A stretch of 63,980 bases of DNA, filler included, from Conidiobolus incongruus B7586 (GCA_000697335.1; 28 parts of 28 records of this genome joined end to end with filler, not necessarily neighbours in it); one strand, 5' to 3'; shown: positions 1 to 63,980, numbered from the whole stretch's first letter. A program made the numbers and translations. Notes: a model not told the origin generated them from the letters alone.

Positions 1-1150
1 ATATTATTAGTTTGAAATAAATAAATATATACAAAGTTAATAGGAAATTATATATTTTTAATATATATATAATAATTTTTTTATTTTAAAAATATAATTT
101 TTAAAATTTATTGTTTAATTTAATTATACTTAAATTAAATAATAACCATCAAAAGTTTTTTATTTTAGTATTAGTAAAACTTAACCACAAACCCTCTAAA
201 ATCATTTAAAATTTACAAACAACTTTTGATAATAAAGTATTATCTAAATTAACAATTAATCACTAGATAAATTATTTTAAGATTAAGAGAAAAATTACCC
301 AAAACTTATTAAAATTTATAAGATTAATTTCAACTGTTTTTTTCAAATTATTAATAAAATAAAAAAAAACATATTAAAAGGTACTTTTTTATTTCAGGTG
401 AAGAATTATCAAGATATTTTAATATTAGTTATATAAGTATTTTATAAATATTAAAGTTTAAATTAATATTAATTAATAATAATATAAAATAGGTATCTTA
501 TAATTTAACTAAAACTTAAAATTAAAATAGCTATTGTTAAACAAAACTTACTAAGATATAACTAGGATTTAAAGCTTTTATAATAAATTATTATAATTGA
601 TAAATCTTAGATTTTTTGTATAATCTTTTATTAAATTATAAATCAAGATGTTAGATTAAGCTAAATCAACTTCTTTTATAAATTTCTTTAAATAAACATT
701 ATATTAATAAGTAAATATTAATTATTATAATAAATTATAATATTATATGCTATTCCTATTTAACTCTTAAAGAAGAATTAATTAATAATAAACTTTATAT
801 TTTTTAAATTAAATTATTTTTAATTGGTATTTTTAATATAATTTGAGAAAATCTATTATTTTGCATGATAATTATAAAATATAAAAATCTAAAATTGTAA
901 AAAACTTTCTAATTAAAAATAAATAAAAGAAACTACTATATTTAGTATATTCCTTAGATTATAACTCATGTGATTATAATTGCTTTAGGTAATTAAAAAA
1001 CCAACTTATAAGAAAGAAAATTTTTATAAGAAAATTTAATTAGTTTATAAAATATCAAATTTCAGTTTTTAATAAAAAGAATTATATTTTAGATATTAGA
1101 TCTTTATTAAAAATATTACAAAAAATTATTAGAGGTAAAAGATTTTATTG
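1..1150 (+). mobile_element. Degenerate mariner (DD34D) transposon, family A
   Basis: Collinear with the other A copies. It keeps ttg cat gat aat (LHDN) near 861 and tat tcc tta gat tat aac tca tgt gat tat (YSxDYNxCDY) near 948-977. Many TAA/TAG stops derive from CAA/TGG. Confidence 0.88.
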
Positions 1151-1175
1151 ATTCTATATAATATATTTATTTTTT

Positions 1176-1275
1176 NNNNNNNNNNNNNNNNNNNNNNNNN
1201 NNNNNNNNNNNNNNNNNNNTTAATTAATTAANNNNNNNNNNNNNNNNNNNNNNNNNNNNNNNNNNNNNNNNNNNN
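1176..1275. other. Artificial contig-joining linker (44 N + TTAATTAATTAA + 44 N); first of 27
   Basis: The same 100-nt spacer, with stops in all six frames, starts at 1176, 2460, 3686, 9288, 10656, 11880, 13202, 14722, 16009, 17359, 18619, 27146, 28321, 29464, 32899, 34933, 36052, 37356, 38963, 40081, 46362, 56291, 57635, 58763, 59940, 61576 and 62705. Confidence 0.99.
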
Positions 1276-2591
1276 AAAAATAAATGAAAATTATAATTTA
1301 AATTATTTAATAAATTTATTTTATAATAATTATTAAAATTAATAATAATAAAAATTTTTTTAAATTAAATTAAATTAATTGAAAATTGTTAACTTATAAT
1401 AATAATATAAATATACATTCATTTTATATTAATAATATTAATTTTGAATTATATATATTTTATTAAATTAAAATTATATTATTTTCACATTGTTATTGGT
1501 TAATATACCATTCAGAAACTTTTGAGTTTAAATATAAAGATAATAATCTAATAGATTATTATCAAAAATTTATTTTTATAATATTTATGCAATATAATAT
1601 AAAAAATCATATTTTATATAACAAAAGCATTTTTTTGAATTCAAGAGATAATTGAGTATATAATTATTTATAATTAAAACCCTCTATTTATTTAAAATGA
1701 AAATATTAATTAAATAAAAAAATTATATAATTAAATATCAAATTTATTATATATATAGATGGACTTAATTTTAAAAATTAAAAATTTAATTAATTGGATG
1801 ATTTATTAATATTATTATACCAAGTAATATAATTGATTAAATACCTTTTAACCAATATATATATATATATATTTGGCTTGTTATAAAGTTTTTTATTGAT
1901 TTGCTTGTTATTTATATTTATTACTCTTAACTTGAAATTCAAAAATATATGGATTTATATATTTAATATTATTATTGAATATAATATAATATAATCTTCC
2001 AAATTAATTAATTATATTATTTAAGTTATTATTAAAAGTTTATTTCTGTAATACTAATTACAAAATAGATATCCTTTATATTTTAAATTATATATTCATT
2101 ATTTTATAGGATGGAGTATAATTTAATATAAATATCTCTTAAAAAAGTTAGAAATTTTTAATTAAGATTTAATTCAAAATATAATATTATTACTATAATA
2201 ATCATAAGATAATTTAAAATTAAAATCAATATTAAATAAAATTTTTAATATATAATATAAAATATATAATATAAAAAATTAAATATATAATAAAATTATT
2301 AAAAAATAATTATTTTATCAAATATTTAAAATTAATATGATATAAATTATTTTAGTTTATATATAAAATTTTTTTATAAAAATATTTTTTAATTAGCTAA
2401 AGCAATTATAATGACATATTTATATTTTGATAAATATAATAAATATAATAGATTTTGTTNNNNNNNNNNNNNNNNNNNNNNNNNNNNNNNNNNNNNNNNN
2501 NNNTTAATTAATTAANNNNNNNNNNNNNNNNNNNNNNNNNNNNNNNNNNNNNNNNNNNNATATTAATAAATTAATATATACTTTTTATCTA

Positions 2592-3685
2592 TATTAACTT
2601 GCAAAAATAAGTTATAAAATCAAAAACACTTATATTTTTATTAATAACTTGATTAAAATTTAATAAAATAAACTTATATTTAATAATTAAAATCTATTAT
2701 ATTTATTAATAATATATATCATTAAATAATAATATTTAGCTATTAATTGGTTAAAATATAGACCCTTGAATTTTACCTAAAGTGAGTTATAAATTTTTGG
2801 ATTTTTGATGATAAAAAAATTAAAACCTAATGTATCTATTTTTAGCTTTTTTATTTTTTTTAAATTTATGGGGTATAAAGTCAACTAATTTTTTATATTA
2901 AGAGGGGTTATTCTTATTTTATACTTCTTGAACATATTCTTAAAATTGATTTAAATTTTTTGCTAAAGGGAAAGTTTTAATAATTATTTTAACTAATCCT
3001 TAAGAAGTTTAATTAGATTAATATTAAAAGATTAAAGTGGCTATTTTATAACTATTATCTTGTTATTTTTAAGCTATTTGGTAATAAAAGTTATAATATA
3101 AAATAAGCTATTAATTTACTAGAAAATAATCTTAAATTTATATAACTTATTTTATTCAATAATTTTTTTAACTTATTATTTAAAATATTTTAATATATTT
3201 TAATATTAATTCCCCTATTAACTTTATAAAAATACCCTATTTTTAAAGACAACATATAATTTTAAATAAAAATTAACCTATTATTATACTTTTAAGTAGA
3301 ATTAATATAATAGTTATAATATAGTTCTATATTTTTTCTGAAGTTTTTAACTACTTTATTAAATTTATTAAAATATATTTTTGTTTTATTAGACTAAATA
3401 ACCTTATTCCAACTAGTTTTAATTTAATATTAGTAATAATATTTAAATTCCCATTTAATTTTATAATGGGATTTTTTTTAGTTAAGGGTGTTTTTTCTTG
3501 TGGTATAAGTAATATCTATGCTAATATAAAATATATATAATATTATTAATGCTAACTAATATTCTTATATAGTTTTATAATTCTTGTTATATTTTTACAA
3601 TAATATTATACTTGCTTGTATTAATTAACTTATAGATATTTTTCTTATTATATTAATTTATAATCTTAATATATTTAAGTTTAGG
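2592..3685 (-). mobile_element. Degenerate Tc1-like (DD34E) transposon, family B, with 3' TIR
   Basis: Reverse-collinear with the 17459-18618 copy. The TIR end tattaacttgcaaaaataagttataaaatcaaaaac follows a TA. Confidence 0.88.
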
Positions 3686-6600
3686 NNNNNNNNNNNNNNN
3701 NNNNNNNNNNNNNNNNNNNNNNNNNNNNNTTAATTAATTAANNNNNNNNNNNNNNNNNNNNNNNNNNNNNNNNNNNNNNNNNNNNTAATTAATTATAAAT
3801 ATAAAAATAATAATAAATTTTAATAAAATATATAATATTTATTAATTAATAAAATAATTTAAACTAATATTATATATTATTACACTAAATATAAATTTAA
3901 AACTAATAATAATAATAGAGACTAAGCTATAATAATATAATGATATGATAATTTCTCACTAAAATATATATTTAAAAATATATATATATTATTTTTTCCT
4001 AATTTTTGATTTTAATATTAAATTTGTTTATGTAATTATCAAATACTTTGAGAGTATTTTTACTTTATATCAAACTATTTATTATATAAATATAATTTTT
4101 TAATTTAAATATTAATAGATTAAAATTAAAAATATTTAAAAATTAATTAAAAGATACATTATTTTGTATTTTATTATTAACAAATATTTAAGTTAAAATA
4201 AATATTAATTTAAAAATTTTTTAATTTTTAAAATTATTTTATATTAATAAAAAAATTAATATTTTCAAGATATTTTACTAATACTTAAATTGAAAATTTT
4301 TTCAATTTAAAACTAAGGATTAAAATATGAATTTAATAGTTTGATAGTAAGTAAACATTGTAAGTTAATATATCATCGACCTTAGTTAATATCATGATTA
4401 TATATATATTGTTTATTATCCATATACAAATTTCTTTAAGATTTAGATTATATATATATATATCATGCACAAAATATATTTAATCTAAATAAAGAATAAT
4501 TAAATGACAAACAAAAGTTTTGATTTATATTATATTTATTGAGTATAATAATTAATTTTAATATACACATATTCATGCAATTGTGAATGTTAGTTTTGTA
4601 AATTTATTACTCTAAAAATAATTTTTTTTATTAATTTTAAAGTATTAAAATAAAATTTTTATTAATTTTTATTTTTAAAAAAAATTGTTAAATATTTTAA
4701 TTTAATCATAATTATATAATATTGACTAAATAATATCAATTTTTTAATTTGTTTTACAAAATCTAAAAATAGAATTATATAGTATATATTAAAATTAAAA
4801 TGTAATAATATATTATCTGAGCATAATGAAACTTTGATAAGGATTATTATTAAATGATTTTAATATTTAATATAGTTTATATCAACGATCACTGCATATA
4901 TTTTAAATTTAAACATTTATTTTTATTCATATGAATTAATTGATTTAATATACCATAATTTAAATGATTCAGTTCAATTATTTTGATATGCATTGATATT
5001 TTAATTACTCATTGTAAGTATCTATTGTATAATAGTCCTTGTAAAGATTAATGATATTTTAATATAACTAATTTAAATTATGAATTTGATTATAGTTTTT
5101 TAAATAATTCATATTGATTTTACTTAACAAACGATAGAAATATAATGTATTAATTTAATATTAATTTTATTTACCAAATATATCAATCTATTAAAATAAT
5201 TTATTATCATTAAGTTGAATGTATTCATCCGTCTATATATTTTTTTCATTTCATGATTTCTGCTAAGATCCAAAGCTGTTTTTGGATAATATTGAACATT
5301 ATTGGTAACACATAATATTATTAAATTATATAATAATTTTTATAATACAAATTCCCTAAAATTCAAAAATTAATTAAAAATATTTTAAATTTTATCAGTA
5401 TTTATGATTTTAGTTTTAGTATCATTAAATTAGAAAAAAATTATTAGTTTATTTTGATTAAACTATATTAAAAAAGCATTATTAACTGGAAATAGAAATA
5501 AAATTTTCATTGCTTAATAGATTCAACAATTAGTTATTAATAAATCTAACCTGTAGTTTTCAAAAAAGAAAATATGAATAGAGGCATAATTGTTTATGTA
5601 GATATTAAATTTTAAAAGTAAATATTTGCTTGTATTCAAACTAAAAATAGTATTTAATTCGATTATTCAGCTTAAAAAAATGCTTTATTCTTACCAAGCG
5701 TTAATATATGGAAATGATGCTTAAAGAACTTTACTAAGTTCCTGTTTGCCTTGGTATAATAAAAAATTTAATAAAATTTTAATTTTATTACTTGCAAAAA
5801 TAAGCAATATTTGTTAATATATAAAATTATGTAATAAATTTGATTTTATATAACAATATCTTTTTTAAATTAATTATTTTGGAAAAGCTCTTTTTTTAAA
5901 AAATATATTATCTTACACTTTAGAATAAATAAATTATTTATTTTCACAAATTTTGAATTTTGGTATATTAAAAAACAAAGGAAATGTATATATATATATA
6001 TATCTGAATATTAATAAATTAAAAATTCATTTCATCCAACTATAGGATAATAGTATAATATCAGGATTATCATTCTTTTCACTAAAATGAATATATATTT
6101 ATCATAAGACAATTCTATAATTATCCTTTAAATTCTGAATATTTATTTTTATTAATTAACGTCTTGTATATTCAAAGGTAGGAATATTAAATATTCAATA
6201 TTTTTAATCAAAATAAAAATTAAATAATAATATTATAATACACAGGAATATGGTTATTGCATTGATTAAGAATTGCATGACATCTTTCAAAGTTTCAGTG
6301 TCCATTATTCTTTTATATTTTATTTAAACCAATTAAAATGCTTTATATAATATTTATTATTATTTTAGATAAACTGATTGAATTATGATTCATATTATGC
6401 AAACTCAAAAATTTAACAAAAATATGCAATTTCTCAACAATTTTAAAAAATACTAATATAAATTTTGACTAATTTGGAATTATTTGATTGATATAATAAT
6501 TATAAAACTTGGTGTTATAATTTTAATAATCGTTGATATTATTGATAAAAAGATGTGATTATTGGAACAAAATAATTGGTTTGTAATAATATTAACTAAT

Positions 6601-7634
6601 AGGTTTTAGTTTTGCACAATAGCATAAAACAAAGAAGATTGCAAATGTATGTATTCAAATTTTTTGATATCATCCATTATTGTACCCTACAACTTTATAT
6701 TTCAATTCTTTATAATGTAAAATACATCTGGCCATTTTATAATATTTTATCACTAAATCCTATCTCAAACATCTTTGACAAGATAATAGAACTATAATTA
6801 TTGTTGAGCTTATTTACTAGGTATCAAAAAATATTAAAACAATCAATTATAAGTACAAAAAATTTATTAAAAAAAAATAGAATTTATTTTTAATTTAAAA
6901 AATATTTAGTCAAATATTGTCGGCCCATATTATGAAAAAAGACTGATAGATATATTCTATATAGAAGATTAAAAACTAATTTTTTATAATAAATAATCTA
7001 CTTTTTATTATTAAAATGAAAATATTTAAAATAATACTATTTTTATTTATTTATTTATTTATTTTAGTGATAATTCAAAGCCAAAAATTTTAAAGAGAAG
7101 ATCAGTAATTAATAAGTTTTACTTAAAATTATACTTACATAAAAATTCGAAATTAAAACTGACAATTTTGTGATTTCAAATTATAAAATTCTATTTATAA
7201 ACTATTAAAAACACTATATTATTTGTATTGAAACCTAATAAACTTAATTAAAACTAAAAATATTATAATTTATTTCTATCAAGTTGACATATTATTTAAT
7301 TCAATTATGAATTCCTATATTTATTCAAAACATTATCTTGATAGAGTTATATTGATTTTCAATGATACTTTTATACTTATTATAATATTTGTTTTTGAAA
7401 CAAAATATTCCTACAATTTGACTCGTGATTAATTTAAGGCATTGTAAGTATTAAATTCGCGAACTAAGATATTTATATTTTTCATGTACATTGCAATTAT
7501 ATTTTAAATATTAATTAAGAGATATATGATGAAGTGATAAGTAGTGGAATATATAAGGGATTAGGTTGTATGTTTAAAGTTGTGATATAGTAAACGATTT
7601 AGATAATTGCGTGAAATCGATAAATTATTAAGAT

Positions 7635-8771
7635 ATGAAGTTGGCCAAATTATTAATTTTTGTATCATTAACAGTATTTGGTGAAGCGAAGCCATTTAAC
7701 AGTGATTCTGCAGAACTTGATACACAAAACAATAGTAAAATACCCAGGCCAACCACTGTCCAAACCCCATATATTAAAACTACTAAAATAACCAAACCTC
7801 CTAAACCGACCACTACCCCTTGTACCAAGACCACTAAACCAACTACTACTCCATGCACTAAGGCTGCTACTACCACTCCTTGCACCACTACTACAACTAC
7901 TCCATGTACCACTACTACTACCACTAGTCCATGTACCACCACTACTACAACTACTCCATGTACCACCACTACTACTACCACTCCTTGCACCACCACTACT
8001 ACAACTACTCCATGTACCACCACTACTACTACCACTCCTTGCACCACTACTACTACAACTACTCCATGTACCACCACTACTACCACTCCTTGCACCACTA
8101 CTACAACTACTCCATGTATCACCACTACTACTACCACTCCATGTACCACCACTACTACCACTCCTTGCACCACTACTACAACTACTCCATGTATCACCAC
8201 TACTACTACCACTCCATGTACCACCACTACTACCACTCCTTGCACCACTACTACAACTACTCCATGTATCACCACTACTACTACCACTCCATGTACCACC
8301 ACTACTACCACTCCTTGCACCACTACTACAACTACTCCATGTATCACCACTACTACTACCACTCCATGTACCACCACTACTACCACTCCTTGCACCACTA
8401 CTACAACTACTCCATGTATCACCACTACTACTACCACTCCATGTACCACCACTACTACCACTCCTTGCACCACTACTACAACTACTCCATGTATCACCAC
8501 TACTACTACCACTCCATGTACCACCACTACTACCACTCCTTGCACCACTACTACAACTACTCCATGTATCACCACTACTACTACCACTCCATGTACCACC
8601 ACTACTACCACTCCTTGCACCACTACTACAACTACTCCATGTATCACCACTACTACTACCACTCCATGTACCACCACTACTATTACAACTACTCCTTGTA
8701 CCATTACTACCACTCCATGCACCATCATTACCACTACTCCATGTCCTGAAACTACCACTATTACTCCCTAA
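7635..8771 (+). CDS. Secreted Thr/Pro/Cys-rich mucin-like protein (378 aa)
   Basis: Intact ORF with a signal-peptide-like start (MKLAKLLIFVSLTVFGEA), then PC(T)6-7 repeats. No transmembrane or GPI tail seen. TATA-like atataag lies near 7551. Confidence 0.85.
   Translation: MKLAKLLIFVSLTVFGEAKPFNSDSAELDTQNNSKIPRPTTVQTPYIKTTKITKPPKPTTTPCTKTTKPTTTPCTKAATTTPCTTTTTTPCTTTTTTSPCTTTTTTTPCTTTTTTTPCTTTTTTTPCTTTTTTTPCTTTTTTTPCTTTTTTPCTTTTTTPCITTTTTTPCTTTTTTPCTTTTTTPCITTTTTTPCTTTTTTPCTTTTTTPCITTTTTTPCTTTTTTPCTTTTTTPCITTTTTTPCTTTTTTPCTTTTTTPCITTTTTTPCTTTTTTPCTTTTTTPCITTTTTTPCTTTTTTPCTTTTTTPCITTTTTTPCTTTTTTPCTTTTTTPCITTTTTTPCTTTTITTTPCTITTTPCTIITTTPCPETTTITP
8065..8665 (+). repeat. Coding minisatellite: about 8 identical 75-bp higher-order units (24+24+27 nt; PCTTTTTT-PCTTTTTT-PCITTTTTT)
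   Basis: The tgtatc (Cys-Ile) marker recurs every 75 nt from about 8115 to 8640. The lines starting 8101 and 8401 are identical. Confidence 0.95.
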
Positions 8772-9387
8772 ACCGAATCTTTTATTATTTCTTACCAAAA
8801 GTTATTTCAATTATAGCATGAATATGAACCAATTGATCAATTAATCCGTATAACTTTAGTTTTGATATATTTTAACCTATCATCTTTAGGTTCAATAAAA
8901 TTACACTATTTAGTACAAATTTTTATCATTAATTTTATATATTTCTTTTATTTTATTAATTTCACTATATGGATTTAATTTATATTTTATCAATTCTTTC
9001 TTTTAATATTAAAATATATTTTAATTTTATTAAAGTACTATTATTTTTATTACAATTATCAAGAACATATTATATTATATTAAAAATTTAATAATTATTA
9101 AATAATTCAAAATTTTATATTTCTTTTTATATGAATATAATTAATTTTAATAGATATATAAATATATATTCCCAATATTTGAGTTAAATTTAAAAGCAAA
9201 TATATTATTAATTATGATTAATTAATTCATTCATTAATATTTAATTTGTAAAAGATAAAATTAAATATGAATATAAAAATATAATTTNNNNNNNNNNNNN
9301 NNNNNNNNNNNNNNNNNNNNNNNNNNNNNNNTTAATTAATTAANNNNNNNNNNNNNNNNNNNNNNNNNNNNNNNNNNNNNNNNNNNN

Positions 9388-10655
9388 CTCTTTTTATTAT
9401 TATTTTATATAATATTTTATAAATATACTAAATTTTTTTATTAATATTATTATACCTAAATCTCTTTTTAAAAAAATCTATTTGTGTATTAATTAGCTTT
9501 ATAATAAAGGTAAATTAACTTGTAATATTATTAGAATTATTAGTGTTAGTTAATTTACTATAGTTAAAGTTATTAAAAATAGCAATAAAAAAATATTTAA
9601 ACTTAAACTTAAATGTGTTAAAATTATAAATGAATATAATAAGAAATATATTTATAGGTTAGTTAATACAGGTAAATATAATATTATTGTAGAAATATAA
9701 CAAAAATTATAAAATTATATAAAAATATTAGTTAACACTAATGCTATTATATATACTTTATATTAATATAGATATTACTTACACTTTAAGAAAAAACACC
9801 CTTAACTAAAAAAATCCCACTATAAAGTTAGATAAAAGTTTAAATATTATTACTAAAATTAAACTAAAACTAATTAGAGTAAAGTTATTTAATTTAATAA
9901 AATAAAAATATATTTTAGAAAATTTAATAAAAAAGCTAGATATTTTAAAAAAGATATAAAATTACTTTATAACTATTATATTAATTTTATCTAAAAGTAT
10001 AATAATAAGTTAATTATTATTTAAAGATATATATTATTTTTAGGTGTAAGTTATTTTTATAAAGTTAATAAGGGAATTAATATTAAAATGTATTAAAATA
10101 TTTTAAATAATAAATTGAAAAAAATTATTAAATAAAATAGGTTAAATAAATTTAATATTATTTTTTAATAAGATAATACTTTTTATTATATTAAAGTTTT
10201 TATTACTAAATAGCTTATAAATAACAAGATAATAGGTATAAAATAGCTTCTTTAATTTTCTAACTCTAATTTAATTAAATTTTTTTTAGATTAGTTAAAA
10301 TATGCTATTAAAGTTTTCCCCCTAATAAAAAATTTAAATTAATTTAAAAATTATGTTTAGGAAGTATAGAACAAGATTAACCCTTTTTAATATAAGAAGT
10401 TAATTGATTCTATACCTTAAAAACTTAAAGAAGTTAGAAAAGCTAAAGATAGATATATTAAATTTTAATTTTTTTTTATCATTAAAAACTTACAAATTTA
10501 TAACTCACCTTAGGTAAAATTTAAAGGTTTATATTTTAACTAATTAATAACTAAATATCATCATTTAATAATATATATAATCAATAAACTTATAGATTTT
10601 AATTATTTAATTTAAGTTTATTTCATTAAATATTAATTAAGTTATTAGTAAAAAT
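9388..10655 (+). mobile_element. Degenerate Tc1-like transposon, family B
   Basis: Collinear with other B copies. It ends in gaa gtt aga aaa gct aaa (EVRKAK) followed by the long TIR. Confidence 0.88.
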
Positions 10656-10755
10656 NNNNNNNNNNNNNNNNNNNNNNNNNNNNNNNNNNNNNNNNNNNNT
10701 TAATTAATTAANNNNNNNNNNNNNNNNNNNNNNNNNNNNNNNNNNNNNNNNNNNN

Positions 10756-10985
10756 ACTAATATCTTATAATATTAATAAAAATAGCTTTAATTTTAGAAA
10801 TAATATAAAAAATAAAAAATAATTAAAATTGAGAAAAAAAAACTAATTTATTTAATAATTTAATATTATTTATATAATTATTTTAGTTATAAAAGTATAA
10901 ATTAATTATATAATTTATAATTAATTTAACTATCACAAAATATATATAAGAATTTAGAAAAATAATTTCCTAATATTCCCTAAGT
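10756..10985 (+). repeat. Internal fragment of unclassified repeat family C
   Basis: Reverse complement of about 34200-34420, with transition-type differences. Confidence 0.65.
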
Positions 10986-11161
10986 AAGTTTTTAAAAAAT
11001 ATATATTTTTTAAATTTTTATAAATAAATATAATTCTTAGGTATTAACACTAACAACAATAGGCTTTATGAGCTTAAACAGGGAATCACCAGTGGTAAAC
11101 AATAAATTACTATGTAATTAAGGGAAATTATTGGGGTTTACCAAAGTAGGTGAAAATAACT

Positions 11162-11453
11162 TGTTACAAATTGGGTTCTTTGAATAAAGTAAATATCTCA
11201 CACTCATCACAACTCAACACTTTTGTGAGGGTTACAAGAAAAACTTAGAGACAGTATACTTTTGAAAATGAAGATTGAAGATGTGTTTATTAGTTTACTT
11301 ATGATAATCTTATATTAGGTTCCATTGTTGATTTTTGTGGACATAAACAACTTATGGGCAGAAAGTAATATGATCAACTAGTTCATAGGGTGTGATATCT
11401 CTAATGTGACTTCTTGAATCCTGTGGTAATTAGAGTTTCTTGAGTAATTGACA
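11162..11453 (-). mobile_element. Probable LTR (about 290 bp) with adjoining GC-richer sequence at about 11030-11160
   Basis: TGT...ACA termini. On the minus strand a TATAAG is followed by AATAAA. It is GC-richer than the flanks. No TSD was found, so it is not a clean solo LTR. Confidence 0.45.
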
Positions 11454-11799
11454 AGATTGTTCTCTATTATAATATATTAAAATATTCTTAAAATTTTTTA
11501 TATATTATTATATAATATCTTTAATAAGATAACCAATTTATTTTTTATAAAAATAAAGTTTATTCTTGATAAATTTAAATTTAAATATATAATTAATATA
11601 ATATTTTTTTCTCTATCTTAATTAATAATTAAATCTAATTTTAAAGTTTCTAATAAATTAAAAAATATATTAAAATCTTTAAAATAAAATTTAATTTTAA
11701 ATATATGAAAGGTAAAGTTGATTTTTAAAGTTAAAGGTAATTTTAAAGTAATATTTTTAAAATTTAAATTAATAAATTAAATATATAGGGAATATAATA

Positions 11800-11879
11800 C
11801 ACTAACCTATAAAAGTGAGTTATAAAATTAAAAATATATATATTTTAATTAATAACTAAAACAATTATATATATTAGAT
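11800..11879. mobile_element. Family B terminal inverted repeat end
   Basis: ta|cactaacctataaaagtgagttataaaattaaaaa matches the B termini at 2592, 35069 and 37500. Confidence 0.75.
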
Positions 11880-11979
11880 NNNNNNNNNNNNNNNNNNNNN
11901 NNNNNNNNNNNNNNNNNNNNNNNTTAATTAATTAANNNNNNNNNNNNNNNNNNNNNNNNNNNNNNNNNNNNNNNNNNNN

Positions 11980-13201
11980 CACTTATATATTTATTAATAA
12001 TTTAATTAATATTTAATGAAATAAATTTAAATTAAGTAATCAAAATCTATTATATTTATTAATATTATATTTTATTTAATAATGATATTTAATTATTAAT
12101 TGGTTAAAATATCAACCCTTAAATTTAATTAAGATAGGTTATATATTTATAGATTTTTAGTGATAAAAAAATTATAACTTAATATATTTATCTTTAGTTT
12201 TACTAATTTTTTTAAGTTTATAAGATATAAAATCAATTATTTTTTTTAATTAAACAAGGTTAATTTTATTTTATACCTCTTAAATATATTCCTAAAATTA
12301 ATTTAAATTTTTGATTAAAGGAAAAGTTTTAATAATTGTTGATTTTTTAGGTCAAGTCCTGGTTGGAGGGGATTATACTTATTCTTGATCTCTGAGTTAC
12401 CTTGCTTTTCTATAATTTATAGTTATAATGAAGTTAGATTTTATTAATTTCAGAATATATTAACTAGACAAAATACTTGCATAGATTAGTAACAAAGTAT
12501 ACCTTTTTATTTTTTATTTCTAAGAAAAACCAAAATTAATTTATTTTCTAAAGCAATAAAAATTATCTTTTTATATAAATATCAAATTCCCATGATTCCT
12601 CAAATAAGATTAAAAAAAATAAATCCTAAATAGTAAAATGGTAAAATAGTAAAATAGTAAAATAGCTGATTAACTCCATTTTTAGCCAATAACTTGACAA
12701 TAATTTTTTTGACTAATCTTAAAAATATTTAATGAAATTAAATTTAAGAGATTAAAAAAGTTACTTTATAACTATTATCTTGTTATTTTTAAGTTATTTG
12801 GTAATAAAAGTTATAATATAACAAAAAGAATTATCTTACTAAAAAATAACATTAAATTGGTTTAACCAATATTATTCAATAAATTTATTGAATTTATTAT
12901 TTAAAATACTCTAATATATTTTAATATTAATTACCTTATTAATTTTATAAGGATAGTTTTTAACTAAAAACAATATATATTCTTAAATAATAATTAACCT
13001 ATTAATATATTTTTGGGTAAAATTAATATAATGCTTATAAAATAATTTTTATATTTTTTTTGAAATATTTAACTTTTTTATCAAATTTACTAAAATATAT
13101 TTTTGCTTTATTAAATTAAATAATTTATTTTAAATAATTCTGATTTAATATTAATAGTAATATTGAAATTCTTATATAATTTTATATTATGACTTCTGTA
13201 G
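11980..13201 (-). mobile_element. Degenerate Tc1-like transposon, family B, interrupted by a solo LTR
   Basis: Collinear with 2592-3685 on both sides of the 12337-12699 insertion. Confidence 0.88.
12337..12699. mobile_element. Solo LTR (363 bp) with 5-bp TSD ATAAT
   Basis: TGTTGA...TTGACA termini. ATAAT lies at 12332-12336 and 12700-12704. The empty site is visible in other B copies (about 2975-2995). It contains internal gtaaaata tandem repeats. Confidence 0.85.
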
Positions 13202-13399
13202 NNNNNNNNNNNNNNNNNNNNNNNNNNNNNNNNNNNNNNNNNNNNTTAATTAATTAANNNNNNNNNNNNNNNNNNNNNNNNNNNNNNNNNNNNNNNNNNN
13301 NATTAATTTTTTAATCAAAAATATTATTATATAAATATATATAATTTAAAAACATATAATTTCTTATTCACTTTATATATATTTATTCATTTAAAATTA

Positions 13400-13462
13400 A
13401 TAATATGTTTCAAAAATCAAAAATTAAAAAATTTCCTATTATCTGAAATTTAAGATAATAAT
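13400..13462 (-). mobile_element. Mariner family A left-end fragment
   Basis: caaaaatcaaaaattaaaaaatttcctatta is the reverse complement of the A start near 55500. A similar fragment lies at 14822-14920. Confidence 0.55.
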
Positions 13463-14949
13463 AAAAAAAGTTAAATTATTAAAGCTATTTTGTTCCCAAA
13501 ATAAAAAATATCATGATATAAATATAAATTAAATATTATTGATTTAAGCTTATTCCTATCAAGATATTTTAATATAAATATTTTCTATTATTAATAGATC
13601 TCATATATTATATTTTTTTTTACAAATTATTTATTAATTAATTTTCAATATTTTTAAAATTATTAAATACCTATTGGTTTTTGAATTTGAAGCAATTTTT
13701 ATTAAAATATTTTGATTTTGAATTTTGCTTAGTTATATATATAATATATATTGATTCTAAGAAATATTTGATTATAATTAGTTTGTTTTAAGATAGCAAG
13801 TTTATTTTGCTCACAATTTAATATTATTCTCGTGATCTAAATTCATAGTTGATTTTTTTAATATTTTAATTTTTTTAATTATATATATGTTTCTACACTT
13901 TTTATCTTATATTAATTATTTTTTAAACATAAAATAATTATAAATTTTAACCTGTTGATTTTTAAATTTACAACTTTATATATTTAATTATTTAACATTT
14001 TATTTAGAATTAATAACCTTATGTTACTTTTTTTATGTTAGATTTGGAAAATATAAATCCATAATAAAAATATTTATATTTGAACATTATATATTCCTCA
14101 AAGATAATTAATTTATATATTTGCTTTAATAAGGTTAAATAGTTATAATAATAATAATAACTATAATTAGGTATTGAATTAGTTTCGTGAAAATTTTGAT
14201 ATTTAAGAATTTTTTTAAATTATTTTATTAATTATTTGAAATTTATTTATTAATGTTTTCAAGAGATTTTTATAAAATCAAATCTTTAATAATAACGTTT
14301 TTTCCTTAATTTAATATTATGGTGTTTTAAAACAAATTCACTAATATTAAACTTATACTTTAATAGAATGAATAATGCTAAAGCAAACATAATATAATTA
14401 TAATAATAAATAATTCCTTTTTTTGGATAATAAAATTCAATATTAATGGTAATTATTCATCCCCTTTATATAATTTTTTATAATTTATCTTTCAAAATTA
14501 CACTTTTAATTATGAAAAATAAAGTTAAAATATAATCAAATCTTTTCTTTGAATCAGATTCTTTGATTTACTAAAGTAATCATAATCACAAAAATTTATA
14601 ACTAATGAATACAATTGAAATAATAATAAAGACCAATGTTCTTTAATATATAAATTATTGATAATTTCTATAATATATATATATTATCATATATAATTAA
14701 TAGTTTTTTAATTGAATTTTTNNNNNNNNNNNNNNNNNNNNNNNNNNNNNNNNNNNNNNNNNNNNTTAATTAATTAANNNNNNNNNNNNNNNNNNNNNNN
14801 NNNNNNNNNNNNNNNNNNNNNTCCTATCTGTTTTGTATATATTTTTTTATTTGAAACTAATAATGTATTTGAAAAATCAGAAATTAAAAAATTTCTTATT
14901 TTTTAATTTTATAATAATATTATATATATTTTATATTAATATGGATACT

Positions 14950-15836
14950 ATTGATATCTTAAGAAAAATCACTTTTGATTAAGGAAATGTTATTATAAAA
15001 TTAAATAGGAGTTTAAATATCATCACTGATGTTGAATTAAAATTAATTAAAAAAAGTTATTTAGTTTAATAAAATAAAAATAAATGTTAAAAAATTTAAT
15101 AAAAAGTTAAATATTTCAAAAAAAAACAAAATACTTTATAATTATTATATTAATTTTACCTAAAAATATAATGATAGGTTAATTATTATTTAAGAATATA
15201 ATTTGATTTTAAATATAAGATATCTTTATAAAGTTAATAAGGGAATTAATGTAGAAATATATTAAAATATTTTAATATTAAATTAAACAAAAAAATATTG
15301 AAAAATATAAGTTAAATAAATCTAATATCATTTTCCAAAAAAAAATAATGCTCCTTGTAATAATATAATTTTTTTCTACCAAATAGCTTAAAAATAATAA
15401 GATATATTTATAAAATAGCTTCTTTAATCTTTTAACTTTTATTTAATTAAATATCTTTAGGATTGGTTAAAAAAAGCTATTAAAGCTTTTTCCTTAATAA
15501 AAAAATTAAATTAGTTTTAAAAATATATTAAAAATATATATAATATAATTAACCCTTTTAAATATCAGAAGTTAGAAAAGCTAAAGATAAATATATAAAG
15601 TTTTAATTTTTTTTCATCATCAAAAAACAATAAATTTATAACTTACCTTTGGTAAAATTTAAAGTTTGATGTTTAAACCAATTAATAACTAAATAACAAC
15701 ATTTAATTATTTATATTATTAATAAAATAAGATATTCTAATTATTTAATTTAAGCTTATTATATTAAATATTAATTAAATTATTAGTAAGAATATTAGTG
15801 TTTTTAATTTTATAACTTATTTTTATAAACTAGTAT
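14950..15836 (+). mobile_element. Degenerate Tc1-like transposon, family B, with 3' TIR
   Basis: It keeps ttc caa ... aat gct cct tgt (FQ..NAPC) near 15333-15358 and has a small internal deletion near the C-terminus. Confidence 0.85.
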
Positions 15837-16189
15837 ATATTATTTTTATTTATTTAAAATAACTTCTAATGATATTTATCTTAATAACAATTCTAGTTAT
15901 TCCAAAGCCTATATAATAATAAATAAATGATTTTTATAATAAATATTCATTAAATAAAAAAATGATAAAAATATAATATATATCAGTGATTTTTATTTAA
16001 AATAATTANNNNNNNNNNNNNNNNNNNNNNNNNNNNNNNNNNNNNNNNNNNNTTAATTAATTAANNNNNNNNNNNNNNNNNNNNNNNNNNNNNNNNNNNN
16101 NNNNNNNNATATATTATTATATATTATATCTTTTTATTTTAAATTTTCTTCTATACTATATTAGTTTAATTATTATTATATTTATATAA

Positions 16190-17358
16190 TAATAATAATA
16201 ATAATATAACTATTATAAACTTATTAAAAAACTAATAACTATTTATATTAATTTATTTATTACTATTATAAATTATATTTCTAAATTATTTTATCTAAGT
16301 TTAACTCTATATAACTATATTATTAAAAAAATACCCTTATATTGGTTTAATAAATATTGTTGGCAATATTGCCAACCACTTACATTATTATCATCAAATC
16401 AAACGATCTCAACTGATCCCACAATCACTAAGTTATCTGTCATTATTTGATTTCACCTTTATTGATAAAAAAAAGAGGGGAGGAAGATGGTCTTTTTATC
16501 AAATTAAGCATAGAATAAAGGATAGACTTACCCTTTTCTTTTACCAATTTAATTATAATTTCTGATCACATACATAAGAAAGAAAACCCAACAAATATAA
16601 TATCTTAATTATTAAATAAACCTAAGACTTTAATCATTAAAAGTTTGTTGTTTTTTAAAAAACCTATATTAAATAACTTTTAATAAAAAAATATAACATT
16701 TAAATCTTAAATTTAACAAACAAACAATTTCAATATAATTACCATATTAAATTATCTCTATAATTCTTTTAAAGACAAATTAACTACTATAATAATTTTA
16801 AAAACTTTTTTAAGTTTGAAAATTATATTAAAAATATAAAGTTATTTTAATTTAATTCCTAATAAAGATTTAAAAAATATCTTTAAATTAAAAACTTTTG
16901 TTTGGAAAAATCCACTTATACTTGGTAGTTAACTTATTATAAACTTAACTTTAAAGAATCTTTAAAGGGATAACTTATTATAAGAATATAAACTCTTAAA
17001 TAATTGGAAAAAACTCTTAAATAAAAGTATTTCTTAAAAAATTAAGTTTAATCAATAAAAAAAGCTTTCTTATATAAAAAACATTTTTAAAATTACTTAT
17101 TGAAAAATTTAATAAGATATATTTAAATATATTAAATATCAATAAAAAAAATAAATCTATAAACTATTGTAAAGTTTGGATTTTTAAGTAAAATTTTGAT
17201 TAAATAATAAATTATATATTAATAATATGTTTTTTCAAATATTTGTGATATAATAATTAAAATTAATAATATCTTTTATTTTATAATTAAATTTTTTTAT
17301 CTAGAGAATTAATCTTTTAAAATTTATTTCAATTTACTCAAATCTTAAATAATAAATA
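16190..17358 (+). mobile_element. Possible non-LTR retrotransposon ORF2 3' relic (host of the solo LTR)
   Basis: Same transition-saturated texture as the TEs. aat tgg aaa aaa ctc tta aat aaa agt att tct taa aaa att aag (NWKKLLNKSIx*KIK) near 17002 resembles the zf-RVT WKxLWxxxIPxKIK motif. Confidence 0.35.
16358..16593 (+). mobile_element. Solo LTR (236 bp), Copia-like termini, 5-bp TSD AATAT
   Basis: Perfect TGTTGG...CCAACA inverted termini. AATAT lies at 16353-16357 and 16594-16598. It has an internal AATAAA and is much richer in GC than its flanks. Confidence 0.88.
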
Positions 17359-17458
17359 NNNNNNNNNNNNNNNNNNNNNNNNNNNNNNNNNNNNNNNNNN
17401 NNTTAATTAATTAANNNNNNNNNNNNNNNNNNNNNNNNNNNNNNNNNNNNNNNNNNNN

Positions 17459-18618
17459 TTAACTTTATAAAGAGAGTAAATTAACTTATAATATTATTAG
17501 AATTACTAGTGTTAGCTAGTTTACTATAGCTAAAGCTATTAAAAATAACAATAAAAATATATTTAAACTTTAATTTAAGTATGTTAAAAATATAAATAAA
17601 TATGATAAGAAGTATATTTATAGGTTAATTAATATAAGTAAATATAATACTATTATAGAAATATAATAAGAACTATAAAACTATATAAGAATATTAATTA
17701 ATATTAATACTATTCTATATGTTTTATATTAGTATAGATGCTATTAACATTTAAAAAAAACACCCCTAATTAAAAAAATCCTACTATAAAGTTAAATAAG
17801 AGTTTAAATATTGCTATTAATATTAAACTAGAACTAATTAGAGTAAGGTTATTTAGTTTAATAAAACAAAAATATACTTTAGTAAATCTAATAAAAAAGG
17901 TAGATATTTTAGAAAAGATATAAAACTACTTTGTAATTATTATGTTAATTCTACCTAAATATATAATAATAGGTTAATTTTTATTTAATGATATATATTG
18001 TTTTTAGGTGTAAGATATCTTTGTAAAGTTAATAGGGGAATTAATATTGAGATATACTAAAGTATTCTAAATAATAAATTAAAAAAAATTTTGAATAATA
18101 TAGGTTAAACAAATTTGATGTTATTTTCTACTAAGATAATATTTCTTGTTATACTATAATTTCTATTACTAAATAACTTAAAAATAACAAAATAATAATT
18201 ATAAAGTAGTTTTTTTAATTTCTTAACTTTAACCTAATTAGATATCTTTAAGATTAGTTAAAAAAAGCTATTAAAGCTTTCCCCCTAATAAAAATTTAGT
18301 TCAACTTTAGGAATATATTCAAGAAACATAAAACAAGATTAACTTTTCTTAGTATAAAAAGTTAGTTGATTCAATATCCCACAAACTTAAAGAAGTTAAA
18401 AAAGCTAAAGGTAGATATATTAGGTTTTTATTTTTTTATCACTAAAAACCAACAAATTTATAATTTACTTTAAATAAAATTTAAAGATTTATATTTTAAC
18501 TAATTAATAACAAAATATCATCTTTTAATAATATATATTATTAATAAATATAATAGATTTTAATTTTTAATTTAGATTTATATTATTAAATATTAATTAA
18601 TTTATTAGTAAAAATATA
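17459..18618 (+). mobile_element. Degenerate Tc1-like (DD34E) transposon, family B
   Basis: Reversing transitions across copies gives SKVIWSDETKI ... VIFQQDNAPCHT ... KWPPQSPDLNPI(E)HLWD ... KLVDSMPHxLxEVRKAKGGYTRF*. There are exactly 34 codons between the second D (18135) and the third catalytic position. Confidence 0.92.
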
Positions 18619-21600
18619 NNNNNNNNNNNNNNNNNNNNNNNNNNNNNNNNNNNNNNNNNNNNTTAATTAATTAANNNNNNNNNNNNNNNNNNNNNNNNNN
18701 NNNNNNNNNNNNNNNNNNTTATAATTATATATATATATAGATATAATATTATAAAATTATATAAGAAAAAATTATTTTGTATTTTACCAAAATAAAAAAC
18801 ATTTTTTGAATATAAAATTTTTAAATAATTAAATTGTTTTATTTTGATTATTAATCAAAATTTCTAAATTAAAAGCAATTCTGATGTTTTTTTTATTAAT
18901 AATAAATGAAATAAATTAATATGATTCAAATATATCATTATATTTATTATTTAAATTGATTAAGGTATTAAAAAATTTTTTTTTAATTTTTATATAAAAT
19001 TAATTAAGTTTATATTAAAAGTAAATAATTTGATATTTGTGGAAAAATAAAAGATATCAAATTATATTATTGATAACAAAATGAAAAAAACATAACAAAC
19101 AATAAATTTTAAATTAATAACGTAATTAATATATAAAATCTGAATATAAAATAACAACTTTTCATATATAGTATAACATTCAATATTATTATCAAATTTT
19201 TTATTTAAAAATTTTAGATGTTATACTTCAAAGATTTTAGATTTGTATAATTATGTAACCCTATATTGATTTAATAATCTTTGAAATATAAATTATTTTA
19301 ATTAAATATTAAATTACTACTAGATTATAAATCATTATATCATTTAATTTTGAATTTTTTTAAAATATAAATCAAAATAATTTATAGAATAATTAAAAAA
19401 TTATTTCAAATTCTTATATTTTATATATGTAATTAATTTAACATCAAAATATATCCAAATTTTCATATAGAGTGATTAATTTTTTTAATAAATTAATTTT
19501 TTTTGCGGCAAATTATTATTAGAAGAACTCTGATATTTATTTAAATTTTAATATATTGAAAAATTTATTTATGATTTTTGATTTGCAAAATTAGTAATTA
19601 TATTATGATAATAATTAAATTTTTAACTTTTTTATAATTAATTTGTATTATATTCATATAAATTTATGTTTAAATTCAGAATTTTTATGTTATAATTTAT
19701 GAACAGATAAAAATATAAATATTAGAATTATATTCATTGGAATATAAAAATATATGTTATAATTTTAAAACAAATATATATTTTTTGATTATCAAATTTT
19801 TATATTATAACAATCATTAAAAACAAGTTTTGTTAATTTTATTTGATAGTATTTTTATATCAATATATTAAAAACTCTCATAAAAAAAGGAAATATATTA
19901 TTAAATCATATTTATTGATATTATATTTATCAAATTTATTTGATATTCATCTTGAAAATTAATATTTCAATCCTAATCTAATTTTCATAATTATAATAAT
20001 TTTATTTATTAAATATAAAATTCACATTTTGAATCAAGTTTTATTGAAATATAATTGTCAAAATGATATAAATAGTTTTTGATTTTCAATTTTTATAATT
20101 TAGAATTAAATTTTGAAATATATTTTACTTAACAAAATCAATAAATATTCCATTAATTTATTATATTTAAGAAAATATTATCTTAAAAGTCTGGTTGACA
20201 TAATTTTTGACAAAATAAATATTGAAATTAAAAAATAGAAACTATATCCTAAAAATTATGAAATTAAGTTTTATAATAAAAATTATAAAGGAAATATTCA
20301 AGTTTCATAATATTCCCCGTTTCAATAAAATTTCCATATATTAATAATTTTGGTGAAAATATGAAATTATCAAATCATATTATCTCAATATTTCAATTTT
20401 TTATTCTTCAATTTTTATATGAAATATATATATAATTATATAATATTGACAAAATATATTAACTATTGAAATTTATGTTCAATGCGATTACTAATTAATA
20501 TCAAATTTTATATAGTAAAAATAATATATTAACTTATAATTATTATAGAAAATACAAAATAGTAACTGTAATGAATTTTCAAGATTTCATTAAAATTGAG
20601 ACTATAATTTTGTAATAAATTTAACCTTATTTTAGTATTGATAATATTCAAAATACAATATTTTTAGTTTTCAACTGTTATATAAAAAGTATAGAAAACA
20701 TTACTTGATTAAATTTATATACTTATAATCTACCAAAAATATCAAAAATATAATAATAAAATTTTATCACCAAATAATAAAAGAATATTTATTGTTTGAT
20801 TCAATTGTAGATGATTTATAGTTAAATATAAAACATTAACTTGTAGTTACTATAAGATATTTATCAAATAAAATAATTAATATTCAATTTTTTTATCGTA
20901 TTAAATAAGATTATAATTATACAATAATCAATACATAATTTAAAATATGATTATATTTTGGTAAATAATTGTATATTATGTTAAACTAATTTTGAAATAA
21001 TTAATTTTAGTTAATAATGGTGTTTTAATCATTTTGTCTTCAATATTGTATCGAAACTATCAAAAAGTAAAAATTAAGGATTTTATAATATAACAGATAT
21101 AATTTGTGTATTTAAGTAATTTTTATTTAAAAAATTTTCGTTAAATGATAATCAATAAATCAATTAACTATACAATTATTTATCATAACTCAAAATCTTT
21201 AATTTACATTAACATTTAATAAATTAATGTTAGAATTTTATATTCTATTGTGTATAATAATATCAAAATCAATTATATTTTTTAATTTTGAAATTTAATA
21301 ATCAATAAAACAAGAGAGATAAATAGATATTTTACAATATTAAAATTATTTACCAACTTCCCACAAAATTCAAATTTGGAAATTGAAAAAAAAATAATTT
21401 TGTTTTGAAATTAAATTTTTCCAAATTATGCTATAAAATCAAATATTACTAAAGAATATATTGATTGCCTGATTAAAATATACAATATGTTTCTTTGGCT
21501 ATAACAATAGTTTAATATCATATTTCTATCAGATTAAAATTGATAATTTAAAAATATTTAGCATTGTTTTATATATCAATTATAAAATTTTTATTAAATC

Positions 21601-24600
21601 AATTTTAAACATTTGTATTTTCCTTTATAAATTCTGTATTGAATAATAGATAAGAATATATAAATTTTAAAAAATTTGGATAAAATTGTTAGATTAAATA
21701 AAAAAACTTTTTAATCTTATAAGTCAAATGATATTTGAAATATATGAAGTGATAAAATATAGGCAATATATATATAAAATTAGATACTTCAATATTTTCA
21801 TAAAATTATATCAACATTTTTTGTCTTTATTTGAATTTTTATAAAATTTCAATATTAATTTGTAAAAAATATACATAAGAAAATAAATCAAGTAATATTA
21901 CAATAATTAATATAATTTTGTCATACGATAAATAAATATTATTTGAAATGTATGAATTATATATTTTCATAATACAATTATTATTCAAATAAAAAAAATT
22001 CAAAATGTTATATTTAAATTATCTCATAATTTTTTATATTAAATCAATCTTCATGATATAAATAATTGATTTTTGGTTTTTACCAAAAAATCTCTCTGAT
22101 ATATATAATATAATATTAATTTTACTGGATTATTTCTATTTGTATAATTATATAAAAATCAAACTAATTTGAATAATATTCATTATTGACAGAATTAATG
22201 ATTTCAACAAATAATGAATATAAAGTAAGTGAAAAATTAAAAATCAAATATATAATAAATTGATAAAATTTAATTGTAATTGAATACTATTGTATTGGAA
22301 TTTTATTAAAATTTAGTTTCAAAAAAAACTGTAATTCTAATAATTTTTCATTATTTAGAAAAATAATTATTTTTATTACAGAAAAAATTTGAATGATATA
22401 TTATGAAAATTGTGTGGTAATTAGATTTTATAAATTGTATTAAATTGTTGTCAATTCAATAAAATCATACAATTAATAAAAATTTCAAAATTTTAAAATA
22501 TTATTTTTTAATTTTAATATTAAATAATACAATAATTTTAAAAATCAATCTGAATAATAAAAATAATTCTGTAATTTCTAATTTTCCAAAAATATATTAT
22601 GGAAAGAAAAATATTGTATAAATAAAATATTCGATGATAAGTATTATCTACTCTATTTATAAAATTATATAATTGATTTTAATTACCACTATATTTAAAT
22701 AATTTGATTTTATAATTTACTCTTTAAATTTAATAATAAATAACTAGATAGTAATAATCAAAATAATGATATTTTTATAACATTATAACTTTATAATAGA
22801 CCCTTTAATATCATCTAAAAGTTACAAAACTCTTAGAGTGATAGTGTAAGTAAAATTAACAAAAATCACTAGAATATTGATTTTAAAATTTAATGCATTA
22901 TTATTTTGAATTTGTCTTAATCTGGAAAAAAAATTTATTTTTATTCATATACTTACCAATGAAACATAGAAGTATTTTAAGTAATACCCTTATATTTCTG
23001 TTAGAAAACCTTTAAACTGATTAAAAATTAAATATTTTAGAATATTTTATACATTAAATTAAAACTTAGTTTAATAATAATAAAAAAAATATTATATATT
23101 TTATCAAAAAATTAAATAAAACTAAAATAATTATAGATACAATAAACTGATTAATGTATAACCAAAAATTCAAGTTATTTCAATAATTATTTGTAAAAAA
23201 TAAATCATAATTTTTAGTATTTAATTTTATATTTCAAGATACAAGGTGTAGGTTAAAGGAAAGTTTATCCACTCTACCAATTCCAAAATATAATACTTTC
23301 AACAAATGGTAATTATTATAATAGATTATAATTAATTATACTTATTGTATTTGATATATAAATAAATTAATTGATAATAAATTAAATTAATTTATTTATA
23401 TAAATCAATTGTTTAATTTTTCTGAAAATAAATATTATAGACGTTTATTTTTTTGAATGATAATATTAGGATAAATAAAGTTAAAGCAATAATTAATATT
23501 TTATTTACAAAAAATTAGACGATGACGACATTTATTATATATATAATTATAACCTATACATTTATAATTATAAATGACAATTAAAAACTAGCATAAATTA
23601 ATTTAATGCAAAGTTAAAATATTTTTTGAATAATCAAATTTCCGTTTTTGATAAAAAGAACTATATTTTTATATTCAGAAATTTATCAAATATATAGAAA
23701 AAAATTATTTAAAATAAAAGAGGTAATCAATATTTGATCATTTGATTTATTACAGATTATAATATATTTATATGTTTAATTTTGAAATCAAAATTGTTAA
23801 TTTATCTAATTTCTACACTAGTTATATTTAATCAATTAATTTACATATTTTTATTTTAATATAAGAAAATTAATTTGCAACTTTAATTACTATGAATAAA
23901 GATTATTTTATCTAATAACATATTTTATATAAATATGTATTTCAATTTGTGCTAATTTTATAAAATTCATTAATCAAAAAAATTTTAACTTTGAAAAGAT
24001 AAAAATAGATGTTTGATTATAATATTGTAAAATTAATTATAAATATTAGTAATTAATATAATTATAATCATATATCCATATTTTTTTACTGTTAATTTAT
24101 ATCATTTAATAATTTCCGAATATATTTCAGATTTCTTAATTAATATCTTCAATCATTTATTTCATAAAATAATTTTGAATAATTTACAAAATTTGAATTG
24201 GCTTTAATAAAATCAATATCCAATTAATTTTTTTTGTTAATAATTAATATTTTAATAAATTACATTTTTGCATTAAAAATCCAAATTTTAATAATAAAAA
24301 TGCTTTAATTTTGGGAAATTTATTTAAAAGATCATGTTAATTCAAATATATATATATATATATTTAATATAAATAATGATGATATTCATATATTTTGATT
24401 ATTAATAATAGCTAAATATTTTTTTGTAAGGTAATAATATTATTGAATTTATTCAAACTATATAAATTACCAAAAAAATATTCACACATATTAACTTTTA
24501 AACATTTATTTAATAATATCATAATAAATTATTTAATTAAATTTTTAAAACATTTGATCAATTCTAATTTAATTTTTTGAAATATTATAATTACCTAACT

Positions 24601-27245
24601 TTTTTTCTATTAGTAATCAAGTTTATTAAATAATCAAGTTATAAAATTATTGATTTCAAAAATTATAAATCAAAATTACAATAATTGAATTTATTCTATA
24701 TATCATATTTATCATATATGAATTATATAAATAATAACCATTTAATATTGAAATTCCAATATATTTTATATATCATTACAAATATTTAAAAATATTATAT
24801 TCTCAAATAACAAATTTAACAAATTGAATAAATTAATTAATAAAATTTTTAATTTTTGCTCAAAAAATAATGTTTTTATAAACACAACCTTAATGAAATA
24901 ATGTTAAATATCTTTCTCAATTTTATTAATACAAATATTCATAATTATAAAAGAAAAATTTTTTGGAACATCATTTAACCTTGATTTTGCTAAATAATAT
25001 ATCTTGTGTCCAATTTTGTTCATGAGACAGATTAAAAATGATAGAAAACCAAAAATTACTAATTAAATTAACTTTATAATCAGAAATTAATTATTAAGAA
25101 ATAATTTTTTAAGAATTAATCACATTAGTTTTAATAAATAATTTTCAGATGAAATTTTCTACTTTACTCTAAAACATAATTTTCAATATAAACTAACTAA
25201 AAAATAAATTAAAATCATTAACCAATATTGTAATTTCAATAATTAAATTAATAAATCTATTTTTAATGTAATTCTATAGACTTAAACCAAGTTTTATACT
25301 AAAGAAAATATCAAAATTATATACTCATTTTAATTCATTGAAATTTTTAAAATTTCAAATATTAAAATTTAAGGGAAAACTATTAAACTACAGAAATTAA
25401 ATTAAACTATCTTTTACCAATATTAAGAATGGTTAATTTATATCTATATTTTGAACCAAGTCTAATATACATTTAAATTTAAATCCATTAATGAATTTTG
25501 TATTATAATAAATATTTAGATAATTATTTGATTACTATTATTGAATTATCACTAAAAATTAATACCATTAAAAACATTAATCAAATGAAAAAGAGCCGAA
25601 TTACAAAGCGAAATTATTATTTAAATATTCAATTATTTTTTATTACTTTAAATTTTTACTTAAAATAATATTATACTAAATTAATGTAATTTTAATTTTC
25701 ATTTATTAATTTTCTTTATAATGGGATTATAATATTTTCCAATGTAATGCTTTCAAACATTTTTTGATTCTTTCAATTAGCCATAATTTGATAATACTCT
25801 GACCAATCTTTTAAATTGATCTATCATTTGATTATTAAATAAAATCTATGATGATTGCATTAAAATAAAATTTAAAACAATAACAAAAATATCGAATTTA
25901 AAATATAATAGATAAAATTAAGGCTGATATTGATACAAGAAAAATGAAATATTTGCATTACCATTAATCTTTAATGGTATATATATAGATTAGTTTATTA
26001 AATTTATTACAAAAAATAAAGGATTATTACAAAATTGACTGGCTAATATTTTTATTACAAAAGAAATTATAAAAATTATTTATTATTATTATAAGTATTA
26101 TTCAATAATTATTGGATTAATATTTTTTAAATGAAAATACAATTTTATAATTAATTCACAAAAATTAATATTATTTGCAATTTATATCAAATTTGAATTT
26201 TATTCAACTTATAATCAATTATAATTAGGATCATTTTGTAAATTTCTTATAATTGACTTTAATAATAATTAAAATATTCAATTTCAATTCAAAATTTTCT
26301 CTCCCAACATTATATAAATTTTGTTTTTTAATCTATTAATTAATAAATACAATGATTTATTATTAAATTTTGATTAATTATATCTTATAAATTTTCAAAA
26401 TATATTTGATTTTTAATTATTTTTATAGATTAATTTATCACAATTAGTTCAGTAATAATAAGCTAATAAATAATGTTTTTTTTGAAAAAGTATAATTAAT
26501 ATTTGAATAGAGAATTATTATAATTAATTGCTATTTATAATGGTTGTATTTGTTTGAAATTTAGTTTTATTTTATTTATAGGATTTATGTGAAAATATTA
26601 AAAATAAAAATTAATTGCAATGGAATAATATATAAAATAATAAAATATTTAAATGATGAATTATATTTTTTTTCACAATTATATAAAATTAATTTCTATT
26701 TAAAAATATATAATAAAAATGATGATACTATTTTAATATAATATATTTTTTATACATATCAAAAAATTTAATATTTAGAATATAATTTAATTTTTTTCAA
26801 TAAACTAAATCATTAAATGAAATTTAAAAAATACATTTCAAAATGAACAAATACATTAAAATATTGTCTTTTCATTTTGTAGAATATTAATTTAAAATAT
26901 AATTGATATTAAAAGTAAAATATGGTATAATTAATTAGTCAGATAATAAAAAAATAAATTTTAATGATATTATAAATCATATTAATTTAACAATCAATCA
27001 ACTTTAATTCAATATTAACAAATGTCATATTTTTTCATACTAAAATATTAAAATTTTATTAATTCATAGATATTAGAAAATTAATTATTTAAATATTATA
27101 TCAAAATAATTCAATAAAAAAATAATATTAAAATCAAATTAAAAANNNNNNNNNNNNNNNNNNNNNNNNNNNNNNNNNNNNNNNNNNNNTTAATTAATTA
27201 ANNNNNNNNNNNNNNNNNNNNNNNNNNNNNNNNNNNNNNNNNNNN

Positions 27246-28320
27246 GAATATTAAATATATTATTTTTAAAATAAATGATATTAGAAAAATATCTTATTTA
27301 TGAGTTTAATATATATTAAAATGGTATTAGAATAATTAAAAAAATTAAAATAATTTATTAATAATTAGAAATGATAAAGCTAGTAAAAATGTATATATTA
27401 TTATATAATATATATTAGAAAAAAAATATAATATAAAATAGCCTTATAATATTTTGAAATCTTTATTTATACTATTAAAGCTAAAAAATTAAATTTAAAT
27501 TAACTTTATAAAATTACCTAAAAGTAAAAAAAGTTATAATATTGTTTTGGTATTTATAGATTTTTATAATAGATATTCTTATTCTTTCTTAATATATAAA
27601 ATAACAATCATATTTAAAATTTAGAATCTATTAATTAAAAAAGTAATCTTAATATATAATTTACCTTTTAAAATTATTAATAATATAAATAATATGTTTA
27701 TTTTTAAATTTTAAAGAGAATTAATAAAAGATTAAAATATTATTATAATTTACTTTATAGTTTGTCATTATTAATTCAATGACTTGATTGAGAGAATTAA
27801 TAAAAGTTTAAAAAAAATGATTAAAAATTATATTAATTTTAATTATAATAATTAAGACTATTATTTACTTTATTTATAATTTGCTTTTAATTATTTATTT
27901 AACTAGGCTATTAAATTTACATTATATTTTATTAATTATAAAACTTTCTTTAACTTATTGATTATCTTAAATTTAAATATTTTAATAAATAAGTTTATTA
28001 TTGAGAAATAAAAAAATTTAAGATAATTTATAAGATTAAAATAGATTTTACCATAAAAAATAAGTATATAATAAAAAATATTATTAAAAATATCATAAAA
28101 CTTTATTATTATATAAACCAGATAATTTTATAATATTAAATAGACTTAAATTACTAATAATTAGTTAAAAATATAAAGAAAATATAAATCAAAAACTTTA
28201 CCCATATTATTTTAATTTATTTAAAATCAAGAAATTAGGTTTAAGAATTAATGACTATAGATTAAAGTTATTTAAAATTTTTGGTACTAATTTAATAGTT
28301 TATATATTTTTTTTAAAATT
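27246..28320 (+). mobile_element. Ty3/Gypsy integrase (rve + GPY/F region) relic, hypermutated
   Basis: Reversing transitions gives DFxKLPKSKKGYxxVLVFVD ... GLPxKIISD ... FxSKFWREL ... HHQSNGLxERINKSLKxMIKNYINFNHxDWDYYLPYLQFAFN (about 27500-27890), and DYRLKL..NPIVHVSFLK at the end. Confidence 0.85.
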
Positions 28321-28420
28321 NNNNNNNNNNNNNNNNNNNNNNNNNNNNNNNNNNNNNNNNNNNNTTAATTAATTAANNNNNNNNNNNNNNNNNNNNNNNN
28401 NNNNNNNNNNNNNNNNNNNN

Positions 28421-29330
28421 TTTAATTAAAACTTAAATATATTAAAATTATAAATAAAAATAATAAAAAGTATATTTGTAGATTAATTAATATAAATATA
28501 TATAATACAATTATAAAAATAAAAGAAAAATTATAAGACTATATAAAAATATTAATTAATATTAATATTATTATATAAACTTTATATTATAATAGATATC
28601 AGTTATATTTTAAGAAAACACATTTTTAACTAAAAAAGTCTTATTATAAAATTAAGCAAATATTTAAATATCAATATTAATATATAATTAAAACTAATTA
28701 GAATAAAATTATTTAGTTTAATAAAATAAAAATAAAAATCAGTAAATTTAATAAAAAAGCTAAATATTTCAAAAAAGATAAAAAACAATTTTTTTATAAC
28801 TTTTATGTTATCATAAGTTAAAAATATAATTATAAGCTAATTATAATTTAAGATATATATTATCTTTAATTATAAGTTATCATTATAAAGTTGATAAAGG
28901 AATTAATATTGAAATTTAAAATAGCATTTTAAATAATAAATTAAAAAAACTATTAAATAATATAAGTTAAATAATTCAAACACTTTTTTTAACTAGATAA
29001 TAACCCTTGCTATATAATAAATTCTATTATTAAATAGTTTAAAAATATCATAATAATTTTTATAAATTAATCTTTTGAATCTTTTAATCTTAATTAAATG
29101 TTTTTAAGATTAATTAAAAAAATTAATTAAAAATTCCCTATTAGCAAAAAAATTTAAATTAATTTACGAGTATATTTATAAAGTTGAAATAATATTAGTT
29201 TTATTTAATATAAAAAGCTAGTTGACTTTATACCCTATAAACTTAAAGAGGTTAGAAAAGCAAAAGATGGGTAAAATAAATATTAATTTTTCTATCAATA
29301 TTAAAACTTATAAATTCATAACTCTTTTTA
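28421..29330 (+). mobile_element. Degenerate Tc1-like transposon, subfamily B2
   Basis: Collinear with B, but shares a different 3' sequence (tattaatttttctatcaata...) and a small insertion with the 36152-37355 copy. Confidence 0.8.
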
Positions 29331-30599
29331 AATATATTTTTATTTTTAATATATCATTAATAATTAATTAAATTTAACTTTATATTTTATAATATAATTA
29401 AAAAATATATATTAATTACATAATTTATAATAAGTTTATTTAAATTAAAATTAATTAAGATAGNNNNNNNNNNNNNNNNNNNNNNNNNNNNNNNNNNNNN
29501 NNNNNNNTTAATTAATTAANNNNNNNNNNNNNNNNNNNNNNNNNNNNNNNNNNNNNNNNNNNNTAAATAATAGTTTTAATTATTTTTGTAATATATTGAC
29601 TATATATAATTTTTAGCTATTTTAAATTAAGTATTATTTTATTATAATTAAACTTTATTATATATTTTTTGTTATCAGATATCTACTATATCTATAATAT
29701 ATAATTATTTATTAAATTTTATATTATAATATTGATATTAAATTTAAATTATATTAAACTAATAGCTTTATTATTTTATCTAATTGTTGTGTTTTATTAT
29801 AAGATTTTTCAATAACAATCTTTGTTAATAAATTATTTATTAATAATTTTAATTAAATAGTTGATTCAAAAAATAATAATCTTTAATTATACACTAATGA
29901 AGGCTAGCTTGATTTAAAAATAATATTGATTTAATTACCCAATTGAGATGGACGGTTTATTTTGAAATACAACATAATCAAAAACATTATTGAAGTATTA
30001 TATTTATAATATATTAAAATAACTAAATTTCATCTTATTATAGTCATTTCAACAATTATGATTTTTTTAAACTTTCAAATAAATAAATATAATCAAAAAT
30101 TATACTATTAAGCATTGTATTTAATATATGCGAATTTTTCATTTAATTCCAAAGGATAAACATTGGTATTAGTATATTTTTGATTTTTAAAATTATTTAC
30201 TTGATCTATTTAACTTCAATTTATATAATATATTTTAATTTTAAATTATTTTTCTTTATAATTATAGGAAATTTAGTCAAAGTTATATATATATATATAT
30301 ATAAGAGGTTAAATGTTTTATATCATTAATTCTGATTATTTTAAGATTTAATAATATTCTCACAAATCGAATAATAACAGAGATATTTAATAAAAATATT
30401 TAATAAAGCTCTTTCATAAATATGTATCAGATTATAGTTTAGTTACGTTCATTTGTGTTTTAGATAATAAAACTCAATCAAATATAATTTTGAGTGATAT
30501 ATAAAAATCATTTAATAAACTGCTATCAAGATAGTCATACAAGTAATAATATCCTTATACTTGTATTTATTTAACCGAATATACTCGATATTTAATCAA

Positions 30600-31780
30600 T
30601 ATTAATAAAATCAAATCAAGATGTAAATGATCTAGACTGTGAATTAATGGATCTCTTTGTGATCTTATGATACTTGAGAATACTATTGACTATTAAATTT
30701 TCAACCTCAGAAAATTTTCATGATCACTACTTTGAGGAGTTATATAGCAACATTTTTGTTTATTCAATAGTATCATGTGATGGATAATTTTTGAAGGGTT
30801 TTAATTCAATGGTATCAAAGTATTTTAAAGCTCAAAAGTGAAGGTTTGAGTTAATATATATTTTTTATTTTTTTAACAAGTGATAAAATTTAGTAGTTTG
30901 ATAGATTTCATTTATTGTTAAGCTATTTAGATTACTTGGCATATGATATCAAGATCTTTAATCAAAAACAATCTTAACATCATTAATTTCACTCCGATTG
31001 TTTGATTGAATTGCATTAAGATTGAACTCAAAGATTCCCCCCACGAGCTTTCCACTCTACTTGTCAGTAATCGATCCACAATTCGATATTCCGCATGATC
31101 TAAGGCGAATTATAAACCTGTATATGGTTGATTTTTGGAAATTTCTAACTTAATTAGAATTTTACAATCACCTTAAATTTTAACAAAGCAATCACAAAAT
31201 GGAATATTTTTTGGAATGAGGATATCATTGAATGATCTTTCACAATTAATATTAAAGTTAAAAATATTGAATAGGGTAAAAATTAAAATTGCAATCTCTC
31301 AAATTTTAATAAATTTTCAATTTATCAAATGGCTACTAATATTAGATCAATTTATATTTCTTAAGGAATTATAAGAAAAAATCCTCTAAATTATTTATAT
31401 TGATGCATTTATCAACATCCGGATATTTTGTGAAAAATATGAAGAGAATAATATAATAATGGAATTAATTTTTCTAACATAATGTTGCTTCAATTAACCA
31501 AAGGGAAAGTTCCTTTTTGATCAATGTTTGATCAGATCAATATTTTTATTCAGTATTCATAACCAATGCAATCTCAAATCGAATTCAATCGATCGATCCA
31601 TGCCATTATCATTGTATTATTATTGTTTTTATTATTATTTCATTATATAAATACATCAAAATTATACACGATACATTTCAGAATTATTATTAAATATCAT
31701 TACTTAGCCAGAGAATGTTGAAATTAAAAGGAGGGGGGAATATAACTTGATGAAACTTCAATTTAAATATATGTGCTATT
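30600..31780 (+). pseudogene. Possible decayed protein-coding gene, product unclear
   Basis: Locally GC-richer and CpG-containing, with codon-like stretches (VSCDG*FLKGFNSMVSKYF, LLLSYLDY) broken by stops and frameshifts. The resemblance to fungal transcription-factor middle regions is weak. Confidence 0.3.
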
Positions 31781-32998
31781 AGAAATATTAAATTTGGAAA
31801 AATTATCAAAAATATATTCATGATCAATTATTATCTTTTAATTTAAAATCTTATAATTGATCTTTTTAGATATTATAATTACTAATTAATCTTATACAAA
31901 TATTATTATTTTTGGTAAAAATCAAGTTAATTAAGGAATATATATATTTCCAAATATCATTGTCCAAGGCAATTTAAATATTAATTATTTTAAATAGGGA
32001 AAATTTAGCAAGTATTATAGAATTGATTGCTAAAAAGAAAAAATTTTAGTTTATTAAAAAGCAGATATTAAGTGAATATTAAATCATTCTGAGTATAGGA
32101 TGATTATATTGAATTAATTTTTATATTAATTCAATTAATCCATTATAATTATTATAATATATTTATAATATTAATATAAAAATTATTTATTATAAATTAA
32201 TTTTATATAAATATATATTAAAATCAAATTTTTAGATTTGAAACAATGATATTCCCTTTCAAAGAACTAAAACATATTGAAGTTTTTTATAAAGCTTGAT
32301 ATTTTTTCACTCTAATATTTATAATAAAGTTATTATAAAAGAATTTCAAATATATTTAAATATTGAGTATTGTAAAAAATTTATTATTATTTTTAATATT
32401 TTATAATACTATTATCAAATATTTTTCATATTCTATCATTTAATTTATTTGATTTTTATATTTTTAATACGATTTTATAAAAATATTCAAAATTTTTAAG
32501 TTTAATGAAAATTTATTATATTAGATTCCATTATTCAATTAAAAATATATTCTTATAATTAAATAAGAATTAATATTTGAAATAAAATATTTAGTCTAAT
32601 TTGTAATATATAATGATTTTATATTAATTTATTTTTTTAATATAAGTGTTATCTTAAATTCAATCTGTAAATATTCAAAGTAGAATTTAAATAATATTTA
32701 AAAAATACATTTTTTTAATTTAATAAAAATTAATTTTTAATTTTTTATTAATTTTTTTTACAAAAATATAATAGATTTTTAACAATTAAAACAATATATA
32801 TATTAGTTTATAAAAGTAAATTATAAAAGTAAAGTCTTTAATATTTAATTAATAATTTGACTAATTCTTAATTATAATAATATAAATTAAATTATATANN
32901 NNNNNNNNNNNNNNNNNNNNNNNNNNNNNNNNNNNNNNNNNNTTAATTAATTAANNNNNNNNNNNNNNNNNNNNNNNNNNNNNNNNNNNNNNNNNNNN

Positions 32999-34650
32999 TT
33001 TTAATTTCTAATTTTTCAAATATATAATTAATTTAAAATAAATAAATATATACAAAGTTAATAGGAAATTATATATTTTTAATATATATATATAATATTT
33101 TGTTTGGTTAAAAAATTAACTTTTTAAAATTAGTTGCTTAATTTAATTATATTTAAACTAAATAATAATCATCAAAAGTTTTTTATTTTAGTATTAATAA
33201 AACTTAACCATAAGTCCTTTAATATTATTTAAAATTTACAAGCAGCTTTTAGTAATAAAGTATTATTTAAATTAACAATTTATTGCTAGGTAAATTATTT
33301 TAAAGCTAAAAGAGAAACTATCTAAAACCTATTAAAATTTAAAAAACCAACTTTAATTGTTATTTTTTTAATTGTTAATAGAGTGAAAAAATATATTGAA
33401 AAGAATCTTTTTATTTTAGTAAGAGAATTATTTAAGCACTTTAATATTAGTTTTATAAGTATTTTATATATATTGAAGTTTAAACTTAAATTAATAAATA
33501 AAAATATAAAATAAGTATCTTATAATTTAATTAAAGTTTAAAAAAAGTTAGAGTAATTATTATTAAATAAAACTTACTTAAATATTATTAGAAGCTTAAA
33601 CTTTTACAACAAATAATTACAATTGATGAATCTTAAATCTTTATATATAATCCTTTATCAAAACACAAATCAAGATGCTAGATTAAGCTAAATTAACTTT
33701 TTCTATAAATCCTTTTAAATAAACATTTTGTTAATAAGTAAATAGTAATTATTATAATAAATAATAATGGTATATACTACTTATATTTAATTTTTAAAGG
33801 AAAATCAATTAATAGTAAACTTTATATTACTTTTTTAAATAAAAGTATTTATAATTAGTGTTTATAATATAATTTAAGAAAACCTATTATTTTACATGAT
33901 AATTATAAAATACATAAATTTAAAGCTATAAAAAACTTTTTAATTAAAAATATCTGGACAAAACTACTATATTTAATATATTCTTTAGATTATAACTTAA
34001 GTAATTAAAAAACTAATTTATAAGAAAGAAAATTTTTACAGGAAAATTTAATTATTTTGTGAAATAAAAAATTTTAGTCTTTAATCAAAAGAATTATTTT
34101 TTAAATATTAAATCTTTATTAATAATATAGCAAAAAGCTATTAATAATAAAGAAAGTTATTAAATTTAATTATATATTAAAATATTTATTTATTATTTGT
34201 TAAAAGACTAATTTTTTAAATTCTTATATATATTTTCATATAATTTAATTAATTATAAATTATATAATTAATTTATATTTATATAATTAAATTAATTATA
34301 TAAATAACATTGAATTATTTAATAAACTAAGCTTTTTTTCCCTCTTAATTCTTACTATTTTTCATTTTTACATTATTTTTAAGATTGAGACTACTTTTTA
34401 TTAATATTATAGCATATTAACATTACTTAATATAAATCTTAATATATTAGTGACTCATCTTAGTTTGAAGCTTAATTAAACTTTGTTTACACTTGCACAC
34501 TACAACTATATTATATTACCATATTTTACACCATATTACTTTTATATTAAGGTTTCCTCTATACTATATTAATTTAACCACCACTATATTTATATTTTTA
34601 ATCACAAAATATTCCTATTATTAAAAATACAGAGTAATATTTTAATAACT
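32999..34650 (+). mobile_element. Degenerate mariner family A copy, interrupted near its 3' end by family C
   Basis: att aca att gat gaa tct (ITIDES) near 33617 and tta cat gat aat near 33892. The right end aatcacaaaatattcctattattaaaaatacagagtaata resumes near 34600. Confidence 0.88.
34200..34586 (-). mobile_element. Family C element end (TA|yAGTGGTGGyyAAA, Tc1/mariner-type terminus)
   Basis: The minus strand reads ta-tagtggtggttaaattaatatagtatagagg. The same terminus occurs more decayed at about 16109-16180, and the internal part at 10756-10985. Confidence 0.6.
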
Positions 34651-35068
34651 TTTATTTAATAAAAGTTACTTTAATTTTTTTTAGCTTTAGTTAAATTATA
34701 TAGTATGTATTTTATATTTTTATTAATTAATTTGAATTTAAACTTTATTATATAATATATTTCTTACACTAATATTATAATATTTGATTAATACTTTATT
34801 TGAAATAAAAGGATACTATTAATATATTTTTTTCACTTTATTAATAATTAAAAAATATAATAATTGATGTTGTTTTTTTTAGATTTTAACAAGTTTTAGA
34901 TAGTTTCTCTTTTAAGCTTATAATAGTTTATCNNNNNNNNNNNNNNNNNNNNNNNNNNNNNNNNNNNNNNNNNNNNTTAATTAATTAANNNNNNNNNNNN
35001 NNNNNNNNNNNNNNNNNNNNNNNNNNNNNNNNAATTATTTCTAATTTAAACTTTAATATATATATATA

Positions 35069-36051
35069 TATTAACTTATAAAAATAAGTTATAAAATCAA
35101 AAACAATTATATTTTTATTAATAATTTAATTAATATTTCATAAAATAAACCTAAATTAAATAATTAAAATCTGTTATATTTATTAATAATATTTATCATT
35201 AAATAATAATATTTAGTTATTAATTAACTAAAATATAAACTTTAAAATTTTACTTAAGATAAGTTATAAATTTGTAGGTTTTTAATGATAAAAAAAATTA
35301 AAACTTAGTATATTTATTTTTAACTTTTTTAATTTCTTTAAGTTTATAGGGTATAGAATTAATTAACTTTTTACACTAAGAAAAGTTAATCTTATTTTAT
35401 ACTTCTTAAATATATTTTTAAAGTTAATTTAAATCTTTTATTAAAGGGAAAACTTTAATAGCTTTTTTTAACTAATTTTAAAAGTGTCTAATTAAATTAA
35501 AGATAAAAAATTAAGAAAGCTACTTTATAACTATTATTTTGTTATTTTTAAGTTATTTGGTAGTAAAAGTTATAGTATAACAAAAACCATTATTTTTTTA
35601 GAAAATAATATTAGATTTATTTAACCTATATTATTTAATAGTTTTTTTCAATTTATTATTTAAAATACTTTAATATATTTTAATATTGATTTCTTTATTA
35701 ATTTTATAAAAATATCTTATACTTAAAGATAACATATATCTTTAAATAATAATTAACCTACTATTATACTTTTAGGTAAAATTAATATAATAGTTATAAA
35801 GTAGTTTTATATCTTTTTTAAAATATTTAACTTTTTTATTAGATTTACTCAAGTATATTTTTATTTCATTAGATTAAATAACTTTACTCTAATTAGTTTT
35901 AGTTTAATATTAGTAATAATATTTAAACTTTTACCTAGATTTATAATAAGATTTTTTTAGTTGAAGGTGTTTTTTCTTAAGATATAAATAGTATCTATAT
36001 TAATATAAAGTATATATAATAATATTAATGTTAATTAATATTTTTGTATAG
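35069..36051 (-). mobile_element. Degenerate Tc1-like transposon, family B, with 3' TIR
   Basis: Collinear with 37500-38962 and inserted in a (TA)n run. Confidence 0.88.
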
Positions 36052-36151
36052 NNNNNNNNNNNNNNNNNNNNNNNNNNNNNNNNNNNNNNNNNNNNTTAAT
36101 TAATTAANNNNNNNNNNNNNNNNNNNNNNNNNNNNNNNNNNNNNNNNNNNN

Positions 36152-37355
36152 TTTATTTATAATATAATATATATAATTAAATTTAATTAATTATTAATTG
36201 ATATATTAATACTAAAAATATATTTAAAATAAGTTATAAATTTGTAGGTTTTAGTATTGATAGAAAAATTAATATGTAATATAACTATCTTTTCCTTTTT
36301 TAACTTTTTTAAGTTTATAGGGTATAGATTCAACTAGCTTTTTATATTAAGTAAAACTAATATTATTTTAAGTTTCTTAAATATACTTTTAAAGTTAATT
36401 TAAATTTTTTGCTAGGGGGAAAATTTTAATTGATTTTTTTAATTAATCCCAAAAATATTTAATTAAGTTAAAATTAAAAGGTTTAAAAGGTTATTTTATA
36501 ATAGTTATTTTATTATTTTTAAGCCATTTAATAATAAAATTTATAGTATAACAAGGTATATTATCTTGTTAGAAAATAATATTTGATTTTTTTAATATAA
36601 ACCACTCAATAATTTTTTTCAATATATTATTTAAAATACTTTAGTATATTTCAGTATTAATTCCTTTATTAACCTTATAAAGATATTTTATACTTAAAAA
36701 TAACATATATCCTTAAATTACAATTAACCCATTATTATATTTTTAGGTTATAATAACATAATAGTTATAAAGTAATTCTTTATCTTTTTTTAAACATTTA
36801 GTTTTTTTATTAAATTTATTAAAATATATCTTTGTTTTATTAAATTAATAACCTTACTTTAATTAATTTTGGTTTAACTTTAATGTTGATATTTAAACTC
36901 CTAATTAGTTTAATAATAAATTTTCTTTAATTAAAGGTGTTTTTTTTAAAGTATAAGTAGTATCTATTTTAATATAAAGTATATAAAATAGTATTAGTAC
37001 TAACTAATATTCTTGTATAGTTTTATAGTTCTGATTATATTTTTATAATAGAATTATATTTACCTAAATTAACTAATCTATAAATATTTTTTTATCATAT
37101 TTATTTATAATTCTAATACACTTAAGTTTTAGTTTAAGTGGTTTTTTAACATTATTTTTAATAACCTTAACTATAGTAGATTAGCTAATATTAATAATTC
37201 TAATAATTTTATAAGTTAAATTATTTTTATTATAAAGTTGATTAATATATAAATAAACTTTTTTAGAAAAATATTTAAGTATTATAATATTAATTTCAAA
37301 ATATTAGCTTAATAGTTTTATAATATATATAATACAACAAAAGAAAAAAAAGATA
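36152..37355 (-). mobile_element. Degenerate Tc1-like transposon, subfamily B2
   Basis: Collinear with B, with diagnostic positions shared with 28421-29330. Confidence 0.85.
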
Positions 37356-37499
37356 NNNNNNNNNNNNNNNNNNNNNNNNNNNNNNNNNNNNNNNNNNNNT
37401 TAATTAATTAANNNNNNNNNNNNNNNNNNNNNNNNNNNNNNNNNNNNNNNNNNNNTAAATTAATAAAAATTTATATTTATATAAAAGAAATACCATATA

Positions 37500-38962
37500 T
37501 ACTAACCTACAAAAATGAGTTGTAAAATCAAAAACATATATTTTTACTAATAACTTGATTAATATTTAATAAGATAAACCAAATTAAAAAATTAAAATCT
37601 ATTATATTTATTAATTATATATATCATTAAATAATGATATTTAGTTAATAATTAGCTAAAATATAAACCTTTAAATTTTACCTAAGATGAGTTATAAATT
37701 TGTAGGTTTTTTATGATAAAAAAAATTAAAACCTAGTATATCTACTCTTAACTTTTCTAACTTCTTTGAGTTTATGTGGTATAGAATCAACTAACTTTTT
37801 ATATTAGGAAAAATTAATCTTGTTTTATACTTCTTGAATATATTTTTATAATTGATCTAAATTTTTTATTAGGGGGAAAGCTTTAATAACTTTAATAACT
37901 TTTTTTAACTAATTTTAAAGGTGTTTAATTAGATTAAAGTTAAGAGATTGAAGAAGTTACTTCATAACTATTATCTTTTTATTTTTAAGCTATTTGGTAA
38001 TAAAAGCTATAATATAATAAAAAGCATTATCTTATTAGAAAATAATATCAGATTTATTTAACCTATAATATTCAATAGTTTTTTTCTATTTATTGTTTAG
38101 AATATTTTAATACATCTCAGTATTAATTCCCCTATTAATTTTATAAAGATACTTTACACTTAAAGATAGTATATATTCCTAAATAATAATTAACCTATCA
38201 TTATACTTTTGGGTAAAATTAACATAATAGTTATAAAGTAATTTTATATCTTTTTTAAAATATCTAGCTTTTTTAATAAATCTATTAAAGTATATTTTTA
38301 TTTCATTAGACTAAATAACTTTACTCTAATTAGTTTTAGTTTAATATTAATAATAGCATTTAAACACCCATTTAGCTTTATAATAAGATTTCTTTAATTG
38401 GGGGTGTTTTTTCTTAAAGTGTAAATAATATCTATACTAATATAAAATATATATATTAGTATTAATATTAATCAATATTCTTATATAATCTTATAGTTCT
38501 TGTTATATTTTTATAATATTATTATATTTGCCTATATTAATTAATTTATAAATATACTTTTTATTATATTTAATTATATTTTTAATATATTTAAGTTTAA
38601 GTTTAAATGTTTTTTTATTGTTATTCTTAATAGCTTTAACTATTATAATTTAACTAACACTAGTAATTTTATCAATATCATAAGTTGATTTATTTTTTTT
38701 ATAAAGTTAATTAATATACAAGTGAATTTTTTTAGCAAGGGATTTAAGTATAATGATATTAATAAAAGAAATTTAGTATATCTATAAAATATTATATAAA
38801 ATAATAACAAAAAAAAATATGGTTATATATTATTAAAAATATCCCTTTATCTTAAAAACTTGTAAATTTATAACTTATCTTAATTAAATATTAAGGATTA
38901 ATATTTTAGCTATTAGTTTAATAAATATATCTAAATATATTTATTTATTATTAAATAATATA
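37500..38962 (-). mobile_element. Near full-length Tc1-like IR/DR transposon, family B (both TIRs; the second is cut by the contig end)
   Basis: TIR at about 37500-37715. Its inverted copy starts near 38853 (aaaaacttgtaaatttataacttatct...). About 1.05 kb of transposase relic lies between them. Confidence 0.92.
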
Positions 38963-39062
38963 NNNNNNNNNNNNNNNNNNNNNNNNNNNNNNNNNNNNNN
39001 NNNNNNTTAATTAATTAANNNNNNNNNNNNNNNNNNNNNNNNNNNNNNNNNNNNNNNNNNNN

Positions 39063-40020
39063 TAATATTAATTAAAATTAATATTATTATATATGTTTTA
39101 TATTAGCATAGATATTACTTATATCTTAAAAAAAACATCCTTAACTAAAAAAATCCCACTATAAAATGAAGCAAAAGTTTAAATATTACTATTAATATTA
39201 AACTAAAACTAATTAAAATAACGTTATTTAATCTAATAAAATAAAAATATATTTTAATAGATTTGATAAATAAGTTAAATATTTTAGAAAAGATACAGAA
39301 TTATTTTATGACTATTATGTTAATTTTACCCAGAAGTATAATAATGGGTTAATTATTATTTAGAGATATATATTATCCTTAAGTGTAAAATATCTTTATA
39401 AAGTTAATAGAAGAATTAATATTGAGATATATTAAAATATGTTAAATAATAAATTGAAAAAGAATTGAATAATATAGGTTAAACAAATCTAATATTATTT
39501 TCTAATAAGATATTATTTCTTATAATATTATAGCTTTTACTACCAAATAACTTAAAAATAACAAAATAATAGTTATAAAGTAGCTTTTTTAATCTCTTAA
39601 CTTTAACCTAATTGAATATTTTTAAGATTAGTTAAAAAAAAGCTATTAAAGCTTTCTCCCCAATAAAAGATTTAAATTAGCTTTAGGAATATATTTAAGA
39701 AATATAAAACAAAATTAACTGTTCTTAGTATAAAAAGCTAATTGATTTTATACCCCATAAACTTAAAAAAGTTAGAAAAGCTTAAAATAGATATATTAAG
39801 TGTTAATTTATTTTTATTACCAAAAACCTATAAATTTATAACTCACCTTAGGTAAAATTTAAAGGTTTATATTTTAACCAATTAATAACTAAATATTATT
39901 ATTAATAAATATAAAAGATTTTAATTATTTAATTTTAGTTTATTTTGTTAAATATTAATTAAGTTATTAATAAAAATATAAGTATTTTTGATTTTATAAC
40001 TTACTTTTGTAGGTTAGTAT
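39063..40020 (+). mobile_element. Degenerate Tc1-like transposon, family B, with 3' TIR
   Basis: It keeps aac cta att gaa (NxIE, catalytic E) near 39605-39616 and ends in ttttgtaggttagta|ta. Confidence 0.9.
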
Positions 40021-41349
40021 ATATAATAAGTAATATATATTGAAATATACACAAAAAAATATAAATAAATAAATAATACTNNNNNNNNNNNNNNNNNNNN
40101 NNNNNNNNNNNNNNNNNNNNNNNNTTAATTAATTAANNNNNNNNNNNNNNNNNNNNNNNNNNNNNNNNNNNNNNNNNNNNTAGATATTTAATATATATAA
40201 TTATAATAATCAATTTTTAATATTACAGAATAATTTAAAAAATAAATTTACTAATTTTAGAATTAAATTTTAATATAATAAATAACGTTAAAACAAAAAT
40301 AATAAGATTATGATAATTATTGACTTTGTTTTTTATTACAAAGTTCTTTACTAATGATAAATGCTTGATAACCTTATTTATGCTTATATATATTATTTCT
40401 ATAATTATATTTTTAATATAAAAATACAAAACTGATATTCTATCAAATTTTTTAAATGAAATATTTTAATTTATGAAAATAATCATAATTATATGGATTT
40501 ATATATAATAAATTTTATGGATAAGTAATAAAAAATAGTTTTGTAATAAATAAACCTTAGGTTATTTTCATTATATAAATTTTTAAATATTATTATTAAA
40601 TATACAAAGTGTTTTTTAATTAAAACTCTTTTAAGCTAGAATAATAATTTTAAAAATCTGAAGTATATTTTATTAACACAATATATATTCTTTATCAATA
40701 ATTGGTAGATTAACATATTATTTAATTTATACCTAATAATTGCATTTCCTTTAAATAATTTTTAATTTGGAATTTATAATAGAGGATTTGACCTTTTAGC
40801 CCAAGTACTCTTAATTTCAGGGAAATAAGCTATATAATAAAAATTAAAATTATTATATTTTTGATTATTTAATTTATTTTAAAACTATCTTTTAATAAAT
40901 AAATATAAAATCTATTTAAAAATATAAACATTATATTAATCCTTTGGCGAAAGTTAATAGCTGATATTAAAAATATTTATAATTTTTAAATTTATTTTTT
41001 AATTAATTATAAATCTAAAAAATAACTTAAAAAAGGTAAATTCTTTATATCAAATCTTTTAGCTATGAGTTAATTAAATTAGTTCACATTATTTCATTTT
41101 GAAACTTTATTGCCAACAAGTATTATTAAAAGATTCTATGAATAATTGACATAGGATGTTCTGTAAAATATAATATTTTAATAAATGATTTTTACTTAAT
41201 TCAGATAAAAATTAAAATTTTATAATTTTCAGTCATTTTGCTTTGGTTAAAAATTCAATGAAAAATTATATTTATTTAATGAATATAATAAGTTGTTAAG
41301 TTATTTGAGATTATTTAATATATTATTCAACTTAAATTGAAATAATTAA

Positions 41350-42225
41350 TTCATAAATTAATATTTAATATAAATATTGGAAATTATTTTGTAAACCATT
41401 GGATATTTATTATTTAAGATTATTTTTACTCTAATGATATAGATATACTTTTTTTCTCATTTGTATTGTCAATATACTATTTGATATTTTGACTAGAATG
41501 TATATCTTTCATTAATAATCATCTAGTGCTAATATAAATTCCAATCTTTTGTATTATAAAATAGATATTTCTTTATATTGCTCATTAACTATAGCTTAAT
41601 CATATATGATGGTTACTCTGAGAATATCCAGATATGTAGGCATTTGTAAGTGTTCTTATGATTGAGATGAAGGCGATTATAAATATGACTATTATTACTT
41701 CCTTTTAAGTTCCATTGCTAATTTAATAAATATGAAGTAATGCTCACATTGCTATTTCGGATATATTATTATAATCATTTAACATGATAGTATAATGACC
41801 ATCTCTTTATATATCAACTTATTTCATCTTAAAATACTATATTTTATTATATTAATCATAATTTGCTATTCAAAGGTATCATTTATTATTATAAAGAGTG
41901 AAGTAATTGGAGTCATCTCGATTGTCTACTGAAATATCCTGAATTAAGTAGAATAAAATGCAATGATCGAAGTTGATCACAGTATTAAAAGCAAATTAAT
42001 TCATGATTATATTTATGATTCAAAACTTACCAAATAGTATATTTGATCAGGTAAACTTTTTTACAATTCCCTTGTTGGACTATATTTCTGATGAAAATAC
42101 TTTATATATTATCAATTTTTTCCATTTAATAACTTTATAATTTTATTTTTTTATGATGAAACTGACTAAAAATGAATTCATTTCAACTGTTATAAAGTGC
42201 TAGAATTAAAAAGTTATTTGATTAA
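41350..42225 (+). pseudogene. Decayed paralog of the 7TM receptor at 44588-45499
   Basis: gatggttactctgagaatatccagatatgtaggcatttgtaag aligns with gatggttactttagggatattgaggtatttagccatttgtaaa. The 3' end gctagaattaaaaagttattt is shared. It has stops and frameshifts. The start is approximate. Confidence 0.85.
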
Positions 42226-44587
42226 TTTTATTTATTACATTCAGTCAAAGCAACAAGAATAGGAGAATATATTACCTTGTCCATAATCTTGAAGCTCAAA
42301 AATGACATAATTATAAAGTTTAAATAAATTAATTATTAATGTCATAATAATTCTGCTATAGATTTTATAGATATTTAAATATTTTCATCAATTATTTATA
42401 AATAAAGTATTCTTTTATTATTTTGATTTTAAATTTATAATACGCTAAATTTATCTTTTATTATTATACATTATATTAATGTTATAAGGTATAAATTTTA
42501 ATAAATTAATTTGAAGAATTTTTTATTATAAATAAATTTGAGTAAAATATTTTTTAAATTACTTAGGATTTTGTAAAATTATTAATCATGAATACTTGAT
42601 AACATATTTGACAGCAATAAATAAAAGAATAATGAAGGTGCTCATTTTTAATCTAATCATTGTATAAAAGTAATCCTTATGTAGCATTTTCCAAAATAAT
42701 TTAGACTTGATATATTTGTTAAATATTCTACTCTAACGTCAATATTTATACCAGTTAAAATTTTATGTTTTTGATTGTTTGTGGCAACAAATATATAACA
42801 AGGAATTGGAAAAAGTGATAAATATACATGACTAATATATTAACCCTCAATGATTATTTATTTAATATTGTACATCTATTTGAACCTACCGAGCTTAATA
42901 CTCATTATTAATTTTATTTTATCATCATTATTTTCACCTTAAATGTCTTATTAAAGTTGATTAAGCCCCAAAGAATAATTTCATTGTTACTTTTGAATAT
43001 AGTATTAAAATTTAATATTATTGATATGATATTCATTCAATTGATTCAATTATAGTTAGATGAATTTTTAAAGCTCTCAATGTTCGAATTTGAGACAATC
43101 AAACATTGGTACCATATTTAATTTGCAAGTTTGACCTTTTTATTTTGATAAAAATGATATTCAAGACAGATTTTAAAATTGTAAATAATACTTGATAGAT
43201 GCGGTATTAAAAATAATGAATGAATAAAGGATTAAACGTGTGTATTCAAAGTAAGGAGATAATAATTCGAATATCAATACTACTAGGGTACTGTAAAATA
43301 ATTTTATATGATGGTTTAAGTTTATCCGAATATTGTATAAATATAATATTTAAACAAATATTCAAATTTTAAATTGTAGTAATATTATAAGTAATGCAAA
43401 TCGTATTATTTTATACTGTTATCCCAAAATGAATATAATGCACTATCATGTTATCAAACTTAATCATTCAAACTGAATTTTGAATATATTCCATAATTTA
43501 TTAAAAATTATCAATAATAAAAGCAATTTTTAAAGTAGTTATGCTAATTATATGTAAAAACTTTTTAAAATAGAAATTGAGGGAATTATAATGCATTTAT
43601 CTATCCTGAATTAATCCCAAATATTCACTATAAAACTATTAATAATTATTATAAAATATTTAAATTTAGTAAGTATAGTAACAAATAGTAAACTTATCAA
43701 TCAAATAATTTTTAATTTGTCATAAAATTTGAAAAAAAAAATTCTTTGTGTAACATATAATTAAAAGGTATGTACTTTAAGTAATATTAAATATATTAAA
43801 TATATTAAAATATTTAAATTATTTAAATTATTTAAATTATTTTACTAAACAAAATTGATTAATAACTGAATTAAATTATTTTGAATTTCTCAAATAATTA
43901 AAATATTTTAGATATAAAAACCCCATAAAATGAGTGATATATTTGAAATTTAAAAAAATATATACCTTTATGAAACATAGATGACTAATCAGACTAGTCA
44001 AAGTCGGTAAATATGTAAAATTAACATAATGAATGGAGTTATGTGCTTGGTTAAAATTAATTAATTAATTTATAAATTATGAATTTAGGATTATTGAAAT
44101 ATCAAAAAAGTTTAAATATTCTAAAGTAATCGCTGTATATTTATTATTAACGTTATATTAAGCAATATTAGTGTTTTCATAATACAAGTCTATTTTATAA
44201 ATGATTAAAATTTGTTAAAAAGCTATATTTATTTGTTTTTTTTTTCAAAAATGAGATAAAGCATTGACTAATATTCTATTTGCTATTCTAATTCAAATTT
44301 AATCACAACCAAGAAACCAATATATTATATTATATTATAATGCTATATAAAATTATTATTATGAAATAAATTAAAGAATAAAGCTGAGTTATTGTGAAAA
44401 CTTCAAGCATTAATAAAAAAGGGTAATCCACCAATAAATCAGATTAAAAATCTAGTGGTAAATTAATTAAATTAAAACAATATGCAAGTAAAAATGGGTT
44501 GGTACTACAAATACATATTGAAATACCTTTATTTATATCTGCTTTCCTATCTTGAATCATAAATTTTTATTTATATGAAATTTTGGT

Positions 44588-45499
44588 ATGAATCCTTGGT
44601 TTATACTGGATGGTTTTGAATGCTTGATATTCGTCAGTGCAATACTGATTAATAGTTTGCTATTATTTATTACGTATAATCGTTTCCGTCTTAAAGGCGT
44701 AGATATATTCGTGTCTTTTGTTATATGTGTTGTGGATATTCTATTCTCAATTTTTGCTTTAATACATATTGTCCTTTATTGGTCAACCCGTGCTGATATA
44801 TATTTGAACCATATATACTGTCGAATCAATATTGTTTTGTATTATTCATTGGCAATGGCTGGATTTAATGCGATGGTTACTTTAGGGATATTGAGGTATT
44901 TAGCCATTTGTAAAAGTATTCTTATGACTGAGAGGAAAGCAATTATAATAATGGGAACTAATACATCTATCTCCGTTATATTTTCAATATACTTAATCAT
45001 GAATAATGATCCTTTGGCTATTTCTGAAAAAATGGTTTGTTCAATTAATATCGCTCATGGATCGCCATCGTTCTATGTATCACTTTGTTTGATTTTAATC
45101 TACTATATTTATTTCATGATTATCATATTTTGTTATTTAAAAATATCAATTTATTATTATAAAGAGTTAAGCTTATTGGAATCGACTTATTTTTCTACTC
45201 AATCATCTTCCAATATGAAGAAAAAACTGTGCCGAGCGAAGTTGATCACAATATTAAAAACAAACGCAATCATGATTATTTATATGATTCAAATTCTACC
45301 AAGGAGCATATTTGATCTAGTGAGCTTATTTACTCTCAACAAACTGGATACTGTTTCTGAAGCGATTACAGTGTTTATTTTCAATTTTTTTCCTTTAACG
45401 AATCCTATTATGATTTTATTCTTTCATGATGAAACTCTCCAGGAAATGAAATTACTTCAAGTGCTATGGATTGCTAGAATTAAAAAGTTATTTCATTAA
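44588..45499 (+). CDS. Intronless class A (rhodopsin-like) 7TM GPCR-like protein (303 aa)
   Basis: Seven hydrophobic segments, Asn in TM1 (INSLL), Asp in TM2 (VVDIL), Cys at the top of TM3, a DRY-like LRYLAICK and an NPxxY-like TNPIMI. Confidence 0.85.
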   Translation: MNPWFILDGFECLIFVSAILINSLLLFITYNRFRLKGVDIFVSFVICVVDILFSIFALIHIVLYWSTRADIYLNHIYCRINIVLYYSLAMAGFNAMVTLGILRYLAICKSILMTERKAIIIMGTNTSISVIFSIYLIMNNDPLAISEKMVCSINIAHGSPSFYVSLCLILIYYIYFMIIIFCYLKISIYYYKELSLLESTYFSTQSSSNMKKKLCRAKLITILKTNAIMIIYMIQILPRSIFDLVSLFTLNKLDTVSEAITVFIFNFFPLTNPIMILFFHDETLQEMKLLQVLWIARIKKLFH

Positions 45500-48040
45500 C
45501 TTTATTTATTAGACAAAGAGAAAATTACATCAGGAATGAAAAATCATATTGCCTAATCTATAGTTTCATCTTTACACTCTTATTTAAATTTTGATAAATT
45601 TAAATAAAAGTCTCTATTAATGATGCTATATTTTTAATTAATTTCTTATTTTTATTTCAAAATAAATTTATTATTATGAATCCTAATATATTCATGAGTG
45701 AAAGGCTTGATAGTGTAATCTCAATTAACTTATTATGTTAAAAGGACTGTTAATTAAAAAAAATAAACTTTAAATTCATTTTATCATTTTGGCATTCAAA
45801 TATATAAATTAAGATGAAATCAAATATTAAAATAATCTATATCAAGTACACAAAGAAGCTCTTTATATGAATAATGAGGGAATTGTCATCATCTAATTAA
45901 TTTATATAACCTTAGTTCAATTTAATTTCTAATATTATTTTATTCATATTTATTAGATATCAAATTTTAATTTAATATATGAAAATCAAAATTTATTATA
46001 AAGATAAGATTTATCTTACTTTAAAATAAAAAAAAATGGAAATTATTTTAATTTCTGATTTTTCAATTATATTATTAGTGACTGAAAAATATTCATAAAA
46101 TAAATAGGAAAATATATACTTTTAAACAATATATATTAATATATAATGTTTTTTATTATAAATTTATTATAAAATTTTATATTGAATTTAGATAATAATT
46201 GTCAAAGGTTTTTGATTTTAATATCATTATAGTTTAATTATTTGTTTTTATTAAAAATTATTTATAATTATAATTATATAGATAATATTTTGTAAAAATT
46301 TATTTTTAAATTTTAAATAGATTATTTTAAAACTAATAGTGAGTTTATTTAAAATTTAATANNNNNNNNNNNNNNNNNNNNNNNNNNNNNNNNNNNNNNN
46401 NNNNNTTAATTAATTAANNNNNNNNNNNNNNNNNNNNNNNNNNNNNNNNNNNNNNNNNNNNAAGATTTGATTGATATAATTAAACCAAAAAAAAAATAAT
46501 AAATTTTAAAATATTAATAAAAATTTGAATAAAATCATTAATAATTATTTTGATAAATTTTGAATCTAAAATTAAATTAATTATAATACAAATAAAATAA
46601 ATAATAATATTAAGTGATATATTAAACTATTTAATTAATTAATATATTTATGATATTTAAATCAAAATATCTAAATAAATTAAATCTAAAACAAAATATT
46701 TATCTGAGGATTATATGGATATTTAATCAATCAAATAGTGGATGAATATAACATTTTTAAATATCAATTAAATAATAATCAATAATTACTTAAATTATGT
46801 CCAGTTTTAATATAACAAAGTAAATTACCTAATTTTAAAGTTCAGAAAAATAAATAATAAATAATAAATTATAATATTAATATTAATATATTAATGAAAT
46901 AATAAAGGATTTGATCAAGTTTAGAGTGATAGTATAGTACCATATAGGTATTACTTAAATATTATGCCATGGAGTTCATTTTTTAAATATGACTTATTAA
47001 ATATAAAATTTTAGGAAAAAACTAATTGATTTATAACTGGACCTATTTTAGATATATAAATTATTAATCAATACTGGGTTTACAATGAAAAAATATAGTA
47101 TAATATATTTTATAATCCATGAGTATGATAAAAAAAATTGATAATAATAAAGGTCAATAGTATATAGATTAAATTAGATATTATATAAAGTAATTGCTAA
47201 ATTTACAGGTGAAAAACTTCAATTATAAGTATTAATTAAAATTTGACTAAAACTTAAAACAAAACAGAGTATAAAAATCAAAATAATACTAAAATTAAAA
47301 TAAAAAACAAAATAAAAAAATTTATTTAAATAAATAAAATTTTCATATAATGTTAAATTATTTATATTTATTTTTTAAAATTAGAAAAATCTAAACTTTG
47401 TTTAGTTATGAAAATTAAAGTAATAATTGAAAAAAATTTGTATTATGAATATTTATTTTTTGATGATAATGAATCATGAACTCAAATTGATATAAATCTT
47501 TTTAAAATCATATAAAAAGTTTAACTCATTTTTTTCAATTTATATACTATATTAATTAGTTGATTTCAATTATTTTTGACAATGATAAACACAATAATGT
47601 ACTCTATGAGATGATATTATTTTCAAACATTTTGATCGAATAAATTCTTTAAAAAATAAAATAACAACATTTATTAATTTGTTCAATTCAAACAACGATC
47701 TCAATATAAGTATTAAAACTTAAGATGAATTCTAAATAGATTATATTAACATCTTGTTCAATCAAAAAATAATTAAGATTACAATAATATCCTTGTAAAT
47801 TTGATTTTAAATCAAATTGTTATAAGCATATCAACTTTGGAAACTTTAAATTTTCATTTCAAAATATTTTAATTCAGAAATTGGTATTTCAAGGTTAAAT
47901 AGGCCATTGTATGAATTCAGCATATAGTTATTTTTCATTTGTATATATAATTGATAATTTTTTAAATTGAATAAATTGACATTATATTTATAAAAATAAC
48001 TTTAAATTAATAATTATAATCTATATTTATCACTTCAAAA

Positions 48041-48821
48041 CTATTTGGGATCCAATTTATCTAACTTCTTAGAAATCAAATCTGCAACCAAGCCCTGTAA
48101 TTTTAAATCTCTAGCCCGTTCGTCCTGAATAGTTTGATCATTCATCACATTTTCAAAGTTGGAGATGAAGGTGGTAGGGAGGGGGTTAACGTCGGAATTC
48201 TCGTCCAATTCCTGCTTCAAATGAGCTAAACTATCCTCTTCAACTTCGTAATTGACAAGTGGTACGGTAGTCAAGGGTTTCAGAAGTTCTGCAAGCTCTT
48301 CGTACTCTTCTTCAAGGGCAGCTTGGTAGGCCTAATAAAACCAAAATATCATTAATATCTCTTCATACATTGTGATAGATATTATATTACAGATTTAGAT
48401 TCGTCATTAACCAAATTGGGATCAGCGCCATGTTGCAACAAAATATTAGCGCACTCGGCCTGTTCGCAGTAGTGTAAGGGAGTATCACCATCATTTGTCT
48501 TCAAGTTTACGTCTGCACCTTTGGAAATCAAGTATTCCGTAAGTTCTGGATAATTCCAAGAAACTGAAGCATGACTAAACCATTCCATTAAAGCAGTGAT
48601 TAGTTAAATATAGTATATCTATTTTACAGTGGAGCATATCCGTTCTCATCTTGAATATTTACATTTACATTTTCTTTTTCTATTAAATTCTAAACTTTAT
48701 TTAATATATTAAAAATTAAAAGAAATTATTAATTTACTTTAATTAATTCAAATTCGTTATTACTACAAGCTATCCAAATATTATGATTATTTGAAGAAGA
48801 AGATGATGATAATGAAGTCAT
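48041..48821 (-). CDS. Ankyrin-repeat protein, yeast YCR051W-like; 4 exons
   Basis: Spliced through three GT-AG introns: MTSLSSSSSSNNHNIWIACSNNEFELIK|NLIEKENVNVNIQDENGYAPL|HASVSWNYPELTEYLISKGADVNLKTNDGDTPLHYCE...ESKS|AYQAALEEEYEELAELLKPLTT...DPK*. This joins ORF-track pieces 48382-48588 and 48041-48274. Confidence 0.9.
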
Positions 48822-48900
48822 TATTTTTGTTATATTTTTTTATTGATTAAATACCAAAGTTTAAATTTCTATTTAATGATTAATACCTAATTCTAAATTA

Positions 48901-48908
48901 TTATGGGA
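48901..48908 (-). promoter_or_regulatory. Candidate promoter motif TCCCATAA upstream of the ankyrin gene
   Basis: 80 nt upstream of the ATG at 48821. The same 8-mer has the same orientation and spacing at ERG28 and the BCD1-like gene. Confidence 0.55.
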
Positions 48909-49020
48909 TACAAAATAAATTACTCAAGTCAATTAAAAGTAAAATAATAAAAAGAAATAGGTTAAATTTTAAACTAAAGATTAATTTATTTTTTTGATAT
49001 CAATTCAATAAAAAAACTTA

Positions 49021-49576
49021 TTAATGAATATAATAATTGTAAGATTTGTACATCCAAACCATAGAAAGAGCTAAAAATCCAATTAATATGTCTCAAATAT
49101 TAAATAAATAATTCAAACTTACTAGAAATAATCATAGGACCAATAGTACCAGCATTAATTCTTGCAGTTTTAAAGTAAAAAATTTCAGTATTGAAGTGGA
49201 AGAATGCTAGGACATAGGTTAAAAAAGTCATGTGGTAAATACTAAAGTATAAATTATTAGTACAAATCAGCATATATTTCACAATATTGGTTACGTTTTA
49301 TCGTGAATATTATAAGCTGCATAAGCTCTGATAATACCGGAAGTAAACGTCCAAACTGCGAATAATCTACCAGCCAAACCAGTAACTAAATACAATAAGA
49401 TTATTATTCAAAAGTGAGTCTGATGACTATTTACCTTCTTGAGGCTGCTGATCATAAATTCTTCTATTGAACTTAAAAGGACTCAAAAAGCATTGCGCAG
49501 AGTTGAAAAATGCTAAAGTTGATACGAATAAAAAGTACTTGGGTAAGTAGCCTTCAGGTAAGTAAAATCCTAACAT
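49021..49576 (-). CDS. ERG28: Ergosterol biosynthesis scaffold protein Erg28; 4 exons
   Basis: Spliced: MLGFYLPEGYLPKYFLFVSTLAFFNSAQCFLSPFKFNRRIYDQQPQE|VTGLAGRLFAVWTFTSGIIRAYAAYNIHDKT|IYHMTFLTYVLAFFHFNTEIFYFKTARINAGTIGPMIIS|TLSMVWMYKSYNYYIH*. It carries the hallmark Erg28 motifs. Confidence 0.95.
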
Positions 49577-49649
49577 TTTATTAATAAATTAATATTAAGA
49601 ATTTATCATTATTATTTGGTATTATTAAATAATTAAATTTTAATCAATA

Positions 49650-49657
49650 TTATGGGA
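49650..49657 (-). promoter_or_regulatory. Candidate promoter motif TCCCATAA in the 187-bp divergent ERG28/TASP1 intergenic region
   Basis: 74 nt upstream of the ERG28 ATG, and the only G-rich island in that spacer. Confidence 0.55.
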
Positions 49658-49763
49658 GTTTTAATAATATAAATATTTTGTATTCAATTTCAATTCATTA
49701 CTTTTTTTTTCAATTTTTAATTAATGTAATAATATTTTTATTTTGAAAAAATTAAAATAAATA

Positions 49764-51666
49764 ATGTTTTTAGCAATACATATAGGAGCTGGTAATAAAT
49801 ATAATTTAAATTTAAAAATTGAAAAATTAATTTTAATTAGGTTATCACAGTCCCCGAAAAGAGTCAGAATATAAAAAATTATTAAGAAAGTAAATATCAT
49901 TAATATTTATTACAATAGTATATTATTTATGCTTTAGAGCTTTAAAACTTGGGAAAAATTTATTATTAAACAATAAAAGTGGAATTGAAGTTATTACAGA
50001 AGTTATTGAATATTTGGAAGTAATTGATATAATTTACTATTATTAGAAATTTTTTATTAATATAAACTTTTATAAAAAATAGAATTCAGAATTAACTAAC
50101 GCAGGTAATCCCAATTAACATGTTATTAAATAATGAGAGTAAATTCAACAATATAGGCTATGGATCCAACCTCAATATCAATGGAGAAATTGAATTAGAT
50201 GCAAGTTTAATGAGTGGTAAAACACATATTTTCACATCTGTGGGTGCCATGTCAAGTAATTATATTAAATTTTCAACGAATTATCATTAACGATAACAAT
50301 ATTAAGATATAAAAAATCCAATTAAGTTATGTGAAAGAATGATGTCACATTATGATAAAGGTCATTGGAGTTTGGGTAGAATTCCTCCAATGTAATTTTA
50401 ATGAAATGATTTAAGTACTGGAATATTAATTTTTATTTTCGATTAGAATGTTATCAGGGAAACATAACGAGCTAATAAGTTCCATTTACAATATTCCAAT
50501 AATTGATTCTAAAGAACTCATATCAAGTAATTAATTATTAGTTAATAGCATATCATTATTAATAAGTAATGTAGATGAAAGTTTTAATCAATACGAAAAA
50601 CATTTAAATAAATTAAAAAATTATCACAGAATTAAAGAAACTGAAAATTTTGGATTGAAGAGTTTTTTTAAGTATAGTGAAAACAATGTAATTAATCTAT
50701 TATATTATATTGAAAAATTATTAAATTATTTATTTTTTATTTAGAATAGTCAATTTTCAGAGATTAATAATGAAGACAATCGAGACAATTTTTACGATAC
50801 TGTCGGCGCTATCTGTATAGATCATGAAGGAAATATCGTGTCGGGATGCAGTTCAGGTGGTATTGCTCTAAAATTGGCTGGAAGAGTTGGTGAAGTAGGA
50901 ATATAAATTTTATATTATTTTCTATGATTGATGAGTAAGTTTAGGCTGCCATTAAAAAACTCGGATGCTATGCCGAAAACTGTAACGATTCTAATTCAAT
51001 AGGCATTGGTTATAGCTGTACAGGTAACTAATATATCATTCAATTAATTTATTACTGGTACCAGTTGATTAGGAATGGGAGAACATTTAACAACTGTGAA
51101 CCTGGGAGAAGAAATTACAAAACATTTCAAATATTATCTTAACCAGAGTGAAATTGACGCAACATTTGATTCTAAATATTTATCAGTTCTGGATTATTTG
51201 GAACCTCAATTACATTTAATCAATAGTAATATAATACACACATATATAAGTATATACAACAAACTAGTAACTTATTTAGATCATCATTCTTTAAACCAAT
51301 TCGATTTAAAATTAATGGGTATATTATTTTTGGGTTGGGATTTGAAGAATTCAGGTATTTTTTATCCATACTCATAATATTTATCTTATCAATTATTTGT
51401 TAGATTTACATTGTATTAAATGCTTCTCAACTCCTTCCATGGTAATATATATTATTTATAATTAATATCGTTATTAATAATGATTTTAGGGTTCTGGTTA
51501 TTGGTACTCTAAAAAAGATGAAATGAAAGTAAATTTTAATAATTTATATTATAATATGATTGGAATTCATTCATTGATTTAATAGGTATCAGTTGACTAT
51601 AACGATTCTTACAATTTAAAATCAGATACTAAATGGTGTTTGATTGGTCAAAAGTTTAAAATTTAA
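49764..51666 (+). CDS. TASP1: Threonine aspartase 1 (Taspase1)-like Ntn-hydrolase; about 15 exons
   Basis: Spliced: [13 protein letters not shown]...[28 protein letters not shown]...IKNPI...SLGRIPP...FYD^[34 protein letters not shown]...CT|GMGEHL...FSTPSM...QKFKI*. It has the D/T autocleavage site and the SSGG-LK-GRVG motif of Taspase1. Confidence 0.92.
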
Positions 51667-51923
51667 AATTTCATAAATAGTTTAAATTATTATATAGAAT
51701 AAAATAAATGTAGTTATTATTTAATATTAACGATGAAAAATGCATTTATATTCATGATTATACATTTTGTCAATATCCAACTAGTATTAAAATTGAGTAA
51801 TAAATTCTGATTACTCTTATAAATTGAAGACATACCAATTAAATTATTAAATATAACACTATTATAACCTTAATCACTTTATTAATATAAACTCTATTTA
51901 CACTCTAAGTCTAAAACAGCTAA

Positions 51924-52432
51924 TTAATCCTCAGTTTTTTTATTCGCACCCAACTTATTCCTCTTCTTCAATTTGTTTTTAAATTTTTTCTGGAGTAAAG
52001 AAATTTTCTTCAATTTGGTCTCGCTTAAATTTAATTTTGTATTTAAATCTTCTAAATAATTAAAATCTATAACTTTATCAATATGAAATTTATGTGTATG
52101 ATATTATGGTGTTTACCTTGTGTTAAATTAATATCAGAATAGTTTTTTCTAGAAATAAATTTGGTAGGATCGCGTTCGCCAGAGCAATTGAATTGAGTTT
52201 TATGTTCCTTGGAACATTTTAAACTACAAGTTTTATATAGACAATTAGGACACTTGTACTTGTATTTTTCAACTTTGCAGATTTGACAGTTGTTGGACGG
52301 TATTTCTTCCTCAGGAATATGGTTCTGTATTTTGGTGATGGTGGTGGTATTGGCTGCATTAAAATTTAGATTGGGAAATAGTTCTATACTTTCGTGGTTG
52401 GTTTCGGTATCGTCTATTTTATTTGATTCCAT
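51924..52432 (-). CDS. BCD1: zf-HIT protein, Bcd1/ZNHIT6-like but short (152 aa); 2 exons (52117-52432, 51924-52066)
   Basis: CQIC...KYKCPNCLYKTCSLKCSKEHKTQFNCSGERDPTKFI, then a 50-nt GT-AG intron, then DFNYLE (the Bcd1 DYNFL-type motif), a Lys-rich tail and a stop. Confidence 0.8.
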
Positions 52433-52511
52433 GTTATTAATTGTAGATTAATTTGATGGAAATTTAAAATTAAACAAAGCATGGATTTATAAAAATTAAA
52501 CTTTTTTCATT

Positions 52512-52519
52512 TTATGGGA
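52512..52519 (-). promoter_or_regulatory. Candidate promoter motif TCCCATAA upstream of the BCD1-like gene
   Basis: 80 nt upstream of the ATG at 52432. Confidence 0.55.
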
Positions 52520-52898
52520 TTGAAATTGACATGAAATATGTTAATTAAAAATAAGGTTAGAATATTAAATTAGACTAAATTATTGAAAAAAATGAATAAA
52601 AGTTGAGTATTATAAACAGATTGGGAATATATTAATAAAGTTAGTAAATATAAGAATATTGAAAAAAATTTAAAGTTAGGAGTTTTTTATGATATTGGAA
52701 AAAAATATTATTTAAATAGATAGATTGAATAAAGGGAATGTATGAAAATCATTAAATAATATTAATAACGTGAGAGGAATATATAAATTTATCAAAAAAC
52801 TAAACATTTTTGTTGAAAAAATATGAGCGAAATAATGAAAGTGATAAAAAATTAATAAATTAAAGTATTCATAATAAATTTCCAGTTAAAATGGTTAA

Positions 52899-52972
52899 GC
52901 TTCCATGGCGCAATTGGCTAGCGCGTCCGACTGTTAATCGGGAGGTTGGTGGTTCAAGCCCACCTGGGAGCG
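52899..52972 (+). tRNA. tRNA-Asn (GTT), intronless
   Basis: Acceptor stem GCTTCCA/TGGGAGC with discriminator G, D arm gcgc/gcgc, anticodon arm tccga-CTGTTAA-tcggg, T arm ggtgg-TTCAAGC-ccacc, and a T run at 52981. Confidence 0.97.
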
Positions 52973-53954
52973 TAGCCAGGTTTTGAATACATCTTTTTCA
53001 AGTGAAACTCACATAAATATATCTTTATTTTATAATTTCTTAATCTAAATTTTAATTTAATTTTTTTTAATTTCTATATAGTATTTAGTACTATATAAAT
53101 ATCTTATAATCCAATATTATTACTTCTATATTAAACCGAAGTATTACGCTCATTTTTTATAAATATACTATATTATAAAAGTTCCAATATTACAATAATT
53201 TTTAATGATGTCAATCATAAAACGAAATATATTCAGGGCGAAATTAAGGGTAAAATTAATATTAAATTTCCACCAATATCAAATTTTTTAGTTAGTATTT
53301 TCACTTCATCTAAGGTATATAAACTCTAATACAGCCTATCATGCTATAATCCAATTCATGGTTTGTTATTGTGTTTTGAAGTGTTGTTTATTTTTTTTGA
53401 ATTGTAATTTGTTTGAAGTATGGCTCTTTCAAAATAGAGTTTATCCTTGATTTTTAGCGATTTTGAAATTTCATAGCTATAATTTACTGGGAAAATTCCC
53501 TTATTTGGTGAATTCGAATACCAAGGATTTGAGTCTTGATATTTACAACTATTGTTAATATCTCAAGACGTTATAAAATTATAAAATCATTTTAAGTTAT
53601 AAAAATATAGTTATTAATTGAATAATTAATTATACTTATTAAAAGTTATATTATAAAATTATCAACTCCTAATAAGGATTAGTATTTGATTGAACTTCTT
53701 AAATAGCAAATTCAAATTTGAAAATTTACAAAAAGAAACTTTAGGGATAATACCAGTTTAGAAATAAAATAATCAAGAATAAAAAATCAATTAAAATTGT
53801 ATGTGTATCAATTAACCCTTAATATAGCGATAGTAAATTGGATATATAAGCAGCTAAAAGTCCTAAATATCCATATAATTTTATCATTATTTAAGTAATT
53901 TAAAATTCTTTAAAAAATAAAGTTTAATTATTAAATTTTTAAAGATATAAAATT

Positions 53955-54464
53955 ATGGAGACTAAAGTGGAAGAAAGTAAAGTATCTCTGTTGACTGGGG
54001 ATCCAGTTGAAGAACAGGTAAGTTAATATTTCAGAGCCTTATATATTCTATCATATTCACTTGAACTACTTCAGGTAATTTGGAGTGGTGTCACTTGGCC
54101 ATGGGCTTGTTTCTCCCCTCTCACATGCCAGTCCGTGACTTGGCATATTACGACCAAAAGAATTGAAAAGATCTACGGGTTCAGAGGTGGTAACTCCGAT
54201 ACCATCGACCTGAGAAGAATTACAGATATTTCTTATCACAGATCCCCTCTAGAAATGTGTACAATGAGAGGTTCTATAGTGATTCATTCAACGTAAGTTA
54301 TTTGCTTGTAAATGTATTTGATTTTATTTAATATGTTATTGATGCTTAGAATGGCAATGGAGCCGGTGATTACGATCTCCGGGTGGGGGTTAAAGCCAGT
54401 GTACCAAAGATTAAAAGAAGCTTGGTTAGCATCTAATGCAAATCAATTTATTATGTCTGCTTAA
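53955..54464 (+). CDS. Small bacterial-type PH domain protein (bPH_2/YdbS-like), 131 aa; 3 exons (53955-54017, 54075-54292, 54350-54464)
   Basis: Two 57-nt GTAAGT...AG introns give an uninterrupted frame: METKVEESKVSLLTGDPVEEQVIWSGVTWPWACFSPLTCQSVTWHITTKRIEKIYGFRGGNSDTIDLRRITDISYHRSPLEMCTMRGSIVIHSTMAMEPVITISGWGLKPVYQRLKEAWLASNANQFIMSA*. The ITxxRI...G...DLRRIxDI...S..E....G.I.I.S pattern matches bPH_2. Confidence 0.8.
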
Positions 54465-55479
54465 ATCCGGCTAAAATTGATTCATTTTCTCTTGTTCCAA
54501 TATCAGTGATAGCAAATTGTCATAATTGCTATCGAATTATCCTCAACATTCCATATATTTGTTTTTAAATTACTCAATTACTCTTCTCTTTCTTATACAT
54601 TAAATGGAATTGTTTTATAGTATTTATAATAAAATTATAGTTCATCCAATATTTATACACTGTAATTATTGGTGTTGATAGTGTTAGTTATTGTTTAATA
54701 TCTTATAGTATTTTACTAGTCTAGCGGACTGTTCAATTAGCGCAGTATCATTATTGTTTCATAAATATACTTTTAATTAGTACAAAATATCAACATCCCA
54801 GATATATTTTCAAAATTTCTTGGACCGACGTTACCTGTCATTATAACTAAACCAATTTCCAATAATAAATGCAATAAAATCATAGATATTATTTATAAAA
54901 TTCAATATTTAATAAAATATTTATAATTTCAATTTTATATTATGAGTACGAATATTTAGACTAAATATTTCTTAATAGAATTCGAGCCATGAGCATATAA
55001 AATTGTAATAAATATTAAAAATTCAAAAACTCATTTTATATTGTCTGATTTAAAAAATGTTAGTATTGATAAAAAAATAATAGTAATTTAAATACAATTT
55101 CAATAAGGAGAAAAGGAAACTCTAATATTTAGTGAGGTGCCCAGGTACTATTTTGATGAACACAGTAAGAATCTTTGACTAACTCTTTTAGGTTAGGAAA
55201 CCTTAATTGGATTTTTTTATAATATTATTTAAGTCACACTACCAATAGAAATTAATTAAAGAATTTGAATAGCATTTCTGATTTACTATAACAAAGGAAT
55301 TCCTGATAACCAATAGTTATTTTATTTCAATCTTTATATTTCAAATACAATTAAATGAAAATTTAATCTTCATTTATTAAAATAACACTTATTTTAAATA
55401 CCTTAAAATTTATATTTCTTATATTTTAAAATATTTTTGAGATTGTTTGAATATGAACATAATTAAATTTAATCATTTA

Positions 55480-56290
55480 TATTACTGCAAAATTGAAGTA
55501 ATGAGAAATTTTTTAATTTCTGATTTTTTAAACATATTAATTTCATAAAAAAATATATACAAAATAAATAGAAAAAAAAATAACTTTAAACTATATATAA
55601 ATATTTAATGTTTTTTATTAAAAAATTAACTTTAAAACTTTATTGTTTAATTTAAGTATATTTAAATTAAATAATAATCAATATAAGTCTTTTATTTTAG
55701 TATTATAAAACTTAACCATAAGTTATTAAAAATCATTTAAAATTTACAAACAACTTTTAAAGATGGTGCTTTGTTTAAATCAATTATTTTCTACTAATTA
55801 AATTATTTTAAAGCTAAAAACAAAATTATTTAAAACTTAATAAAATTTAAAAATTAATTTTAATTATTAATCTTTTAAATATTATTAAAATAAAAAATAT
55901 ATTAATAAACTCTTTTTTATTCTAATTAAAAAATTATCAAAGCACTTTAATATTAATTATATAAGTATATTCTATATATTAAAACTTACACTTAGATTAG
56001 TTAATAAATATATAAAATAAATACCTTATAATTTAATTAAAGATTAAAAAAGTTAAAATAATTATAATTAAACAAAACCTAATAAGGTATAACTAAAGAC
56101 AAAAGCTTTTATAATAAATTATTATAATTAGTAAATTATAAATTTTTTATATAATCTGTTATTAAAATAATATTTAAAATACCTAGTTAAAATAATTTTA
56201 ATTATTAATATTTATATGTAAATATTTTATTATTAAGTAAATATTAATTATTATAATAAATTATAATGATATATATTATTTTTATTTAAT
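55480..56290 (+). mobile_element. Degenerate mariner family A, 5' part with left end
   Basis: It starts tattactgcaaaattgaagtaatgagaaattttt, partly complementary to the right end, and is collinear with 1-800. Confidence 0.8.
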
Positions 56291-56477
56291 NNNNNNNNNN
56301 NNNNNNNNNNNNNNNNNNNNNNNNNNNNNNNNNNTTAATTAATTAANNNNNNNNNNNNNNNNNNNNNNNNNNNNNNNNNNNNNNNNNNNNATTATTTATA
56401 TTAATAATCTATTATAAATTCAGTTATTTTAAAGCTAAAAGATAAATTACTTAAAATTTGTTAAAGTTTAAAAAATA

Positions 56478-57634
56478 TATTATGATTTTGTAATTTAAAT
56501 CATAGGAATTTTTTGTGATTGAAAAAATAAATATTTTAATATATAAAAAGTAAAAATAAATATATAATATAAAATTAATAATTTTTTTTATTTTTAATAA
56601 GTTTTTATTATATTTTTAACAAAGATCTAATATCTAAAAGACAATTCTTTTTATTAAAGACTTAAATTTAATATTTCACAAACTAATTATATTTTTTTGT
56701 AAAAATTTTCATTCTTATATGCTAATTTTTTAATTACCCAAAATAATTATAATCACATAGGTTATAATTTAAGGAGTATATTAAAGGTGGTAGTTTTTTC
56801 TAGTTATTTTTGATTAGAAAGTTTTTTATAACTTTAGATTTATATATTTTGCAATTGTTATACTAAATAATAGGTTTTTTAAACTATATTAATAATACCA
56901 ATTAGAAATTATTTTATTTAAAAAAATATAAAGTTTATTATTAATTGATTTTTTTAAAAACTAAATAAAAATAGAATATAATATTATAACTTATTATAAT
57001 AATTAATATTTATTTATCAATAAAATATTTATTTAAAGGAGTTTATAAAGGGGGTTGATTTAGTTTAATCTAACACCTTGATTTATGCTTTAATAAAAGA
57101 TTAAATAAAAAAATTTAAAATTCATTAATTATAATAATTTATTATAAAAGCATTGGTTTCTAGGTATACCTTAATAAGTTTTGTTTAGCAATAGCTACTC
57201 TAGCTTTTTCAAGTTTTAGTCAAATTATAAGATACCCATTTTATATTTTTATTAATTAATTTTAATTTAAATATTAATATATATAAAATACTTATATGAC
57301 TAATAATAAAATATCTTGATAATTCTCTAGTTGAAATAAAAAGATAATTTTCAATATATTTTTTTATTTTATTAATAATTAGAAAAATGATGGTTAAAAT
57401 TAGTTTATTAAATTTTAATAGGTTTTAGGTAGTTTTTTTAGCTTTAAAATAATTTACCTATTGATAAATTGCTGATTTAAATAATACTTTATTATTAAAA
57501 GTTAATTATGAATTTTGAATGATTTTAGAGAATTTATGCTTAAATTTTATTAATACTAAAACAAAAGACTTTTAATGCTTATTATTTAATTTAAATATAA
57601 TTAAATTAAATAACTAATTTTAAAAAATTATTTT
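56478..57634 (-). mobile_element. Degenerate mariner family A, abutting another A fragment (56391-56477, +)
   Basis: The minus strand keeps aaa tgg gta tct tat aat ttg act (KWVxxNLT, WVPHEL-type motif) near 57218-57241. The right end lies at about 56480-56520. Confidence 0.85.
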
Positions 57635-57734
57635 NNNNNNNNNNNNNNNNNNNNNNNNNNNNNNNNNNNNNNNNNNNNTTAATTAATTAANNNNNNNNNN
57701 NNNNNNNNNNNNNNNNNNNNNNNNNNNNNNNNNN

Positions 57735-58672
57735 ATAGAATATTAATTTTAACCATTATTATATTAATTATTAAAAAAATAAATATATAAATTAAAAAAT
57801 AACCTTTTATTTAAGCTAAAAAATTATCAAAATATTTTAATATTAGTTATATAGGTATTTTATATATATTAAAGTTTAAATTAAAATTAATTAATAAAAA
57901 TATAAAAAAAAATATTTTATAATTTAACAAAAGTTTAAAAAAAGCTAAAATAGCTATTATTAAACAAAACTTGCTAAGATATTGCTAAAAACCAAGGCTT
58001 TTACAATAAATTATTATAATTGATGAATCTTAGATTCTTTTATATAATCTTTTACTAAAACATAAATCAAGGTGTTAGATCAAGTTAAATCAACCCTTTC
58101 TACAAATTCCTTTAAATAAACATTTTATTGATAAGCAAATATTAATTGTTGTAATGGATTATAATAACATATGCTATTTTTATTTAGTTTTTAAAGGAAA
58201 ATTATTTAATAGTAAACTTTATATTTTTTTTAAATAAAACTATTTCTAATTGGTATTCTAAATATAATTTGAGAAAACTTATTATTTTACATGATAATTA
58301 TAAAATACATAAATTTAAAGTTATAAAAAACTTTCTAATTAAAAACAACTAGAAAAAACTACCATATCTAGTATATTCTTTAGATTATAACCTATGTAAT
58401 TATAATTGTTTTAGGTAATTAACAAACTAACTTATAAGAAAGAAAATTTTTACAAAAAAATTTGATTAGTTTGTGAAATATTAAATTTCAGTCTTTAATA
58501 AAAAGAATTGTTTTTAAGTGTTAGATCTTTGCTAAAAGTATAGCAAAAAGTTATTAGAAATAAAAAAAATTATTAATTTTATATTATATATTTATTTTTA
58601 TTTTTTATATATTAAAATCTTTATTTTTTTTCAATCACAAAAAATTCCCATTATTTAAATTACAAAATAATA
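57735..58672 (+). mobile_element. Degenerate mariner (DD34D) family A, best-preserved copy, with right end
   Basis: Consensus reads IITIDESWI..YNP..KHxSRCWIK ... KPIILHDNCKxHK ... NNWxKLPHPVYSPDYNPCDYNCF ... SLPKxWQKVI. There are 34 codons between the HD Asp and the last Asp. Confidence 0.92.
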
Positions 58673-58862
58673 TCTTAAAATTAACTTAAAATACTTACTC
58701 TTTATACACTTATTTTAAAATATTCATAGTTAAAAATATAAAATTTTTTTTCAATTAATAATNNNNNNNNNNNNNNNNNNNNNNNNNNNNNNNNNNNNNN
58801 NNNNNNTTAATTAATTAANNNNNNNNNNNNNNNNNNNNNNNNNNNNNNNNNNNNNNNNNNNN

Positions 58863-59939
58863 TATAAATAGTTTTAAATCTTTAGAATAAAATTAAGATA
58901 AAGTTATAAATAAATTAATTTATAAAACCAAAAGAGGTAAAATAAACTAATATAGATGTTATTTAATAATAATAGCTTTATTATTTATTTTTTTATATTA
59001 AAAGTTATAAAAAAAATAACCAAATATTATAATAGTATATAATCATATCAAACCTTATATTTATTCATTTATAAAAGAATTACTAAAAAACAATAATATT
59101 TATATATTTAAATAATGTCTAAATATTTCTAATTTTAATCTTACTTAGTTTGGATAAATATTTACTAAATAAAATATGAAAAAATTATCAAAAAATAAAA
59201 TTAAACGTTAATTTAAAATTATTTAAAAAAATATAGGATAAAGTTTTTAAAAAATTAAAAGATTGGTTTAATAAGTAAGATAAAATATAAAATATATAAT
59301 TAAATTTAAAGAAGGTATTAAATATCATAAAAGAAAAAAAGAATTTGAAGATTTTGATATTAATAAATCTAAAATAAATAATAATAATAATATTAAAATT
59401 GCTTATAAATTATTATATTAGTTAAACAAATTATTTATAGATATATTTTATATTTAATATTTAATTATCAATAGATATATTTATTAATTATTTATTTAAA
59501 TTAAATAGAAAATGATATTTAATTGAAAGATATTAATAACAAATAATTAAAATAATAATTAAAAAGAATATTATTTGGTTAAAAATATATTAAAATTAAA
59601 AAATCATATGAAAAAGCTAATAATAAAAAAAATATGCTATTAACTCAAGATTCAAATATAAAACCATATCTAATATATAATAATAAAATTAATTTAATAT
59701 CAGATAATAATGATTAAACCAAATTTAAGGATTTTAAAATATATATATAGATATAAGTTTTATATCATTTAATATTATAAATAAAAGTCAAATATCTTTT
59801 AAATAAAATCAAAATAATTAAAAGAATTGATTTATAAGATAATTTAATATTATCAATGATAAATTAGGTAATTTTAATAATAATATAATATCAATTAATT
59901 TTAAACTTGGTGTTAATATTTTTTTTCAATATTATTTAA
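58863..59939 (+). mobile_element. Possible hypermutated retroelement relic (unclassified)
   Basis: Same TpA-saturated texture as the TEs. A weak CxxC...HLFFxC-like trace lies near 58950-59010 and needs a frameshift. Confidence 0.25.
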
Positions 59940-60039
59940 NNNNNNNNNNNNNNNNNNNNNNNNNNNNNNNNNNNNNNNNNNNNTTAATTAATTAANNNNN
60001 NNNNNNNNNNNNNNNNNNNNNNNNNNNNNNNNNNNNNNN

Positions 60040-60106
60040 CATATATTCAAATGTTTATTTATTTTTAATCACAAAAAATTCCCATTATTAAAAATACAGA
60101 GTAATA
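60040..60106 (+). mobile_element. Mariner family A right end
   Basis: aatcacaaaaaattcccattattaaaaatacagagtaata matches about 34600-34650 and 58632-58672. Confidence 0.7.
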
Positions 60107-61285
60107 ATGATAATATTTGAGATTTTAAAATTTCATTTAATGATTATTATTTTATTAGAATGATTATATTAAAATTATAACATGAAAAACATATTGACCC
60201 ATTATATTTACTACATTGTATATTTATACCTAATTTACAAATCTCTAATACATGTATTAAATTAAATCTAAAATATTTCAACTTTAATATTGAATATTAA
60301 AAAATAACATTAATTATTGAAAAACCAATCCCATAAGCTAACAAATGTTAAATTTATTAGGATAAATTATAATTTCAAATAATCGATCTTAAATTCGAAA
60401 TATGAATTTAAATGGATGGTTTCAGCAATCATTTGAAATGAGTAATCACATTTTCTCCTCCATCCAGTTACAGAAATTTTTTTTCAAATATGGATAACGT
60501 CTAATAGCACATTGGTTTGTGCAATAATTAAACAATATACTGCACTACTAATATCAAGTGAGCCCTTTAGTCTTTCGCCTTGGTTTTTGTAAATTTTTTT
60601 CAATATCTATTCTTCATGCAACAAAAATATATTAGCTTAATTTGCAGCTCCGTCCACGAAAAACATTTTTTTGCTTTGTGTATTGCTTATTGAGCTTGCG
60701 ATGTGCTTGGTGTTGCTGGGAAATGAGAGATTTTCCGTCTGATTTTAAATAACTTGGAAAGCATAATTCGAATGCTGCTATTTCTTTGCTAAACAAAATG
60801 CTTGAGATTGGTTACTCAAACAATATATTGGTAGTTGAATGTACAAAGGGAGTAAAATTCAAGCTGTTAGCCATTACTTTAAAAGAGTACAAATCGTCTC
60901 GATACAAAATATTTCTCAAAAAGTTAAATTTGCATTTAAGCCACAAAAATTTCTATAATAGTTGCCAAAGTAATATTTTAAAATTTTATAAAATTAAAAA
61001 GTATAGTGGGACTGTCTATAACCAAAAAAAATGATAATTAACAAACTTTGATTTTTTTTCAAATATTGCTATTTGGTAAAATTAGGTATTTTAATTTTAT
61101 ATAGTATTAAGAAATATTCATAATATATTAATAATTATATTGCCTTATATAATAAATTAAAGGATATTTAAAATCAAATATTTTAAACTTAAATAAATAT
61201 TTTGCTGTATATTCTTATAAAGGCATTTAAGATCAATTTATATTTGTTGTGAGTTGTTATTCAATTAAATTCTTATAAAATAAAT

Positions 61286-61316
<31 letters not shown>

Positions 61317-61675
61317 TTCACCTTCCTTTAATTTTTTTATTTAAAATCAGTTAAGTATTTTAAATATAATATTAAATTTTAATTTTATTTTATATTATGA
61401 AAAACTAATAAAATTATTATATATTGATAATAAAAGGTTAATAATATATATTTTAATTAATAATATTTTATATCCATTTATTAGCTTTTTTAATATAAAT
61501 ATATTATTTTAAATTTATAAAACTAATATTTAATTTTTATTTATAATTTTTTCAAGGTATTTCAGTATTATCACANNNNNNNNNNNNNNNNNNNNNNNNN
61601 NNNNNNNNNNNNNNNNNNNTTAATTAATTAANNNNNNNNNNNNNNNNNNNNNNNNNNNNNNNNNNNNNNNNNNNN

Positions 61676-62704
61676 TATTAAAAGTAAGTGATAATAAAAC
61701 TATTACAGGTAAAATAAAAAAAGGAATTGATAAATTTAATAAAAATTATAAAGATATTATACTAACTAAAGTTTATAATATTAACTTTATAATATCTTAA
61801 TCAAGTATCAAATATAATTAAAAAAAATAGAATTTTCTTTAATTTTAATATTATAATAAATATTTCTAATATCTAATTTAATAAATATAGTTAATTTAGA
61901 TAATTTATTTTTAATATCATATAAGTTTAATAATAAAGTTTTATCCTTAATAGTTTTAAAGTTTATAATATAATTATTAATATATAATCTTTTACCATTA
62001 TTAACCTTTTATATAAAGAAAATTAAAGATTTTTATAATGAGGAAGAAAGTTTAACCTATATATTTTTAAGTAATTTTAAATTACTTATTTTAAAGTTTG
62101 ATATTATTAAGAAAATAAATAGTAAATAAATTTTAAATATAGTTATATATTTAAAAGAAATTTATTTTTATATTTAATATTATATTTAAGATATAAATTA
62201 TTTATAAATTCAAAAACATTAATAAATTAACTTATTATATTATATAAAAGATAGTTATTAGTTATAACTTCATTGAAATCAATAGATAAAATATTAATTG
62301 ATTAATAATAAAAAAATATATATCTTTTTAAATTATTAAAGTTTTTAATTAGTTTTTAATATTGATTTTTTTTATAATAATAAAATTACTTAACCTAATT
62401 ATAGTTTTATTATTAAGTAAAGTATTTGGTAGATTTATAATAAATTAATATAAAATTCTTAAGATTAACTCTATTAATTTCTTTTAGAAAATAAAAAAAA
62501 ATAAATTTATAACCTTTTAAAATAATATTTATAAATAAAAAACTATAGTATTTAAACTGATTTTAACCTAATATAAAACTTTAATTAATGATATTTATTA
62601 AAAATTTAATATATTAAAAATAATCAAAAAATAATTAATAGTATTTAAATATAATATTAGATATTTGTTCTAATAAACTATTAGTATATTTAATTATTAA
62701 GATA
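61676..62704 (+). mobile_element. Possible hypermutated retroelement relic (unclassified)
   Basis: TE-like texture. ttg gta gat tta taa taa att aat near 62426 could be an RT LVDLRxIN motif, but downstream RT motifs were not recognised. Confidence 0.25.
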
Positions 62705-62859
62705 NNNNNNNNNNNNNNNNNNNNNNNNNNNNNNNNNNNNNNNNNNNNTTAATTAATTAANNNNNNNNNNNNNNNNNNNNNNNNNNNNNNNNNNNNNNNN
62801 NNNNAAATATATATAAAATAAACAAGAAATTATATATCTTTAATTATATATATATTATT

Positions 62860-63960
62860 ATTATTTTAATTAAAACATTAATTTTTTAAAATTAGTTGTT
62901 TAATTTAATCATACTTAAACTAAATAATAATTATCAAAAGTTTTTTAATTTGGTATTAATAAAATTTAACCATAAACTCTTTAAAATTATTTAAAATTTA
63001 TAAGTAGCTCTTAATAATAAAATACTATCTAAATTAACAATTTATTACTAGGTAAATTATTTTAAAATTTAATAAGAAATTATTTGAAACTAGTTAAAAT
63101 CTAAAAAACTAATTTTAACTGTTATTTTTTTAATTATTAATATAGTGAAAAAATATATTAAAAAGTATCTTTTTATTTCAGTTATAATATTATTTAAATA
63201 TTTTAATATTAATTTTATATATATTTTATATATAAAGTTTAAACTCAAATTAATTAATCAAAATATAAAATAAATACCTTATAATTTAACTATAGTTTAA
63301 AAGAAAGTTAAAGTAGTTATTATTAAATTATACTTATTAAAATATTAATAGAAATTTAAGCTTTTATAGTAAATAGTTATAATTGATGAATTTTAAATCC
63401 TTGTATATAATCTTATATTAAAATATAAATTAAAGTGTTATATTAAATTAATTTAACCACCTTTATAAATCCTTTTCAATAAATATTTTATTAATAAAAA
63501 AATATTAACTATTATAATAAATTATAATAATATATGTTACTTTTATTTAATTTTCAAAGGAAAATCAGTTAATAATAAGCTTTATATTATTTTTTTCAAT
63601 AAAACTATTTTTAATTGGTATTTTTAATATAATATAAAAGATTTATTATTTTGCATAATAATTATAAAATATATAAATTTAAAGCTATAAAAAATTTTCT
63701 GATTAAAAATAATTAGAAAAAAAATATCATATCTAGTATTTTCTTTAGATTATAACCTATATGATTATAATTATTTTAAGATTTTAAAAACCAACTTATA
63801 AAAAAATTTTTATAAGAAAATTTAATTGATTTTAAAATATTAAATTTTAGTTTTTAATAAAAAGATATGTTTTTTAAGAGTTAGAAATTTGCTAAAAATA
63901 TAGAAAAAAGTTTTTAATAATAAATAAAACTATTATATTTATAATATATATATATTTTTA
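62860..63960 (+). mobile_element. Degenerate mariner family A
   Basis: att gat gaa near 63382 and gat tat aac cta tat gat tat near 63748. Collinear with 1-1150. Confidence 0.88.
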
Positions 63961-63980
63961 TATATTAAATATCATAATAT

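Follow-up and report, generated by a model that had tools for sequence, protein, structure and literature searches.

A RIP-like excess of C:G to T:A mutation in dispersed transposons of a likely entomophthoralean fungus

Introduction

RIP, or repeat-induced point mutation, is known mainly from sac fungi. Close direct repeats are good substrates for it in Neurospora, and in N. crassa and other Pezizomycotina, where RID and DIM-2 are involved, its marks are C:G to T:A changes confined to repeats and present on both strands, a strong loss of CpA, and transposon frames broken by Trp- and Gln-to-stop changes. The transposons described here carry the same marks, and no near-identical copies are seen in the window (the whole stretch of 63,980 nucleotides that was analysed). 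They differ in that their host probably lies outside the Dikarya, CpG is lost even more than CpA, CpT and CpC are heavily hit, a perfect tandem array is unhit, and the process is known here from its sequence footprint alone.

Two other systems invite comparison. The Dim2-dependent mitotic mutator of Zymoseptoria tritici, a methyltransferase-linked precedent that requires no sexual cycle, also produces repeat-confined transitions far above background; as the available text describes it, more than 98% of the changes fall at CpA and CpG is spared, whereas here CpG is gone, some 57% of CpT is lost and CpC is hit as well (PMC8016269). The hypermutation of the Pucciniomycotina, according to the available part of its description, is likewise a RIP-like footprint seen in transposon alignments, targets CpG, and occurs in a lineage without experimental RIP, but it is restricted to TpCpG, whereas here most losses lie outside CpG and the C/G gone amounts to about half or more (PMC3318451).

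Whether RIP extends beyond the Dikarya is disputed in print. It has already been proposed for the Entomophthorales from dinucleotide indices in a 2024 eLife study, whose available sections attach major caveats and report a RIP index signal in 24.2% of Zoophthora radicans windows (PMC11105155). A 2025 kingdom-wide screen contradicts this, restricting RIP-like defence to ascomycetes and scoring all eight Zoopagomycota in its table, Conidiobolus coronatus among them, as 'no_rip'; in that table C. coronatus also resembles Neurospora in lacking near-identical repeats of 1 kb, with 0 against 555 (PMC12543289). The index study shares with ours the fungal order and the idea of RIP beyond the Dikarya, but in its available sections it uses dinucleotide indices only and leaves Conidiobolus and Neoconidiobolus out of the RIP analysis (PMC11105155). 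What the present analysis adds is evidence at the level of alignments: the copies are aligned, their spectra polarised and the target context anchored on a protein, with internal controls alongside.

Results

Transposon families and host

An artificial 100-base spacer (N/TTAATTAATTAA/N) links the 28 small contigs that make up the window, which contains ten Tc1 copies, eight mariner-like copies and one Ty3/Gypsy integrase relic (Table 1). The three transposon classes named in the earlier note are recovered, the mariner-like one weakly. A profile built from 13 in-frame pieces of the Tc1-like family (X) matches the Sleeping Beauty transposase (E 1.2e-14), and 27427-27900 matches a Ty3-G integrase (E 3.3e-4). 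Family Y is mariner-like by degraded motifs recognised by eye. Its database matches are weak, the one to Mos1 (E 0.3) ranking below chance hits to ribosomal proteins and the other being to DDE_3 (E 0.19), and a search with its middle piece returned no match. The DDE_3 match came from scanning 42 read-through relic frames against Pfam, where the one further match was due to chance; a structure-bank search with the relic segment 61676-61990 gave none. The copies, most of them about 1 kb long, are collinear as previously noted, with 1-11 indel events each and 13 in the old Y copy. Pairwise identities are 74-87% in X and 72-86% in Y, and no pair within the window exceeds 87%; because diverged copies are over-represented among small leftover contigs, this lack of intact or near-identical copies is a property of the window.

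Table 1. Repeat copies and control features in the window.
Feature	Coordinates	Strand	Remarks
Family X (Tc1-like)	2586..3685	-	Hypermutated
Family X	9388..10655	+	Hypermutated; frame reference in codon counts
Family X	11980..13201	-	367-bp insertion at 12337-12703
Family X	14900..15860	+	A<->T changes and indels more numerous
Family X	17459..18618	+	Hypermutated
Family X	28421..29463	+	Probable second subfamily; changes common to 36152-37355
Family X	35049..36051	-	Lowest A<->T (0.5%); C/G loss 57%
Family X	36152..37355	-	Probable second subfamily
Family X	37472..38815	-	Target for placing sequencing contigs
Family X	39063..40047	+	Hypermutated
Family Y (mariner-like)	1..1175	+	Hypermutated
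Family Y	33000..34220	+	Hypermutated
Family Y	34633..34932	-	Fragment
Family Y	55511..56290	+	End of gene-rich contig; CpA falls at copy's edge
Family Y	56480..57634	-	Hypermutated
Family Y	57735..58672	+	Hypermutated
Family Y	62805..63980	+	Hypermutated
Old diverged Y relative	22682..23860	+	About 63% alike; CpA and CpG intergenic-like, no footprint
Ty3/Gypsy integrase relic	27246..28320	+	CpA-depleted, no CpG
Relic	61676..62704	-	Shares the composition footprint (CpA o/e 0.45, CpG absent); resemblance to reverse transcriptase by eye only, without a database match
GPCR gene, family A	44588..45496	+	Intact; control and host marker
GPCR pseudogene	41452..42237	+	Control; 69% alike to gene, ordinary spectrum
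Thr-rich ORF	7635..8771	+	Control; about eight identical 75-bp tandem units, CpA sites kept
Gene cluster	48044..54461	.	Control; ankyrin protein, ERG28, asparaginase-2/taspase-like, zf-HIT, tRNA-Asn, bPH_2; normal CpG and CpA

The host is likely to be a member of the Entomophthorales, an early-branching order of insect-killing fungi, a placement drawn from one gene family. Of 38 relatives found for the GPCR gene, 20 were looked up and ten of these carry organism names; all ten are entomophthoralean (six from Conidiobolus coronatus, two from Neoconidiobolus thromboides and one each from Massospora and Entomophthora), the top named ones at 26-35% identity, and the host accordingly appears to lie outside the Dikarya, as had been supposed. 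A word-based protein search with the same gene found one relative, and single-exon searches of this kind with bPH_2 and zf-HIT found none. No run of RNA data was listed as containing the gene cluster, whose words are nearly absent from three runs of another organism.

Size and direction of the excess

Because maximum-GC reconstruction over-counts private A>G and T>C changes and under-counts fully lost sites, we took polarised rates from leave-one-out and protein-anchored counts. By leave-one-out, C/G changed to T/A at 1182 of 2291 inferred sites in X (52%) and 428 of 919 in Y (47%), while C/G transversions number 84/2291 and 32/919 and A<->T changes 164/6297 and 117/4162 (about 3%). Both strands are hit, as the earlier note held (in X, C>T at 605/1149 and G>A at 577/1142), and different copies do keep different C/G: the four-gamete test is failed by 56% of the pairs of informative transition sites in X and by 49% in Y, the corresponding figures among A/T sites being 28% and 24%. 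The excess is real and repeat-specific, though it had been overstated, since C>T and G>A changes do not account for almost all of the damage; they make up 1182/1563 of the polarised changes in X (76%) and 428/705 in Y (61%). Among pairwise differences, transitions contribute 4891/7309 in X (67%, and 77-83% in the closest pairs) and 2021/3665 in Y with the old copy included (55%); most of the remainder is A<->T, which amounts to a quarter to a third of all differences. With a single Gypsy relic in the window, the spectrum claimed for that class can be assessed by composition alone (CpA o/e 0.59, 0 CpG).

In each run some 19,000 sequencing contigs could be placed on one 1351-bp X copy at an 80% likeness threshold, below which intact copies may fall; transitions account for 241 of the 270 variable places, and none of three Trp middle positions in the placed contigs comes up to a 35% share. 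A reading in which most genomic copies are intact, with shares of 85-95%, was dropped, as those values came from a selected top 40 rows and a further listing gives mostly 33-69%.

Sequence context

On both strands the losses follow the order CpG (at least equal to CpA), CpA, CpT, CpC. In X the loss by 3' neighbour, as lower bounds, is 0.63 for CpA, 0.57 for CpT and 0.45 for CpC, and by 5' neighbour it spans 0.45-0.55. At seven Trp positions conserved with Sleeping Beauty the codons are now TGG 3, TAG 25, TGA 1, TAA 37 and other 3, so that the base in CpA context is gone in 62/66 and the other base in 38/66; in ancestral CC pairs the 3' C was lost first, by 134:48 in X and 41:29 in Y. Losses lie mostly at CpA, CpT and CpC and are not concentrated at TpCpG.

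Composition agrees with the earlier description of CpG and CpA loss and AGCT survival. The repeats have two CpG sites in 17.7 kb, whereas intergenic DNA just as rich in AT has 74 in 24.2 kb; CpA o/e is 0.55-0.71 and CpG o/e 0-0.04 in repeats (GC 12-13%) versus 1.15 and 0.55 in intergenic DNA (GC 15%), and AGCT, CTAG and ACT are enriched in repeats over intergenic DNA 3.3-fold, 4.0-fold and 1.6-fold. A direct count of CpG decay finds 0 kept against 2.3 expected, from only six informative sites, too small a number to carry weight. Both dinucleotides are candidates for the prime target: CpA is lost in 62/66 at the Trp codons, and CpG is depleted further.

Controls

The footprint is confined to repeats, being absent from intergenic DNA, exons, the GPCR pair and the old Y copy. 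Genes keep their CpG as had been reported (exon CpG o/e 0.76, CpA 1.10), but they are not in general 'nearby': most lie on separate contigs across the artificial spacer, and contig 46462-56290 is the sole one with both identified genes and a young transposon copy. The transition:transversion ratio at C/G sites is 14:1 in X and 13:1 in Y versus 1.55:1 in the GPCR pseudogene (p 2e-18 and 6e-15), a control that is one pair and part of whose divergence arose under selection; the transposon spectrum therefore departs from that of a gene-family pseudogene, as the earlier interpretation expects. The window holds no recent non-transposon duplication.

Age of the copies

A clock with one rate is rejected both for X (p 0.0004, from eight of ten copies, without the two of subfamily 2) and for Y (p 0.03, from seven of eight, without the old copy). 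Adding a burst to the clock improves the fit for Y (p 0.003), and in X it brings no significant gain (p 0.08), the fit being still poor. Loss rises with age in Y (rho 0.89, p 0.007) and shows no trend in X (rho 0.26, p 0.47), where the copy least aged by A<->T change (0.5%) has already lost 57% of its C/G.

Discussion

On balance we favour, with some reserve, a RIP-like mutator of dispersed repeats that is driven by a methyltransferase and probably works without a true RID. The dispersed multi-copy transposons have been hypermutated from C:G to T:A on both strands, which broke their transposase frames; a DNMT1/DIM-2-class cytosine methyltransferase, recruited to the repeats, is the likely agent, and would actively drive C-to-T change in repeated rounds. 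The dependence of loss on the 3' neighbour, with little dependence on the 5' one, and the near-total loss of CpG point to such an enzyme, and the size of the excess and the heavy damage to the least-aged copies argue for active mutation and not slow spontaneous decay. Repeats may be recognised through copy number or similarity, as suggested by the lack of a footprint in the 63%-alike old copy and the 69%-alike gene pair and by the lack of window copies more than 87% alike; the route could be direct DNA pairing, or small RNA and heterochromatin, and the timing zygospore formation or vegetative growth. The perfect tandem array, unmutated, disfavours a simple Neurospora-type trigger.

That array is also an observation against a mutator as such, with some eight identical 75-bp units in the Thr-rich ORF that keep all their CpA; selection, homogenisation of the units or assembly could account for its intactness. 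The rise of loss with age in Y and the burst-plus-clock outcome in X also count against it, and no one processive round can be made out, since mutations within copies show neither clusters nor same-strand runs. Cytosine methylation (5mC), for its part, is reported to be scarce in the Zoopagomycota studied (PMC11258239).

A rather unlikely alternative is passive decay, in which repeats carry dense methylation whatever the context and C slowly becomes T by spontaneous deamination of 5mC, with neither an active mutator nor homology sensing. Such decay would suit the most complete loss being at CpG, the rise of loss with age in Y and the lack of mutation clustering or same-strand runs within copies (residual correlations -0.07 to 0.09, though many rounds would erase such structure), and a 436-bp island at 11030-11465, which lacks CpG and keeps CpA, is as plain CpG methylation would leave it. 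Spontaneous 5mC decay has, however, roughly a tenfold effect, and the required rates are well above this: on average 20-40 times the A<->T rate for non-CpG sites, and about 100 times for CpA (62/66 lost versus 2.6% A<->T). The missing age trend in X and the rejected single clock also speak against it.

Canonical RIP, with a true RID/Masc1 orthologue acting premeiotically on paired repeats and predating the split of Dikarya and Zoopagomycota, seems improbable, even though the CpA preference, the transitions on both strands and the 72-87% identity of the copies all fit it. Other Entomophthorales do have proteins with two DNA_methylase matches that are sister to RID, but these are 12-14% identical to it and over 1200 aa long, and in the available text their authors hold that they are not readable as RID homologues (PMC11105155). 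A survey of 633 proteomes found Masc1/RID in the Dikarya only, apart from one bacteria-like chytrid protein (PMC5751038). The unmutated tandem array and the near-total loss of CpG are further points against canonical RIP.

We think it very improbable that an AID/APOBEC-like cytidine deaminase acted on the transposon DNA. The C-to-T-only change would agree with one, as would TpC being slightly further depleted in repeats (o/e 0.72-0.77 versus 1.09), but these enzymes read the 5' base and single-stranded DNA, whereas the losses track the 3' base and hardly the 5' base, the DNA transposons are hit equally on both strands, and mutation runs are absent. A general drift towards AT, in a genome very rich in AT, has little left to recommend it: intergenic GC is just 15%, and the large A<->T share of pairwise differences is in its favour, but the ordinary spectrum of the GPCR pseudogene leads us to reject it, the old Y copy has many more transversions, as does the pseudogene pair, the CpA/CpT balance is opposite in repeats and intergenic DNA of similar GC, and the implied equilibrium GC is 2.6% in X and 4.4% in Y versus 13.5% in the GPCR pair. 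A sequencing or assembly artefact is most unlikely. Although the window is leftover contigs strung together and the four sequencing runs with window sequence are one sample that may be its source, the assembly has intact genes, every long low-depth contig from the runs differs in its own way (by 9-20 per 100 letters in the pieces listed), and C>T equals G>A within single copies.

Beyond the methyltransferase-driven mutator favoured here, we raise tentatively, as a possibility that goes further than we would yet commit to, that the Entomophthorales run their own homology-sensing, RID-independent mutator, led by CpG and CpA and active in all contexts. RIP-like defence might then be older than the Dikarya or have arisen twice, and the AT-rich background, which the mutator may help to build, could hide it from index and k-mer screens. 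When we applied an approximation of the 2025 screen's rule to the window, 0 k-mers passed and the strong footprint was missed (rule from PMC12543289). The footprint may also bear on the small AT-rich genomes here as compared with the transposon-swollen ones of the related Entomophthoraceae. Fungi of the Conidiobolus type can be grown in culture and zygospores are formed by many of them, which brings the mutator's origin, enzyme and timing within reach of direct tests.

Repeat families and genes

Three classes of transposable element in the window have been destroyed by a repeat-confined C-to-T process that acts on both strands and depends on the 3′ sequence context. Self-comparison of the window yields ten copies of one family (X) and eight of another (Y), one of the latter being old and about 63% alike to the young ones. 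A profile of family X built from 13 in-frame pieces, with stops read as X, matches the Sleeping Beauty transposase across 207 positions (E 1.2e-14), which places the family in the Tc1 type. The mariner label of family Y leans partly on motifs that we take to be of that group, besides weak matches to Mos1 (E 0.3, below chance hits in the ranking) and DDE_3 (E 0.19); a search with its middle piece returned no match. The third class is represented by a Ty3-G integrase match. Each copy of X or Y carries 1-11 indel events (13 in the old Y copy), and copies are 74-87% identical in X (45 pairs) and 72-86% in Y (21 pairs, old copy left out).

GC content is 9-20% in most bins of the window and higher in genes, which also include those for an ankyrin protein, ERG28, an asparaginase-2/taspase-like protein, a zf-HIT protein, a bPH_2 protein and tRNA-Asn. 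The array units of the Thr-rich ORF consist of Thr runs with Pro-Cys at the end, ACG is used for none of its 231 Thr codons, and its comparison with Pfam gave no match. The 27 spacers of 100 bases between the 28 contigs (each 1.0-9.8 kb) are all identical (N44, TTAATTAATTAA, N44) and are an assembly device with no biology; as the contigs are joined artificially, adjacency across spacers is meaningless.

Coordinates of features in the window
Feature	Position	Remarks
Thr-rich repeat ORF	7635-8771	Likely signal peptide; perfect 75-bp tandem array
Old copy of family Y	22682-23860	
Ty3-G integrase match	27427-27900	E 3.3e-4
GPCR pseudogene	41452-42237	Frameshifted, intronless; in tandem with the gene
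GPCR gene	44588-45496	Family A, intronless

Spectrum and context of the mutations

The earlier note described the elements as altered almost entirely by C→T and G→A changes. Counts of pairwise differences make this too strong: transitions account for 4891 of the 7309 in X and for 2021 of the 3665 in Y, the remainder being mainly A↔T. What stands is the excess of transitions per site, which is very large owing to the small number of C/G sites. Nearly every column with a C or G in at least one copy varies (98% in X, 95% in Y), compared with 19% and 16% of columns made up of A/T only. When the ancestral state of each copy was inferred from the remaining copies (seven copies in Y), C/G→T/A changes numbered 1182 among the 2291 site-copies of X and 428 among the 919 of Y, together with 84 and 32 C/G transversions and with A↔T changes at 164 of 6297 and 117 of 4162. 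These C/G→T/A counts are lower bounds, because sites lost near-universally are invisible. C→T and G→A, and hence both strands, are about equal in frequency. Pairs of transition sites are incompatible in 56% (X) and 49% (Y) of cases (28% and 24% for A/T sites), a strong homoplasy that is expected if each copy was hit separately.

Protein conservation gives an unbiased view of context at seven Trp positions aligned to Trp of Sleeping Beauty, where the X copies read TAA 37 times, TAG 25, TGG three, TGA once and other codons three times. The base with CpA context on the opposite strand was lost in 62 of 66 such codons, and the second base in 38 of 66. In the alignments, loss by 3′ neighbour in X is 0.63 for CpA, 0.57 for CpT and 0.45 for CpC, and in Y it is 0.48-0.53; by 5′ neighbour all values lie within 0.45-0.55. 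Observed/expected ratios in X and Y are 0.55 and 0.71 for CpA (1.15 in intergenic DNA) and 1.40 and 1.32 for CpT (0.83 intergenic). There are only two CpG sites in all 17.7 kb of X and Y, as against 74 within 24.2 kb of intergenic DNA; we infer the place of CpG in the context order from this composition, and a direct test of CpG decay draws on six sites only.

Timing and mechanism

Loss of C/G in X is uncorrelated with age as measured by A↔T changes (rho 0.26, p 0.47), and one copy has 57% of its C/G gone at only 0.5% A↔T. In Y the loss grows with age (rho 0.89, p 0.007), starting at a minimum of about 36-41%. A single rate for all copies is rejected both in X (p 0.0004, with 8 of 10 copies used) and in Y (p 0.03, with 7 of 8), and a burst added to a clock improves the fit for Y (p 0.003), not clearly for X (p 0.08). 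We looked for clustering or strand runs of mutations within copies and found none. The timing is thus mixed, and leans towards early, heavy, repeated hits. Passive decay of 5mC is an unlikely explanation of these losses.

The reading that we consider probable, by a small measure, is that a methyltransferase of the DNMT1/DIM-2 class is recruited to multi-copy DNA, where it would methylate cytosine or deaminate it directly. The resulting T would become fixed at replication, and rounds would recur until copies were ~80% alike or good targets were exhausted. The mitotic Dim2 mutator is described in PMC8016269 and the TpCpG pattern in PMC3318451, and PMC7862722, PMC11258239 and PMC13297926 treat fungal DNMTs as general background.

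Canonical RID-dependent RIP is a distinctly poorer candidate. The process works in a RIP-like manner; its CpG and tandem-array behaviour differ, and it is no more than a putative case of RIP proper. About eight identical 75-bp tandem units of the Thr-rich ORF retain CpA, which counts against a plain homology trigger. The host very likely lies outside Dikarya: a search of 1.84 billion representatives found 38 relatives of the GPCR at E ≤ 0.001, and all ten that are named, among 20 looked up, are entomophthoralean (C. coronatus 6, N. thromboides 2, Massospora cicadina 1, Entomophthora muscae 1), with identities of 24-35% where listed and 21-61% across all matches. Such identities make the host a relative of these four species and not demonstrably one of them. 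Two single-exon protein searches for a second host marker gave no match. The survey in PMC5751038 detected Masc1/RID in Dikarya alone, save for one bacteria-like chytrid protein.

PMC11105155 gives a RIP index of 24.2% for Z. radicans, compared with 2.4-5.7% in three further Entomophthorales. It also describes RID-like domain layouts, which its authors stop short of treating as homologues; Conidiobolus lies outside that RIP analysis. PMC12543289 finds RIP-like signatures in ascomycetes only and lists C. coronatus as 'no_rip'. In its identity table, repeat hits of at least 1 kb in this species number 0 at 95-100% identity versus 555 at 80-95%. This resembles N. crassa (0 versus 3873) and is unlike five other fungi looked up, which have 222-32,129 hits at 95-100%; the shortage could also stem from a fragmented assembly. 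None of the window's k-mers passes our approximation of that paper's two-fold k-mer rule. In the openly accessible part of the literature searched, we found no alignment-based account of such a footprint in Conidiobolus-like fungi. A cytidine deaminase, in place of the favored methyltransferase, is improbable.

Controls and sequencing runs

General AT drift is still less credible, and the footprint is real and far beyond it. Between the GPCR gene and pseudogene, the 193 C/G sites show 62 transitions and 40 transversions, and the 509 A/T sites show 49 A↔T changes. The resulting transition:transversion ratio at C/G, 1.55 for this single pair whose divergence is partly under selection, compares with 14 in X and 13 in Y (p 2e-18 and 6e-15), so that the spectra of elements and gene-family pseudogene differ, in keeping with the earlier proposal of repeat-targeted hypermutation. 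The implied equilibrium GC is 13.5% for the GPCR pair, near the intergenic 14.9%, versus 2.6% for X and 4.4% for Y. The old Y copy is like intergenic DNA (CpA 1.04, CpG 0.62), which suggests either that AT-rich intergenic DNA is partly decayed transposable element or that the mutator spares copies that have diverged.

An artefact is highly improbable. Four sequencing runs of one sample contain the gene cluster; they may be the window's source and are not independent. About 19,000-25,000 contigs per run align to one X copy, so the family is evidently high-copy, this depth not being convertible to copy number. Run X1 has 270 variable places there, of which 241 are transitions. Across 37900-38150, most variable C/G sites have run-contig shares of 33-69%. 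The shares are rank-correlated with retention among the window's copies (rho 0.65, p 0.005, 17 sites), and none of three Trp middle positions stands at a share of 35% or above; together these indicate that family X as a whole carries the footprint, as seen by alignment at 80% likeness, from which intact copies may escape.

Composition islands and relics

A 436-bp island at 11030-11465 (GC 31%) has no CpG versus 5.6 expected (p 0.004) and normal CpA, and is flanked on each side by strongly CpA-depleted relic DNA; it may be a later insertion with CpG-only decay, a second, milder tier. A 367-bp insertion inside a Tc1 copy (12337-12703, GC 22%) also lacks CpG, and its CpA depletion is milder than that of the host copy. 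The islands at 60400-61050 and 30500-31500 (GC 25-30%), with normal CpG and CpA, are possibly unrecognised genes or pseudogenes; the short frames tried against Pfam had no match. Two AT-rich contigs are relic-like, with CpA depleted in 16600-17358 of the one (16109-17358) and only mildly in the other (58863-59939).
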